Shown here: one piece after another, positions 1 to 60,236 of the stretch
Layout: each line of letters opens with the position of its first letter
How positions within the stretch are numbered: the stretch's first letter is position 1
Source of the DNA: a virus
Taxonomy: Duplodnaviria; Caudoviricetes
DNA: 60,236 nucleotides
Direction: 5' to 3' (one strand)
IMG/VR virus record: IMGVR_UViG_3300032224_001080
Location: 1 to 60,236 of that record
Notes under the pieces: model-generated
Told to the model about the DNA's origin: nothing
The model's database searches: none
Seen by the model: only the letters and a program-made list of their open reading frames with translations
Program-made: the position numbers and the translations under genes

Positions 1-54
1 CAACAGAATATTTATGAAATAGAGACGAAAATAAATGATATGTTAAACGATTAA
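1..54 (+). CDS. 3' end of an upstream gene (partial); possibly the portal by synteny
   Basis: Frame 1 reads QQNIYEIETKINDMLND then TAA at 52-54, 2 nt before the next ATG. The identity is a synteny guess only. Confidence 0.35.
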   Translation, partial: QQNIYEIETKINDMLND

Positions 55-56
55 AA

Positions 57-803
57 ATGAATAAATTCGGAGTTATTAAAACCAAATTATTAAATAAATT
101 AACTGAATCTTACGCTAAAGAAAATAAGGCTGAGATTAAAAATATTTTATCAACAATTAAAGAAAACAAAGATTTTAAAGAAATGTATTTGTTTTATGAA
201 GAAATTGAAAGTAAAACTATTTCAGATAAAGAAACTGCAAAATTATATGTCGAAGGTTTAAGTACATATTTTGGTCAACCAATAGGAAATTGGAATAATT
301 TAAATATGTTTTGTGAATCTTTAAACAAAAGATTAGGTGATGAAGAAGTAACAACAAATGAACTATATAAGTCTTTAGATATATTATCTGAAAAAGATTC
401 ATTATCAAATATTGAAAAGAAAGTTATTGCTAAAAAGAAATTAGTTGAACATTTAACAACTAAAAAAGAAATTACAGAATCAAAAGAAACCACATTAGTC
501 CCTAATGAAACTTTATTAAATGCTGTGTTGGCTAATAATTTCAATGTTTTATATTCTAATACATTATCTGAATCGCAAAAAGAAGAGTTAAAAAATATTT
601 TATCGATTTCTTATGACGATTTAATTACTAAAAGTAATGAATTGGCTGAATCAGTTATTAAACAAGTATCTACACTTTTAAGTGAATCAAACGATACGGA
701 TTTATCCAATAAATTGAAAGCTGTAAAAGATGAGGTTACTCAAATGTACCCATCAAGATATAACTACTACAGATTAAACGAATTAAAAAATGGACTTAAC
801 TAA
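57..803 (+). CDS. hypothetical protein in the head module
   Basis: 248-aa helical, Lys/Glu-rich ORF upstream of the protease-scaffold-capsid genes; no recognisable motif. Confidence 0.7.
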   Translation: MNKFGVIKTKLLNKLTESYAKENKAEIKNILSTIKENKDFKEMYLFYEEIESKTISDKETAKLYVEGLSTYFGQPIGNWNNLNMFCESLNKRLGDEEVTTNELYKSLDILSEKDSLSNIEKKVIAKKKLVEHLTTKKEITESKETTLVPNETLLNAVLANNFNVLYSNTLSESQKEELKNILSISYDDLITKSNELAESVIKQVSTLLSESNDTDLSNKLKAVKDEVTQMYPSRYNYYRLNELKNGLN

Positions 804-987
804 GTCCATTTCTTTTTTGTTGTATATAAACCGCTTTTAATTTTTGAGTTCTTTTTTTAACTGAGGGTTTAACAAATACTTGTCTGTTTCTCAATTCTTG
901 AACTTGTTTAACTTTTTGAACTTTACTTTTATAAGTTCTAAGTGCAGTCTCAATACTTTTTTCTTTTGATAAGTCTACTATAATCAT
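796..987 (-). CDS. rpsU: phage-encoded 30S ribosomal protein bS21
   Basis: 63-aa basic protein with the bS21 pattern (SIETALRTYKSKV...ELRNRQVFVKPSVKKR...KAVY54IQ). It is colinear with Flavobacterium-type bS21 and sits beside the capsid genes, as in described bS21 phages. Confidence 0.9.
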   Translation of the reverse strand: MIIVDLSKEKSIETALRTYKSKVQKVKQVQELRNRQVFVKPSVKKRTQKLKAVYIQQKRNGLS

Positions 988-991
988 ATAT

Positions 992-999
992 TATAAATA
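992..999 (-). promoter_or_regulatory. putative late promoter box TATTTATA upstream of bS21
   Basis: The + strand reads tataaata at 992-999, which is TATTTATA on the coding strand, 4 nt before the ATG at 987. The same motif precedes most virion genes. Confidence 0.55.
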
Positions 1000-1004
1000 T
1001 AATA

Positions 1005-1036
1005 CAAATATATGAAATTATTTTTGGTAATCCCAA
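1005..1036 (-). promoter_or_regulatory. Bacteroidota housekeeping-type promoter (TTG...TAnnTTTG) upstream of bS21
   Basis: Minus-strand TATATTTG at 1012-1005 with TTG about 21 nt upstream (1036-1034). Confidence 0.45.
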
Positions 1037-1089
1037 GTATTTTATTTATTTTTTATAAACACCATAAGAAATAATAATATGAAATATTA

Positions 1090-1515
1090 ATGAAAACAGG
1101 TAAGTATATCCCATTAGGGACTTACAATGATGTAAAGATCGGTTATGGTACCGTAGATTTTAAAAATCTTAAAACCATTTATTTGAAACTAAATTCATGG
1201 GTACAACCTGAAAATGAGACTGATGATTTTGATCATATGATCCATAAGTCAAGACGAAAAGTAAAAGAAATAATTTATAATCTTAAAAATCCTTTTTTTA
1301 AACAACAATCTATTGTTGATTTAGATATTCGAACAAAAGGAATTAAATTAGAAAAGAGATCTTTTATGAACTTGGAAATCACTTTATATGTTGATAAACA
1401 GTTTGATGTTAAATCAAAAGAAATTAAAAATAACATTAAAGATATTTTAAGTTTTGTTATAGAAGACGGACTTTCTGATAAAAAACTATTCAATTTCTAC
1501 AAATCTAAAAAATAA
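1090..1515 (+). CDS. hypothetical protein
   Basis: 141-aa ORF divergent from bS21; no motif recognised. Confidence 0.7.
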   Translation: MKTGKYIPLGTYNDVKIGYGTVDFKNLKTIYLKLNSWVQPENETDDFDHMIHKSRRKVKEIIYNLKNPFFKQQSIVDLDIRTKGIKLEKRSFMNLEITLYVDKQFDVKSKEIKNNIKDILSFVIEDGLSDKKLFNFYKSKK

Positions 1516-1529
1516 TAGGGATATCGATG

Positions 1530-1537
1530 TATTTATA
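1530..1537 (+). promoter_or_regulatory. putative late promoter box TATTTATA
   Basis: Lies 16 nt before the protease ATG; recurrent motif. Confidence 0.6.
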
Positions 1538-1553
1538 GTAATAAAATCTATAA

Positions 1554-2237
1554 ATGAAGATATTAGGACCCAAAGAACTTGGAACAGGAATTTTAATAGA
1601 ATACGACGCAGGACACGTATCTCCAGAAGAGAATAAAAAAATTATACAGGAAATGAAGGGTGTGGACTTCTCTGAAGACCTAATTCTTTATGCTGTTTTA
1701 CAAAAATACGACACTCCAAATAAGAACGGAAGGATATATCCTGAAATGTTACTTAAGAGAGAAAACGAAAAATATCAATCACTAATTAAAAAGGGTGGAG
1801 CATTAAATGAATTAAATCACCCTTCATCTTCACTAATCGATTTAGATCGAGTATCACATTCAATTTTAGAAACTTGGTGGGACGGTAGAATCCTTATGGG
1901 TAAAATCAAATTATTCACTTCTCCAGGGTGGAAGAAAATGGGTATCGTTTCAACCAAAGGAGACCAAGCTGCAATGTTATTAATGAACGGAGCAACACTT
2001 GGTATCTCTTCACGTGGTGTAGGATCACTTAAACAAGTTAAAGGTGAAAACATTGTACAAGATGATTTCGAATTAGTTTGTTTTGATTTAGTATCATCAC
2101 CATCAACTCCAGGTGCTTACATTTTTAAAGACCCATCAGAAAGAGACCAATATCAAGAGGCGGAAATTAAAAAACCAACCCTTGATAGTAGAATGTCTAA
2201 ACTTATGGGCAATTTAGATACATTTCTATCTAAATAA
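1554..2237 (+). CDS. gp21: prohead core protease (T4 gp21-like)
   Basis: Motifs NKNGRIYP, ELNHP, GISSRGVGS and FDLVSSPSTPGA; directly upstream of scaffold and capsid genes. Confidence 0.92.
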   Translation: MKILGPKELGTGILIEYDAGHVSPEENKKIIQEMKGVDFSEDLILYAVLQKYDTPNKNGRIYPEMLLKRENEKYQSLIKKGGALNELNHPSSSLIDLDRVSHSILETWWDGRILMGKIKLFTSPGWKKMGIVSTKGDQAAMLLMNGATLGISSRGVGSLKQVKGENIVQDDFELVCFDLVSSPSTPGAYIFKDPSERDQYQEAEIKKPTLDSRMSKLMGNLDTFLSK

Positions 2238-2291
2238 TAAACTTTTTAGGGGCAGGAACATTAAAAAACACGATTTTTTAATAAATCGTAG

Positions 2292-2299
2292 TATTTATA
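2292..2299 (+). promoter_or_regulatory. putative late promoter box TATTTATA
   Basis: Lies 27 nt before the scaffold ATG. Confidence 0.6.
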
Positions 2300-2326
2300 A
2301 GGTAATAAAAACAATTAATTTTCACA

Positions 2327-3607
2327 ATGAGCGAAAAATCAATTTTAGAACAAGCGTTACTTCAAGTACAAAATCTTGAAGAAGCAGTAAAGCAAAATGC
2401 AAAAGGTATACTTGCTTCAACAATGAAGGAAGAACTTAAAGATTTGCTTAAAGAATCATTGGAAGAAGAGGAGAACGATGATGTTATGGAACAACCAGAA
2501 ACTGAAACTGATCCTGAAGGAGAGGAAGAAAAAGATGTAACAGCTGACGACGAAGAAACAGACGATGAGTCTGAAGATGACGTTGATACAGATGTTGATA
2601 CAGATACAGACCTCGATAATACAGATGACTCAACAGATGACGTTGATGCTGACGTAGATATGGATTTAGACGCAGAAACCGATATGGATACTGACGCTGA
2701 ATCTTTAGAAGACGAAGGTACTGACGACGAAGACGTTATGGATATGACAAATGCTTCAGATGATGAAGTACTAAAAGTATTCAAGGCTATGAAACCAGAA
2801 GATGGTATTGTAGTTAAAAAAGACGGTAACAATGTTGAATTTGGTGACGGTGAAGATGAATACATTATCAAATTAGATGGTGAAGATTCTGACATGAGTA
2901 CCGGAATGGACATGGGAGCTGACGTTGATTCTGATGTAGATTCTGACGTTGATATGGATGACATGGATACGGATACAGATGTGGACACAGATGTAGATAC
3001 AGATGTAGATGAAGATTGGAATGAAGAAGAAATGCCTTCTGAAAACAATGAAGAAACAATCTATGAAATCGAATTAGACGAAGAAGACGAGGTTGAAGAA
3101 CCTAAAAAAGTTGAAGCTACTGAAGCTGCACGTACAAAATCAAACCCTCATGGAAACAAGAACGGTATGAAAAGAGCTGGTTTACCAAGCAAAAAAATGT
3201 ATAAGGCAGGTTCATCTATCAACGAAGAAGTTGAAACATTGAAAAAACAAAACGCTGAATATAAAAAGGCATTAGTATTATTCAAGGATAAACTAAATGA
3301 AGTTGCGGTATTCAATGCAAACTTAGCTTACGCTACACGTTTGTTCACTGAACATTCAACTACAAAACAAGAGAAATTGAACATATTAAAGAGATTTGAT
3401 ACAGTTTCTACTATGAATGAAGCTAAGTCTTTATTCTCAACAATCAAAACTGAATTAGGTTCAAAAACTACGGTTACCGAATCAGTTGCGAAAAAAATCT
3501 CTAACACTCCATCAACATCTTCTTCTACAGAGGTATTATCTGAGTCAAAAGCTTATGAAAATCCTCAATTCAGTAGAATCAAAGAAATGATGAGAAAAAT
3601 AAAATAA
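2327..3607 (+). CDS. prohead scaffold/core protein (gp22-like)
   Basis: Sits between protease and MCP. It has a long Asp/Glu-rich disordered middle (DVDTDVDTD repeats), a coiled-coil C-terminal half and many (L/I/V)xE putative cleavage sites. Confidence 0.8.
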   Translation: MSEKSILEQALLQVQNLEEAVKQNAKGILASTMKEELKDLLKESLEEEENDDVMEQPETETDPEGEEEKDVTADDEETDDESEDDVDTDVDTDTDLDNTDDSTDDVDADVDMDLDAETDMDTDAESLEDEGTDDEDVMDMTNASDDEVLKVFKAMKPEDGIVVKKDGNNVEFGDGEDEYIIKLDGEDSDMSTGMDMGADVDSDVDSDVDMDDMDTDTDVDTDVDTDVDEDWNEEEMPSENNEETIYEIELDEEDEVEEPKKVEATEAARTKSNPHGNKNGMKRAGLPSKKMYKAGSSINEEVETLKKQNAEYKKALVLFKDKLNEVAVFNANLAYATRLFTEHSTTKQEKLNILKRFDTVSTMNEAKSLFSTIKTELGSKTTVTESVAKKISNTPSTSSSTEVLSESKAYENPQFSRIKEMMRKIK

Positions 3608-3631
3608 AACAAAAACAAAATACAATTCAAA

Positions 3632-5398
3632 ATGGGAGCATTATTAGAATCAGGTATGGTTGGTAACATCGGTTTAAAACACCTTAGAGTTATCAAGGAA
3701 GATACCATCAAAAAATGGGACGAATTAGGCTTTTTAGAAGGTCTTGACGGTCACCAAAAAGATAACATCGCACAATTATATGAAAACCAAGCGTCTTATT
3801 TAATCAACGAAGCGGCAGTAGCTGATGCGTCTGGTTCATTCGAGACAGTAGTTTTCCCTATCATTCGTCGTGTGTTCTCTAAATTATTAGCTAACGACAT
3901 CGTGTCTGTACAAGCTATGAACTTACCAATTGGTAAATTATTCTTCTTTATTCCTAAAATTCAGGAAAGAGATGCAGACGGTCACTATTCACCATATGTT
4001 GGTGTTAATGGTCAAGCAACAGATAACCACAGTGCTTCTGCGGGCTATCCAGCGGGTAAAAGAAGTTTATACGATCGTTTCTACGAAGCTAGTGATGATT
4101 TAGATCAAGGTCTTTTTGATTATTCAAAAGGTTCTTTTTCTGTTGAATCATTGGCAGTTGCAGGTTTTGCAACTTTCTCTAACGGTGCAGTTACTGTTAG
4201 TGGTAGTGCAATTGCAACTGGTACAACAAAATCAAATATTATCTTAGCTTTAACTGGTTTCACATCAGCAGGTGCGGGTAAATTGAAAGGACCAGACGGT
4301 AATGAAATGGATTCTGAAGAATTCTTAGCTTCATTACAAGTGTTCTCTACAGATGCTAACTTATTAGCTTTCTTAGGTGCAACTACAAGTACTTCTTTAC
4401 CAATCAATATCGTTACTCAAAAGTACGGTAAAGGTATGGTTGAATATGGTGCTAAAACAACTAACGCAACACAAAATTATTATGATATTTGTGATGCTGA
4501 TAATGTTATTTATGTTCAAGTAGATTTACAAAAATACAGTGCAACTGCAGGTTTTGTTGATTACGTTGTTACAGGTTCAACATTGGATGATCAAGAATTC
4601 AACGCATCTTACCGTAAGTATGATACTTTGGAATTTGAAGAGCAAATCGGTGAAGTATCTTTTGATTTAGAGTCAGTAACAGTTTCTGTAACTGAAAGAA
4701 AATTAAGAGCTAGCTGGTCTCCAGAATTAGCACAAGATGTTAGTGCATTCCACAACATCGATGCTGAAGCTGAATTAACAGCTTTATTATCAGAGCAAAT
4801 CGCTGCTGAGGTTGACCGTGAAATCTTACGTGACTTACGTAAAGGTGCAGCATGGAAAGCTAAATGGGATTACAATGGATGGAAATACGGTGGTTCTGGA
4901 AACTCAACTTTACAAGGTTACACTCAAAAAGATTGGAACCAAACATTGGTGACTAAGATCAACCAAATTTCTGCTCAAATCCACAAAACTACGTTAAGAG
5001 GTGGTGCTAACTGGATCGTTGTTTCTTCAGAAGTTTCTGCAGTATTCGATGACTTAGAGTATTTCCACGTTTCTAACGCAGAACCAGAACAAGATCAATA
5101 TAACATGGGTATCGAGAAAATTGGTACAGTAGGTGGACGTTACCAAGTGTATCGTGATCCTTACTTCCCAGCAAACAAGATCTTGATTGGTCATAAAGGT
5201 AAGTCTTTGTTAGATGCAGGTTATGTATACGCACCATATGTGCCATTACAATTAACTCCTACAATGTACAATCCATTCAACATGACTCCAATCAAAGGTA
5301 TCATGACACGTTACGCAAAGAAAATGGTAAACAACCGTTACTTTGGTATCATCGATGTTCAAGGTATCCAAGTGTTTGGTTTAGATACATTAAGATAA
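3632..5398 (+). CDS. gp23: major capsid protein (T4 gp23-like)
   Basis: Motifs LYENQ, PIIRRVF..LLANDIVSVQAM..P.G, RKLRASWSPELAQD..AFHNIDAEAEL, YAPYVPL and GIMTRYA. Confidence 0.97.
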   Translation: MGALLESGMVGNIGLKHLRVIKEDTIKKWDELGFLEGLDGHQKDNIAQLYENQASYLINEAAVADASGSFETVVFPIIRRVFSKLLANDIVSVQAMNLPIGKLFFFIPKIQERDADGHYSPYVGVNGQATDNHSASAGYPAGKRSLYDRFYEASDDLDQGLFDYSKGSFSVESLAVAGFATFSNGAVTVSGSAIATGTTKSNIILALTGFTSAGAGKLKGPDGNEMDSEEFLASLQVFSTDANLLAFLGATTSTSLPINIVTQKYGKGMVEYGAKTTNATQNYYDICDADNVIYVQVDLQKYSATAGFVDYVVTGSTLDDQEFNASYRKYDTLEFEEQIGEVSFDLESVTVSVTERKLRASWSPELAQDVSAFHNIDAEAELTALLSEQIAAEVDREILRDLRKGAAWKAKWDYNGWKYGGSGNSTLQGYTQKDWNQTLVTKINQISAQIHKTTLRGGANWIVVSSEVSAVFDDLEYFHVSNAEPEQDQYNMGIEKIGTVGGRYQVYRDPYFPANKILIGHKGKSLLDAGYVYAPYVPLQLTPTMYNPFNMTPIKGIMTRYAKKMVNNRYFGIIDVQGIQVFGLDTLR

Positions 5399-5414
5399 TC
5401 TTAATAGGAATATC

Positions 5415-5445
5415 AAAAAAACCCTCGAGAAATCGGGGGTTTTTT
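5415..5445 (+). terminator. Rho-independent terminator after the MCP gene
   Basis: aaaccctcga-GAAA-tcgggggttt hairpin followed by a T run; flanking A and T tracts suggest it could act in both directions. Confidence 0.85.
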
Positions 5446-5448
5446 ATT

Positions 5449-5480
5449 TTTGGTATATTCTAAATAAAGTTGTATATTTG
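5449..5480 (+). promoter_or_regulatory. Bacteroidota sigma70-type promoter (-33 TTTG / -7 TAnnTTTG)
   Basis: TTTG at 5449-5452, a 20-nt spacer, TATATTTG at 5473-5480, then ATG at 5485. Confidence 0.65.
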
Positions 5481-5484
5481 TGAT

Positions 5485-5781
5485 ATGGAATACGAAAACC
5501 TACGATTAGACGTTTTAATCAAACTCATAGACGAGAGGGGAATTACGTGTAAAAATAAGAAAGATGTAATGATTGAACACCTCAAAATGGACGATGAGGG
5601 TAAATATATACGTGAAACTACCTACGAAAAGTGGGAAGGTCGTTTATTAGTGGGTATAGACCTCAAAAACGGACCTCATTTAATACAGATGGGTAAGTTA
5701 GTGGAAAAGAAAGAGGCGTTTTCTAAGGGTCTCTATGCGTCAGATAGAATATATTATATCGCTAGTCAAAAATTAATGTAA
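5485..5781 (+). CDS. hypothetical protein
   Basis: The ORF track gives 5470 (TTG). ATG 5485 (MEYENLRL...) is preferred because 5470-5480 overlaps the promoter. Confidence 0.65.
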   Translation: MEYENLRLDVLIKLIDERGITCKNKKDVMIEHLKMDDEGKYIRETTYEKWEGRLLVGIDLKNGPHLIQMGKLVEKKEAFSKGLYASDRIYYIASQKLM

Positions 5782-6534
5782 TTACCAAGTTCTACAAGCC
5801 CAATAACGAGGTTTCCAACGAGGACCAGGGTTATCACAATTCATACGTGCTCTGAATGATTTGCGTCTTGCAGGGTTATTTTTCTTAATAACCATTCTTT
5901 TACCTTTAGCGGATTTACCACCAAAACCAAAGTTTACTTTAACGACTTTACCTTTATCATTCTTAACATATACTTTAGATTTCTTTACATCCCCTTGCAT
6001 GATTTTACCCAATTGAACTTTACGTCCTTGGTATTCAGCTTCGTTTAAAAGACCTAAATCATATTCATATTTAGTATTTTGTATTGAACCAAATTCATCC
6101 TCGTATATTAATACAGGAGTTTGTTCGTTATATTCGAAAAGTCTTTCGAATTGTTCTTCACTTATTTGTATAATTGTTCTTTTTTCCATATTTTCATTAT
6201 AATGTGTCATTGTTGGTTTATTTCCTTTACCTAATTTTGGATGTTTTTTTTCTGCTCTTCTTTTTTGAGAAGTCATCGCTTTCTTTTCTTTTTTATCATA
6301 TGAAGAAGCGACTTTTGGTGTTTCTTTAGATACTTTTTTTGAGGGTCTACATTTTGGGTATGATTTTCCATCAGCATCTTTTCTACCACATGGAGGATGT
6401 TTACCATTTACCTTCTTACTAACATCTACCCATTTTTCTTTAAACCATCTTCTAAGATCTTCCTTTAAAACTTCACCTGATTTAATGGATTCTTCTATAT
6501 ATTCTTTATCTTCCTTTGAAACAATAATTTTCAT
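5782..6534 (-). CDS. basic modular hypothetical protein, probable head-associated protein
   Basis: Two Lys/Arg-rich modules (LRRWFKEKWVDV...PKCRP and AEYQGRKVQLGK...YWACRTW), each preceded by an LxE site; in the operon downstream of the TATTTATA box at 8263-8270. Confidence 0.7.
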   Translation of the reverse strand: MKIIVSKEDKEYIEESIKSGEVLKEDLRRWFKEKWVDVSKKVNGKHPPCGRKDADGKSYPKCRPSKKVSKETPKVASSYDKKEKKAMTSQKRRAEKKHPKLGKGNKPTMTHYNENMEKRTIIQISEEQFERLFEYNEQTPVLIYEDEFGSIQNTKYEYDLGLLNEAEYQGRKVQLGKIMQGDVKKSKVYVKNDKGKVVKVNFGFGGKSAKGKRMVIKKNNPARRKSFRARMNCDNPGPRWKPRYWACRTW

Positions 6535-6535
6535 A

Positions 6536-6814
6536 TTATTTAATTTTATTTACCTCATTAACAAATTTATGACACTTATCAGATACCTTACCTTTATTGT
6601 GGTCTGTTATAGATAATTTTACATTATCGTAATGAACCGTCATATCAGGGTGATGATTTTGTTTATTAGCTATTTTCATAACATCATCCACAAATAACAT
6701 AACCTCTTTATAATCTTTAAAATAAAATGTTTTAATTAATTTACCGTTTGTTTCCACCCAATCATTACTATTCATAATTTTATTTTTTTGGTCTTCGGTT
6801 ATTATTATTTTCAT
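6536..6814 (-). CDS. pterin-4-alpha-carbinolamine dehydratase (PCD/PhhB family)
   Basis: W...KTFYFKDY...ANKQNHHPD....Y..V...ITDH..GKVSDK pattern with the HHP signature. Confidence 0.85.
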   Translation of the reverse strand: MKIIITEDQKNKIMNSNDWVETNGKLIKTFYFKDYKEVMLFVDDVMKIANKQNHHPDMTVHYDNVKLSITDHNKGKVSDKCHKFVNEVNKIK

Positions 6815-6815
6815 A

Positions 6816-7577
6816 TTATAATTTAGTATCTTTTATAAATTTTTTGTGAGAATCTTTATATGATTTTTGTGTTTCATCATATACATCTTTGGTGTATTGC
6901 CAATTCCAATATAAGTCATTGTTTGTTTTAAAACCGTAAAATTCGTGAATTTTCTTTTGTAAATCATTTACATTAGAACCATTAAAGTTTTGACCTGTAC
7001 ATATGAAACCTGTCTCTATATCTTTAACAAGATTTGATTCTCCTAATGTCTCGTGTCTATTCTCAATCCAAGTTAATCTCTCAATTAGGTTTTGGTAAAA
7101 CATATTTGTTTGTCCCCATCTAATTGAACTGAAAAATACAACTGCATCAGATTCAAATAATTCTTTACTTATTTTCCAAAGTTCGTCCTTTGGGTTATTG
7201 ATACTAGCCCAACATCTATGGTGACCACTTGGGTTTTTATCATTATCTTTTAATTTAGCCTTTAAGACTCCACAACCATTACCGTCTTTTCTTGATACGT
7301 TACCCTCACAAGGAACTATATTTAGTTCAGAAACATCTAATAACGTTGATTTATCACCTAATTCTTGGTTAAGGTATATTGCAATCATTTTAGACTTTGG
7401 TATATCAATATCATTTTTGTCCCAATTATGTCTATTAGAACAACTTAATAGTAAAACTTTTTTCTTCTTTTTAAGAACAGCCAATGTTTTTTTTAAAGAT
7501 TTCCAAGCATCAGATTGTACCATCTCCTCAGAAATCATCATTTGTTTAATTCTTTGTATGTTCTCTTGTAAGTTCAT
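6816..7577 (-). CDS. flavodoxin-fold NAD(P)H-dependent FMN reductase / iron-sulfur-flavoprotein-like protein
   Basis: VLLLSCSNR, LNIVPCEG...C...CW, D.....ELFESDAVVFFSSIRWG...LIERL, typical of the FMN_red/WrbA-like family. Confidence 0.75.
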   Translation of the reverse strand: MNLQENIQRIKQMMISEEMVQSDAWKSLKKTLAVLKKKKKVLLLSCSNRHNWDKNDIDIPKSKMIAIYLNQELGDKSTLLDVSELNIVPCEGNVSRKDGNGCGVLKAKLKDNDKNPSGHHRCWASINNPKDELWKISKELFESDAVVFFSSIRWGQTNMFYQNLIERLTWIENRHETLGESNLVKDIETGFICTGQNFNGSNVNDLQKKIHEFYGFKTNNDLYWNWQYTKDVYDETQKSYKDSHKKFIKDTKL

Positions 7578-8258
7578 CTATTTACATTTTCTCCAACCAC
7601 CACCTTTTGCTTTATAATCTTTTGCCGCGAAGCCATTTGCATAAGCTGAGGGGTAGACGTCAAATTTAGCTTTAGCTTTGGCTTTAGACGCCGCCCATTT
7701 TGCAGGATCTGTTGGACAGTTCTTACTTTCATCTATTTTCATAGCTTCATACATTTCCTTTTCTGACTCATTTTTAGGTTTCTTACCGGCTTTTTTCATA
7801 GCAATTGCAATGGCAGCTTGTTGTGGAAGATTTTTTGCTTCATTTACAGGTACACAGTTTGGTACTTTTTTACCATTTTTCATTTTACTACCAACTCGTT
7901 TATAACCTTCCCAACAACCTTCATCAAGTTGACCTTCCTCATTTAAACTGAATTGATCCATGTCCACAGAAACTGCTTGTTGGTCATTTTCATGTCCTTT
8001 AGTTTCATTCATCATAAAATCAAATACTTGATCTACGTTTTCTTTCGCGGATGAAATGTGATCGTCAGCCCAATCGTGGCCTTGTTCCAATAATTGATTT
8101 ACAACGTTTTTATCCAAATTCAACAACAATTCACATTGTCTTTTAATTTGTTCTAAATTACTGAAAAACATGTAGTTTCCACCATGTTCGGTGTTTTCCT
8201 TTATAATCTTAGCGATATATTTTCTAAGATCGTTTTCTTTTAGTTTAATTACTTTCAT
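7578..8258 (-). CDS. modular hypothetical protein, probable head-associated protein
   Basis: A chain of short modules (HDWADDHIS; CWEGYKRVG.K.KNGKKVPNCVP; QQAAIAIAMKKAGKKPK; KFDVYPSAYANG...KGGGW) separated by xxE sites; TATTTATA 4 nt upstream. Confidence 0.7.
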   Translation of the reverse strand: MKVIKLKENDLRKYIAKIIKENTEHGGNYMFFSNLEQIKRQCELLLNLDKNVVNQLLEQGHDWADDHISSAKENVDQVFDFMMNETKGHENDQQAVSVDMDQFSLNEEGQLDEGCWEGYKRVGSKMKNGKKVPNCVPVNEAKNLPQQAAIAIAMKKAGKKPKNESEKEMYEAMKIDESKNCPTDPAKWAASKAKAKAKFDVYPSAYANGFAAKDYKAKGGGWRKCK

Positions 8259-8273
8259 AATATATAAATAGTT

Positions 8274-9668
8274 TTATTTTTCAGATGTTATCTCAAATTT
8301 AATTGATTCGTTATAATAAATTTCCTCAGTATGAGTCTTCGCTTTAATCTCTAAATGATATTCTCTTGGGATGTAGTTGTTTGTATCAAAATAAAACGAG
8401 TTTTCATTTGTTTTATCCATTAAAGTCCAATCATGAACATTTACGTCCACGGTTCCTTCCTTAATATATAATCTATAATAAACCTCATCAAATAAGACCG
8501 ATTTTGGAACATCTAAAGATTTAATTGTTACAACCACTTTTCTAATATCTCCTTGTTTAATTTTTTCACCTTGTTTAATTCCAAAGTATTGAATTTTATA
8601 ACGTTGTAATTCTGTTTGATTTTCACCAATGGTATATTGTGATGTAAATGGTTTAGGTACAAATTTTTGACTTATATTCGCAAGTTCGACACCGTCAATT
8701 GAAAGACCGGTCCAACGATCATAGAAAAAACGTTTTCCGTCACATAAATCACCGTCAATTCCTAATGTAACTTTATAAACTCCCTTTTTTACTTGGGTTA
8801 CAAATGGTAATGATATACCACCTAAACCTTCTACTATTGTTCCGGTTGAATCTAATATGTCAACACTTGGTATGTCATCTAAATCATAAAAATTGGTACC
8901 TTTAGTAACGTATAAATAAAGATTATTAAATACTCCAGCCGCAAAATTCTGTCTATTATCATCTATTCTATCATCAACAAACGTCTCAACGTATGGTTCA
9001 AAGAAGGTTTGTGTATATTTTGTAAAAAACGACACAGACTGCTCCGTCATTGGTGTTAAATCTTGAAATGGAACTGAAAACGCTAAACCAAATCCCTCAC
9101 AATCACCTAATGTATCATTGTTTAACATAAGATTAATTTCAGCGGTAATATCAACATCTATGTCTTCATTACCATTATCAAAATGAATAGTTTTTAAAAT
9201 TATTGGATTTTCCGCGTATATCCCTGAGGTGGCCCAACTATCTAATGTAGTTCTATCGTACCATGTTGATGGTCTTTGATCAAATGTTTTATTTCCATTT
9301 GATGTATCGGCATTAACATTAACATAGTCAAATCCAACTCCTTCATCCCAATATTCATCCAAACCAAATAAAATTAAATCAAACGAAGTTGCTCTATCTC
9401 TACCTGTAGACCTTAATTGACCTTTAAAACCTTCATCACCAAAAATACAGTTGGTTAAATGTAGTTTATGTGTAATTTTATCAAGATTTGCAAGTGACAA
9501 CTCACCTGAATTAAATTTATTAAGTAATTCAGTAAAATCTACTTTAAAAATAAATTTAGAAAACCCACCACCATAATATAACTCAGTTGTGGGGTTTTTA
9601 GCTGTATTAACCTGAGTATTCTTTATAATTGTATTATTCTTCTCAAAATAGGAACGTATATATGACAT
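8274..9668 (-). CDS. putative virion structural protein (beta-rich)
   Basis: 464 aa; TATTTATT box at 9679-9686; adjacent to the spike-like gene; beta-sandwich-like composition. Confidence 0.55.
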   Translation of the reverse strand: MSYIRSYFEKNNTIIKNTQVNTAKNPTTELYYGGGFSKFIFKVDFTELLNKFNSGELSLANLDKITHKLHLTNCIFGDEGFKGQLRSTGRDRATSFDLILFGLDEYWDEGVGFDYVNVNADTSNGNKTFDQRPSTWYDRTTLDSWATSGIYAENPIILKTIHFDNGNEDIDVDITAEINLMLNNDTLGDCEGFGLAFSVPFQDLTPMTEQSVSFFTKYTQTFFEPYVETFVDDRIDDNRQNFAAGVFNNLYLYVTKGTNFYDLDDIPSVDILDSTGTIVEGLGGISLPFVTQVKKGVYKVTLGIDGDLCDGKRFFYDRWTGLSIDGVELANISQKFVPKPFTSQYTIGENQTELQRYKIQYFGIKQGEKIKQGDIRKVVVTIKSLDVPKSVLFDEVYYRLYIKEGTVDVNVHDWTLMDKTNENSFYFDTNNYIPREYHLEIKAKTHTEEIYYNESIKFEITSEK

Positions 9669-9691
9669 CTCTTTTATTAATAAATATCAAA

Positions 9692-11215
9692 TTAGTTGAT
9701 TCTAATCGATTTATTTAATATGTCATTTTCAAGGGTCTTAAAAAGTTCTTTTAATTGATTACCCTCATCGTAGTCATACTGACCAACTATGGGCATTAAT
9801 GGATTGTGTCTATGTGTAAAAATAACCTCAATCATCTTATTTAATAATTTTAGTAAATTCTCACCTCTAACTGTTGAAAAAGTTTTTGGGTCAATGTTTT
9901 TGATGTAATCTTGTTGTGATAGGTCATACTGATTTAAATCAAAAAATGCTATCGGATTGTTTGATTCGTTGGTTCCTAAATCCGTAGATAAAAAATAGAT
10001 TTTATCCGACATAACAGTACCAAATGTTTGTTCTGGTGAATTAGGATCAAGTTTAATCCTTTCCTCAATAGATTCAACTTCCTTAACTTCCATTTTAGCT
10101 TTAGTTTTTGACCATATTAATCCACTTGATGGGCCGACTCTTAAAACATTAATATTGTTTAATATTAATTGTCTATTAGTATTTTCGGTGATATCTAAAT
10201 TATTTCTTGTTTTAAATGATCTAGTTGGTCTAAAATAAAATGGATGAACTTCTCCACCTTCATATTGTTGATTTAATTCAGTAAGATCTTTATCGTGTAT
10301 TAAAAATATCTTATCTCTAATTTCTCTATATATGTCGTTAATTGATGATGCGGTAACGGTATATGTTGGTGTGACACTATCTCCTTCTGGATTAATTAAT
10401 TTAATTAAAGATTCTGTTGCAATGGAATGTTCCGTAAAAAAATTAGTTTTAAACTCATCACCATATGGATTTACAACTTTATATACAAAAATCTTTATTG
10501 TTGCATAATTTTCATCATTTAAATCTTTTAATTTATCTACCTCATATTCAATAATATATTTAAGATCTTTATTATCTGAAACATTATTTTTAACAACTAC
10601 TTCTTCAAGTGTCATTTTTTTAGGAAATTTTTTGAGGTATACTCTTGATGATTTTCTAGCCATTATTGGATAGTCCAATAAAATTTCTCTATTTGAAGCA
10701 CTTGCCGCTTCTTTTGATAAAAGTTTACCACCTCTAAGTTGTAATCCATTTTCGGTAAAAAGAATATCAGAATTATTTTTACCATAAACAGCAAAATCTC
10801 TTTCGGTTGCGAATGTATTCTCTGATTTTTTATTAATATATTGACCGGTGGAATTACGTATTTTTGGTTTATGTTTTACGTTGGTACCGTATGTTGTGTT
10901 AGCAACTTGTTGTGAAAACGTTTGACCGTTATAGTCATACATTGTTGTAAACGGTCCAGCAATATATTCAACGTTAACTGTATCCTTATCCGAATTGTAT
11001 TGGATTATTTTAACAGACTGATTTATTTCGGGAATAAAATTTACGTTATTAGGTAGAAATGGACTTGCAACAAATAAGTCTCTGTCACTCCATGGTTCAT
11101 AATCAATTGCCTTCTCTTTTTGTCCTGTATATTCATTATAACGACTAACACGTATTCTACCAATACCTAACGGGTCAACATTATCAATACATTTACCAAT
11201 ATCTATTATTTTCAT
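9692..11215 (-). CDS. baseplate central spike protein (gp5/gpV/VgrG OB-fold N-terminus)
   Basis: N-terminal G.C.DNVDPLGIGRIRV and FIPEINQSV.I resemble the gp5 OB fold; C-terminal THRH (HxH) resembles a metal-binding spike tip. Confidence 0.65.
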   Translation of the reverse strand: MKIIDIGKCIDNVDPLGIGRIRVSRYNEYTGQKEKAIDYEPWSDRDLFVASPFLPNNVNFIPEINQSVKIIQYNSDKDTVNVEYIAGPFTTMYDYNGQTFSQQVANTTYGTNVKHKPKIRNSTGQYINKKSENTFATERDFAVYGKNNSDILFTENGLQLRGGKLLSKEAASASNREILLDYPIMARKSSRVYLKKFPKKMTLEEVVVKNNVSDNKDLKYIIEYEVDKLKDLNDENYATIKIFVYKVVNPYGDEFKTNFFTEHSIATESLIKLINPEGDSVTPTYTVTASSINDIYREIRDKIFLIHDKDLTELNQQYEGGEVHPFYFRPTRSFKTRNNLDITENTNRQLILNNINVLRVGPSSGLIWSKTKAKMEVKEVESIEERIKLDPNSPEQTFGTVMSDKIYFLSTDLGTNESNNPIAFFDLNQYDLSQQDYIKNIDPKTFSTVRGENLLKLLNKMIEVIFTHRHNPLMPIVGQYDYDEGNQLKELFKTLENDILNKSIRIN

Positions 11216-11415
11216 TTCCCTGTATATCTTTTTTCTAATTCCTTATTAACTTTATTATATAAACTTTCAACACCATCTAAATGACGAGTTAAATCTATTA
11301 TTAATTCCTTTGTTTTTTCAAATTCCTCCAATAATTCATCTGCAACAATAACTAAATCTTTATTAGATTTATTTTGTACATCGTTTGCTATTTCTATTAA
11401 TTTTTGACTTTCCAT
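11212..11415 (-). CDS. small coiled-coil hypothetical protein
   Basis: 67-aa heptad-rich ORF, overlapping the next gene by 4 nt. Confidence 0.65.
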   Translation of the reverse strand: MESQKLIEIANDVQNKSNKDLVIVADELLEEFEKTKELIIDLTRHLDGVESLYNKVNKELEKRYTGK

Positions 11416-11418
11416 ATC

Positions 11419-13377
11419 TTAGTTTTTCATTAATGCATATGTTGGAGTTCCTGGAGGTCCAGAAACAATACCTTTAAATGGTGTAACAGCTAAATTATCC
11501 GCAAATCCCTGTACTTGTGCCGACGTAGATAATACGTGATAATTTGGTTCACCGTTTATATCTCCCGTAGGTATTCCCATATTCTGCATTTTTTCAGTTA
11601 TATCCATTGTTGTTTTAACTGCACTAAACCCAGGTAACAAACCTGCTAATGCTAATAGTGGATTTGGAATATCGAGACCACCAGCACTTAACGCACCACT
11701 AATTGCGGCACTAATTGCTGCAATTATTGCTTGACAACTATCTAATCCGGTTTCAAGTACTTTTTTTAACAAAGCAATTAACGCAGCAATAACAAGATAA
11801 TACCTTTTTAATTTATCTTTTAATATTTTTCTTATTATTTTCATTAAGAAATTTTTAAGGTCAGCCTTAACTCTTTTCCAAAATTCTCTAATAAATTTCC
11901 AAAATAATTCTTTTATTGTACAGGTAAAAATATTTTTTAATTTTTTCATTAGTTCTTTTGCGTCCATAACTAAATTTTTAGCCGAAGCAACAAATTGTTT
12001 GTAAATTATAACAAACGGTAAAAACATTTTAGGAGATATAATACTCATAATTAACGCCTTAGGAATATTAAAAATAAAAGATAAATTAATTGAAATTTGA
12101 AAACTTGGTAAATCAATTGAAAAATCAGATTGTTCATAAGCATCTGACGCAGCCTTATTTAATGCACCATCTATCCATTTTCTTCTATCTTGTTTACCCT
12201 CTAAATAAATAAAATCTTCCATATGAACTGAATTATATGGAACTTCATAGTTATTACAATCTTTAAATTTTAATACCTTTCTTTTTCTTGCATCCTCATC
12301 ATCTAAATCAATTCCTTCAACATCATCAAAATCAAAATAAAATTCATCGTTTTCTTCCTCATCATGAAACAAATTGGTTGGAGTTGATCCAGTTAATTTA
12401 CCGTTATTACAAAATGCAAATATTTTATTTAACATCCTCTCAAGATTATTGATTGCCTCATCTAAAGATGGGGCAAAATCTAAAGAATTATCCATACCAC
12501 TAAATGAACCACCCACACTGACACCATTTTTATCGGCAGACGCATTACAAGCTTTTAAGGTCATTAACATTGCTTTTTTAAGTATCTCATTCAAATCTGG
12601 CATCTCCATGTTTGAGTAATAATCATTAAAAAAATCACCAACATTAACATTACCATACTGACCAACTCCATTTCCTTGAGTTAATCCCTTAATTTCAAAA
12701 CGTTGGTGAGCGGCTGCCCATGTTGAAGTAAATAAAGTTTTATTACTTGGTGTTGTATATTGATACTCTAATCCAGTTGGTGTTGTTGTTCCAGCACTTA
12801 TAAATGTTTGATAAAGTCCGTAGTTTATTTGTGCCTTTAGTCCATTTCTTTTTTTAGGGTTTTCATACATTATTTTACCATAATCACTTTCCGGAGGAAC
12901 TTTAAACATTCCTAAAAAATCAATTTCTTTTGGGTAAATAAAAACTTCGTCCATTTCTCTTGTTCCACCCATAACTTGATTGGATCCACAAATCCCATCA
13001 TTTGCAAAAAATGCGTTTTTAACACAATCCATTAGGATTTGTTTAGCTGAATTTTTTGTAACATCAACCGAATCTAATACGTGTTGTCTAAGTCTTTGTG
13101 TTGATTGAAATCTATCAGGATCGTTGACCGTTCTGCCAGATTCTAAAAATTTATTAACAACCGAAACAACTTCTTCAAATATGTTTTTTTTATTTTTAGT
13201 TTTTGGTTTTTTCTTTCCTAATTTAGACTTAAGTTGTTCTAATTTAGTGTTTAAGTTAGGAAGATTAGGTGAAAACTTTTTAAGGGCATCCTCAGGACTT
13301 ATATCAAGATCAACGTGTTTATCTTGATCAACAGTTTTTTGAATAATATCAATCGTGGTTTTTATCTTTTCAAACAT
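11419..13377 (-). CDS. hypothetical protein, probably virion or baseplate associated
   Basis: 652-aa ORF in an operon headed by a TATTTATT box; no family recognised. Confidence 0.6.
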   Translation of the reverse strand: MFEKIKTTIDIIQKTVDQDKHVDLDISPEDALKKFSPNLPNLNTKLEQLKSKLGKKKPKTKNKKNIFEEVVSVVNKFLESGRTVNDPDRFQSTQRLRQHVLDSVDVTKNSAKQILMDCVKNAFFANDGICGSNQVMGGTREMDEVFIYPKEIDFLGMFKVPPESDYGKIMYENPKKRNGLKAQINYGLYQTFISAGTTTPTGLEYQYTTPSNKTLFTSTWAAAHQRFEIKGLTQGNGVGQYGNVNVGDFFNDYYSNMEMPDLNEILKKAMLMTLKACNASADKNGVSVGGSFSGMDNSLDFAPSLDEAINNLERMLNKIFAFCNNGKLTGSTPTNLFHDEEENDEFYFDFDDVEGIDLDDEDARKRKVLKFKDCNNYEVPYNSVHMEDFIYLEGKQDRRKWIDGALNKAASDAYEQSDFSIDLPSFQISINLSFIFNIPKALIMSIISPKMFLPFVIIYKQFVASAKNLVMDAKELMKKLKNIFTCTIKELFWKFIREFWKRVKADLKNFLMKIIRKILKDKLKRYYLVIAALIALLKKVLETGLDSCQAIIAAISAAISGALSAGGLDIPNPLLALAGLLPGFSAVKTTMDITEKMQNMGIPTGDINGEPNYHVLSTSAQVQGFADNLAVTPFKGIVSGPPGTPTYALMKN

Positions 13378-13757
13378 TATAATGAATAGTTACTTGATTT
13401 ATTATCGTTTCCGTCATTAACCAATCTATCCAAAATCTCACGATCTTCGTCAGATAAAGTTAATTTACCCATAGAACCCCCACCACCTCCGGACCCACTT
13501 GTGGTTTGTTTAAGTAAAACACTTTGTAATTTAACTAATGAAATTTTCTTTTCGGTACAATCATTTAAGATTTTCTGTTGTTCTTTAATAACAGGTCCAA
13601 TTGTACTCATATCTTCAGCGTCCTTCATAAAACTCATCATTTTTCTCAAAATGGTTGAGGCAGTATTTCTATTCTCAACGACGTCGTTGTAGATCTCCTG
13701 CATTAAGGCTAACGCCGAATCAACATCTAATGTAATATTGTTTCTTTGTGTTCTCAT
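13377..13757 (-). CDS. hypothetical coiled-coil protein
   Basis: 126 aa; TATTTATT box at 13761-13768 immediately upstream. Confidence 0.65.
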   Translation of the reverse strand: MRTQRNNITLDVDSALALMQEIYNDVVENRNTASTILRKMMSFMKDAEDMSTIGPVIKEQQKILNDCTEKKISLVKLQSVLLKQTTSGSGGGGGSMGKLTLSDEDREILDRLVNDGNDNKSSNYSL

Positions 13758-13771
13758 ATCAATAAATAGAT

Positions 13772-14473
13772 TTATTCTAAAAACCCACCTAAAATACCGT
13801 CATATAGTTTTTTATAACGTTTCAGGGAGACTCTAATCTCTTTTGTTGATAAGGAGGTCATTTCTCGTAAAGAGAGTAAAATGAGGTTCTTATTGAATTT
13901 GTTACCGTCACCTACTTGAAATATCTTATCAAAATTACTAAAGATTTCAAGTAGTGCGTAACCTAACTTTCTCTCATTATCAGATAGATTTTTCTCTTTT
14001 TCCACAAAATTTTCTAAATCAATTGTAAGTTTAGTAATAACCGAACTATAATCAATTACAAATTCATCAATTACATATGATAAGTCTTTACTATCTTCAA
14101 AATCTGAAGATATATCATCATACGATACTTGTCTATTTTGTTCTTTTGTATCTTTCTGTATTGCACCCATAAGGTAGTTTTTACAGATAGTTCCAAAGTA
14201 TGAATATGCTTTAGTATTTTTTGTGTGATCAAACTTGTTGATCTTAGTTATAAGGAAAGACATTGTATCGGTATGAATTTCTTCAAATTCCATATCTTTT
14301 CTATAAAGTTTATAACGTCGAATAATTGATTCGACCATTATAATTAGGGGTTCACGTAAATATTCATTGAATATCTTATTTTTTTCTGTTTCGTCAGTAC
14401 TTTCTAAGTAATTGACTACCGCCTTCTCTTGATCCTCCCCAAAATATATTTTTTGGGTTCTTGGTCTTGGCAT
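13772..14473 (-). CDS. gp55: RNA polymerase sigma factor for late transcription (T4 gp55-like)
   Basis: YF...QEKAVVNY, MVESIIRRY and KFDHTKNTKAYSYFGTICKNYL resemble the sigma region-2 motif of gp55 homologs (FD....AFSYFT.I..N). Confidence 0.8.
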   Translation of the reverse strand: MPRPRTQKIYFGEDQEKAVVNYLESTDETEKNKIFNEYLREPLIIMVESIIRRYKLYRKDMEFEEIHTDTMSFLITKINKFDHTKNTKAYSYFGTICKNYLMGAIQKDTKEQNRQVSYDDISSDFEDSKDLSYVIDEFVIDYSSVITKLTIDLENFVEKEKNLSDNERKLGYALLEIFSNFDKIFQVGDGNKFNKNLILLSLREMTSLSTKEIRVSLKRYKKLYDGILGGFLE

Positions 14474-15252
14474 TAAGCTATTTCATAATTTACATCTCGT
14501 TTATTTTTAAAGAAAAATTCTTTCTTTGCGGTCTCCAACCAAAATTTAGCTTCATCTTCACTAACCTTATTTGTTTCATCATTTTTATATAACCAAAATA
14601 ATGAATCCTCTCTAAAATTTAAGTGCTGATATCCTACTTTTGGTACAGTCATAATCTTAACATTGTTATGTGTTAATCTTAATAAAAACTCATATCCAAA
14701 TGTTAATTTAATATTTTCTTTTAATGAACCATTATCTTTAATAACTTGTGTTTTATAAAGTCCACCACTAATTTGATAATTTTGGAAATCTAATAATACT
14801 TCATTGTCTAATAAACCTTGTTTTTCTGTAAATCCATACGCCCATGTTGATTCGTTTGTGAAACTTACAAAGTTACCATCAGTATTTATATCTTTAACTA
14901 CCGGTAAAAATACATCAACGTCTGTATATGTTTTAACATACTCGTTTGTTGATTTTAACCAAATTGATTTATATTCATCATCAATTTCTAAAATACTAAA
15001 CCATTCAGTATCACATTTTTCAATACCCAAATTAACTTGAGAACAAAAATCTGTTTTAGTGTTATTAGTTACTATGTTTACTTCTAATACTTCTGAAATA
15101 TTTGTCAATTCAGATTTAACTGAAGGAGGACAAACAATCATTAATTTGACATCTTCGTGAAATTGTTCCACGGATTTAATTGCGTTATCTAACATTACAC
15201 GATAACTCTCTTCAATCCTATGTACAGGTAAAATTACTGTTATATTTTTCAT
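14473..15252 (-). CDS. glycosyltransferase, GT-A fold (GT2-like)
   Basis: ITVILPVH, AIKSV, VNLGIEKCDTEWFSILEIDD (DxD-like), YEFLLRL. Confidence 0.8.
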   Translation of the reverse strand: MKNITVILPVHRIEESYRVMLDNAIKSVEQFHEDVKLMIVCPPSVKSELTNISEVLEVNIVTNNTKTDFCSQVNLGIEKCDTEWFSILEIDDEYKSIWLKSTNEYVKTYTDVDVFLPVVKDINTDGNFVSFTNESTWAYGFTEKQGLLDNEVLLDFQNYQISGGLYKTQVIKDNGSLKENIKLTFGYEFLLRLTHNNVKIMTVPKVGYQHLNFREDSLFWLYKNDETNKVSEDEAKFWLETAKKEFFFKNKRDVNYEIA

Positions 15253-15253
15253 A

Positions 15254-16309
15254 TTATTCTTGTTCTTTTTTTAGATTTTCTAATGCCTTTGTAAATGTCT
15301 CAACTCTTTTATTTGTAAATGAATTGAAAACTGATAAGATATTATTTTTAGTTATTTCAGTTTCATATGGTAATAAAGTATCTTTCATTTTTTGTTTAAC
15401 TTCGTCAGTTAATTCAACACCGTCTAACCATGCTAAAACAAATGTCCCTAAAATATCAACTAATTTATTTTCATCATAAGTCCACATACCATTTTCACTT
15501 AACCAATCTGGTTCGGTACTTGGTATTTTACCAATAATCGGAACACCTGATTTCATTGATTCTAATGGGAATGTGCCAAATGTTGATTCGTCATCCGCCC
15601 ATAATGAAACCATACAATCTTTTAGTCCTTCTGAGAATTCTTCATATGTCATTTGTACCATATCTTTAAAAGTGATCCAACGTAAATGTGGATATTTTAA
15701 ATAAAATTCAGAAATGAATTTTCTATGTTTAACTCTATCTCTACAACTAATTGCAATAAAAGGTTTTACAATACCTTCAGTAGGTTTAAAATTATCACCA
15801 ATAATTGGAGAGATTATATGGACTAATATTTCAGGAAAAATTTCTTGAATGTACTTTTTTGATTCTTCAGTTGTTACGATTGCTCGATCAAAACCATAAT
15901 CACTCCAACGACTACCAACTGGTAACGTTTCAAAAATATATTCTTTTTGTTGTATCAACATAACTTTAGTACATCTTACGTTTGCCAATTGTTGTAAAAC
16001 ATTTGAATAATATTCGGGAACAACAATAACGTCATCGATTGAAATATTAATCTTATCTTCTTTAATTGATACCAATTCTAAAACATCGTATTTTTCACCC
16101 AACCATTCTGGTTTGATGTATGATTTATCTTCCGTTAAAATTTTTGGATTAGATCCCGTTTCTTTTAACGTTAAAGCCATATCATAGATATGTTTAATTG
16201 CAGCTCTAGCATTATTTTTAGTGTCGTATGTTAAAAAATATATAACGTTTTCTTTTGTTTCTAACCTTCCTAAGGCTGATTCAAGTTTTTCTATGTTTTC
16301 TTTACTCAT
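15254..16309 (-). CDS. glycosyltransferase, GT-B fold (GT4-like)
   Basis: DVIVVPE near the N-terminus and STFGTFPLESMKSGVPIIG, matching the GT4-type E.FG...LEAM..G.P motif. Confidence 0.75.
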   Translation of the reverse strand: MSKENIEKLESALGRLETKENVIYFLTYDTKNNARAAIKHIYDMALTLKETGSNPKILTEDKSYIKPEWLGEKYDVLELVSIKEDKINISIDDVIVVPEYYSNVLQQLANVRCTKVMLIQQKEYIFETLPVGSRWSDYGFDRAIVTTEESKKYIQEIFPEILVHIISPIIGDNFKPTEGIVKPFIAISCRDRVKHRKFISEFYLKYPHLRWITFKDMVQMTYEEFSEGLKDCMVSLWADDESTFGTFPLESMKSGVPIIGKIPSTEPDWLSENGMWTYDENKLVDILGTFVLAWLDGVELTDEVKQKMKDTLLPYETEITKNNILSVFNSFTNKRVETFTKALENLKKEQE

Positions 16310-16586
16310 CTTCGTCTTCTATTAAAATTTGATTTTTTATTAATGTGTTAAATGCAATTCTGAAAGATACTGATGTTCCTTCTTGTGCAAATTTTCCAAG
16401 TCCTTCGTCAACTTCGTCGATTTCACCTAAAACTCTATCCAAACACATTTTTATAATTTCGTATTTGAATATGTTTACTTCGGTTACTTCAGTTCCGTCT
16501 TCGTCTGGAATTGTTCCTCCTGTTCTACACTTCTCTGTGATTCCGTCAAGGTCAATGTAGTAGTTTTTTCCAAAGATTTCAACCAT
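16302..16586 (-). CDS. hypothetical protein
   Basis: 94-aa ORF coupled to the downstream GT; its 5' part is overlapped by the upstream HAD-like ORF. Confidence 0.65.
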   Translation of the reverse strand: MVEIFGKNYYIDLDGITEKCRTGGTIPDEDGTEVTEVNIFKYEIIKMCLDRVLGEIDEVDEGLGKFAQEGTSVSFRIAFNTLIKNQILIEDEDE

Positions 16587-17170
16587 GGTTCTTTTATTTC
16601 TATTAATTTAGATATTTCTTTACCATAAGTAAAGAATTGATTATAAGTGGTATTGAATTTAATTCCAGTTTTATTCTCAGGAATTAAGTCAATAATCTTT
16701 TTATTGTCGGTGATCCATACATCGCATTGTTTCCAATTATCTTCAATATCTTTTGTTTTAATAAATTTAATATTATTACCAAGATACCCATTTTTAGATA
16801 AAAAGAATAATGTTGCAGGTTTAGATTTACCTAATTCATCTAACCCAACTAATGTAAAATTATGTTCGGGGTTATCAAATAAAATTTTGTGTAAATCGGT
16901 AAAAGTAGTTGAATAACTTAATCCAGCATGACCAAATATTTCAATTGGATATTCAATGAATAAAAAGTTTTCAAACTCTTCTTGTGATTGAAATTTGTAA
17001 GAATTTAAAAGATTATCATTTTGAATAGGTTCAGTAACCGCATATTCAAATGTGTTTTCTTCTTCACCTTCAATTATAATGTCACTATTAAAATATGATT
17101 CATTATAATGATAATCAAACTTTTGAATTGTATTTCTTAAAACACCGTCGATACTAATATATATTTCCAT
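16484..17170 (-). CDS. HAD-superfamily 5'(3')-nucleotidase-like protein with a degenerate motif I
   Basis: MEIYISIDGVLRN (DxDGV with Asp replaced by Ser), ATLFFL, CDVWITDN, FNTTYN. The ATG at 17170 is preferred over the TTG at 17185. Confidence 0.6.
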   Translation of the reverse strand: MEIYISIDGVLRNTIQKFDYHYNESYFNSDIIIEGEEENTFEYAVTEPIQNDNLLNSYKFQSQEEFENFLFIEYPIEIFGHAGLSYSTTFTDLHKILFDNPEHNFTLVGLDELGKSKPATLFFLSKNGYLGNNIKFIKTKDIEDNWKQCDVWITDNKKIIDLIPENKTGIKFNTTYNQFFTYGKEISKLIEIKEPWLKSLEKTTTLTLTESQRSVEQEEQFQTKTELK

Positions 17171-17207
17171 TGTAAAAATATACAACGAATTGAATTATAA
17201 GTAAATA

Positions 17208-17942
17208 CTAATCGTACCTATTCAATATTTCACCAATGATAGGGTTCCTTACAATATCTTGCATTCCAAATTCAAATAAACCGATTCCTTTTACATCTTG
17301 TAATCTCATTTTAGCATCATAAAGTCCCGATTTTGTTTTGTCGCGATATTTGTCTGATTGTTCAAGATCACCCGAAATAAAGAATTTAGAATTAAAACCA
17401 ATACGAGTTAATAATAATTTAATTTGAGATGGTGTTGCATTTTGAGCCTCTTCAAAAACAAGAATAGTATTGTCTACATTCCAACCTCTCATATAAGCAA
17501 GTGCCGCAACTTCAATATAACCTTGATCTTTTAATTCTTCACGAGCCTCTTTACCAATAATCTTATTTAAAAGGTAATATGATGGATATATGTATGGATC
17601 TAATTTCTCTTCTAAACCACCTGGAAGTGACCCTAATTTCTCTTCAGCTTCAACTGCGGGTCTAACTATGATAATCTTTTCATACTTGTTAGAATCGTCG
17701 TATAATAGGTCTACTGCACGTTTCATTGCTATGTAGGACTTACCTACACCTGCAGGACCGAAACATAATGTAATTTGATTTTCTCCAAGAATGTTCCAAT
17801 AGGTTTCTTGGTTTTTGGTTAGGAACTTTTCCTTAGGACGTTTGATGATTTGTCTAATCCTATCTTTATGTGATATCTTCTTTTCTTCTACTAATACGGG
17901 TGTTGGTTGGTGAGATGTTTTGGTTCTTGTTTTATACGCCAA
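17208..17942 (-). CDS. phoH: PhoH-like ATPase
   Basis: GPAGVGKS Walker A, IIIVRPAVEAEEKLGSLPG, YMRG, EEAQNAT, LLTRIG, GDLEQSD, DIVRNP. Confidence 0.95.
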   Translation of the reverse strand: MAYKTRTKTSHQPTPVLVEEKKISHKDRIRQIIKRPKEKFLTKNQETYWNILGENQITLCFGPAGVGKSYIAMKRAVDLLYDDSNKYEKIIIVRPAVEAEEKLGSLPGGLEEKLDPYIYPSYYLLNKIIGKEAREELKDQGYIEVAALAYMRGWNVDNTILVFEEAQNATPSQIKLLLTRIGFNSKFFISGDLEQSDKYRDKTKSGLYDAKMRLQDVKGIGLFEFGMQDIVRNPIIGEILNRYD

Positions 17943-17985
17943 AGTAAATAGTTTTAAGGGTTCCGTTTATTGTTAATAAATATCA

Positions 17986-18612
17986 TCATTTTCCTGTAGA
18001 TCCAAATCCACCACTACCTCTTTCAGTATCAGATAATTCAGGAACCTCAGTCATATATATTGTAGGATAAGGTAATATGATAATCTGTGCACCTCTTTCA
18101 CCCACTTTATATTTAATTGAATCCAAACCTTGGGTTTTCTTAAATGTTGCTTGTAATTCTCCTCTGTACCCACTATCAATAACACCAATACAATTTGATA
18201 ATATTAAATCTTGATTTCTAACTGATGAACGAGGAAATACTAACCCGACATAACCTTTAGGAATTTCCATTGCAATACCAAAACCATACGATACACTAAA
18301 TGATGTATTTTCAATTTCTTTTGTGATTGTTAAATCCATACCAGCATCACCAACTTTTGAGTATGATGGGATAATCGCATTTGAGTCTAACTTTTTTACT
18401 TTAACTAAAACACCACCACCCGTCATTGTTGGTTGGGTGTTAATTATATTTTGTTCAGTAACAAGAGGAGTTCCTAAATCTTCTTGTAATTTATTTAATA
18501 AACCATTTAATTCAGTAACAAAATTTAAATCAATTTCATCATCATCCGAACCTATTGTTTTTTCAAAATTTTCTAATTGTTTAAGATAATTTTCAACATC
18601 TTCTTTTTCCAT
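17986..18612 (-). CDS. dut: trimeric dUTPase with an N-terminal extension
   Basis: GDAGMDL, PRSS, GVIDSGYRGE, AQIII, TERGSGGFGSTG. Confidence 0.95.
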   Translation of the reverse strand: MEKEDVENYLKQLENFEKTIGSDDDEIDLNFVTELNGLLNKLQEDLGTPLVTEQNIINTQPTMTGGGVLVKVKKLDSNAIIPSYSKVGDAGMDLTITKEIENTSFSVSYGFGIAMEIPKGYVGLVFPRSSVRNQDLILSNCIGVIDSGYRGELQATFKKTQGLDSIKYKVGERGAQIIILPYPTIYMTEVPELSDTERGSGGFGSTGK

Positions 18613-18613
18613 A

Positions 18614-18829
18614 CTATTTGTTTTTCTTTTCTTCCAACCATTTATCTAATGCCTTAATTCTTTGTTTAAGGTTATCATCTTGTGGACGTAAACATATCTC
18701 CACAAATAAATCGGTAATTCTTACCAATTCCTCTAAAGTAACTGAAACACCAACTGATGTTACATATTCCAATGCCATTTTACTTTGCGATTGACGCATA
18801 ATTTGTATTTCACGACTATAGAATTCCAT
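18614..18829 (-). CDS. hypothetical protein
   Basis: 71-aa ORF in the operon. Confidence 0.65.
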   Translation of the reverse strand: MEFYSREIQIMRQSQSKMALEYVTSVGVSVTLEELVRITDLFVEICLRPQDDNLKQRIKALDKWLEEKKNK

Positions 18830-18848
18830 ATCAGTTGGTGTTTAATTG

Positions 18849-19085
18849 TTATTTACTTTTGTAATACTCGGGTGTGTTCTTTTCGTCAATGACACACTCA
18901 ATTGGGAATTTAGCGACACTTAAACTTTCACTACCTCTAATGTCACCTTCACGATATCTTGCGGCAACAATTGTTGCTTCTTCTACCGATTCAGCTTGAA
19001 TTACGTATTTTACTTTTTTAACACGAGGGTTCCCTTCTCTGTCCATTTGTTCGGTTTCATAACCGATTGTAACTTGATAATACAT
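18849..19085 (-). CDS. DUF4494-like small protein
   Basis: YYQVTIGYE...EGNPRVKKVKYVIQAESVEEA resembles the Bacteroidota DUF4494 N-terminus (recalled similarity, not searched). Confidence 0.5.
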   Translation of the reverse strand: MYYQVTIGYETEQMDREGNPRVKKVKYVIQAESVEEATIVAARYREGDIRGSESLSVAKFPIECVIDEKNTPEYYKSK

Positions 19086-19092
19086 GTTGTTT

Positions 19093-20313
19093 TTATTTTA
19101 TAATTGATTTAAAAAATTCTACTCTATCTTTACATACTTTTTTTAATGAATATGTATCTTTTACTGTTTCATATAAACGATTACCTAAGTCTTCAATCAT
19201 ATTAGGATTTTCAACTAAACGTTTCATATGTTTTGCCCAATCTTTATGGTTCTTTTTAGAACCTACTAATAATGCGTTTCCTTTATTATTAAACTTACCT
19301 TCATCAACCGCAGAAATTAAATCAATTGTAAATGGATCCACATCACTTGCAATGATTGCCTTTTTAAAGAAACCAGCTTCAATAACTTTAAGTTGTGATT
19401 TATTTGCGTTGAATACTGAATCAACTAAAGGTGCTAATGATACATCAAATGTATTATAGTTTGTTGCGTATGTATTAATATCTTTAGTCCATCTTCTTCT
19501 ATATGGTTCATCTATGTCGTTATAATCTCCTTGAGTAAAGGTTCCTAAATAATTTTTATATTCAGAACTTAATACTTTAAAATCATCTGTGAAAAATCCT
19601 TCATATTTGTACCATACTGTTTCTGTTGGTTGTATAGGTCTTTGTTGTTGTTTACCTTCTTGATCAATAACAGTTACACTACCTCTTGTATCAAACCCAC
19701 ATAAAACGAATTGTACTTTATCTTTAAATAAATTATATGTGGAAGAAATTCCATTTGACATTAACTCTAAATCGTGTAAATGTGATGACCCACCTAACCA
19801 ACCAAATCTAACTTTATCTGATTGAACAGGTTTATTTTGAAACTGTGGTTCATCTTCATTTACCGCATTTGGAAAAACAACAACATTACTAACTTTTAAT
19901 TTATCTTTAATCGTTTTTGCAAATATTGAAGTTGTGGTGCTAACATAATCAACGGCCTTTAACATGTCAATTTTCATTTCACCAACTTTATTCATTTTAA
20001 TTGCCATATACATTGGATGCCTTTGATCAACAAACCATAGATCATCAATATCCATTATAGTAATAATACCTTTGGATTTTAACCAATTAATTCTTTTAAT
20101 GTTATGTTCGTGATTTGTTTGATGGATAAAAGTATGAAAAACTACAATATCGTAGTTTAAAAAATAATCATCTCTATCTTCCGCATTATACGAAATATCT
20201 ACGTGAATATCCTCTGAATGTTTATCTGAAATGAATACAAATGGATCCATCATTCTAAACTTACCCACACCATGCTTATCCGATGGAATTGCTAAAATTC
20301 TAATTTTTGACAT
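19093..20313 (-). CDS. glycosyltransferase, GT-B fold
   Basis: GVGKFRM..P, MDIDDLW, FPNAV, RFGWLGGSSHLHDL, DVSLAPL....FNANKSQLKVIEAG, IIASDV. Confidence 0.85.
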   Translation of the reverse strand: MSKIRILAIPSDKHGVGKFRMMDPFVFISDKHSEDIHVDISYNAEDRDDYFLNYDIVVFHTFIHQTNHEHNIKRINWLKSKGIITIMDIDDLWFVDQRHPMYMAIKMNKVGEMKIDMLKAVDYVSTTTSIFAKTIKDKLKVSNVVVFPNAVNEDEPQFQNKPVQSDKVRFGWLGGSSHLHDLELMSNGISSTYNLFKDKVQFVLCGFDTRGSVTVIDQEGKQQQRPIQPTETVWYKYEGFFTDDFKVLSSEYKNYLGTFTQGDYNDIDEPYRRRWTKDINTYATNYNTFDVSLAPLVDSVFNANKSQLKVIEAGFFKKAIIASDVDPFTIDLISAVDEGKFNNKGNALLVGSKKNHKDWAKHMKRLVENPNMIEDLGNRLYETVKDTYSLKKVCKDRVEFFKSIIK

Positions 20314-20365
20314 TTAAATTAACTTATATGTCTAAAATATAACTAAAAAATTTGAGAAAACAAAA

Positions 20366-20935
20366 TTACTTGGCTTTATTTACTCCTGTAATTTTACCCT
20401 TGAAAATAGAGTCTCCCACCTTCAATACTAAATTTTCATTAATAGATGATGTTGTGGATGCTGTAAGGATTTGATTTAATTTTTCATCCATTACTTTACG
20501 AACTGTATTTTCAATTAGAACCGCGATTGCATTCATATCAATATTGTTATTAACAATAGTTTGTTTTGTTTGTGCAGATGGTCTTGTTGCAACACCTTCT
20601 TGTTCCATTAAACGTTTTGCACCTTTAACAAAATCCATATCTAAAGTATCATTTAAAGAAATTTGTTGAATTGGGTTTTCCATCATTGCTTTTTTAATAG
20701 CGTCGGGTAACTTTGAATTTTGAATTTTATCAATATCCATATTACCACCTACAGGTCTTGTATTAGGTTGTTGAGGTGTTTGCATTTCCATTAATTCTGA
20801 AGGATCAGATCTTAACATTTCACTATTAACATGACCTCTTTCATAATTTCCACCATCAACTTTATTCATTACTTTCTTTGCTTGTACTAACTTTTTCATT
20901 AAATCGTTAGATGATATTGATCCTTGTTGTGCCAT
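20366..20935 (-). CDS. hypothetical protein
   Basis: 189 aa; TATTTATT box at 20939-20946. Confidence 0.7.
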   Translation of the reverse strand: MAQQGSISSNDLMKKLVQAKKVMNKVDGGNYERGHVNSEMLRSDPSELMEMQTPQQPNTRPVGGNMDIDKIQNSKLPDAIKKAMMENPIQQISLNDTLDMDFVKGAKRLMEQEGVATRPSAQTKQTIVNNNIDMNAIAVLIENTVRKVMDEKLNQILTASTTSSINENLVLKVGDSIFKGKITGVNKAK

Positions 20936-20968
20936 GTTAATAAATATTTTATATTATAATAAACTATT

Positions 20969-21718
20969 TTAAGAAAACATTAAACGTTTAATGTTTTTAA
21001 TACTTTCTTGTAAATTTTTATTTTCCTCATCTTCCTCAGGATTTGCAACTGGTTTTTCTATTTGTTTTGGTTGAGGTAATTCTTGTGTTTTTGGTTCCGT
21101 TGTTTTAGGTTCTGTTGGTGTAGGTTCAGGTTTTGTTACAACTTTCTCAGGTTTAGTTTGAGTTTTTGGTTGTGGTAATTCCGTTGTTTTTGGTTCCTCG
21201 GGTGTAGTCGTTGTTGTCGGTTCAACACTTGGAGTTGGTTGAGTTGTTGCAGTTGCCGAAGGGACACTTGGTTTTGGTTTAACAATCCTTGGTTTTTTAA
21301 CCTCAGGTTTATTTGTCCAATCTGTAGTTACATATGTAACACTCATAGATCTATCATCACCTTCTTTATAATCGGGTCTTTTCTGATCAAATGTTTCATC
21401 ACTAACTCTTAGATCGCTCATTCTACTAACCATAAAAGTTCTCCAACCTGTTTTATCAAATCCTTTTTTGGATACTGAAGGTGGTTGGACATATGCACGA
21501 ATAACTAAATTACCTCTTTTACTTAACCCTAAAGCCACGGCTTCAGCGTCAATTCTTTTACCAGGTTTAACACTATCTTTCGCAGGTTTTCTTGGACCTG
21601 TATAAAAAAAAGAAATCTTATTCCTATTTTTGATTGAGTCAACTATAGGTTTAGTTTTTGATGTCTTTAAAATATTTTGTTCTTCAAGTATTTTGAAGAT
21701 TGTATTTGTAAAACTCAT
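20969..21718 (-). CDS. WYL-domain-like protein with a Pro/Thr/Lys-rich tail
   Basis: SIKNRNKISFFY...R..AEAVALG.....LVIRAY...GWRTFMVSRMSDL...ETF matches the WYL Sm-like pattern (R.F..RI..L). Confidence 0.65.
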   Translation of the reverse strand: MSFTNTIFKILEEQNILKTSKTKPIVDSIKNRNKISFFYTGPRKPAKDSVKPGKRIDAEAVALGLSKRGNLVIRAYVQPPSVSKKGFDKTGWRTFMVSRMSDLRVSDETFDQKRPDYKEGDDRSMSVTYVTTDWTNKPEVKKPRIVKPKPSVPSATATTQPTPSVEPTTTTTPEEPKTTELPQPKTQTKPEKVVTKPEPTPTEPKTTEPKTQELPQPKQIEKPVANPEEDEENKNLQESIKNIKRLMFS

Positions 21719-22410
21719 TACGTTGTTGGATGTCTATTATATTCTTTTTTAGAGTTATAACTATTCTTACCGGTATTTTCTGTTCTTTTTAATATATCGG
21801 TTGTAGACCCTATAGTTCCGTTTTCATCTTTTTGTCCTTTACCATTTTCATCTCCGTCAGAAATTGCATCAGGATTTGTACTATTATATTGATTCTTTTT
21901 ATTAAACTTATTTTTAACTAAATTTTCAGTTCTTTTTAATACATCAGTTTTAGTACCTACTTGACCTGTTTCGCCTTTTTGTCCTTTACCAAAATCATCA
22001 CCATTAGAAATTGCATTAGGATTGTTAACACCATATTGATTATGTGATCCGTATGTATTTTTACCCATTAATAAATTTCTATTTGAGATATCTACAGACG
22101 TTCCAATTGCAACATTATCTTCTTTTTGACCTCTACCTTTAGTATCGCCGTCCGCCAATGCATTTGGATTTGTTAAACTATATTGGTTATTTTCATTGTA
22201 AATATTCCTACCCGTATTTGTTATTCTATTCTGTATATCTGTAGAAGAACCAACGGTACCATAATCACCTCTTTGTCCTTTTCCCTTATCATCACCATTA
22301 GATAACGCATCAACGTTTTGACTGTTGTATAAGTTTTTTTCACCATAAGAATTTCTTGTTAGAGATTCTTTTCTAAATTGTTCTGATATTTGATCTAATT
22401 TTGTTGCCAT
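21718..22410 (-). CDS. tandem-repeat protein (about 4.4 x 49 aa)
   Basis: Repeat consensus R.....KN.Y...NQY...NP.A.S.GD..GKGQ.....G...D. Confidence 0.75.
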   Translation of the reverse strand: MATKLDQISEQFRKESLTRNSYGEKNLYNSQNVDALSNGDDKGKGQRGDYGTVGSSTDIQNRITNTGRNIYNENNQYSLTNPNALADGDTKGRGQKEDNVAIGTSVDISNRNLLMGKNTYGSHNQYGVNNPNAISNGDDFGKGQKGETGQVGTKTDVLKRTENLVKNKFNKKNQYNSTNPDAISDGDENGKGQKDENGTIGSTTDILKRTENTGKNSYNSKKEYNRHPTT

Positions 22411-22411
22411 A

Positions 22412-22903
22412 TTATAACATTAATTTTTTTATTCTTTTAACTTGTTCAAATAAACCAGTTAATTTTATTGACGACACTGAATTTTTTTCTGAATTAGAAT
22501 TAAATTTAAATGAAGGTAACCAACTTGATTTTTTTGTATGTTTTTTTAAGAAACTATTTTTTCTTTCTCCCGTTGTACTTGAAATATCATCAGCTTGTTT
22601 TCTACCTTCTTTTCTATTTTGAATTAAATCTCTCTCACCCTGAAGATATTGTTTTGACCATGTATCCATTAGATCACCACCAGCCAAGTCATACCTAACT
22701 CTATCAGCAACTTTATCCATACCTTGTATGTCATGAATAATACGTTTAAGTTGACCATATGTTACTTTTTTATCAGTTAATAGTTTTTTTGCTCTCATTA
22801 CCCCATGCACATTTTGACCATTAAGACCGGTAACCGTATGGTTGATCTTGTCTAATATGTTTTGGGGTAAATCAAAATCCCTATGTTTTAACTCTTTATT
22901 CAT
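22412..22903 (-). CDS. hypothetical protein
   Basis: 163 aa, ending LFEQVKRIKKLML. Confidence 0.7.
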   Translation of the reverse strand: MNKELKHRDFDLPQNILDKINHTVTGLNGQNVHGVMRAKKLLTDKKVTYGQLKRIIHDIQGMDKVADRVRYDLAGGDLMDTWSKQYLQGERDLIQNRKEGRKQADDISSTTGERKNSFLKKHTKKSSWLPSFKFNSNSEKNSVSSIKLTGLFEQVKRIKKLML

Positions 22904-23630
22904 TATCGTCTTTAAGTCCTTTCAAAATATGATCTGGTTTAAGACCATAAGTTTTCATACTATTTTTAAGTGATTTTATTTGTTTTGCAACTATTGGATT
23001 GATTTCAATTTCTTCAACCTCTTCTTCTTTGGATAAAACATCATTATCTTTTCCTTTTTGTTTTAAAAGGTTATCAATGTATTCTTCCATGAATTTTTTA
23101 GGGTTTTCTACCAATCTCACCTTATCGTCAGGTAATTTTGGATCATATCCCATTTGTCCTAATCTATCTTCCAATTCCTTTGGATCAGTTACACCCAACT
23201 CAATAAATTTCTTTTTAGCTTCTTCATAACTAGCATCATCCATAATTGTATCTTCAGCACCTAATGCTTTACTCATATCAGACTCACCCCAATATCTTCT
23301 GAATCCCATACCTAATTTTGGTGATATTGATGATTGACCTGCTCCTGTTAATGCCACTTCGTCACTTGTTGAGTTTGATGTTATTTCAGCTCTTGAGTTA
23401 GTTGGTTTTTTACTTTTTGCAAAATTACCCGCAGCATCCACAATTTCATCAACCTCTTCCTCTTTTTCTACTTTATCAGGGATTTTACTATAATCTGTTT
23501 TATCAGAAAACTCTTTGGCCCATTTAGCCCATTTCTTGTTTTTACCACCTTTAGCCTTAGCATAGAAGAATCTTTGTTGTGCTTTTGACGCAAATTTCTC
23601 CTCAATTACCTGTTTTATAAAATTATTCAT
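22896..23630 (-). CDS. hypothetical protein, probable head-associated protein
   Basis: 244 aa; KFASKAQQRFFYA module after VIEE; TATTTATA box at 23646-23653 on the minus strand. Confidence 0.7.
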   Translation of the reverse strand: MNNFIKQVIEEKFASKAQQRFFYAKAKGGKNKKWAKWAKEFSDKTDYSKIPDKVEKEEEVDEIVDAAGNFAKSKKPTNSRAEITSNSTSDEVALTGAGQSSISPKLGMGFRRYWGESDMSKALGAEDTIMDDASYEEAKKKFIELGVTDPKELEDRLGQMGYDPKLPDDKVRLVENPKKFMEEYIDNLLKQKGKDNDVLSKEEEVEEIEINPIVAKQIKSLKNSMKTYGLKPDHILKGLKDDNE

Positions 23631-23683
23631 CTAAATAGACTTTTATATAAATATCAAATGTTATGAAAGATATTTATATTATA

Positions 23684-25480
23684 ATGAATAGACAGAATAT
23701 TTTAAACTTTTATGGATCTAAATTGGATTTGAAACTAGATTCATCGGAGCTTTATGACTATCAGTTAACCACAAATGAGGTTGATTATGATACAGATGTG
23801 TTAGATTTATCTATCCCAATCACATATAGTGCTCTTACAATTGATTCAAGTTGTTTAATAACAAACTTAAATGATCAAAAACCATGGATTGTTCCGATTG
23901 ATAGTCATTACACAGGAGATACTTGCGATTTTACGGTTAGAAGAAGAACTGAAAAGGGTTGGACATTAGATTTTGTATTTAATAGAGAAGGAAATAATTG
24001 GTCAGAAGGAAAGGTGTTTTATTATTTAGGAACAGATGATAATAGTGGTTTATTAAATTATTTAGATAATAATTTATCATTTCAATTTACTAACGATGGT
24101 AAAATTAAATGGGTTGCACATCGTTATTCAGGATATTGTGATAACAGCTCAAGTTATATTGGTACACATTATATGTCAGACGATGAAACTTCACCATTAT
24201 GTGTAATTGACAATAATAAAGATTTTAATTTAACAATTGTTTTTAATAGAAATAAAGAATATGATGGTTGTGATTTAGAAAATGAAGGTGGGTTTAACGA
24301 TTTAATACAAGGACCACATGCTGTTGAATTTATAAAACCTTTAACTGGTGTTACAGGTATGACATCAACACAAATCGTTACAGGTTACACAATTACAAAT
24401 ACTATTCAAGATTGGGTTACAGGTGGAACAATTACAACTCAATACATTGAAGAATTAAATAAGAAATGGTCAGACGAAAGAGATAAAAGATTAGGTGATT
24501 TAAAAATTTATTTAAATGGTAATTTGATTTATACTAAACATAATTGGGAAGAAGTTATTCCATCTTATAGAAATAATCAAACAATTATTCAATCATGGGG
24601 AGGAGGACAAGATTATTCGTGGTTTGGTAGTTATTCAACTTGTGGGTTTAATATGAAATCAATCAAATATTACGAAGAACCATTAGATTTCGTTCATGTT
24701 AAACATAATTTTAGAACATTAACAGGGTATACTTTTGAAATATGTAATGCACCTTGTGTGGATGATGTATACAAATACGTACCACCAACTGCAACACCAA
24801 CACCTGTACCAACTAGTACACCAACTCCGACACCGACACCGACATCGGTACCACCTACACCTACACCGACCCCAACACCCACATCAACACCTACAAACAC
24901 TCCAACTCCTACGCCATCACCAACTTATTTAATAGAACCAACTGGATTTACTTTTGATTTTGATTATATGGTAGTAGATTATTATTTTACTAATGGAAAT
25001 GATATGGATACCCAAACATATATTTCAAGACCATCAATTATGAGTTTTAGTGATGTTTATAATGAAGGATATGTGGGTACTTGTGGCCAATCAGATAGTC
25101 GTGTTTATTTTCCGAATAGTGTAAACCCTATTATATCTTATGGTGGAGATAATCATGATACTTCAGGTGTTGAATCTATATTATTTGATTTGACACAATT
25201 TAAATTACAATATACAGGAAATACAATTGAACTAACATTTACTGCAATATGGTTCTTTACTGGTAGTCCAGATCCAGTAAGTTTAAGAGCAACTTTTTAT
25301 AAAGGAGGATTTATGTATCAAGATGGTTATACATTTAGAAACGATAACCCGACTAATTCTAAGTTAGTAATGTCAGAAGGAAAAGTAATTACATCTGAAA
25401 ATATAAAAACTTGTGTTCCATTTGAAGAAGTTGGTAAATTTCGATATAATTTAATAAGTACATATGGACAATTCGTATAA
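23684..25480 (+). CDS. virion-associated protein with a Thr-Pro linker (possible lectin/LamG-like N-terminal domain)
   Basis: Beta-rich domains joined by a (PT)n linker. The start is moved from 23663 to ATG 23684 because a TATTTATA box lies at 23671-23678. Confidence 0.6.
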   Translation: MNRQNILNFYGSKLDLKLDSSELYDYQLTTNEVDYDTDVLDLSIPITYSALTIDSSCLITNLNDQKPWIVPIDSHYTGDTCDFTVRRRTEKGWTLDFVFNREGNNWSEGKVFYYLGTDDNSGLLNYLDNNLSFQFTNDGKIKWVAHRYSGYCDNSSSYIGTHYMSDDETSPLCVIDNNKDFNLTIVFNRNKEYDGCDLENEGGFNDLIQGPHAVEFIKPLTGVTGMTSTQIVTGYTITNTIQDWVTGGTITTQYIEELNKKWSDERDKRLGDLKIYLNGNLIYTKHNWEEVIPSYRNNQTIIQSWGGGQDYSWFGSYSTCGFNMKSIKYYEEPLDFVHVKHNFRTLTGYTFEICNAPCVDDVYKYVPPTATPTPVPTSTPTPTPTPTSVPPTPTPTPTPTSTPTNTPTPTPSPTYLIEPTGFTFDFDYMVVDYYFTNGNDMDTQTYISRPSIMSFSDVYNEGYVGTCGQSDSRVYFPNSVNPIISYGGDNHDTSGVESILFDLTQFKLQYTGNTIELTFTAIWFFTGSPDPVSLRATFYKGGFMYQDGYTFRNDNPTNSKLVMSEGKVITSENIKTCVPFEEVGKFRYNLISTYGQFV

Positions 25481-25497
25481 AACGAAATATTTAATGT

Positions 25498-25725
25498 ATG
25501 TCTTGGCAGATAACAGGTAAATTTATTTTAGTCCCAAAAAACCAAACATTCCCGCCAACGGGAACACCTACGCCGACGCCATCAATCACCGATACACCTA
25601 CACCAACGCCAACAAATACCCCAACACCCTCACCGACTCCAACAAATGCACCATCTTATGATGTGTTATTATTGGAAGATGGATTTAACTTATTACAAGA
25701 AGATAACACTAAAATCATATTATAA
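25498..25725 (+). CDS. small Thr-Pro-rich protein
   Basis: 75 aa with a PT repeat and a C-terminal LLLEDG..LLQED motif often seen next to fibre genes. Confidence 0.6.
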   Translation: MSWQITGKFILVPKNQTFPPTGTPTPTPSITDTPTPTPTNTPTPSPTPTNAPSYDVLLLEDGFNLLQEDNTKIIL

Positions 25726-27548
25726 TGGCAGATCAAAAAATATCCCAATTAACGGAGGTAACTAACCCAAATCCAAATGATGTAATTCCTATCGTAAATG
25801 GTGGGTCAACTAAAAAAATAACAGTTGCCAATTTAGCGGTTGCTGGTTCATCAGGAACTTCTGGTTCTAATGGTAGTTCAGGAACATCAGGTAATAATGG
25901 TTCTTCAGGAACATCAGGTTCTAATGGTACATCTGGCACAAGTGGAACATCAGGTTATGTGGATAATGATTGGTTATATTTTAGACCAACAACCACAACA
26001 ATACCACCAACAGGAAATAATTTTGTATTAACGGGTACAACAACATCTAATGGTTCAGTATCTTACAATCAATCTACGGGTATTATAACTTTAGCAGCAA
26101 ATAAGACATATAAACTTGATGCTAGTTTTGCATTGGCAAATAATGTAAATAATGGTGAATCACAATATCAATGGATAAATGTAACCGCAAGTAATACTTT
26201 AATAGGAAACGTAGGAGGTGTGTTAGTTGTTAATAGTACCGCTCCAGCAGCTTGGCAACCATTAGCGGAAGCGATTATTGTCACAACAGGAACAACACAA
26301 ATAGCATTAAGAAGTATTTTTAGTAACTCAACTGGTGGGTTTACCACAGGTCTGTGTTTTATGACTGTAACCCAAATAAATGGTTGGTCGGGTACTTCTG
26401 GAACATCAGGTAGCTCGGGAATAGGTGCAAATGGTAGCTCCGGAACTTCTGGAACAAGTGGTGTCGGAACATCTGGTACAAGTGGAACTAGTGGGGTAAA
26501 TGGTTCTTCAGGAACTAGTGGTGGAACGGGTAGTTCAGGTACATCAGGAATTAGCGGCACAAGTGGGACTTCAGGTAGTAGTGGCTCATCTGGTTCTAAT
26601 GGTAGTTCAGGAACGTCAGGTTCGTCTGGAACAAGTCCATCAGGAGTTGCAACAACAACGGTAAACCCTGATTATATTAACGCAGGTAGAATAACATCCG
26701 ACCAAACAGGTGCTGGAGTTAATAATGATATTATATTTAACTACGCAAATGTAAGTAGTGGTATAACACTTAATACATCAACCGGTGTATTCACATTGAC
26801 CGCAAATAAAACATATAATTTATTTGCAGAATTAAGTTTTGCAAATTTTAGTGATACGGCAAATGGTTATGTAATATATGATTGGGTAGATGCAACAACA
26901 AATACTAGATTAGCCACAACTGGTATAGGTGCAGGTGTAGGTGAGAATATCAATAGAAATACAAATGAATTTAATGCAACATCTACTACTTTAATTTATA
27001 CACCAAACACAAATCAAACAATAAAAGTTCGTATTGTGGAGGCGGTAGGAACAGTAACGGTTAGAGCCGGCATTGGAACAAAAGCAACGATTAAACAATT
27101 AAATCCAACCGTAACGGTAAATAATGGTACAAGCGGCACATCGGGTACTTCAGGTTCATCAGGAACAAGTCCCGCAAATGTTACATTAAAAACAACAGGG
27201 TCGTGGACATTACCAACTGGTACTACTACACAAAGTTTTACAGTTGAACAAGGACATAGTTATTCATTGTGGGTAAATGGTAATATTCCAAATGGTATTG
27301 TTATTTGGAATGCAACGGTAACATTATCAAACAACAACGTACCTGTAATTGGTGTACAATATGGTTGGTATTATGTTGCGGGAGGTGCTTTAGTTTTAAC
27401 ATCAATTCCAAGTCAGATAATTGGAACTGCGGGAAGTATTAGTACGGCATCTCCTGCGGTGTCAAATACAAACATATTTTCGTTTGGTATAACGAATAAT
27501 AGTGGGGCTTCACAAACAATTAATTACGGTTATATAAAACTATCGTAA
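25725..27548 (+). CDS. tail-fibre-like protein with Gly-Ser/Thr triplet (collagen-like) segments
   Basis: MADQKISQL...DVIPIV..GSTKKITV fibre-type N-terminus; three (GSS/GTS)n blocks separating two similar beta domains (TG..TL.ANKTY.L.A). Confidence 0.7.
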   Translation: MADQKISQLTEVTNPNPNDVIPIVNGGSTKKITVANLAVAGSSGTSGSNGSSGTSGNNGSSGTSGSNGTSGTSGTSGYVDNDWLYFRPTTTTIPPTGNNFVLTGTTTSNGSVSYNQSTGIITLAANKTYKLDASFALANNVNNGESQYQWINVTASNTLIGNVGGVLVVNSTAPAAWQPLAEAIIVTTGTTQIALRSIFSNSTGGFTTGLCFMTVTQINGWSGTSGTSGSSGIGANGSSGTSGTSGVGTSGTSGTSGVNGSSGTSGGTGSSGTSGISGTSGTSGSSGSSGSNGSSGTSGSSGTSPSGVATTTVNPDYINAGRITSDQTGAGVNNDIIFNYANVSSGITLNTSTGVFTLTANKTYNLFAELSFANFSDTANGYVIYDWVDATTNTRLATTGIGAGVGENINRNTNEFNATSTTLIYTPNTNQTIKVRIVEAVGTVTVRAGIGTKATIKQLNPTVTVNNGTSGTSGTSGSSGTSPANVTLKTTGSWTLPTGTTTQSFTVEQGHSYSLWVNGNIPNGIVIWNATVTLSNNNVPVIGVQYGWYYVAGGALVLTSIPSQIIGTAGSISTASPAVSNTNIFSFGITNNSGASQTINYGYIKLS

Positions 27549-27592
27549 TAAAAAATTAAATAGACAGAAAATAAAAGTATTTATATAACATA

Positions 27593-30427
27593 ATGGCAAC
27601 AACAAGACCCTTCGCATACAACACAGGATCCACTATCAATGGAACAACACAAGTAGGAAACATCGCAATAGGTGTTTCAGATCAAGATTATTCACAAAAT
27701 CCAGGTGGGGTTAAATGGTGGATGGGGCCTGACGAAGAATTGGGTTATGTTATTGCACACGAGGTTCCGACAGGAGACCAACCAACACCAATTTCAGGTG
27801 TAACAGCATATCTTGGTTTTTATAGATCAACAAGTTTAACAGATCAATCTTTTTTAGATTTATTAAATTCAATACCAATTACAAATGGTTTATCATTATT
27901 TACAAATGTAACAGACGCATTAAGTTGGTTAACCAATAACGGACATTGGACTTCATATACAAGTTTCGGTAGTTCAGGATTCCAATGGATGACTGTTACC
28001 TCAGTTACCGATTCAACCGCATCGGGTATAGGTCAAAACAATATTACCGCAGCAATTACACAAAGCGGAGGTGGTATGGGGATAACTCAAGGAGTTTTCA
28101 ACCCAACTGCATTCCCTGAACAGTACGGTGTACCATTTACAGGTAATCAAATTTTAAATCAAAACTCAGGAACTTTTACAGCAACATTTAGTCAACCGGT
28201 TACTGATGCATTAGTTGCATTTTCTAGTATTGGAAATAATAGTTTATATGTACCAATTCAAGTATCTGCACCGTTTACACCAATTTTTGGAACTAGTGTA
28301 TCTTATCAAAATCCGGTAAATGGTACTCAATATACTGAACTTACAGGAAATGAAGGATATGCAATTATTCGTATAGATGGTACAGTAAGTAGTGTAACAT
28401 TTGTATATACCGCGTCAGAATACTATTGCAACGTTTGTTTTGGATTTGTAAATCAAAACAATCTACCAACACCGACCCCTACACCGACAGGTGCACCGAC
28501 TGCAACACCTACTCCAACACCTACTCCAACGCCAACAGGTGCACCAACTGATACACCTACTCCTACACCAACTGTAACCGCAACTAGTACTCCTACACCA
28601 ACACCTACACCAACTTATTACTACTATTATTTATTGAATTGTGATTTAGTTACTAATGCTTACGGTAGAAGTTTAGATCCACATATACATTTGTCCGGTT
28701 TTACATTTAATGTTGATACTAATATGTGTTACACAATTATTGGTCAGGACCCAAATCCATATTATGATTATGATTTAGATATTTCAACTTCAGTAACGGA
28801 TTGTACGGATGTATTATGTGGTATAGGTACACCAACTCCTACACCAACTCCTACGGCAACAAGTACGCCTACACCAACACCAACGGTAACAAGTACACCT
28901 ACACCAACTCCTACGGTAACAAGTACACCTACTCCTACAATTGATTTAAGTGGAGTAACAACTTATACAATTTCGGGATGTAGTAGTTCAAATGTTATTG
29001 TCGCTGATTTAGGGCCAGGAAATTTTTTCCCTGGTGATACGTTCTTCTTAGATTTTACAGGTTCAACCGCAAGCGAGTGTTATACCATTATTAATAAAAT
29101 TGATACAGTACCAGATGACGGAGGTAATCCTATATCATCTTATTCTAATTGTGCGGATTGTATTGATGGGACAACAACAACTTATACAATTTCAGGATGT
29201 ACTAACTTGAACGTATTAGTTGCCGATTTAGGACCAGGAGCATTTTTTGCTGGAGACGTATTCAACATAACATTTACAGGAGCAACTCCGAGTGGATGTT
29301 ATAAAATTATTAATAAAATAGTTGACACACCAACAGATACGGGTTCACCACTTACCTTCTACACAACTTGTCAATTATGTGAGGCAGCATTACCTACAGC
29401 AACACCTACACCTACACCAACGGCAACACCTGTATTACCAACACCTACACCAACATCTACAAGTACGCCTACACCAACAGCTACATCAACAAGTACACCT
29501 ACACCAACAGCAACAACAGCATCCGCACCAATGACAATCACAATAACTGAAGTCGGTTCTAATGTTGTTATGTCAGCATCGGGAACAATTAATCTTAGTG
29601 GTTTAACACTTGTAGATCCAAGTGCGGGACCTTTTGGTGGTGGTGGATTAGGGGTTAGTACCGCAACATTCTTAATGGGGACATTCCCTGTAAATGCCGC
29701 TCAATATAGTGGATTTACAACAACACCTTCTAATTACGGAACAGGAGGTGGAGGAGGAGGTGCAACATCAGGAAGTGGTGATATATTTGGTATTGTTTAC
29801 CAAGGTACTCCACCATATTCATTATTAGTTCCAACAGGATATACGTCAGGAACAAATATTACAAGTACACAAACATTTACAGGCACTACATTATCAACAT
29901 TAGGTTTAACTAATGGAACATATACATATACTTGGTCAGGTGGTTCAATTGATATAGTGGTTGGTACAGGATTAGGAGGACCAACTCCAACTCCAACTCC
30001 AACTGCAACAAGTAGTGGTGGAGGAATGGGTTCTTGGTATTTCTACTATACTGAAGGTCCATTAACGGTTGGTGCACCAACAGGAAACGGTAATGCTATA
30101 TTTAGAAATTTAACTGACGCGACACAAGTTTTTGAACCTAATTTTAGTAATGGAACTGGTGAACTATATTTCTGTACAAAAGATAGTAGTGGAACAAGTT
30201 TTAATACACAATTTAGTAATTTACAAACAAATGGTGGTACGTTAACAATAACACAAGGAAGTAATAGTGCAATTTTTACATCGCCAACAGGAAATAATTT
30301 TGTTTATAATCCAGGTGGAGGTGGTGCAAATGGTTTCTTAATGATACGTAGTTCTCAAAATATAACACAAACACAAACTTGTTCTAAATTCAATGGTATC
30401 GATCCAATATCATTATCGTTTAGTTAG
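27593..30427 (+). CDS. multidomain virion appendage / adhesin-like protein with Thr-Pro linkers
   Basis: 944 aa; four (PT)n linkers, duplicated Cys-containing domains, TATTTATA box at 27578-27585. Confidence 0.7.
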   Translation: MATTRPFAYNTGSTINGTTQVGNIAIGVSDQDYSQNPGGVKWWMGPDEELGYVIAHEVPTGDQPTPISGVTAYLGFYRSTSLTDQSFLDLLNSIPITNGLSLFTNVTDALSWLTNNGHWTSYTSFGSSGFQWMTVTSVTDSTASGIGQNNITAAITQSGGGMGITQGVFNPTAFPEQYGVPFTGNQILNQNSGTFTATFSQPVTDALVAFSSIGNNSLYVPIQVSAPFTPIFGTSVSYQNPVNGTQYTELTGNEGYAIIRIDGTVSSVTFVYTASEYYCNVCFGFVNQNNLPTPTPTPTGAPTATPTPTPTPTPTGAPTDTPTPTPTVTATSTPTPTPTPTYYYYYLLNCDLVTNAYGRSLDPHIHLSGFTFNVDTNMCYTIIGQDPNPYYDYDLDISTSVTDCTDVLCGIGTPTPTPTPTATSTPTPTPTVTSTPTPTPTVTSTPTPTIDLSGVTTYTISGCSSSNVIVADLGPGNFFPGDTFFLDFTGSTASECYTIINKIDTVPDDGGNPISSYSNCADCIDGTTTTYTISGCTNLNVLVADLGPGAFFAGDVFNITFTGATPSGCYKIINKIVDTPTDTGSPLTFYTTCQLCEAALPTATPTPTPTATPVLPTPTPTSTSTPTPTATSTSTPTPTATTASAPMTITITEVGSNVVMSASGTINLSGLTLVDPSAGPFGGGGLGVSTATFLMGTFPVNAAQYSGFTTTPSNYGTGGGGGGATSGSGDIFGIVYQGTPPYSLLVPTGYTSGTNITSTQTFTGTTLSTLGLTNGTYTYTWSGGSIDIVVGTGLGGPTPTPTPTATSSGGGMGSWYFYYTEGPLTVGAPTGNGNAIFRNLTDATQVFEPNFSNGTGELYFCTKDSSGTSFNTQFSNLQTNGGTLTITQGSNSAIFTSPTGNNFVYNPGGGGANGFLMIRSSQNITQTQTCSKFNGIDPISLSFS

Positions 30428-30439
30428 TATTTATAACAT

Positions 30440-30796
30440 ATGGAATTTCACATAAGACAAGGGGCAACTGACCCAATACTAAAGATGAGAATGGTTGACG
30501 ACGGTAAAAACGATAAGTCATCATTTAATGATATGTTAGCAGGTGATACCACCATCACCTTTGAAATGTCAGATGTTACAACGGGAGAACCTATGGTTTT
30601 AGGATCTGAATGTCTTTTAACCAATAGAACAAAGAAGTATAACTATACAACTGACGAATACTATATCACACATAGATTTACAACCGAACATACATCACAA
30701 GTGGGAAGGTTTGAGGGTAAAGTAACAATTACGTTTGATAATGGTAATAAACTTATCCTACCCGTTAAAGAAAAATTATACGTCAATATTTTTTAA
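30440..30796 (+). CDS. BppU-N-like baseplate/fibre attachment protein
   Basis: FHIRQGATDP.L...GRFEGKVTITF..G.KLILP pattern; TATTTATA box at 30428-30435. Confidence 0.5.
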   Translation: MEFHIRQGATDPILKMRMVDDGKNDKSSFNDMLAGDTTITFEMSDVTTGEPMVLGSECLLTNRTKKYNYTTDEYYITHRFTTEHTSQVGRFEGKVTITFDNGNKLILPVKEKLYVNIF

Positions 30797-30886
30797 TACC
30801 CCCCTTTTTTCTTATACTTATTAATGTAAACAAGGCAAACTGTGGTTTTCCACAAGCTAATACGTCACATTAAAAAAATATAAAAC

Positions 30887-33784
30887 ATGAAAGAGGTTAT
30901 CTCTCAGGAAGTTATTGAAGGCTTCCTCAATGGTGGCGACGATGAAATGTATATCGTCGGAGTTGAATACGACTACCCAACCAACACAATCTACAAGATT
31001 ATTCAGGACCCAATTGAGGGTAAAATTATTAAAACTGATACATTTACTCCGTTTTTATGGGTAGGTGATTTAACAGGTTTGAATTTCTATAACAACTCAA
31101 AAGCCATGCAAAAGAAACGTATGGGTGAGTTTGGTATTTTAATTGAAAAATTAGATACACACGGCAACGAACGTTTAGAAAATGGTATGACTCATATCGT
31201 TAAAAGTATTAAATCTTATACTGATTTAGTTTCGTTCTTTAGAATGGGTGGATTAAATCCATGGGATGAAAAAGTTAGACATAATTTTACAATTTTAAAC
31301 CCTGTTGAACAATATCTTATACAAAAGAAAAAAAGATTATTTAAAGGTATTGAAGATTACGGTGGTGTGAATAGATTTGTATTTGATATTGAGACCACAG
31401 GTCTTGATCCTGAAACTTGTGTTATCATATTGATCGGGGTTAAAGATAATCGTGGTATGAATGAAACAATTCCTGCGTTTGGTGAAGACGGTGAAAAGAA
31501 ATGTATAGAAAGATTTTTTAAGTATATTAAAGATTTAAAACCTACCATTGTTGCAGGTTATAACTCAGCGTTTTTTGACTGGCCCTTTATATTAAAACGT
31601 GCAGAAATACTTGGTGTGGATGTTGATGGTTTAACACAAATCTTTACAACACAAGGAATGAAAGAGAAGGAAGGAATGTTAAAACTTGCAAATGAAATTG
31701 AACCATATAAACAACACGTTATTTGGGGATTTAATATTATTGATATTGCACATTCAGTAAGACGTGCTCAAGCAATTAACTCCGAAATTAAATCTTGGGG
31801 ATTGAAATACATTACAAAGTATTTGGAGAAAGAAAAAGAAAATCGTATATACGTTGATGGTGCAAAGATTTCAAAAATATATTTGGAGAACGAAAGTTAT
31901 TATGTAAATCCAAAGACAGGTGGTTATAAACAAATCGGAGAACCTGGTACAGAAAATCTAACACAGAAATATCCTGGCAAGTTTGAGATATGGACGGGAA
32001 GAAAAATTGTAGAACAATATCTTGATGATGACTTGTATGAGACTATGGTTGTGGATGATAGTTTCTCTCAATCAACATTTTTGTTATCAAAATTAGTTCC
32101 TACGACTTATGAAAGAATTGCAACAATGGGAACTGCAACACTATGGAAAATTATCATGTTAGCGTGGTCATACGAACACAACTTGGCAATACCAGCTAAA
32201 GATGAGAAACGCGCTTTCACAGGAGGTTTATCTCGTTTATTAAATGTAGGATATGCAAAGAACATTGTTAAGTTTGACTATTCATCACTCTATCCATCTA
32301 TTCAATTAGTATATGATGTGTTTCCTGATTGTGATGTTATGGGAGTTCAGAAATCTATGTTAAAATATTTCAGAAACATTCGTATTAAATATAAAAACTT
32401 ATCTGGTGAATTAAAGAATAGTGATCCGGCGATGTCGGAGGTTTACGATCGTAAACAATTACCTATTAAAATATTCATCAACGCATACTTTGGTAGTTTA
32501 TCCGCACCACACGTATTCCCTTGGGGAGAAATGAATTCAGGTGAAACTATTACCTGTATTGGTCGTCAGTGTTTACGTATGATGATTATGTTCTACATGA
32601 AGAAGGGTTATAAACCTCTTGTAATGGATACGGATGGTGTGAACTTTGAAACACCTGAGAGTGCAAAAGATGCTGTGTATGTTGGTAAAGGATTAAATGA
32701 ATTAGTAACCGAAGGAAAAGAATATACGGGTATTGAAGCACACACCGCAGAGTTCAATGATATTTTTATGAGAGGTGAGATGGGGTTAGATATTGACTAT
32801 GTTGCACCGGCTTGTATTAATGTTTCTCGTAAGAACTATATTATTAAAATAATAAAGAAAGGAAAAGAGAAAATTAAATTAACGGGTAATACAATTAAAT
32901 CTAAAAAATTACAAACATATATTGTTGAGTTCTTAGATGAAGGATTAAAGTATTTGTTAAATGGTGATGGACATTCGTTTGTGGAATTATATTATGATTA
33001 TGTAACGAAGATCTTTGATAAAGAAATTCCATTATCAAAAATAGCAAACAAAGCTCGTGTTAAACAAAGTATTAATGAATATAAAAAGTATGTTATGAAA
33101 ACTACTAAGGCTGGGTCATTAATGTCTCGTCAAGCACATATGGAATTAATTATGAATAGTGATTATCCCGCAGGTTTAGGTGATACAATTTATTATGTAA
33201 ATAATGGTACAAAGAAATCATCAGGTGACGTACAGAAAATTACTAAACCAACAAAGAAACAACAAGAAGAATTCACAACAAAGAATGGTTACCCAATGCC
33301 AAATGATTTTATTGAAGTGAATTGTTATATGATTGATGAAAAAGAAATATTAAATAATCCTGATTTAAAAGGTGATTATAATGTTCCTCGTTATCTTAAT
33401 AATTTTAATAAACGTGTTGAACCTTTATTAGTTGTTTTCAATCCATCAATTAGAGAAGATATATTAATTGAAGATCCAAAAGATAGACAATACTTTACAA
33501 AAGTACAATGTGATCTTGTAAATGGTTTTCCATTAAAAGAAGAAGGTCAAGATAAGTTAGATGAGGTTATGACTTTGTCTGATAGTGAAGTAATATTTTG
33601 GAATAGAGTTGGACGTGATCCTTACTTCATGTATATTGAAAATAGTTTAGAACTTGCTGATCAATATTGGGTGGAACATAATAGAAAAGTTGTTACACTT
33701 CAAGCTGAAAGTACTAAATCAAATGAAGAAGAAATAATTGAAACCAATGGTCACGATTACGCATTTCACGCAATAGAAAGTTAG
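30887..33784 (+). CDS. gp43: DNA polymerase family B
   Basis: Exo I FDIETTG, Exo II GYNSAFFD, polymerase motifs FDYSSLYPS, KIFINAYFG and MDTDG, plus KNY. Confidence 0.95.
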   Translation: MKEVISQEVIEGFLNGGDDEMYIVGVEYDYPTNTIYKIIQDPIEGKIIKTDTFTPFLWVGDLTGLNFYNNSKAMQKKRMGEFGILIEKLDTHGNERLENGMTHIVKSIKSYTDLVSFFRMGGLNPWDEKVRHNFTILNPVEQYLIQKKKRLFKGIEDYGGVNRFVFDIETTGLDPETCVIILIGVKDNRGMNETIPAFGEDGEKKCIERFFKYIKDLKPTIVAGYNSAFFDWPFILKRAEILGVDVDGLTQIFTTQGMKEKEGMLKLANEIEPYKQHVIWGFNIIDIAHSVRRAQAINSEIKSWGLKYITKYLEKEKENRIYVDGAKISKIYLENESYYVNPKTGGYKQIGEPGTENLTQKYPGKFEIWTGRKIVEQYLDDDLYETMVVDDSFSQSTFLLSKLVPTTYERIATMGTATLWKIIMLAWSYEHNLAIPAKDEKRAFTGGLSRLLNVGYAKNIVKFDYSSLYPSIQLVYDVFPDCDVMGVQKSMLKYFRNIRIKYKNLSGELKNSDPAMSEVYDRKQLPIKIFINAYFGSLSAPHVFPWGEMNSGETITCIGRQCLRMMIMFYMKKGYKPLVMDTDGVNFETPESAKDAVYVGKGLNELVTEGKEYTGIEAHTAEFNDIFMRGEMGLDIDYVAPACINVSRKNYIIKIIKKGKEKIKLTGNTIKSKKLQTYIVEFLDEGLKYLLNGDGHSFVELYYDYVTKIFDKEIPLSKIANKARVKQSINEYKKYVMKTTKAGSLMSRQAHMELIMNSDYPAGLGDTIYYVNNGTKKSSGDVQKITKPTKKQQEEFTTKNGYPMPNDFIEVNCYMIDEKEILNNPDLKGDYNVPRYLNNFNKRVEPLLVVFNPSIREDILIEDPKDRQYFTKVQCDLVNGFPLKEEGQDKLDEVMTLSDSEVIFWNRVGRDPYFMYIENSLELADQYWVEHNRKVVTLQAESTKSNEEEIIETNGHDYAFHAIES

Positions 33785-34896
33785 ATTACAATAATAGATG
33801 AAGGCATTGCTCTAAACTTAAGAGCCTTATTAAGATTCTCCGCTTCGTTACCTTTCCTCTCAAGGATTTTATCGGGGCGGAGTCTTTCTAATCTAGCCAT
33901 AAGTTCTTCAACCAATTTAGATTTTTCGTCTTTACCTTCCGTAATTAATGATGAGTAATCTAATTTAACCTGACTATCAGGAACTTGTAAATCACCTGAA
34001 AATTTACCCCAAATACGACCTAAACCTTCCTTAGCATAAGCAATCAAATATTTTCTAACCCAGTTTTGGGCTGGTTTGTTTAGGTTGTCCCAAGTTAATT
34101 GTTCAGTATCAACATCAGATGGTAATTTAATTACGTCTTTATTATTTTTAAGACAACTGTCTCTATCCATAGTATCATAATACCAATACCAAACATTGTA
34201 GTTTTTTTGTGCAATAGAACCAAAATCAAATTTACCACCTGGTACATTATATAAATGAATTAATTTCTTTCCTTCAGGACCTGCAGTAATTCTATAAGTT
34301 AAGTCACCACCAATCAATCTATTTTTCATAGATCTATCTTGCATCCTTAATAATAAATCAAATGCTGGCATCATAAAGTAAGATCCAGAATTACCCATTT
34401 GAGCAAATCCACCTGCACCACCAAATCCCATACCACCAAGACCACCAAAACCCGCCATAAACGGATCAACAAATGCATCATTTAATTCCGCACGTGTAAA
34501 CCATAATAATTCATTAATTTCACGACCAGCAGGTATTTCATAAACCTGTGTCCCACCTGAAATGGGGAAAAAATCCTTTTTTAATTCCCAATCACCTCCA
34601 GCTTGTAAACCTACAATCTTAGAGTATGAATGAGTATATTGAGTTTCGTAATCTAAACTTCTTGTTGTAAATGCTCTCGATAATGATTGTGTGTCAATAT
34701 CTAATCCCGCAAGAGCAGACCATTGAGATTCTATCAACCAATCACTAACGTATTGTTCGTATTCGGATAAAGCTAACTCCATGAAGGTATCCATTTGCTC
34801 TTCAGTAAGTTCAATACCACGAACTGGCATACCTAAAAGGTGAAATACCTGAGTATATAATTTATCCTTTTCCGCTTGTGAAATAATTTGAGACAT
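33781..34896 (-). CDS. neck / head-tail adaptor protein (T4 gp13-like)
   Basis: LLGMPV..IELTEEQ N-terminus and WVRKY..A..KE.LG.IWGKF C-terminus; TATTTATA box at 34912-34919 on the minus strand. Confidence 0.75.
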   Translation of the reverse strand: MSQIISQAEKDKLYTQVFHLLGMPVRGIELTEEQMDTFMELALSEYEQYVSDWLIESQWSALAGLDIDTQSLSRAFTTRSLDYETQYTHSYSKIVGLQAGGDWELKKDFFPISGGTQVYEIPAGREINELLWFTRAELNDAFVDPFMAGFGGLGGMGFGGAGGFAQMGNSGSYFMMPAFDLLLRMQDRSMKNRLIGGDLTYRITAGPEGKKLIHLYNVPGGKFDFGSIAQKNYNVWYWYYDTMDRDSCLKNNKDVIKLPSDVDTEQLTWDNLNKPAQNWVRKYLIAYAKEGLGRIWGKFSGDLQVPDSQVKLDYSSLITEGKDEKSKLVEELMARLERLRPDKILERKGNEAENLNKALKFRAMPSSIIVI

Positions 34897-34934
34897 AATT
34901 TGATTTATTATTATAAATATCTTATATTTCTATT

Positions 34935-35138
34935 ATGAGCGAGAAACTAAACGAATTATTCAGTATCTGTGGGATTAACGATTTTGTGTTCCATTTACAA
35001 AAAGAGGGAGAAACTAACTTTATAGACTATACTTTAGACCCTAAAACCATTGTGGTTAATATTCCCGATATTGAAGATAAGGAGTTAGATCAGTTATTAA
35101 CTGATAAAATTAAAGAATTAAAAGAGACTTTTAAGTAG
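34935..35138 (+). CDS. hypothetical protein
   Basis: 67-aa ORF filling the gap between two minus-strand genes; preceded by TATATTTC. Confidence 0.5.
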   Translation: MSEKLNELFSICGINDFVFHLQKEGETNFIDYTLDPKTIVVNIPDIEDKELDQLLTDKIKELKETFK

Positions 35139-36869
35139 GTCTTTACTAAACGATTCGGAATATTCCCCGTCACCCATTACTTGGTCAATGACGTTCTTTT
35201 TCTTTTGTAATATATTATATATAATCTTTTCAACTGTATTCTCAAACACGGGATAATAAACTAACACACTATTTTTTTGACCGTAACGATACGCTCTATC
35301 TTCCGCTTGACTATGATGAGCTGGCACAAATGATAAATCATTCATAACCACAACTTCACCGGCAGTTAAAGTAATACCAACACCACCTGCAATGATATTA
35401 GAAATAAAAATTTTTATTTTATCTTCATTTTGAAATCTATCAACACTTTCTTGTTTCTTTTCTTTAGACATACTACCATTTAGTATTACAGAGTTCTTTT
35501 TGTATTTCTCATGTAACATATCTAATGACATTGTAAAGTTTGTGAATACAATTACTTTCTTTCCTTGGTCTAAACATTTATCTATAATTTCACAAGTATA
35601 TGGAATTTTTTCATAAGCAATTAATTGTCTAATTTTCATTAAACGATTTAATGTTACACTTAATGTTTCTTTATCTTTATTGTCATTACTAATTCTTGTA
35701 AACTCTTCTAATTCCTCATCATACATTTTACTACTTAATTCTACAAAGACAGGTGTAACAATTTTTTCGGGTAAATCTAAAATATCGGTTTTCATTCTAC
35801 GAAGAACATATGACTTAGTACGTTCACGTAATTCATCTAAGTTACTTGCTCCACTTGTGTTCCACACTTTTCTATTTCCAACTGTAAATTGATAACCTTT
35901 ACAATAACGACGAACATAAGATTGCCAATTTAATGTCAAAGGTGAATCAACAATCTTTAATAAGTTGAAATAATTTATTGGTCTTGATGTCATTGGTGTT
36001 CCTGTTAATAACCAAACTCGTGGTATGGTTTCCAATACATCATTTAATAAACGAGTTCTATTTGCCGTGGAGTTTGAAACATAATGTGCCTCATCTACAA
36101 TTGCTAAATCAAACTTTTCATTTACCAATAATTTATAGTCATCACTATCTTCACTTTTTTCTGTGGTGTGGTAATTCTTTAATATATCATAATTGATAAT
36201 ATAATAATCAAAAGTAGAACCCCATTTACGACCCTCAACTATTAGTACTTTTCTATCGGTGTAATTTTTAATCTCTCTATCCCAATTTATTTTAAGAGAT
36301 GCGGGACAAACAATTAAAACTTTCTTCGCACCACTTTCCATTGATGCAATGACCGCGGCCGTAGTTTTTCCTAGCCCCATATCGTCAGCTAATATAAACT
36401 TATTGTTTGCTAATAATTTCTCAATGGCGACCTTCTGATGTTCCATAGGAGGACGATTATCGTACGGACTATAATCAATCACACGATTTAACTTTTTTTC
36501 TTCTTGAACGATTGCGGACTTAGGTAACCACATCGCGTGGTTTTGTTGACTATCAATTACTTTACCCCAAATATGAAATGCTTTATCAGATTCACATAAC
36601 AATTTTTCACACCATACTTTTTCGGGTGGTAATGGTAATAACATTTCTTCCATTAATTTCTCACCAAATGTGGAAACGATATTGATGTGTTTACGAGCAA
36701 CTTTAGGGGAGGTGTCTTTATATTTGATGACGTATTCCGACTGTGGACGAGTTAATTTAAAGTTTTTAACTTCCACAAATTTACGTTTGTATTCTAATAA
36801 AACATTATTAGATCCGTCATATTCATTTAATATTTCCCTTGCTTCAACCTCAGGTATTTTCTTTTCCAT
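35118..36869 (-). CDS. SNF2-family (HARP/SMARCAL1-like) DNA helicase/translocase
   Basis: LADDMGLGKT, IVCPASLK.NW, DEAH, LTGTP, GVGITLT, QAEDRAYRYGQ. Confidence 0.92.
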   Translation of the reverse strand: MEKKIPEVEAREILNEYDGSNNVLLEYKRKFVEVKNFKLTRPQSEYVIKYKDTSPKVARKHINIVSTFGEKLMEEMLLPLPPEKVWCEKLLCESDKAFHIWGKVIDSQQNHAMWLPKSAIVQEEKKLNRVIDYSPYDNRPPMEHQKVAIEKLLANNKFILADDMGLGKTTAAVIASMESGAKKVLIVCPASLKINWDREIKNYTDRKVLIVEGRKWGSTFDYYIINYDILKNYHTTEKSEDSDDYKLLVNEKFDLAIVDEAHYVSNSTANRTRLLNDVLETIPRVWLLTGTPMTSRPINYFNLLKIVDSPLTLNWQSYVRRYCKGYQFTVGNRKVWNTSGASNLDELRERTKSYVLRRMKTDILDLPEKIVTPVFVELSSKMYDEELEEFTRISNDNKDKETLSVTLNRLMKIRQLIAYEKIPYTCEIIDKCLDQGKKVIVFTNFTMSLDMLHEKYKKNSVILNGSMSKEKKQESVDRFQNEDKIKIFISNIIAGGVGITLTAGEVVVMNDLSFVPAHHSQAEDRAYRYGQKNSVLVYYPVFENTVEKIIYNILQKKKNVIDQVMGDGEYSESFSKDLLKSLF

Positions 36870-36923
36870 CTATTATATATAATATAACTAAATAGAATGG
36901 AAGATTAAACTATTTATTAGGAT

Positions 36924-37436
36924 ATGAACAATAAACTACCAATTACTCGTTTAGGTAAATTCTTCTCCCAAGATGACTTTGATATCAATATTCAGATGGG
37001 TCAGGAGTATCTACACGGGGATTTGAATATGAAATTGGTCTTATATCGTGTTGATAGACAAAAGACCGATAATGACGACGTATACGCCGAGGCGGGAATG
37101 GATGAAATTAAGTTTTTTCCTCCCGTTGAGTTTAATGCATTAGTTAAAATTGAGGAACCAAAAAATTCAACTTATACTAAAGGATTATTGAGATATAATG
37201 AGCCAGGTAATATGACATTATCTGTTTACATCACACATCTCAATGAATTGGGAGTTGATATTAGATACGGTGATTATATTGGTTATGCGGATTCGGAAGA
37301 AAGATTAAGATATTATACCGTTACAAATGACGGTAGAATTACATCGGATAATAAACATAAAATGTTTGGGTACAAACCACATTATAGAAGTATAGTTTGT
37401 GCTCCAACACAAGAAGGAGAATTTAGAGGAGTTTAA
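36924..37436 (+). CDS. head-closure/neck protein (gp14-like)
   Basis: LYRVD...DDVYAE...F.PPVE pattern; TATTTATT box at 36911-36918; adjacent to the tail completion and sheath genes. Confidence 0.55.
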   Translation: MNNKLPITRLGKFFSQDDFDINIQMGQEYLHGDLNMKLVLYRVDRQKTDNDDVYAEAGMDEIKFFPPVEFNALVKIEEPKNSTYTKGLLRYNEPGNMTLSVYITHLNELGVDIRYGDYIGYADSEERLRYYTVTNDGRITSDNKHKMFGYKPHYRSIVCAPTQEGEFRGV

Positions 37437-37437
37437 T

Positions 37438-38697
37438 ATGGGAATACCTAAAAGAAAAAACATGATCAATGTTTACGGAGATAAGGAAACTTATCAAGGT
37501 GAAAGTATAGGAAAAAGAAGACAAGAGTTATTAGATAGAATAACCAAGTCAGATTCATTTCTTCCTGATTCTATATTACATGATGATTTAGATAAGGGTA
37601 TGTTGGATTATATTAAAGAAACTTTTAAAGTAGTTTCCGACGGGGTTCAGATTCCAGTAATAGAAAAAATATTAACAATCCAAAGATGGGGTGAATTTAG
37701 TGCTAATTGGGAGTTTTCAGATGGTGACGGTAACGTAAAATTACCTTTTATTGCTATCATTAGAAAACCAGACGTACAATTCGGTACAAATCCATCAATA
37801 CAAAGAACGATACCTGATAGACATCAATTCCATTACGCAACAGTTCCAACTTGGGACGGTAATCAAGTAGGTGCTGATATCTACAAAATACCACAACCAA
37901 TCCCATGTGATATATCATATGAAATTATAATTGTATGTAATAAGTTTAGGGACTTAAATAAGTTTAATAAAATTGTTTTACAACATTTCTCATCAAGACA
38001 AACATATACAACAGTTAAAGGTCATTACATTCCAATTATTTTAGATACTATTGAAGATAATACACCAATGGAAACAATGGACGGTCGTAGATTTTATATG
38101 CAAAACTATAAATGTACTATGTTAGGGTTTCTAATTGATAGTGATGAGTTTGAGGTTAAACCCTCGATTACAAGATCATTTATTGTAAATGAATCTTTAG
38201 GTGGAGCAACTTTTAAAAGAACTTATATTAGTAAAACAATAGATCTGGTTATATCCACAATTGTGGCAGGTGAAAATCAAACAACATTTACAGTTGGGGA
38301 AAGTATTAATGTTTTATTTAATGTGGCGATAAATGGTATTGTACAAGAAAAAGATGTTCATTACCGACATTTAGGTGGAACATCTAATATTATTTTTGAT
38401 TTGGTTGGTACACCATTATTAGGTGATGTTATAACAGTAAGTTATTATAAGGGTAAGGGAGATATAATGTACGATCAATTTGGTCATGTGTTACAAGTTG
38501 GTCGTGAAAGTTTTACATTTAATGGTAATGATCTATTCTTCACCTTAAGTCAAAAAATAAATTCAGTTATCAGTATTACAACTAATGGGTTAGTTGAATA
38601 TAATGAAGAAGGTTATATATTAACGGATGTTGATGAAGTTACCCTTACAAGTGCACCTGTTAACGGATCTAAAATTGACTTCGTTTATTTATATTAA
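37438..38697 (+). CDS. tail terminator / completion protein (gp15-like) with C-terminal Ig-like repeats
   Basis: LPFIAIIR...PIPCDISYEI gp15-like core and two C-terminal TF..I..NG..Q repeats. ATG 37438 follows the upstream stop at 37436. Confidence 0.55.
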   Translation: MGIPKRKNMINVYGDKETYQGESIGKRRQELLDRITKSDSFLPDSILHDDLDKGMLDYIKETFKVVSDGVQIPVIEKILTIQRWGEFSANWEFSDGDGNVKLPFIAIIRKPDVQFGTNPSIQRTIPDRHQFHYATVPTWDGNQVGADIYKIPQPIPCDISYEIIIVCNKFRDLNKFNKIVLQHFSSRQTYTTVKGHYIPIILDTIEDNTPMETMDGRRFYMQNYKCTMLGFLIDSDEFEVKPSITRSFIVNESLGGATFKRTYISKTIDLVISTIVAGENQTTFTVGESINVLFNVAINGIVQEKDVHYRHLGGTSNIIFDLVGTPLLGDVITVSYYKGKGDIMYDQFGHVLQVGRESFTFNGNDLFFTLSQKINSVISITTNGLVEYNEEGYILTDVDEVTLTSAPVNGSKIDFVYLY

Positions 38698-38852
38698 TCG
38701 TCCCCATAGATATCTTTCTTTTTAGGTTTACAGTATTCTTCCACAAATTTTTCAAGGACTTTATAAATCTTAAGTCCATTTTTATCACAGTGATTCTTTA
38801 ACATTTCGTGGTGTTTTTCACTTATTTTGACATTTTTTTGTTTGTTTTCCAT
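38694..38852 (-). CDS. small ribbon-helix-helix-like DNA-binding protein (below the ORF-track cutoff)
   Basis: Manual translation gives 52 aa, MENKQKNVKISEKHHEMLKNHCDKNGLKIYKVLEKFVEEYCKPKKKDIYGDD, with a beta strand (KNVKI) then helix-G-helix. Confidence 0.6.
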   Translation of the reverse strand: MENKQKNVKISEKHHEMLKNHCDKNGLKIYKVLEKFVEEYCKPKKKDIYGDD

Positions 38853-38968
38853 ATAAAAGATAATTAAAGATAAATAACTATCTTTTTAAGAAAAGTTGGG
38901 AAATCTTTGATAAAAACAAAGATATTTATTAGATAAGTAATAAAATTAATTTAACCAAACAAAAATCA

Positions 38969-41884
38969 ATGGCAAGTAATAACAGAGTTTTCGTGTCTCC
39001 AGGTGTTTATACATCCGAGCTCGATTTAACATTTGTAGCACAGAGTGTAGGTGTTACAACATTAGGTTTAGTGGGTGAGACATTAAAAGGTCCCGCTTTC
39101 GAACCAATTTTAATTTCAAATTTTGACGATTTCAAATTGTATTTTGGATCAACATCACCTGAAAAAGATGGTGACGGCAACCCAAAATATGAATTAGGAT
39201 ACGTCGCAAAATCATATTTGCAAGAATCAAACCAATTATTTGTAACAAGAGTATTGGGTCTTACAGGTTATAAACCATATAAAACTTTTGGTATCAAAAC
39301 TATTGGTGGTGTTATTTTAGAAAAGTATACGGGAGCTGGTAATTACGAAGTAAATCCCGCTTTAAGTACTACATTTGATAATACACCTGAAATTTATGAT
39401 AATTTAGTAGATAAAGTTTCTCATGACGGTACTTTTATTACTGATTATATCATTAAAAAATATAGTGGATTAACAAATGCTGATAATGGTAAATGGTTTG
39501 TAATGGGTAAAATACCAACAGGTGAAACATTACCGAACGCGGCAAAAGAATTAGTTTCTCCATTAACAGGAAAATTTAATAGTGAAAATAACAATACTAA
39601 AGAATGGTATAACGTATTGTTTAATTTAGCAACACCGGGAGATCCATCAACTGTTGATGCGGTTTATTCATACTTATTTGTATGGAATAGTGGAACAACT
39701 AAATTTGATGTTACAAGATATGATTATGATGCAAAAGTGGCCGAAGATTATAATAATGTTGTAGTTGCGGCTATTAGACCAAGAGGTATATATAGCGGAC
39801 AAACTTTAATTCATGAAGTAACAGGTAATACAAGTTTCACTTTAACTGAAGTTTCAGGTTACACATTAGACTTTAACCCAATGGGTGAGTTTACAATTAA
39901 CGTAACAGGACATACAGATGGTGCAAAAGAATTTACATGTACATTTGATACAACATCTTCAAAATACATATCTAAAGTATTGGGTACCGAACCATTTGAT
40001 AAAGATCACGGTGAATACCCTGTTTATGTACATGAGGTTTATCCTAATTATTTAATGGCGGCTTATGAAAGAGGTTTAGTTAGAGGTATTTCTATGGAAG
40101 CTTCTTACGAATTAGAAGGAACTAACTTTTTACACCAATGGGACACAACAATATCTCCAATGGTTGTATCTGAAGTTCGTGGTGGTAGTGTTGCTGATTT
40201 ATTTCAAGTTATTACAATTTCAGATGGAGAAGCTGCTAACTTTCAAGTTAAAGTTAATATTCAAAACATTAACTTAGAAACAATGGAATTTGATTTAGTA
40301 GTACGTGATTTTAACGATACTGACGACAATCAAGTTGTTTTAGAGAAATATTCAAGATGTTCAATGAATCCTGACATGCCAGGTTACATCGCTAAGAAAA
40401 TCGGTACATCCGATGGTGAATATGCTTTAGTTTCAAAAAGAATTATGTTAACAATGGCAACAGATGCCCCTGTAGATGCAGTACCTGCCGGTTTTAAAGG
40501 ATTTGCCAATAATAGAAATTTTGGTTATGGTACCTCATACACATTTGGTGACGTTATATTTAAAACAAAATATAATGATGCTGGCGATGTTGAAACATAT
40601 GATGTATCAGGGGCCCCAAATATTGAAGGTGGAGACAAAGTTAGAAAAGTAATGTTGGGTTTATCTAGTACAGTTGGATTTGATCAAGATTTATTAAAAT
40701 TCAAGGGTTCAAGTGGAACAACAGAAACATATGGTTTCCATTTATCTTCAAATGCTTCGGGAATTACACAAACTTATAATGGTTTTACTGGTCAAACTTA
40801 TCAAACAACACCATACGATTTAGAAGGTCAAACACATCCCGATACTAATAAATTAACAAATATTAACTATCGTAAGTTTACGTTTGCGGTTTATGGTGGT
40901 CATGATGGTTGGGATATCTATAGAACTAAAAGAACAAATACAGATGCTTATATTTTTGGTAAAACAATTTATAAATCAGGACATACAGTAAATGATGGTG
41001 TATTTAGTTCAAATGTAGGTAATTCTGATTACTATGCATATTTACAAGGTATTAAAACATATGAAAATCCTGAAGCAATCGATATCAACGTATTTGCAAC
41101 TCCAGGTATTAACTTCCAAGATCACAGTTCATTAGTTAATCAAGCAATTGATATGATTGAGACAGATAGAGCGGATTCATTGTATATTATGAACTCACCT
41201 AATATTACAGGTACAACCGCAACAGATGAAATTGTTACCGCTTTAGATGGTGCATCAATTGATTCTAACTACTCAGCAACATATTGGCCTTGGATTCAAG
41301 TAAGAGACACAGATAACGCAACTCAATTATATATCCCACCAACAGGTGAGGTTGTTAAGAACATTGCCTTAACTGACAATGTATCTTATCCTTGGTTCGC
41401 AGTTGCGGGTTACAGTAGAGGTTTGGTAAACGCAATTAAAGCAACCAAAAAATTGACTTTAGATGATAGAGACGTATTATATAAGAACAGAATTAACCCA
41501 ATCGCAACATTCTCTGATACAGGTACCATTATATGGGGTAACAAAACGTTACAAGTTAGAGAATCAGCTTTAGATAGAATCAACGTAAGAAGATTATTAT
41601 TAAGAGCAAGAAAGTTAATTTCGGCGGTTTCTGTAAGATTATTGTTTGAACAAAACGATGACCAAGTAAGAAACGAATTCTTAAGATTAGTTAACCCTAT
41701 CTTGGATTCAATTAAGAAAGAGAGAGGTTTATACGATTTCCGTGTAAAAGTGTCTAACGATCCTGAGGATATCGATGCAAACACAATGAGAGGTAAGATT
41801 TATATCAAACCAACTCGTTCTCTTGAATACATTGATGTAGAGTTCGTAATTACTCCAACAGGAGCTTCATTTGAAAATATCTAA
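38969..41884 (+). CDS. gp18: contractile tail sheath protein (gp18-like)
   Basis: FVSPGVYTSE.D, YWPW, PWFAVAGYSRG, LYKNRINPI, WGNKTLQ, DRINVRRL, FEQND, IKPTRSLEYI; TATTTATT box at 38923-38930. Confidence 0.96.
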   Translation: MASNNRVFVSPGVYTSELDLTFVAQSVGVTTLGLVGETLKGPAFEPILISNFDDFKLYFGSTSPEKDGDGNPKYELGYVAKSYLQESNQLFVTRVLGLTGYKPYKTFGIKTIGGVILEKYTGAGNYEVNPALSTTFDNTPEIYDNLVDKVSHDGTFITDYIIKKYSGLTNADNGKWFVMGKIPTGETLPNAAKELVSPLTGKFNSENNNTKEWYNVLFNLATPGDPSTVDAVYSYLFVWNSGTTKFDVTRYDYDAKVAEDYNNVVVAAIRPRGIYSGQTLIHEVTGNTSFTLTEVSGYTLDFNPMGEFTINVTGHTDGAKEFTCTFDTTSSKYISKVLGTEPFDKDHGEYPVYVHEVYPNYLMAAYERGLVRGISMEASYELEGTNFLHQWDTTISPMVVSEVRGGSVADLFQVITISDGEAANFQVKVNIQNINLETMEFDLVVRDFNDTDDNQVVLEKYSRCSMNPDMPGYIAKKIGTSDGEYALVSKRIMLTMATDAPVDAVPAGFKGFANNRNFGYGTSYTFGDVIFKTKYNDAGDVETYDVSGAPNIEGGDKVRKVMLGLSSTVGFDQDLLKFKGSSGTTETYGFHLSSNASGITQTYNGFTGQTYQTTPYDLEGQTHPDTNKLTNINYRKFTFAVYGGHDGWDIYRTKRTNTDAYIFGKTIYKSGHTVNDGVFSSNVGNSDYYAYLQGIKTYENPEAIDINVFATPGINFQDHSSLVNQAIDMIETDRADSLYIMNSPNITGTTATDEIVTALDGASIDSNYSATYWPWIQVRDTDNATQLYIPPTGEVVKNIALTDNVSYPWFAVAGYSRGLVNAIKATKKLTLDDRDVLYKNRINPIATFSDTGTIIWGNKTLQVRESALDRINVRRLLLRARKLISAVSVRLLFEQNDDQVRNEFLRLVNPILDSIKKERGLYDFRVKVSNDPEDIDANTMRGKIYIKPTRSLEYIDVEFVITPTGASFENI

Positions 41885-41906
41885 TCTAAAAGGGGATATA
41901 AAAATA

Positions 41907-41936
41907 AGAAGAGTATCAGAAATGGTACTCTTTTTT
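41907..41936 (+). terminator. Rho-independent terminator after the sheath gene
   Basis: aagagtatca-GAAA-tggtactctt hairpin plus T run. Confidence 0.75.
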
Positions 41937-41938
41937 AA

Positions 41939-41954
41939 TGCTCCACGTGGAACG
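41939..41954. promoter_or_regulatory. parS-like palindrome
   Basis: TGCTCCACGTGGAACG matches 14 of 16 positions of TGTTCCACGTGGAACA; intergenic. Confidence 0.45.
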
Positions 41955-41993
41955 TTTTGTATAAAAAAAAAATAATTATACTTTACCCAGAAT

Positions 41994-42073
41994 ACTAGAA
42001 CTGGATATACTAGTATTTATTAATGATATAATATTTATTGAAGTAGAGTATTAAACTGGAACTAGATACTGGA
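41994..42073 (+). repeat. two clusters of three ACTRG(A/T) hexamers
   Basis: ACTAGA-ACTGGA-tat-ACTAGT at 41994-42014 and ACTGGA-ACTAGA-t-ACTGGA at 42055-42073, separated by an AT-rich spacer. Confidence 0.55.
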
Positions 42074-42206
42074 GCCTGTAAAAAACTACGAAAAATAATT
42101 GACATAAACAACCTTTTTGAGATAATTAATTCAAAATAAAATTATTTTCCTTTTGGATATATTTATTAGAAAGTAAATAACTAACAAAACTTAACAAACA
42201 CACAAT

Positions 42207-42695
42207 ATGGCCGATTTATTAATGAAAATGCCGACACCTTACGAACCAAAAAGGGTCAACCGATTTATCGTAAGATTTAACTCATCTTTGGGTATAAACG
42301 AATGGTACATTTCAGCTGCCGCTAGACCAAGTGCAAAAATCAATTCAGTTGCAATTCCTTTCCTGAACACTTCAACATATGTTGCAGGTAGATTTGAATG
42401 GAATGAAATTAAAGTGACTTTTAGAGATCCAATTGGACCTTCAGCTTCACAAGCACTTATGGAATGGTTCCGTTTACATGCTGAATCTGTTACAGGTCGT
42501 ATGGGATATGCCGCAGGTTACAAAAAAGATGTAGAATTGGAGATGTTAGATCCAACAGGAGTTGTGGTTGAAAAATGGTTATTGGAAAACTGTTTCTTAA
42601 CTGATTTAAACTTTGGTGATTTAGATTACAATAGAGATGAATTGGCAAATATCACATGTTCATTAAGAATGGATAGATGTATTTTGATATATTAA
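42207..42695 (+). CDS. gp19: tail tube protein (gp19-like)
   Basis: EPKRVNRF, YVAGRFEW..I.VTFRD, YKKDV.LEMLDP.G.VVEKW.L..CF; follows the sheath gene; TATTTATT box at 42160-42167. Confidence 0.9.
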   Translation: MADLLMKMPTPYEPKRVNRFIVRFNSSLGINEWYISAAARPSAKINSVAIPFLNTSTYVAGRFEWNEIKVTFRDPIGPSASQALMEWFRLHAESVTGRMGYAAGYKKDVELEMLDPTGVVVEKWLLENCFLTDLNFGDLDYNRDELANITCSLRMDRCILIY

Positions 42696-42715
42696 TATTA
42701 CAATTTTTCATATAC

Positions 42716-42755
42716 GAAAACCGATAGTTCACAAGATTATCGGTTTTTCTTTTTT
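42716..42755 (+). terminator. Rho-independent terminator after the tube gene
   Basis: gaaaaccgata...tatcggttttt hairpin plus T run. Confidence 0.75.
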
Positions 42756-42798
42756 AAAAACTTTACTTTGAACTAGTTATTAAGTAAATTATAGTATT

Positions 42799-43548
42799 AT
42801 GGAAGAAATGAGAATTGACCCAACGATTGCGTATGATGTAGTAGAATTACCAAGTAGAGGTATTCATTACTCAAATAAAAGAAAATCAGTTAGAGTTGCG
42901 TACTTAACTGCTGCAGATGAGAATATATTATCATCACCTAGTTTCTTAAATACTAATACGGTTATACCTGAATTACTTAAAAGAAAAATTTTAGATAGAG
43001 ATTTTCCAATTGATGAAATAGTAGAGGAAGATAGACAAGCTATTTTAATATTTTTAAGAAACACCGCCTTTGGTTCTGAATATATATTAACAACATACGA
43101 CCCAAAAACAGAAAAAGAATTTAATACCACAATTAATTTAGAAACCCTTAAGATTAAAGACTTCAATTTATCTGAAAACTCAGAGGGAGAATACAGTTAT
43201 TATTTAACAAAAAGTAAAGTTGATGTAACATTTAAATTTTTAACAAGAAAACAAGAGGATGAAATTGATAAAATAAAGGATAATTGGTCAGGAAATGGGG
43301 TTGCACCAATTGTAACAAAACAACTTGAAATGATGATTAAATCATTCAATGGTGTTAAAGATGCATTAAAGATTAGAAGTTTTGTTGAAATGATGCCTAT
43401 TAGAGATTCACAAGAATTTAGAAAATTTATACAAGATAATAAACCAGGGTTAGACTTAACCCAAGAAATCACAACCCCATCAGGAGATAATATCCAAGTT
43501 AATATTGGATTTGGGGTAGAATTTTTTCGTCCTTTCTACGGATTATAG
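42799..43548 (+). CDS. tail/baseplate hub assembly chaperone (T4 gp26-like; G-type tail chaperone position)
   Basis: VELPSRG..Y, YLTAADENIL, DRQAILIFLR..AFG.EY, PGLDL, GVEFFRP; between tube and tape-measure genes. Confidence 0.75.
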   Translation: MEEMRIDPTIAYDVVELPSRGIHYSNKRKSVRVAYLTAADENILSSPSFLNTNTVIPELLKRKILDRDFPIDEIVEEDRQAILIFLRNTAFGSEYILTTYDPKTEKEFNTTINLETLKIKDFNLSENSEGEYSYYLTKSKVDVTFKFLTRKQEDEIDKIKDNWSGNGVAPIVTKQLEMMIKSFNGVKDALKIRSFVEMMPIRDSQEFRKFIQDNKPGLDLTQEITTPSGDNIQVNIGFGVEFFRPFYGL

Positions 43549-43678
43549 AAAGTCACAATTAGATGAAATTTTATTTTTAGTTAAAAAAGGATTCTCATAT
43601 GGGGACATTTTAACTATGCCAGTTTATTTAAGAAAATATTACGTTAATTATATAATAGAGTTGGAAAATACTAAATAA
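43520..43678 (+). CDS. start-less +1-frame ORF: frameshift extension of the chaperone (gp51/T-like)
   Basis: Open from TAG 43517-43519 to TAA 43676-43678, reading FVLSTDYRKSQLDEILFLVKKGFSYGDILTMPVYLRKYYVNYIIELENTK. The GFSY.DI..MP...R..Y motif is typical of the second chaperone ORF. Confidence 0.7.
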   Translation, partial: NFFVLSTDYRKSQLDEILFLVKKGFSYGDILTMPVYLRKYYVNYIIELENTK

Positions 43679-43692
43679 TTGTATTTATAGGT

Positions 43693-45609
43693 ATGGCAGT
43701 AAGTTTATCAGACGTACAAAAGGCAGCAGCAACCGGAACCGACATGCAATATACGGCAGCGTATGGGGCACATTTTGGTAATACCACAAATGCTGCGGCG
43801 GATAAATCAGACATGGCAAAAGCGTATAATGCTAGTCGTGGTAATAATAATTCTAATTCTAATTCAAGTTCATCATCAATGGGTTCAATTTTAGACCCAT
43901 ATAATGTAATAAAGGCAGGACAAGGAGATTCTAGAATTTCTCAAATGTCGGAGCAATTAAAAACTGGATTAGAAACTGAAGCGGATTTAACTGATACGGT
44001 AAAACTTAACGAAGCAATTTTAAAACAATTAAAATTAGAGTCAGATTTACATACTCAGATTAATGAGGGTATGGGAATGACAGGTAAATTATCCGAGGCT
44101 TTTAGAGATTCAATAATTGATACATTACCTAAAGCGGCAATGTTAGGATACGATATTCAAAACATTAGTGATGCCGTTATAAATTTATCTGAAAAAACAG
44201 GTAAGTTAAATATCATCGCATCTAATACTTTAGAACAAGGATTTGAGACTGCTCGTGCATTTGGTATGACTTTACCCCAATTAACTGAAGCAATGGGTGA
44301 ATTTGAAAAAGTAGGTTATGGTGCGGCAGATACGTTAGATCAGATTAATAAAGTAGGTATGAAATCAGCCTCACTTGGATTAAACGCAAGAAAAACAACA
44401 CAAGATTTAAAAACAAACATTGAAAAATTAAATGAATTTGGATTTAAAAATGGGGTGGATGGATTAAACAGAATGGTTCAAAAGGCTGCAGAGTTTAGAA
44501 TGAATATGGCAGAGACTTTTAAAGTTGCTGAAAAAGTTATGAATCCTGAATCTGCAATTGAATTAACTGCAAATATGCAAATGTTAGGTGGTGCAATAGG
44601 TGATCTTAACGATCCACTTAAGTTAATGTACATGGCAACTAATAATGTAGAGGGATTACAAGACGCTCTTCAAGGTGCTGCTAGTACTTTAGCAACGTAC
44701 AATTCAGAACAAAAACGATTTGAAATAACAGGTGCTAATTTAAGAAGAGCACAAGAAATGGCTAAAACGTTAGGTGTAGATTATAAAGAATTTACTAAAG
44801 GTGCAATAGCCGCTCAGGAGAGAATTTTAGCAAACGATACGTTATTATCAAAAGGATTTAATATTGATGATAAAGAAATGGAATTCCTTACTAACTTATC
44901 ATCAATGAAAGATGGGGAGATGCAAATTGTTATACCTAAATCATTACAAGAAAGTTTAGGAAAAGAATTAGGAGCAAATGAATTAAAATTAAGTGAATTA
45001 AGTAGTGCTCAAGTTGAATTGTTAAAAAACTATCGAAAAGATTTAGAAACAAAAACACCAGCCGAAATGGCTCAAGATATGTTTAGTGAAACTGGAAAAA
45101 TTAGAAATGCTACTGAGGCCACCGCAAAAGCTTTAACTACATATGGTAAAAGACAAATATTTGGTAGAGAAGGTAGAATGCAAACAGAAGGTAATTTACC
45201 TATAGTATTACCAGCTATAAAGGCGTTAGGAGAGTTAAGACAAGGTCAATATGAATTTTCAAAGGATAATAATTATATAAAAGGTATAATTGATAAACCA
45301 CTTAGTATATTAAAATCGGGAACAACATTTTTAAATTTAGCTTTAACTAATATGGTAGACACAATTACCAACGCCACTCAAGCTTTAAAAAACTCAACAA
45401 AAGGAACCCCAACTGATGAACAGAAAAGGATAGAGGAAGAAAATAATCGTAGAAAAGAAGGACAAAAGGCGGGAAATGCGTCCGTAAATCATTATCATAC
45501 ATTTAAGATATCAAAATCTAATAATTTAGAAAATTATTCAATAGACCAAACTTCCAAAGGTTACACAGGTAACCAAACAATACCATATGATCTAGATAAT
45601 ATGACTTAA
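43693..45609 (+). CDS. tape measure protein (putative)
   Basis: Ala/Leu/Met-rich helical protein immediately after the chaperone frameshift ORF; TATTTATA box at 43682-43689. Confidence 0.7.
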   Translation: MAVSLSDVQKAAATGTDMQYTAAYGAHFGNTTNAAADKSDMAKAYNASRGNNNSNSNSSSSSMGSILDPYNVIKAGQGDSRISQMSEQLKTGLETEADLTDTVKLNEAILKQLKLESDLHTQINEGMGMTGKLSEAFRDSIIDTLPKAAMLGYDIQNISDAVINLSEKTGKLNIIASNTLEQGFETARAFGMTLPQLTEAMGEFEKVGYGAADTLDQINKVGMKSASLGLNARKTTQDLKTNIEKLNEFGFKNGVDGLNRMVQKAAEFRMNMAETFKVAEKVMNPESAIELTANMQMLGGAIGDLNDPLKLMYMATNNVEGLQDALQGAASTLATYNSEQKRFEITGANLRRAQEMAKTLGVDYKEFTKGAIAAQERILANDTLLSKGFNIDDKEMEFLTNLSSMKDGEMQIVIPKSLQESLGKELGANELKLSELSSAQVELLKNYRKDLETKTPAEMAQDMFSETGKIRNATEATAKALTTYGKRQIFGREGRMQTEGNLPIVLPAIKALGELRQGQYEFSKDNNYIKGIIDKPLSILKSGTTFLNLALTNMVDTITNATQALKNSTKGTPTDEQKRIEEENNRRKEGQKAGNASVNHYHTFKISKSNNLENYSIDQTSKGYTGNQTIPYDLDNMT

Positions 45610-45659
45610 CAATACAATCAAAAAATCATATATTATCTATTTATAGATAAAAGAATAAG

Positions 45660-48600
45660 ATGCCGAAATACCTAGATTTTGATACTACTAAAGATTTTAG
45701 GGATAATCTCTTAAAAAGGACATTAAATCCTGTTTATGGAAAAAGTCCATCCCCAAAAACTTTCACAAGTTCTGACTATAGTATTCAAACTTTAGGAGAT
45801 AGTTCAAACCTGTTATTACCTCAAGTAGATGGTAATAGGAAAAATGATTTATCATTACCTCAAAAGTCCAATATATTCAAACCAAACGAATATTTTGTAA
45901 AGGACACAATTGAAGATTTACCAAGAAGAGCAAATTTAAGTTTATATCCATATTTTACTCAAAGTGACGAAAATCTAATAGGTATCATGTTAACTAAGAA
46001 TTATGATACTGAATCTGAACTTTTTAAATTTGCATCAAAATATATTAGAACAGATTCAAATGGTCCTGTTTTGGCAAGAATTAATCAAAATCTTAATACC
46101 GCAATAAATGCAAAAAATAAGATAGGTGAGGCTTTAGGGGGTAATACAACCACTTTAATTAATATTATTAGAGGTAAAGAACCTTTTATTGAAGGAAATA
46201 ATAAGATTACTGTATCAAGTTCTTTATTAGGTAAGGGAGTTGATTTTTTACAAACTGTAGCAGGAACCCAATTACCTTTTAGTATAATACCTGGAGATTA
46301 TCTCACAAACCCTCGTAATCCCGTTAATATAAGACCAACAGATGTTTCATCAGGAACAAAGGCTTGGCAGGATTTAACAGGTGTTTTAGGGTCAATAGTG
46401 GGTATTCAGAGAAGACCTTTACCATCAAGAAAACCATCAGATATATTGATTGAACATATGGGTAGTTCATCAAAAAATAGGTTATTTGATTTATTATCGT
46501 ATTCAAAGTATTCACCAAATTATACCACAACGGCAAGATCACAAATGTCGACTAAATTAGGAAAATTTCCAAGTCAAATTGCACAGGGGGTTAAATCTCT
46601 TTTAGGTATGGAGGCACCAACTAGTGGGGCTTATATAGGTGACGATAGAGAAAATAACGTAAAAAACGCCACAACTGATTTATTTAGTGGACGACCAAAT
46701 AGAAGTAGTTATTATCTAACCCTTATGTATGATAAGGTGTCAGCAGAATTATTTCACAATACAAAGAGTATAATTGAGAATGGACCAATAGGTGGTAATT
46801 TAACTTGGATTAGTAAAAATAGAACAGATAAATCTGATATTAGTGTCTTAGATAAAACAAAATCAACCAATTTTAAATTTAGAACTGATTCTATTTTAGA
46901 AACTACACAACAAATATTAGATTCTAAACCACAAAATGGTGGAGATGCATTAGCACATATTGGACATGTATTAGATCAAACAAGTAAGTTTTTTAAAGAC
47001 GGAGATACATATATTTCAAGGGGTTCTGGTGTTAAATATATGGATAATTCAGGTAAAGATATAGGTGTTGAATATGCGAGGGTATGGACTAAAAATAGAC
47101 CATATTTTAATTACGGCGACACAATGCCATTATATAAGGAAACTACAAATAAACCTTATTATAGTGGAACTACAACCCCATATAGAAGAACCGGTATAAG
47201 AAAATTTGATAGTAGTGTAATGACAAATACATGGAACCTTAACATTGCACCAATGTCTGATGGTACTTCAAGTGATAAGTTTCCTGGATCAAGCAATATA
47301 CTACCTAATCCAAATGGAAATGGTTTTTATGCTAAAAAGTATATGTTATCTATTGAGAACTTAGCGTGGGCTTCATCAACATTACCTGGATTTACAGTTA
47401 ACGATTTACCATATTCAGAAAGAGGACCTAATGGTGGTCGTGTTATGTGGTTTCCACCATATGATTTAAAAGTATCAGAACAAAATAGTGCAAAATGGGA
47501 ACCTAACACATTTTTAGGTAGACCAGAACCAATTTATACATATCAAAATAGTGAAAGAAATGGTACAATTGGATTTAAAGTAGTTGTCGATCACCCAAGT
47601 GTTTTAAATTTATTAATAAGAGAACATTTTAAATCTGTTAATGAGCAAGATACGGACGCATATATAAACGCATTTTTTGCTGGTGCAAAAGATATTGATT
47701 TTTATAGTTTAATTAGACAATATTCACATTTGGATTCAGATGATATTAAAATGATTCAAAATTACTTAGGTAATGGAGGTAATCCATCTGATATTCAAAG
47801 ATTTAAAAATGGTGTTAGTTCCGTAGTAAAAGATAGTCCAGACGGTACTTCAACCCAAGATGCAAATAAAGAAAATGTTAAGAAAAAATTAAAATTAGTT
47901 TTTCCTAATGCGGAACCAGGAAAAGGAGATTCAAGTAAATCAGAATCTAATTATGGAACTTTTATGTCAAATATAAGTAAAACTAAAATTGAAACGTCAC
48001 TAAGATCTACTTTATCTAAAATTATTACAGGAACAACAGAAAATGATTTAAAAGATTGTATAAGTGTTTTTGGAAGAGATAGAATTGGGAGTTTAGATTC
48101 AGGTACCACCATAAATAGAATTGCCACAGATTTACAATTAATGTTTACAGCAAACGATACTGCAACATCTGATATGGTAAGTACGTTAAACACGTTAAAA
48201 AAAGATTTAGAAAGTAAAAGTGTTATTGGAGATGTAGTAATATTAATTAACTCAACAACGTCAAGAGCAGGAGAAGAAAAAGGTAATTATACATTATCTG
48301 TTAGAAGATCACATGCCGTTTATTTAACCGTATTAGATATATTAAATAAAAATAAAGTAGCAAGTAAATGGGATTTTAAAAAATTAGACAGCCAATCATT
48401 TGCAGATGGAATGGAGGTATACACTTATGAAAATCAATATCCATTAAGTTCAATAGATAAAGGATTAGGTTATGAAGGTCAAACGGGTAATCTTATCATA
48501 AGAACCACAAATTACGGATATAAAGCTAACATGGATAATGTTGATTGTAGTAAAGTTGATTATCAAAATAAAGATTTAATTGAATTTACACCATTATCAT

Positions 48601-50396
48601 ATGGTTGTAGAGCGTCAATATTCTCAGTTGAATATGACAAATCTAAAAAAGTAGATAGACCAATTAATGGTTCGGTTAATACTAAATTAAATCCAATAGG
48701 TACAATTAGTACTAATAAAACTAAACCTACCATTGATGTGATGAAAAGAATAATAATGAAAACATTATCGGAAGAATTTTACTTTAAAAAATTAGAGGAA
48801 AGTTCACCGATGATTTATAGTTCATTAAAAGAAAAATTAAGATATTTTCATCCAGGTTTTCACTCAATGACACCTGAAGGGTTAAACTCACGTTTAACAT
48901 TTTTACAACAATGTTTAAGACCTGGAGACACAATACCAGTTAAAGGTTTGTCCGATAACTCAGATATAAATGCAAGGAATACAACATTTGGTCCACCACC
49001 TGTTTGTGTTTTAAGGGTTGGAGATTTTTATAACTCAAAAGTTATTATAAAAGATCTTAATATACAGTTTGATCAAAACGTATGGGATTTAAATCCTGAG
49101 GGTATCGGAATTCAACCAATGATTGCAGATGTTACAATGCAAATAAGTTTCTTAGGTGGTCAAGGATTAGAAAAGCCAGTAGAAAGATTGCAAAATGCAT
49201 TATCATCGAATTTCTTTGCAAACACTGAAATGTATGACGAAAGATCAATTACAACAAACACAAAAATGGGAGGTAAAGATACAAGTGAATTTACAAAAGA
49301 ATTTATACAAAGTTTAAATGACACACAAATCCCAACTACAGGTTTAAAAGATAGTAACGGTAAAGGGTTAACTCAAGGTCAACATATTGGTTTATTTGTA
49401 AGTACTAGTGTAAATGGAGGACCTGAAGTTAAATCAATTAATTACAAATATTTGGTTAATGATTTATTTAAAGAAACGGAAAATTATTTCTTAAGTTACT
49501 CGGATATGTACAATAACATACTTACAACTTATGGTTCATTATTAACAAATTTATTAATTAATAAAGATTATAGGGTGTTAAAAACATATAGTGGAGGTAC
49601 AATGGGAAATATTGAATTTTTTGGTTTATATAAATCACCAAAAGATTTATCATATATGGTAAATTGGACAAATAGTAATATATTAAAATATTTAAATGAA
49701 AAATACGTTGGAGACAAGTATTATATTTTAGACATGTTAAAAATAAAAGAAAAAATACCTGTTGAATCCGCCGAATATTATGCGTCAACAATACACAATT
49801 ATATTATTAATAATCTTATAGATAAATTAAATACAATGTTAGAAATTCCATCTATAAAGAAATTTACAACAAATAGAGATAATTTAATTAAAATATTAGA
49901 TAAAGTTAAATTTATACTTGATAATGGTTATGATGTTAAAATTGATAATGGAAAAACATATAAGTCAACATTTACAACACCAATTAATTTTTATGACAGC
50001 GTAAAAAATTGTATAGATTATATTAACAATGACACTAAAAAAATGTACACTAAATTGGACACATCAATAAATTTTAATGATCAAGTATATAATGATAAAT
50101 CAATAAAAGATATAATTTATACACTTTACTATGAAGATAGAACAAAAATTATTGGTGCATTAGGAGTTGGTTTACAAACAACAAACGAATATCAAGTTTT
50201 GGATGAAGTCAATACAAAACTTATTGATGTATTCTATAAAGAAAAAGAAGTTAAAATTAAATTTGAAAAATCACCAAAACCTAAAAATGATAATGATATT
50301 ACTTATATTATAAGTAGTGAAATATTAGACACCACAACGGACGAAATAAAAGAAATTTTTAGTGGAAATATAAAAATTGAAAATAAATTAACATAA
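45660..50396 (+). CDS. large baseplate/tube-initiator protein with an inserted OmpA-C-like domain
   Basis: Tube-fold-like motifs (WEPNTFLGRPEPIYTY..SER; PPVCVLRVGDFY..KVII..L...PMIADVT) flank NYTLSVRRSHAV; TATTTATA box at 45638-45645. Confidence 0.55.
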   Translation: MPKYLDFDTTKDFRDNLLKRTLNPVYGKSPSPKTFTSSDYSIQTLGDSSNLLLPQVDGNRKNDLSLPQKSNIFKPNEYFVKDTIEDLPRRANLSLYPYFTQSDENLIGIMLTKNYDTESELFKFASKYIRTDSNGPVLARINQNLNTAINAKNKIGEALGGNTTTLINIIRGKEPFIEGNNKITVSSSLLGKGVDFLQTVAGTQLPFSIIPGDYLTNPRNPVNIRPTDVSSGTKAWQDLTGVLGSIVGIQRRPLPSRKPSDILIEHMGSSSKNRLFDLLSYSKYSPNYTTTARSQMSTKLGKFPSQIAQGVKSLLGMEAPTSGAYIGDDRENNVKNATTDLFSGRPNRSSYYLTLMYDKVSAELFHNTKSIIENGPIGGNLTWISKNRTDKSDISVLDKTKSTNFKFRTDSILETTQQILDSKPQNGGDALAHIGHVLDQTSKFFKDGDTYISRGSGVKYMDNSGKDIGVEYARVWTKNRPYFNYGDTMPLYKETTNKPYYSGTTTPYRRTGIRKFDSSVMTNTWNLNIAPMSDGTSSDKFPGSSNILPNPNGNGFYAKKYMLSIENLAWASSTLPGFTVNDLPYSERGPNGGRVMWFPPYDLKVSEQNSAKWEPNTFLGRPEPIYTYQNSERNGTIGFKVVVDHPSVLNLLIREHFKSVNEQDTDAYINAFFAGAKDIDFYSLIRQYSHLDSDDIKMIQNYLGNGGNPSDIQRFKNGVSSVVKDSPDGTSTQDANKENVKKKLKLVFPNAEPGKGDSSKSESNYGTFMSNISKTKIETSLRSTLSKIITGTTENDLKDCISVFGRDRIGSLDSGTTINRIATDLQLMFTANDTATSDMVSTLNTLKKDLESKSVIGDVVILINSTTSRAGEEKGNYTLSVRRSHAVYLTVLDILNKNKVASKWDFKKLDSQSFADGMEVYTYENQYPLSSIDKGLGYEGQTGNLIIRTTNYGYKANMDNVDCSKVDYQNKDLIEFTPLSYGCRASIFSVEYDKSKKVDRPINGSVNTKLNPIGTISTNKTKPTIDVMKRIIMKTLSEEFYFKKLEESSPMIYSSLKEKLRYFHPGFHSMTPEGLNSRLTFLQQCLRPGDTIPVKGLSDNSDINARNTTFGPPPVCVLRVGDFYNSKVIIKDLNIQFDQNVWDLNPEGIGIQPMIADVTMQISFLGGQGLEKPVERLQNALSSNFFANTEMYDERSITTNTKMGGKDTSEFTKEFIQSLNDTQIPTTGLKDSNGKGLTQGQHIGLFVSTSVNGGPEVKSINYKYLVNDLFKETENYFLSYSDMYNNILTTYGSLLTNLLINKDYRVLKTYSGGTMGNIEFFGLYKSPKDLSYMVNWTNSNILKYLNEKYVGDKYYILDMLKIKEKIPVESAEYYASTIHNYIINNLIDKLNTMLEIPSIKKFTTNRDNLIKILDKVKFILDNGYDVKIDNGKTYKSTFTTPINFYDSVKNCIDYINNDTKKMYTKLDTSINFNDQVYNDKSIKDIIYTLYYEDRTKIIGALGVGLQTTNEYQVLDEVNTKLIDVFYKEKEVKIKFEKSPKPKNDNDITYIISSEILDTTTDEIKEIFSGNIKIENKLT

Positions 50397-50397
50397 A

Positions 50398-50724
50398 ATG
50401 AGTAGAGATTATTTTGATAGATATCAATTTTTTATAAATGATGGTAATTTTAGAATTGTACCGGGGATAGATATTGCAATTAAAGGAACAGACAAATATA
50501 TACAATATAAAAAAGGTAAGGATAGATTGGATAAAATGTCACAAGAATATTACGGTAGCCCAACTTTTGGTTGGTTAATATTAATGGCTAACCCAACCGC
50601 GGGAAGTATTGAATTTAATATACCTGATAATTTCTTTTTAAGAATACCATATCCCTTAATTAGCTCTTTACAAGATTATAAAAGAGGTGTAGAATTGTAT
50701 AATCTATATTATGGAGAAAAATAA
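50398..50724 (+). CDS. LysM-like baseplate wedge protein (gp53/gpX-like)
   Basis: DRLDKMSQEYYGSP..GWLILMANP...LRIP. Confidence 0.75.
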   Translation: MSRDYFDRYQFFINDGNFRIVPGIDIAIKGTDKYIQYKKGKDRLDKMSQEYYGSPTFGWLILMANPTAGSIEFNIPDNFFLRIPYPLISSLQDYKRGVELYNLYYGEK

Positions 50725-53700
50725 CATATCAAATACGGAAGACATATACGTTAAGGTCGATCAAAATAATTTAATTTATATTGACCCAAACTCTACGATT
50801 GATAGTGAGGGAAATGTGTCTGCAAGAAATATAAAAGCAGAAAAATTGGTAATGTATGTCAATCTAGAAGCCGATATCATTCCAAGATCCATATTATCTT
50901 CAATTAATGATACAAATACGTTAACAAGTTTAGCTAAAGGAACATTAAATTTTCTTAAAAATGGCGACGGACAAGATTACGATACAACGTGGACAGACTC
51001 CTTTTTTAATACAGAAGAAAAAAAAGATAGTGATAAAAACCCAACAGGTGAATTTTTTCAATCAGATAAGACCGGCCAATCATTTGGTATAAGTGATATA
51101 ACAATATCAATAAAAGGATTTAATTCAATACCAACAATTAACATTAATTTCATAGATATAAGAGGTAAAACTTTATTTGAGTCACCTGAAAATTCACCAT
51201 ATAAAGCATTTTTTCATATACCATGGCCTATATTTTACTTAACTGTTAAAGGGTATTATGGTAAGGCTATAAAATATAGATTACATTTAGTTAAGTTTAC
51301 AAGTAAATTTAATGAATCAAGCGGTAATTTTGAAGTAAACACTTCTTTTGTCGGTTCAACATATGCATATCTATCTGATATTCCGTTACAAGGAATTTTA
51401 AATGCCCCGTATCTTTTCCCAACGGAAGCTATTAAAACAAGTAAAACAAACACAATAACACTTAAAGAACTTGAAACAATTAAGAAATCTGCGAGAGGTT
51501 ATGATATGTTAAAAACGGTCTATAATGAATATAAATTAAAAGGACTTATACCTGATGATTTTCCTGTTAAAACATTAAGAGAGGTTTTAACAATTGCCGA
51601 GACCTTAGATACTTTATTAGAAAAACAAATATTCGATCAAGTTGTAGATATGAGATTATTTGCGGCAATGAAAGAATTCGGTGAACATATTGATGAATTT
51701 GAAAAATCTGTTACCGGTTGGGCAAAAACTCGTTTAGAAAATATTCCAATAACTACATTAGAAAAAGAATATGATCCGACTGACCCAACTTCAGTATTTC
51801 AATCTTATTATCTTAAAGGAGATGATAAAAAATCAGCAAAATGGGTTGTAGGACCAAATGAAGACGGTACTTTGGATCATCTTTTAAATTTGTACACAAC
51901 AAAAATAGATAAAAGTCAACTTTTTACTAAAAATTTAATTAAGAATCAACCAAGTATGATTAATAATACTGGTTCTTCTTTTACTGAAAGTTCCTTAGGT
52001 ATTAGTAAAGTTAGTAAAAAAATAGATTCCTATATTGAAGTAAACGATAAAGAAGATTATAAAATTGTAGTAAAGATTGAAAAGTTGGTAAATGATATTA
52101 GAGGTGTTAGAAGAGGTTTTGAAGAACAAAGAGATAAATTAGAAAAGGCGGTAGAAACAAAAATGAACGAAATTGTTCGTAATAAAAAGAACGGTTTTGG
52201 GTTTGAACCAACAATAAGAAGTATTTTTGCGGTTATATTAGCAAACGCTGAAGTTTTGGTACGTTTAATGAAAGACGTACATAAAAGAGCATTTGATCAG
52301 GGAGAAACAAGGAAAAAAATTGTTTCTGATTTTTCAAAAGAAAGTACGGGAGATTCAATTTATCCATGGCCTGAATTAAAGGCAACAGTAAAAAATAAAG
52401 AGAATACAATAATTTATCCTGGAGACCCTGATTTTCAAGTAAGATTAGGATCTGATAATGCAACTAGATGGCCTGAAGTAGCTTTCCTTGAATCATATAT
52501 CGGTATTGCAACAAATAAAGTAGATCCTTTGGCTGACAAAGAAGGAGGAACTAATAAAGTACCAGATCAAACTGAGAGTAATGTTGACAATAAAAAAATT
52601 AAAAAAATAAGTTCAGCAAATAGTGTTGTTAATATATTACCATATGTAAATAAATTACCGGATAATTTTGTTTATGAAATATATGAAAGAGCGTTAACGT
52701 ATACATTAATTGATTCATTTTCAACAGAAACCATACAAGAATTGGCAGACATTGAATATAATAATATTTTTGAATCTGTAAATAAAGAAAGAACTATAAA
52801 AAAATTATTAAAAGAAAATATTTTAAATGGTGGATCACTTTTAACTCAGTTAGAAAAATTATCACCTTTTGATAAATTTTCATATTACAAAGATAATTTA
52901 CCAACAACAGATTATTTAAAATCTTTTTACGAACAATCTTTTAATATTGAACAGTATAAAACTTCCAGTAATTTCAATGATAAAACATCATATCCAAAAT
53001 TAGAAAAAGAATTAATTAATCTTGTACCAAAAGAATATAGAACTAATATATATCCATTTTCTTCTGACACATATATAAGCTACATAAAAGGGAAAGTAAC
53101 TTTTGATGAGAGTTTATTAAGATTTCATGGTTTTTTAGAGGTTGATACAACACAAGGTTTAATATCAGGACAAGCAGATCCTAAATTTTGGGTTAAATCA
53201 GATTACGAAACAAATTTATTTGCGAGAAAACTTAATGTAAACACAACCGCCACGAACATTTTAAATACACCATATTTTCACAAACAATTGTATACCGATT
53301 TTAATACAACAAAAACATCTTATGGAAAATATGCGGGATCTGCATACCTTTTATTAAACTCAATGGGATTTACCGAATTAGATGAAATTAAAGAAGGGTT
53401 AACAATTGAAGATAAAATACCATATAGTGTTTTACCTTCTTCTTTATTTAGAGAAGTTAGTTCTAGTCAGTATATACCATATCATTTAATTTTAAAATGG
53501 GGGTCTATATATCATAGATATAAAAAACATATAAATGAAGGTATAGATATTTTAACGGGATTTACAACATCAAACACTAATACGACAACAACACCTATTG
53601 ATGGAAGTGATTTTTTTGATAATAATAATGGTTTAATGTATTTTACTGAACCAAGTTCAAATACGGGATATCCTGTTACATATAACACACAAGATGATAT

Positions 53701-56530
53701 TTTTACGGACCCACTTAATCCAGTTTCAGTTCAAGGTCAAATTAATTTAGGTATACATCCATATTATGATAATATATTCTATAATGTTATAAATGATCTT
53801 AGTTATTATAGTTTTTCATTAGCAGAAACAAGCGATTATAGTCAATCAATAACTGATGGTAAATTGTTTTTAAAAAATGATATTGTAACAAATACGGGAG
53901 GTACAAGATATTATTGGACACAATTTGTTGATAATTCTTTAATAACAAATAAAGATACATTTACATTATTACCATCCGCAGGAGGAAACGCAAGGGTAGG
54001 TAATATAGATTCAACAACACTTGGAGAATTGACAAGCTCAAATAATACCTACTCAAACGAAGAACAAAATCATTTTAGAATTATTTGGGATGATGAATCA
54101 TTAAATGATAGTTTTAGTGGAAGAACATTTGCATCTCCAAATGAATATAATTTAACAATCGGTGGATATTATAGTATTTTAGGTGATCGTAAAAAAGTCA
54201 TGGATCTAATTGCAACATTTAATCCATCAATATTAGATGAGTTTGAAAATTATTTTTTAAATTTTGCATCAGAAAGAGTTAATTTAAACGTATCAAACAA
54301 ACAATTTGAAACAACGGTTTATAACAATTTTCAAGATTTATTAAAAGATATGGTTACGGTGGATAAAATTGACGAATCTAATATATCTAATAAAATAATA
54401 AAAATTAAAACTAAACAGGCGGAAAAATTAAAAAATATAACAACATCAATTTTATCTAACTCTAATTTAATAAAAATAACAATCGGTAATCCAAAAGAAC
54501 TTGATCCACACGTTTTAACTGGTTTTATCGGTAAGGATAAAAATAATACTTTAACTTATGGTAAGTACGATAATAGTCCACTATTAACAACACCAAATAA
54601 AAAGTTATTAGATCTTTATTTAGGACCAGAACCAACAACTGATTGCTATAAAAATTTCTTTATTGACAATGATATTGAAATTACAGAAGATAATGTATTA
54701 ATGTTTAGACCAATAGTTTACATGTATGGAGGTTTTAAAAAACTTGGATTAAGTATAAGTTTTAAAGATTATCTTGATGAAAATATTTTTACTTTACCAT
54801 TGGCGGCAAATTCAAGATTTAATACTTTTATTGATCATCTATTACCCCAATTTACAAAATTAAAAGATGAACAAGACCAAACAAAAATTACTTTTTTTGA
54901 TGGTTATAATAATAAAGGTCTAAAAGTTGAACTTTATAATTTCTTTAAATCCATGAATGATAAATGGATCGCCGGTAATTCAATAGGACAAAGATCTTTA
55001 TTAGAGGAGTTTTTATTTTTAGATAAGGCAAATAAAGATATTGGTAACGATTACTATTTTGACATATCAAGATTAAAAATGTTAGGTGACCCTAAGAATT
55101 CAAAAATAAGTTTATTTAGTGCCATATCAACTTTTTTAAGTGGAACTGGTTTTGATTTAAGAGCACTACCGGCTTACGTTAATTTTTATGGTACCAATTT
55201 TTCAAATACACCTAAAATAATACCATCCAAAAAAATTGCACAGAATATATTTGGAACGTTTTTAGAAGTAGATACCCAAGAATCCTCACCCAAAATTGTT
55301 ATTCAATATGTGGGTAAGAATTCAACACGTCCCGATATGGGGAAACTTGGTAAATATAAATTTAACGATGATAGTTTTAATATTAGTAATACCAATAATA
55401 ATCCAGTTATGATTACTTTACCTAAAGTTTTTAAGACTGGAGATTTATCAAAAACTAATAAAGTGGTTGCATTTGAAGTTAGTTTTGGTGATCAAAACCA
55501 AAGTATTTTTAAAGGAGTTACTTTAGATCAAGCATCAATTAAAAATACAACTGAGTCTTTTTATGTATTAGAAAACTTAGCGAGATCTGAATCAGGTTCG
55601 GGTGCACATAATGTTGATATTGGGTTATATGATTATTATAGACAAGCGGCTTATACTTGTGATGTAACATGTATGGGTAATGTAATGATACAACCCACAA
55701 TGTATTTTTACCTTAAAAACATACCAATGTTTAAAGGTACATATTGGATTACTGAAGTAACACATTCAATAAAAAACGGATCAATTACAACATCATTTAA
55801 AGGTTCAAGGATGCCATATACCGCTCTTCCTGATTTAAAGGATTCCTTTATGTCAAGTTATAAAACATTATTTGATAAATTACAACAAAAAGCGGTTAAT
55901 AGAATTAAGGGTGCGGATAAGGTTACCGAAACATCAAAAACGGTTACAAACGCCGACGGAGGTCATTATACATTTGATACTACAGATAAAAAAGTGGACG
56001 GAGAAGTATTCGTAAGTGAAGCTTCAATTACAAAGGCAGGTATTCCATTTAACGGTTATTTAGATTCAAGGTATATTACAAAAGTTACACATCCATCTGG
56101 TACGTGGTTAAGAGCACAAGCGGTTAGAATGGGAGAAGATAAATATAAAGTACAAGATGATGCTAGAATGTCAATTGTTACTCAATCAAAAACTAAAGAA
56201 AATCCACCATTAACGTGGGAAATGGTTTATTATTTTACTAAAGATTATTATTTCTATTCAACTAATTTTAATTTCTCAACAGACAAATCTAACGTTGATG
56301 ATATGATTAAAATGAAATCAACTTTCTTTAACCCAAATAAATCTAATGTTAAACCAATAACAATTAATACCAAGTTTGAATTGGATAGTGATGTAACATC
56401 ACCAATTAAATTTTCAGGGGCGATTGATCAAATGAGGTCGGCTGAACCATATGGTATTGCGTTATCTGATAAGTTAATGACAGATTTAAGATTGGATGAT
56501 GGGGACATAGTTTACTTTAATGTAGGATAA
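50711..56530 (+). CDS. large baseplate hub protein (gp27/gpD-like termini)
   Basis: N-terminal FGISDITI....P.ININFIDIRG and C-terminal CDVTCMGNVMIQP.MYF.L..IPMFKG.YWITEVTHSI hub-like motifs; follows the LysM wedge gene. Confidence 0.6.
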   Translation: MEKNNISNTEDIYVKVDQNNLIYIDPNSTIDSEGNVSARNIKAEKLVMYVNLEADIIPRSILSSINDTNTLTSLAKGTLNFLKNGDGQDYDTTWTDSFFNTEEKKDSDKNPTGEFFQSDKTGQSFGISDITISIKGFNSIPTININFIDIRGKTLFESPENSPYKAFFHIPWPIFYLTVKGYYGKAIKYRLHLVKFTSKFNESSGNFEVNTSFVGSTYAYLSDIPLQGILNAPYLFPTEAIKTSKTNTITLKELETIKKSARGYDMLKTVYNEYKLKGLIPDDFPVKTLREVLTIAETLDTLLEKQIFDQVVDMRLFAAMKEFGEHIDEFEKSVTGWAKTRLENIPITTLEKEYDPTDPTSVFQSYYLKGDDKKSAKWVVGPNEDGTLDHLLNLYTTKIDKSQLFTKNLIKNQPSMINNTGSSFTESSLGISKVSKKIDSYIEVNDKEDYKIVVKIEKLVNDIRGVRRGFEEQRDKLEKAVETKMNEIVRNKKNGFGFEPTIRSIFAVILANAEVLVRLMKDVHKRAFDQGETRKKIVSDFSKESTGDSIYPWPELKATVKNKENTIIYPGDPDFQVRLGSDNATRWPEVAFLESYIGIATNKVDPLADKEGGTNKVPDQTESNVDNKKIKKISSANSVVNILPYVNKLPDNFVYEIYERALTYTLIDSFSTETIQELADIEYNNIFESVNKERTIKKLLKENILNGGSLLTQLEKLSPFDKFSYYKDNLPTTDYLKSFYEQSFNIEQYKTSSNFNDKTSYPKLEKELINLVPKEYRTNIYPFSSDTYISYIKGKVTFDESLLRFHGFLEVDTTQGLISGQADPKFWVKSDYETNLFARKLNVNTTATNILNTPYFHKQLYTDFNTTKTSYGKYAGSAYLLLNSMGFTELDEIKEGLTIEDKIPYSVLPSSLFREVSSSQYIPYHLILKWGSIYHRYKKHINEGIDILTGFTTSNTNTTTTPIDGSDFFDNNNGLMYFTEPSSNTGYPVTYNTQDDIFTDPLNPVSVQGQINLGIHPYYDNIFYNVINDLSYYSFSLAETSDYSQSITDGKLFLKNDIVTNTGGTRYYWTQFVDNSLITNKDTFTLLPSAGGNARVGNIDSTTLGELTSSNNTYSNEEQNHFRIIWDDESLNDSFSGRTFASPNEYNLTIGGYYSILGDRKKVMDLIATFNPSILDEFENYFLNFASERVNLNVSNKQFETTVYNNFQDLLKDMVTVDKIDESNISNKIIKIKTKQAEKLKNITTSILSNSNLIKITIGNPKELDPHVLTGFIGKDKNNTLTYGKYDNSPLLTTPNKKLLDLYLGPEPTTDCYKNFFIDNDIEITEDNVLMFRPIVYMYGGFKKLGLSISFKDYLDENIFTLPLAANSRFNTFIDHLLPQFTKLKDEQDQTKITFFDGYNNKGLKVELYNFFKSMNDKWIAGNSIGQRSLLEEFLFLDKANKDIGNDYYFDISRLKMLGDPKNSKISLFSAISTFLSGTGFDLRALPAYVNFYGTNFSNTPKIIPSKKIAQNIFGTFLEVDTQESSPKIVIQYVGKNSTRPDMGKLGKYKFNDDSFNISNTNNNPVMITLPKVFKTGDLSKTNKVVAFEVSFGDQNQSIFKGVTLDQASIKNTTESFYVLENLARSESGSGAHNVDIGLYDYYRQAAYTCDVTCMGNVMIQPTMYFYLKNIPMFKGTYWITEVTHSIKNGSITTSFKGSRMPYTALPDLKDSFMSSYKTLFDKLQQKAVNRIKGADKVTETSKTVTNADGGHYTFDTTDKKVDGEVFVSEASITKAGIPFNGYLDSRYITKVTHPSGTWLRAQAVRMGEDKYKVQDDARMSIVTQSKTKENPPLTWEMVYYFTKDYYFYSTNFNFSTDKSNVDDMIKMKSTFFNPNKSNVKPITINTKFELDSDVTSPIKFSGAIDQMRSAEPYGIALSDKLMTDLRLDDGDIVYFNVG

Positions 56531-56579
56531 TAAGAATATTAATAAAAGTTGGGATATTTATACATATAAAACAAATATT

Positions 56580-56783
56580 ATGGAAAATAATAGATTAAAT
56601 GATACCATGGATCAGTTTTTAAACTCTAAAAAGATTAAAAACGTATCAAATGATGGTATGGAAAGAGAAGAATGTGATTTAGTAACAGGCGAATGTTACA
56701 CAATCAGAGAAAAAGACGGAATCGTTGAAAGAATAAATAAAAAATACGTTACAAACGACGGTAGACAATTATTACAAGATTAA
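56580..56783 (+). CDS. hypothetical protein
   Basis: 67 aa with CDLVTGEC; TATTTATA box at 56555-56562. Confidence 0.65.
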   Translation: MENNRLNDTMDQFLNSKKIKNVSNDGMEREECDLVTGECYTIREKDGIVERINKKYVTNDGRQLLQD

Positions 56784-56786
56784 GCC

Positions 56787-57482
56787 ATGTTAGAGAAAAA
56801 ATTATTAGAAGAAGTAAAACGTTTTAATGCTATCAACAAGTATAGTAAGAAAATGATCATGGAGCAAGATGCTCCCCCACCTCCAGCGGAAGATCCGTTA
56901 GGTGATGTTCCTCCTCCACCTCCAGCAGGTGACGCAGGTGCACCGACAGATGTTCCTCCTCCACCTCCAGCAGGTGATATGGGTGGTAACATTCCAGCTC
57001 CACCTCCAGCAGGTGGTGATATGGGAGCACCCCCTATGGACGACTCAATGGGTGGTGATACAGAAGAAATTGATATTACAGATTTAGTTAACATGACTAA
57101 AAATATCAAAAATGATCTTGAGAATAACAAACAAGATAATTCTGCGGTTATTAATAAGATGGACGATGTATTCACTAAATTAAATGACTTAGAAAGTAAG
57201 TTGGCTCAAATGGACCAAGTTATGGTGAAGATTGATCAATTAGGTGCAACAGTTGAGGCTAACAAACCTAAAACTGAAGTTGAAAAATTGGAAATGAGAT
57301 CTTTAGATTCATACCCATTCAATGAAAAACCACAAGAGTTCTTTGCACACAAACAAGGTGAAATGAGGGCTAGTGGTAAGAATGAATATGTTTTAACAAA
57401 AGACGATGTTGAAAATTATACTCCAGATAAAGTAAGATCATCATTTAACCAAGATACTGAAAAAGATGAATATAGCTTCTAA
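56787..57482 (+). CDS. hypothetical protein with polyproline repeats and a coiled coil
   Basis: PPPPPAG repeats followed by heptad repeats; N-terminal LLEEVKRF tag. Confidence 0.7.
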   Translation: MLEKKLLEEVKRFNAINKYSKKMIMEQDAPPPPAEDPLGDVPPPPPAGDAGAPTDVPPPPPAGDMGGNIPAPPPAGGDMGAPPMDDSMGGDTEEIDITDLVNMTKNIKNDLENNKQDNSAVINKMDDVFTKLNDLESKLAQMDQVMVKIDQLGATVEANKPKTEVEKLEMRSLDSYPFNEKPQEFFAHKQGEMRASGKNEYVLTKDDVENYTPDKVRSSFNQDTEKDEYSF

Positions 57483-57837
57483 AATAAAGTTCTTAATGGA
57501 ACTTCAGGCTCAAGTTAAGATTAACCATTGGCAAACCAAAGGTTACGCAAGACATAATGCCTTTGATAAGTTATATGAAGGATTAGTTGATTTGACAGAT
57601 ACGTTTGCTGAGGCTGCGATGGGTAAGTATGGTAGATTTACATTAGAAAATGACGATAAATCATTAAATATTGTAAACCTATCCGAATTAGATTTAAAGG
57701 AAATGTTACAAACGTCTAAAGAGGCATTAATCCAATGGACAAGTGAGTTTGATTCAACAGATACGGATATAATGAATATACGTGATGAAATTTTGGGACT
57801 ATTAAATAAAATAACATATCTATTAACATTAGAGTAA
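57466..57837 (+). CDS. Dps/ferritin-like protein (DUF5856-like)
   Basis: HWQTKGYARH.AFD.LY..L....D.FAE...G.YGR and IRDEILG...K..YLL. Confidence 0.75.
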   Translation: MNIASKIKFLMELQAQVKINHWQTKGYARHNAFDKLYEGLVDLTDTFAEAAMGKYGRFTLENDDKSLNIVNLSELDLKEMLQTSKEALIQWTSEFDSTDTDIMNIRDEILGLLNKITYLLTLE

Positions 57838-57852
57838 AACAATTAGAATAAA

Positions 57853-58590
57853 ATGATATCAGGTTCAGTAGCAAAAACAAGTTCGGATACTACCACAGGT
57901 TCGTTATCTTATATAAATAACTTAGTGACAGGTGCAACATCTTCAGGTTCGTATCATATTACGGTATCAAACCAATATATGAATAACACAATGGCGACTC
58001 TATTAAGATCATATGGTTACAATGTAACCACTAGAAATGATTTTATGGGTACCAATAATGATTATGTTATTACTTGGGGAACCATTATAGACCCAACACC
58101 AACACCTACGCCAACACCTACACCCACACCAACACCTGAACCAACTAGTACTCCAACATCAACACCAGCACCAACTAGTACCCCTACACCAACACCTACA
58201 ATTACACCTACATCGACACCAGTACCAACAGCAACACCAACACCTACAGCGGCGGCAACTGCAACACCAACACCAACACCAACGGTAAGTTTATATCAAT
58301 CTTACAACTATTCAATTAGTGCAACTGATTTAGCTGCGGCAACGGGTAATTCAGGTGCTTTAGTAGGGTATAATAACAAAGTTGTTGTTGTAATAACAAA
58401 CGGTTACAATTGTGCTTTCCCAACAGAACGTAACTTTACTTATTCGTTTGGTGCTGCGGGATCGTCATACATTTCATGGTTAATTTCAAGAAAAACAGAT
58501 GTACCGGTAATTGGATATTATCAAAATAATACATTAGTAACTACAGGACTTATTTCAACACAAACAGCGAACCCATCGGTTCCTTGTTAA
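57853..58590 (+). CDS. Thr-Pro-linker virion-associated protein
   Basis: Two small domains joined by a (PT)n stretch of about 65 aa. Confidence 0.65.
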
Positions 58591-58615
58591 TAAAAAAATA
58601 CTTTAAAAATAAACT

Positions 58616-58644
58616 AACCCAGATTTTACAGTCTGGGTTTTTTT
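58616..58644 (+). terminator. Rho-independent terminator
   Basis: aacccagat-tttaca-gtctgggtt hairpin plus T run. Confidence 0.8.
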
Positions 58645-58691
58645 ATGTATATTATAACATAAATGATTATTAAAATTTAAATCAAAATCAC

Positions 58692-59534
58692 ATGTCTACA
58701 TTTGACGCAGTACTAAAACAGTACGAACAAAACAAAAACGCCACAAGTGGCAATTCAAACAAGATGTCTTCAGAAGACAGATTAAAACGTTATTTCACAA
58801 CCGTATTACCTAAAGGTTCTAAAGGTGAAGAAAGACGTATCCGTATTTTACCTACAAAAGATGGTTCTTCACCATTTGTAGAGGTTAAATTCCACGAAGT
58901 TCAAGTGGACGGTAAATGGGTAAAATTATATGATCCAGCACAAGAAGGAAAACGTTCTCCATTAAACGAGGTTTGTGAAGGATTAATGATGAGTGGTGTA
59001 GATTCTGATAAAGAATTAGCACGTAACTATCGTTCTCGTAAGTTTTATATCGTTAAGGTGATCGATCGTGATCATGAAGCGGATGGAGTTAAATTTTGGA
59101 GATTTAAACATAATCATAAGGGTGATGGTGTTATTGATAAAATCTTCCCAATCTTCCGTAATAAAGGAGATGTTACCAATCCTGAAAATGGTCGTGACTT
59201 AATCTTGTCATTAACATTGACTAAAGCGGGAACAGGTAAAGAATATACTGTTATCAATTCAGTATTAAACGACGACCCAAGTGCATTACATACTGATGCT
59301 GATGTTGCGAAAACATGGTTGGATGATGAATTAACTTGGTCAGATGTATACTCTAGAAAGAGTGAAGATTATTTGGAAATGGTTGCAAGAGGTGAGGTTC
59401 CACGTTGGGACACTGCAAGTAGCAAATGGGTTTCTAATTTAACAACAGAAGAAACTATCGGAGCACCGAAGTCTTCAACTCCTGTTGTTGACCCACAAGA
59501 TGATGCTGAAGTGGATGGCGACTTGCCATTTTAA
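58692..59534 (+). CDS. gp32: single-stranded DNA-binding protein (T4 gp32-like)
   Basis: RIRILP....SPF....H, FYIVKVIDRD...GVKFWRF, D.TNPENGRDLIL, acidic tail; next to UvsX. Confidence 0.8.
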   Translation: MSTFDAVLKQYEQNKNATSGNSNKMSSEDRLKRYFTTVLPKGSKGEERRIRILPTKDGSSPFVEVKFHEVQVDGKWVKLYDPAQEGKRSPLNEVCEGLMMSGVDSDKELARNYRSRKFYIVKVIDRDHEADGVKFWRFKHNHKGDGVIDKIFPIFRNKGDVTNPENGRDLILSLTLTKAGTGKEYTVINSVLNDDPSALHTDADVAKTWLDDELTWSDVYSRKSEDYLEMVARGEVPRWDTASSKWVSNLTTEETIGAPKSSTPVVDPQDDAEVDGDLPF

Positions 59535-59588
59535 TTAATAACGGAGGGGTGGAGATAACGTCAGAAACCCCATTTTTAAAACAATATT

Positions 59589-60236
59589 ATGGCAGGTATA
59601 AAAAAGACTGATTTTTCAGCAATTAAAAAGAAGTTCTCGAAAGAGGCAGAATATAAACCAGATCGTTTCTTTGATTTGGGTGATGCTTTCTTAGATGCTT
59701 GTGGTATTCCAGGTCCTGCAATGGGACATATCAATATGTTATTAGGACATAGTGATACAGGTAAAACTACGGCACTTGTAAAGGCTGCGGTTGATGCACA
59801 AAAGAAAGGAGTAGTTCCTGTATTTGTTATCACCGAACAAAAATGGAGTTGGGATCATGCGGAATTAATGGGATTTAATAAAGACGGAGATTATCTTTTC
59901 AATAGTGATTTTGAATATATCGAACAAATCACAGAGTATATTAATGAATTATTAGATGCACAAGAGAAAGGAGATTTACCTCACGATTTATTGATCTTAT
60001 GGGATTCAGTAGGTTCAGTTCCATGTAAAATGACTTACGATGGTAAAGGTGGTAAACAACACAATGCATCGGTATTAGCTGACAAAATTGGAATGGGAAT
60101 CAACCAACGTATCTCAGGTTCAAGAAGAACAGATAAACCTTATACAAACACATTAATCATTGTTAATCAACCTTGGGTAGAATTACCTGATAATCCTTTT
60201 GGACAACCTAAAATTAAAGCAAAAGGTGGAGAAGCA
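59589..60236 (+). CDS. uvsX: RecA/UvsX-like recombinase (partial, runs off the window)
   Basis: Manual translation MAGIKKTDF...GHSDTGKT (Walker A)...AQKKG...ILWDSVGS (Walker B)...IIVNQ...KAKGGEA, open to the end of the window. Confidence 0.88.
   Translation, partial: MAGIKKTDFSAIKKKFSKEAEYKPDRFFDLGDAFLDACGIPGPAMGHINMLLGHSDTGKTTALVKAAVDAQKKGVVPVFVITEQKWSWDHAELMGFNKDGDYLFNSDFEYIEQITEYINELLDAQEKGDLPHDLLILWDSVGSVPCKMTYDGKGGKQHNASVLADKIGMGINQRISGSRRTDKPYTNTLIIVNQPWVELPDNPFGQPKIKAKGGEA

Follow-up and report, generated by a model that had tools for sequence, protein, structure and literature searches.

The tetrapeptide [S/T]-G-x-T occurs far above expectation in a small set of proteins encoded by the 60,236-nucleotide viral DNA analysed here (IMG/VR record IMGVR_UViG_3300032224_001080, the window) and by its relatives, among them a complete 335-kb genome with 409 ORFs (G001). 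The excess is limited to a small number of large tail-, baseplate- and fibre-module proteins, the outer insertion of the tail sheath, the insertion of the major capsid protein (MCP) and proteins of the 23663 type. [ST]GxT is a good candidate for a new protein-glycosylation signal, though an unproven one. The explanation favoured here, tentatively and as somewhat short of probable, is a sequon read by the phage's own glycosyltransferases, which would modify exposed loops of outer virion proteins. The initial annotation had proposed such a phage-encoded, sequon-directed glycan coat. The exact, clade-restricted excess and the synteny of the glycosyltransferase genes speak for it, whereas glycosylation itself is something we infer, and any of several enzymes may read the motif, as the complete relative has ~12 glycosyltransferase-like ORFs.

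Table 1. Features of the window referred to in the text (window positions; aa, amino acids).
Feature	Position	Strand	Basis
Major capsid protein (MCP), 588 aa, 3 motifs	3632..5398	+	phrog_138 major head protein, E 3.1e-66
Putative sigma-70-like factor, adjoins glycosyltransferase pair	13772..14473	-	Pfam Sigma70_r2, E 0.0014, below cut-off
GT2-like glycosyltransferase, 259 aa	14473..15252	-	Pfam PF00535 Glycos_transf_2, 25.2 bits vs cut-off 23.3
GT8-like (GT-A) glycosyltransferase, 351 aa, predicted soluble	15254..16309	-	PDB 8XSG (AmGGT), E 3.3e-5, aa 87-278
GT-B (GT1/GT4-like) glycosyltransferase, 406 aa, predicted soluble	19093..20313	-	phrog_7162 glycosyltransferase, E 1.8e-38
Motif-rich protein, 605 aa, 8 motifs	23663..25480	+	phrog_24956 and phrog_15511 (unknown function)
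Collagen-like tail fibre, 607 aa	25725..27548	+	tail-fibre and collagen-like PHROGs
T/S/G-rich protein, 944 aa, 11 motifs	27593..30427	+	motif count, modest enrichment
Tail sheath, 971 aa	38969..41884	+	phrog_23 tail sheath, E 1.1e-61
Tail tube, inner protein, internal negative control, 0 motifs	42207..42695	+	phrog_4542 tail tube, E 1.7e-27
Large tail-module protein, 1939 aa	50711..56530	+	no family match

Motifs were counted in 48 of the 63 ORFs of at least 80 aa, the other 15 being nested in, or overlapping, longer ORFs read in a different frame or on the opposite strand, and each protein was shuffled 1000 times (globally, in 30-aa blocks and in 15-aa blocks). All 48 ORFs together contain 55 motifs versus 23.2 expected. 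The sheath, the 23663 and 27593 proteins and the MCP account for 34 of these versus 8.2-8.7 expected (z 9.5 under 15-aa block shuffles), and the remaining 44 ORFs for 21 versus 14.5. These exact counts confirm the observation made in the initial annotation. The same twelve sheath tetrapeptides were recovered, and the values reported for the 27593 protein (11), the MCP (TGTT, TGFT and TGST) and PolB (2 of 10 [ST]G dipeptides) were reproduced, as were the low counts for the helicase (35118-36869; 0), the tail tube and the 43693 protein at the tape-measure position (1). A protein reported to start at 23684 has its eight motifs as stated, that start being Met8 of ORF 23663. The excess also persists after correction for S/T/G content and local composition (sheath 12 versus 1.7, 23663 protein 8 versus 0.9). 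The suggestion that further structural proteins carry the motif fared less well: the 45660 protein is marginal (4 versus 1.5-1.6 in shuffles), but neither the collagen-like fibre nor the 50711 protein is enriched. The fibre has 50 [ST]G dipeptides yet only 5 motifs (4.5-6.7 expected in shuffles), and BLAST against the ORFs of G001 gave no homologue at E <= 1e-5. The 50711 protein has 3 versus 1.6-1.8 expected, and its G001 orthologue has 10 versus 1.5.

The sheath motifs (starting at aa 166, 184, 241, 276, 285, 296, 313, 582, 597, 607, 670 and 747) take up 12 of its 19 [ST]G dipeptides. Composition predicts 1.25, shuffling gave 1.27 (global), 1.60 (30-aa) and 1.68 (15-aa), and 12 was reached in 0 of 1000 shuffles. 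Seven sites lie inside an insertion (~aa 115-330) that is missing from outgroup sheaths, and the core sites at 670 and 747 are non-motif in outgroups. The full-length AF2 model is of low confidence; aa 103-385 were modelled at pLDDT 75-89, and exposure was judged there from secondary structure for seven sites. Coil was assigned to 24 of the 28 motif residues versus 47% for the region, which places all seven in loops, burial having been judged for these sites alone. Full-length sheaths of 76 relatives carry 4-14 motifs versus 0.9-1.9 expected, and sister-clade sheaths at 43-47% identity carry 2-11 versus 0.9-2.2; across 150 representatives the ratio of observed to expected drops from 4.7 to 1.25 with distance. 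Motif starts in 55 distinct sheaths are spread over more than 50 alignment columns, with a single near-invariant site (aa 313, in 51 of the 55).

The 23663 protein is built of a conserved N-terminal domain (~370 aa), a Pro-Thr linker and a C-terminal domain exchanged between relatives; a Pfam search gave no match, and its AF2 model (pLDDT 41.6) was too poor for use. Eight of its 12 [ST]G dipeptides belong to motifs (0.75-1.02 expected, reached in 0 of 1000 shuffles). Among 31 related loci, most N-terminal homologues have 6-17 motifs versus 0.4-2.5 expected; the homologue at L121 has 3 versus 1.13, and two C-terminal-only homologues show no enrichment. Motifs of this family cluster in lineage-specific inserted segments (alignment A2). 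The 27593 protein, with two sites in an internal duplicated module of ~45 aa, is rich in motifs but adds little after composition correction (4.9-6.0 expected, P ~0.01-0.03), and its conservation in G001 is limited to the first 289 aa. Both are probably virion proteins. The MCP motifs (TGTT 196, TGFT 208, TGST 314) all fall in the central variable insertion (0.43-0.58 expected, P ~0.006-0.016); TGFT 208 is kept in G001 and in a second relative, G003, and in Microcystis phage Mel-JY01 this stretch differs and is shorter.

The complete relative shows how exact the motif is. In G001, 94 motifs fall in 8 of the 409 ORFs, where 12.9 (composition) or 16.1 (15-aa block shuffles, z 19.8) are expected, and the other 401 ORFs hold 114 versus 105. 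At position 1, ahead of G-x-T, S (3.2x) and T (2.2x) are the only residues in excess; position 2 shows an excess of G alone (2.67x) and position 4 of T alone (2.67x, with S at 1.1x). T stands at +3 after 52% of the 182 [ST]G dipeptides of the top eight proteins, where it makes up 12% of residues, and after 8% in the remaining proteome. Fourteen variants (order reversed, spacing shifted, the last T replaced by S or V/I, G by N/D or A, or the first residue by D/N or a hydrophobic one) were unenriched (0.34-1.9x), as were the sequons N-x-S/T (0.99-1.05x) and D[ST][AILVMT] (0.68-0.71x). When all a-b-x-c triplets of the G001 proteome were scanned without bias, S-G-x-T ranked first outside Pro-Thr linkers (112 versus 34.7, z 13). 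The middle residue, described earlier as free, is not entirely so: P (2 versus 7.3 expected), D (5 versus 12.8) and E (4 versus 13.5) are disfavoured and T and S favoured. Flanking positions are at most ~2x enriched, except for T at motif position 6 (3.3x), and I and Y are raised at -3. Because the motif-rich proteins lack BLAST similarity to one another and their flanks are so little enriched, the motif is not one hidden domain. Motif serines are encoded by both AGT (43%) and TCN; since both codon families are used, the motif acts at the protein level, and no nucleotide signal beyond codons was found at motif sites.

The motif is spread through a widespread group of giant freshwater phages with their own glycosyltransferases, of which no cultured member was found. 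Enrichment is kept in orthologues down to ~30-45% identity. Seven G001/G003 orthologue pairs (47-68% identity) have 84 versus 57 motifs and 31 shared columns, the differences often being single substitutions (VGHT to TGHT, TGRT to TGRI), and the motif is maintained across relatives through site turnover. The relative G004/L144 has 21 motifs versus 3.6 expected in three adjacent ORFs and 0 in 19 others. The signal is weaker in the sister clade G008 (144 versus 133.8 for the whole proteome). A G008 ORF at 272532 was rejected as motif-rich, its 16 apparent motifs being an artefact of collagen-like GATGNTGA-type repeats. No strong enrichment was found in the three outgroups: Mel-JY01 has 8 versus 7.7, with 0 in the sheath and two giant tail proteins, LR756508 has 5 versus 3.8, and Flavobacterium phage immuto has 40 versus 22.6, with no single protein beyond 4 versus 1.0.

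The initial annotation had also named three glycosyltransferases near a late sigma factor. The enzyme assignments are confirmed in part: matches were found at all three loci, on weak family scores. The neighbouring ORF has sigma-70 similarity, but all of its matches are sub-threshold (including NCBIfam SigK-like, E 1.4e-5, far below cut-off), and it is 98% identical in G001. The GT2-like enzyme is 88% identical in G001, 66% in G003 and 44% in G008, and it is predicted to be soluble, its G001 orthologue having no TM-like segment. The term GT8-like is our own label, as no match or text names the family: the title of 8XSG reads 'putative glycosyltransferase', and Pfam, PHROG and NCBIfam gave no match. 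For this enzyme (92% in G001, 68% in G003, 36% in G004, 38-40% in G008), tblastn against 50,697 phage records found no match; among metagenome proteins it has 1120 homologues, of which the best 120 share at least 71% identity. The GT-B enzyme, whose Pfam Glyco_trans_1_4 score is below cut-off, is 85% identical in G001, 73% in G003, 50% in L144 and 52% in G008; phi92-like, Campylobacter and Streptomyces phages carry distant homologues (27-33%), and their occurrence in the first two counts against the favoured explanation.

All three genes occur in G000, G001, G003 and G008, the GT8-like and GT-B genes occur in G004/L144, and wherever a relative's contig extends into the region, the soluble glycosyltransferase genes stand in synteny. 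The GT2-like and GT8-like genes are absent from all three outgroups, and GT-B is absent from Mel-JY01 and LR756508, the two outgroups tested for it. Relatives that keep the motif without these genes were looked for, and none was found. Two other GT2 genes are present in Mel-JY01, which lacks motif enrichment, so glycosyltransferases alone are not sufficient for the motif. The predicted co-occurrence holds, but it is phylogenetically nested and amounts to one gain, so it may be coincidental.

The proposed model is that [S/T]-G-x-T serves this jumbo-myovirus lineage as a recognition motif for post-translational modification on surface loops of the sheath outer domains, baseplate and fibre proteins and 23663-type proteins and, weakly, of the capsid insertion. 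The modification would most likely be O-glycosylation in the host cytoplasm by the phage's soluble enzymes. GT-B may attach the initial sugar to the position-1 Ser/Thr, with Gly at +1 giving backbone room and Thr at +3 acting as specificity determinant, and the adjacent GT8-like and GT2-like enzymes may lengthen the glycan. In some lineages it could be extended and tailored by the products of genes located elsewhere: further glycosyltransferases, a sugar epimerase/dehydratase and sugar methyltransferases.

A somewhat unlikely alternative, though the strongest of the competing ones, is that the motif serves structure or assembly and carries no covalent modification. It would be either a turn or cap (hydrophobic, S/T, G, x, T) that ends strands and is favoured by this lineage in its beta-rich outer domains, or a short docking site for an assembly chaperone or decoration protein common to these proteins, and the glycosyltransferases would serve something else. 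The residue at -1 is hydrophobic or Thr in 67 of the 94 G001 motifs, T.T is enriched 1.6-1.7x as beta-rich proteins would show, and a lineage-specific beta-turn or strand-cap preference may exist for these reasons; most motifs follow a beta-strand. The raised I and Y at -3 and the near-invariant site at aa 313 fit the same account, as do sheath alignments in which D or N, both turn formers, often stand in place of G, and S, I or V in place of the final T. Five of the seven modelled sheath motifs come directly after a strand, but motifs are also found after a helix and inside long loops. Ordinary turn variants are unenriched in the same proteins ([ST][ND]xT 0.72-0.97x, [DN]GxT 0.73-1.25x, [ST]Gx[VI] 0.69-0.88x, [ST]GxS 0.99-1.33x), the outgroup sheath core positions and same-family tail proteins do without the motif, and orthologues differ in over half of their sites although motif density is retained. 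Motifs also form overlapping tandems, SGxTGxT for example, and 8 of the 116 gaps between neighbouring motifs span at most 4 residues, which would be odd for a turn.

Less likely still is a sequon for another modification or enzyme (phosphorylation, another Thr/Ser change, a host enzyme or glycosyltransferases beyond the window), with the window enzymes acting on DNA, small molecules or host envelope precursors. The motif evidence does not name the chemistry, and the repertoire is larger than the three enzymes of the window: six of the G001 ORFs match PF00535, and ~9 of its ~12 glycosyltransferase-like ORFs are outside the window set. A glycan island at 297-306 kb holds seven glycosyltransferase-like ORFs together with an NDP-sugar epimerase/dehydratase and methyltransferases, one with a rhamnosyl-O-methyltransferase-like match. 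The lineage invests heavily in soluble glycan enzymes, which also speaks for the favoured explanation. BLAST finds no counterpart of the island in G008, where the motif is nevertheless seen, so this set of glycosyltransferases at least is dispensable. Against this alternative, it is the window enzymes that track the motif among relatives, the G001 glycan enzymes lack TM-like segments, and no Wzx/Wzy-like flippase or polymerase is evident. Known Bacteroidota O-glycosylation is periplasmic, and its motif is unenriched here, which also argues against it. Phage glycosyltransferases are best known, in the accounts given in PMC12619734 and bioRxiv 10.1101/2023.12.21.572611, for DNA glycosylation and serotype conversion, but G001 and G003 encode no thymidylate-synthase/dCMP-hydroxymethylase family member and no C5 DNA methylase that could supply precursors of sugar-modified DNA. 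DNA glycosylation may proceed by another route; the control of the Tet/JBP search stayed silent.

A compositional, repeat or post-hoc artefact is very improbable and is regarded as refuted: the motif was picked with the proteins already in view, counts are inflated in S/T/G-rich and collagen-like segments (the 25725 fibre and the G008 ORF) and the 27593 and MCP signals are modest, but the excess survives the unbiased scan and 15-aa block shuffles, recurs in independent genomes and in 76, 31 and ~150 related loci, and is flat in Mel-JY01 and LR756508.

With regard to known systems, none of the three window glycosyltransferases resembles a known protein O-glycosyltransferase. The GT8-like enzyme matches AmGGT, whose Agt homologues are described in PMC12159676 as adding glucose to the oligosaccharide chains of glycopeptides.

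The initial annotation had proposed that the tetrapeptide [ST]GxT (Ser or Thr, Gly, any residue, Thr) is a phage-encoded O-glycosylation sequon, and its motif counts proved exact when they were repeated over 48 of the 63 ORFs of the window, with 15 shadow or overlapping ORFs left out (see table). Each protein was shuffled 1000 times, including shuffles within blocks of 30 and 15 residues. None of the 1000 shuffles matched the count of the tail sheath (shuffle expectation 1.3-1.7) or that of the protein starting at 23663 (0.75-1.0). The 27593 protein and the major capsid protein (MCP) reached modest significance in the shuffles (P about 0.01-0.03), and the collagen-like fibre and the 50711 protein showed no enrichment in the same test. 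Taken together, four window proteins hold 34 motifs against 8.2 expected (z 9.5). The excess survives correction for S/T/G content, the check that the initial annotation had proposed, and for local composition in the 30- and 15-residue blocks. The family-B DNA polymerase (PolB) has two motifs in the window, at aa 551 (SGET) and 666 (TGNT), and its counterparts in the complete relative G001 and in most related loci also have two (some have 1) where about 0.4 are expected; these motifs are probably unrelated to the virion signal. Within the 27593 protein, aa 453-500 and 534-575 are two copies of one Cys-containing module, about 45 aa long (TYTISGC...F.GD.F...FTG.T...CY.IINK), and each copy holds motif instances.

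Positions of window features, with [ST]GxT and [ST]G counts and the [ST]GxT number expected from composition where available
Feature	Position	[ST]GxT	[ST]G	Expected [ST]GxT
Head maturation protease	1554-2237			
Major capsid protein (MCP)	3632-5398	3		0.43
Extra DNA relative to G001	5782-8258			
Uncharacterised protein 8274	8274-9668	0		0.46
Protein 11419	11419-13377	2		0.24
GT2-like protein	14473-15252			
GT8-like protein	15254-16309			
GT-B protein	19093-20313			
Variable cassette	23663-30800			
23663 protein	from 23663	8	12	1.0
Collagen-like fibre	25725-27548			
27593 protein	27593-30427	11		6.0
Family-B DNA polymerase (PolB)	30887-33784	2	10	0.41
Helicase	35118-36869	0		
Tail sheath	38969-41884	12	19	1.25
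Tail tube	42207-42695	0		
Baseplate-hub-like protein	42799-43548			
43693 protein	from 43693	1		
SSB and UvsX-like recombinase	right end of window			

The window (60,236 bp, 30% G+C) covers part of the genome of a very large T4-like myovirus. A search with the sheath found no close cultured phage (the best match was Microcystis phage Mel-JY01, with 36% identity over 63% of the query), and the deposited phage records yielded no cultured representative of the clade. Many relatives with sheath identities of 66-90% are present in IMG/VR. One of these, G001, is 335,630 bp long and rated 100% complete, and the window is collinear with its 121-176 kb region. The lineage resembles the moraphages, and it is plausible that both belong to the same clade; PMC12619734 describes these as aquatic jumbo phages of 200-307 kbp with predicted Flavobacteriia (Bacteroidota) hosts, with four glycosyltransferase orthogroups among their core genes and without a multisubunit RNA polymerase. 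By analogy with the host prediction made in that paper for similar aquatic jumbo phages, the hosts of the present lineage are probably Bacteroidota.

Several parts of the window vary among these relatives. The stretch from the 23663 gene to PolB is a variable cassette whose gene number and content differ between relatives and which lies in the same place in loci L116-L146. BLAST found no homologue of its collagen-like fibre among the ORFs of G001, its 27593 protein has 944 aa in the window and 289 aa in G001, and the domains beyond its Pro-Thr linkers are swapped between lineages. A second variable stretch holds about 1.9 kb of extra DNA compared with G001. The DUF5872 ORF at 5782-6534 encodes 250 aa there and 131 aa in G001, the ORF at 7578-8258 encodes 226 aa and 142 aa, respectively, and the ORFs at 6536-6814 and 6816-7577 have no G001 counterpart; the extra DNA may be an inserted mobile gene. 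The 11419 protein (652 aa, no known family) is 90% identical in G001, where its orthologue has three TM-like segments, and one gene (13377-13757) separates it from the sigma-like gene and the glycosyltransferase pair.

In G001, 409 non-overlapping ORFs were called and contain 208 motifs against 118 expected. The entire excess comes from the top eight ORFs (94 motifs against 12.9-16.1 expected), as the remaining 401 ORFs hold 114 against 105 expected. They comprise the sheath, the orthologues of the window 23663 and 50711 proteins, and five proteins at 187.7-204 kb. The two densest carry 17 motifs in 627 aa and 18 motifs in 692 aa. Because the block of five is flanked by a baseplate-wedge gene (phrog_219) on one side and the primase gene on the other, its products are assigned by position to the baseplate periphery or fibres, and for several of the motif-rich proteins we infer a virion location from gene position. 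None of the five proteins belongs to a Pfam or PHROG family, and BLAST shows no similarity among them. Essentially no family match was found in Pfam or PHROG for the window proteins 45660 and 50711 or for the G001 proteins 187748, 191049, 193178 and 201963, and the 23663 protein matches only PHROGs of unknown function. A hidden domain shared by the rich proteins was rejected, given the lack of BLAST similarity among them and the weak conservation of the motif flanks; phrog_15511 is common to some of these proteins, but its match does not overlap the motif clusters.

The motif is exact at its three fixed positions. When the G001 proteome was profiled with collagen-like repeats and Pro-Thr linkers masked, the only residues raised before G-x-T were S (3.2x) and T (2.2x), G was the only one raised at position 2 (2.67x), and T was the only one raised at position 4 (2.67x, compared with 1.1x for S). 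S-G-x-T was the top triplet of the form a-b-x-c outside linkers. In the rich proteins [ST]GxT reached 4.2-5.9x (z 9.5 and 19.8), compared with 0.34x-1.9x for fourteen control patterns in which the residues were reordered, respaced or substituted (the last T by S, V or I; the G by N, D or A; position 1 by D, N or a hydrophobic residue). Half of the [ST]G dipeptides in these proteins have T at +3, and T makes up 12% of their residues. The initial annotation had taken the middle residue to be free; the position is indeed variable, but not fully free, since P (2 vs 7.3 expected), D (5 vs 12.8) and E (4 vs 13.5) are rare at this position in G001, and T and S are over-represented at it. The position preceding the motif is hydrophobic or Thr in 67 of 94 motifs. 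The Ser of the motif is encoded by both the AGT and TCN codon families, therefore the constraint acts on the protein and not on the DNA. The mixed codon families, together with a nucleotide profile that shows no signal beyond codons, rule out a DNA-level cause. Two known glycosylation motifs were also rejected as the real signal: N-x-S/T is not enriched in the motif-rich proteins, and the Bacteroidota motif D[ST][AILVMT] is slightly depleted in them (0.68-0.71x). Additionally, T-x-T is 1.6-1.7x over local expectation in the motif-rich proteins of both the window and G001, and Thr is raised 3.3x at position 6, two residues past the final Thr ([ST]GxTxT), which suggests that the motif may extend into a Thr-alternating strand.

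The density of the motif is better conserved than its sites. The sheaths of 76 full-length relatives have 4-14 motifs each against 0.9-1.9 expected. When 55 distinct sheaths were aligned, more than 50 columns were found to be motif starts, and the only near-invariant site is aa 313 (51 of 55 sheaths). The same orthologues are enriched in G003, a 234-kb relative with orthologues at 45-68% identity; in seven orthologue pairs, G001 and G003 carry 84 and 57 motifs with only 31 positions in common, and many of the differences are single substitutions that make or break a motif. For the 23663 family, which was compared over 31 loci, most N-terminal homologues have 6-17 motifs, often in lineage-specific inserted segments, and the homologues that cover only the C-terminus are not motif-rich. 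Since few sites are common and many columns are used, yet counts stay high, density is conserved by turnover. Turnover with kept density is the behaviour of selected sequons, not of an inherited fold signature.

This behaviour has phylogenetic limits. For 150 sheath-family representatives at 33-71% identity, the ratio of observed to expected motifs, pooled by tens, declines from 4.7 in the nearest ten to 1.25 in the farthest ten. Sheaths of a sister clade (about 1070 aa, 43-47% identity) carry 2-11 motifs against 0.9-2.2 expected. In G008, a complete 321-kb member of that clade, the orthologue of the G001 201963 protein has 12 motifs against 1.3 expected, a 23663-like protein 18 against 4.8, and the sheath 5 against 1.0. 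The signal in G008 is weaker overall, and one of its matches is a collagen-repeat artefact. The G008 protein at 98771-100279 has 7 motifs against 0.62 expected and is 36% identical to the window 8274 protein (464 aa), which has none, so the set of motif-bearing proteins differs between clades. Among the outgroups, Mel-JY01 has 8 motifs against 7.7 expected, with 0 in its sheath and in two tail proteins of 1348 and 2255 aa. The count is 5 against 3.8 for LR756508 and 40 against 22.6 for Flavobacterium phage immuto, in which no single protein exceeds 4 against 1.0. These three phages rule out a general trait of T4-like, fibre or Bacteroidota-phage proteins. At the positions of the sheath core motifs 670 and 747 the outgroups have other residues, and 7 of the 12 sheath motifs lie in an insertion absent from outgroup sheaths.

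By analogy with T4 gp18, that insertion presumably forms the outer surface of the tail. The predicted model of the sheath (mean pLDDT 45.3) is confident only for aa 103-385. In the secondary structure of this region 24 of 28 motif residues are coil, compared with 47% for the region as a whole, and of the modelled motifs five come directly after a strand and one after a helix, with the remaining one in a long loop. A Foldseek search of the sheath model against PDB gave weak matches only, none at E <= 0.001, and the model of the 23663 protein (pLDDT 41.6) was unusable.

The window encodes three putative glycosyltransferases. The GT2-like protein passes Pfam PF00535 narrowly (25.2 bits against a gathering score of 23.3, E 1.8e-5, residues 6-151) and has no support in PHROG, NCBIfam or PDB. 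The only significant solved relative of the GT8-like protein is PDB 8XSG (AmGGT; E 3.3e-5, aa 87-278 only); it has no match in Pfam, PHROG or NCBIfam, and "GT8" is a label chosen in the present analysis and not assigned by any database match. Agt homologues of AmGGT transfer glucose onto oligosaccharide chains of glycopeptides, according to PMC12159676. The GT-B protein matches a glycosyltransferase PHROG (phrog_7162, E 1.8e-38), stays below the Pfam cut-off for Glyco_trans_1_4 (20.2 bits, cut-off 27) and has no relative in PDB.

The trio is syntenic and well conserved in G001, G003, G008 and every locus of the 23663 family with a flank that reaches it; G002 (L026) and G007 (L128) were left out of this comparison because their contigs end before the region. 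In the distant relative G004 (L144), homologues of the GT8-like (36%) and GT-B (50%) proteins adjoin three ORFs that hold 21 motifs against 3.6 expected, with 0 in its 19 other ORFs. Homologues of these two enzymes were found in 5 of the 5 motif-bearing lineages examined. All three outgroups lack the GT2-like and GT8-like proteins, the two tested for the GT-B protein (Mel-JY01 and LR756508) lack it too, and strong motif enrichment is seen in none of the outgroups. The co-occurrence of glycosyltransferases and motif is nested and amounts to one evolutionary event. No match to the GT8-like protein was found in 50,697 deposited phage records; with 1120 homologues among metagenome proteins, the lineage is common.

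G001 encodes about nine further glycosyltransferase-like ORFs beyond the trio. Some of them lie in a glycan-biosynthesis island at 296975-306040 of this record, which is also the record behind locus L005. The island corresponds to L098:11975-19661 and L099:661-2040 and lies outside the span of the window. It contains seven glycosyltransferase-like ORFs (GT2, Anp1-like, GT2_4/GT92-like and two GT1/GT4-like ORFs among them), an NAD-dependent NDP-sugar epimerase/dehydratase, an O-methyltransferase, a DUF3431 protein and a Methyltransf_24 protein with a rhamnosyl-O-methyltransferase-like match. The island has no BLAST homologue in G008. The glycosyltransferase-like ORFs and glycan enzymes of G001 have no TM-like segment. 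Phage DNA glycosylation, whether by glucosylation of hmC as in T4 or by 5mC/TET routes, relies on an enzyme that hydroxymethylates, methylates or oxidises the base and so makes the sugar acceptor. Of such enzymes, thymidylate synthase/dCMP hydroxymethylase (PF00303) and C5-methylase (PF00145) are absent from G001 (100% complete) and G003 in searches with working controls; Tet/JBP (PF12851) also gave no match, in a search with a silent control.

The motif is most simply explained by recognition by an enzyme or partner made by the lineage, because it is residue-exact, acts at the protein level, is located in loops, is restricted to the lineage and has been gained recurrently on unrelated outer-virion proteins. 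Given the many conserved soluble glycosyltransferases and sugar-tailoring enzymes, sequon-type O-glycosylation of outer virion proteins by phage glycosyltransferases is the leading candidate, with close to an even chance of being correct. A more specific proposal, which we put forward tentatively, is that [S/T]-G-x(not P/D/E)-T may be an undescribed O-glycosylation sequon that is read by the soluble trio and gives a dense glycan coat to the virion. The bearers would be abundant uncultured freshwater jumbo myoviruses, probably infecting Bacteroidota, and the conserved soluble trio would act in the host cytoplasm. The glycan coat would lie on the tail sheath, baseplate/fibre proteins and capsid, with sites gained and lost continually while density is maintained. 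The acceptor residue and the roles of the individual enzymes are conjecture. The initial annotation knew of no description of such a sequon, and none was found in the literature searched, which did not include supplementary files; no description of glycosylated phage sheath or fibre proteins was found in this literature either.

According to the main rival, which appears rather unlikely, the tetrapeptide would be a strand-end or turn element peculiar to the lineage, or else a docking motif. The hydrophobic residue at -1 and the strand-end position of the motif fit such an element, but it leaves unexplained why ordinary turn variants lack enrichment, why the motif is absent at homologous positions of the outgroups, and why sites turn over. 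Another modification, or another enzyme, is quite improbable in our estimate, and sequence alone cannot separate it from glycosylation. A compositional artefact is excluded for practical purposes. Shuffling within blocks of 30 and 15 aa ruled out local composition as the cause, and so did the 14 variants with permuted or conservatively replaced residues.

Chloroviruses and a few mycobacteriophages are established cases of viruses that glycosylate their virions with enzymes of their own, but to our knowledge no phage has been described with an O-linked sequon that is dispersed. Few bacterial O-glycosyltransferases of the cytoplasm read a simple linear sequon, and such enzymes are wanted for glycoengineering. 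If the glycosylation proposal is true, it would provide a compact portable acceptor tag with soluble enzymes, and a reason for the many "orphan" glycosyltransferases of jumbo phages. It would also mean that phage tails, besides heads, can be sugar-coated, which would bear on adsorption, evasion of host receptor-masking or protease defences, and particle stability in lakes, and phages would then have an equivalent of the glycan shields known from animal viruses and of the glycosylated capsids of chloroviruses. Even without a glycan, the recurrent gain of a residue-exact tetrapeptide by unrelated tail proteins within one lineage points to selection that has yet to be explained. Since this signal can be scored from sequence alone, it can be screened for over thousands of huge-phage genomes.

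Several bacterial systems share features with the proposed one. General O-glycosylation in Bacteroidota, the predicted host phylum, uses a short sequon as well, the three-residue D-(S/T)-(A/I/L/V/M/T), in the periplasm and on exported proteins, but this is the motif found at 0.68-0.71x in the motif-rich proteins here. Cytoplasmic N-glycosylation in Actinobacillus (NGT plus Agt/alpha-1,6-glucosyltransferase) resembles the proposal in that soluble cytoplasmic glycosyltransferases modify a short protein sequon and then extend the sugar. However, its sequon, N-x-S/T, is not enriched here, and the similarity of the GT8-like protein to AmGGT spans only aa 87-278. In serine-rich-repeat adhesins, GtfA/B (GT-B) start the glycan on Ser/Thr in the cytoplasm and GT8/GT2 (GT-A) enzymes extend it, and autotransporter heptosyltransferases recognise a short strand-loop-strand structural motif. 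These systems parallel the trio of GT-B, GT8-like and GT2-like proteins and the strand-end position of the motif, respectively, although searches of Pfam, NCBIfam and PDB detected no sequence relationship of the trio to them. Their acceptors are long Ser-rich repeats or 19-aa beta-helix repeats, whereas the acceptor proposed here is a dispersed tetrapeptide.

Viral systems provide further comparisons. In mycobacteriophages (Freeman et al. 2023, Cell Host Microbe), the precedent named in the initial annotation, phage-encoded glycosyltransferases decorate virion proteins, as in the present proposal. The citation of that work in PMC12619734 places the glycans at the C-termini of capsid and tail-tube subunits in phages of Actinobacteria, whereas the tetrapeptide here is dispersed in loops. 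In the chlorovirus PBCV-1, as reported in PMC9614988, virus-encoded glycosyltransferases glycosylate the major capsid protein Vp54 in the cytoplasm at NTGT, NTET and NTAT, plus NIPG. The modification has been demonstrated by crystallography and mass spectrometry, and its sugars include methylated and unusual ones. The PBCV-1 glycans are N-linked to Asn, in a eukaryotic algal host and mainly on the capsid, whereas the candidate acceptor in this study is Ser/Thr before Gly, in a tailed phage and on many tail proteins, and is known only from sequence. The present candidate would share with PBCV-1 a large DNA virus, cytoplasmic modification and a short atypical sequon that ends in x-T, and the glycosylation of chlorovirus Vp54 at N-T-x-T is the closest precedent.
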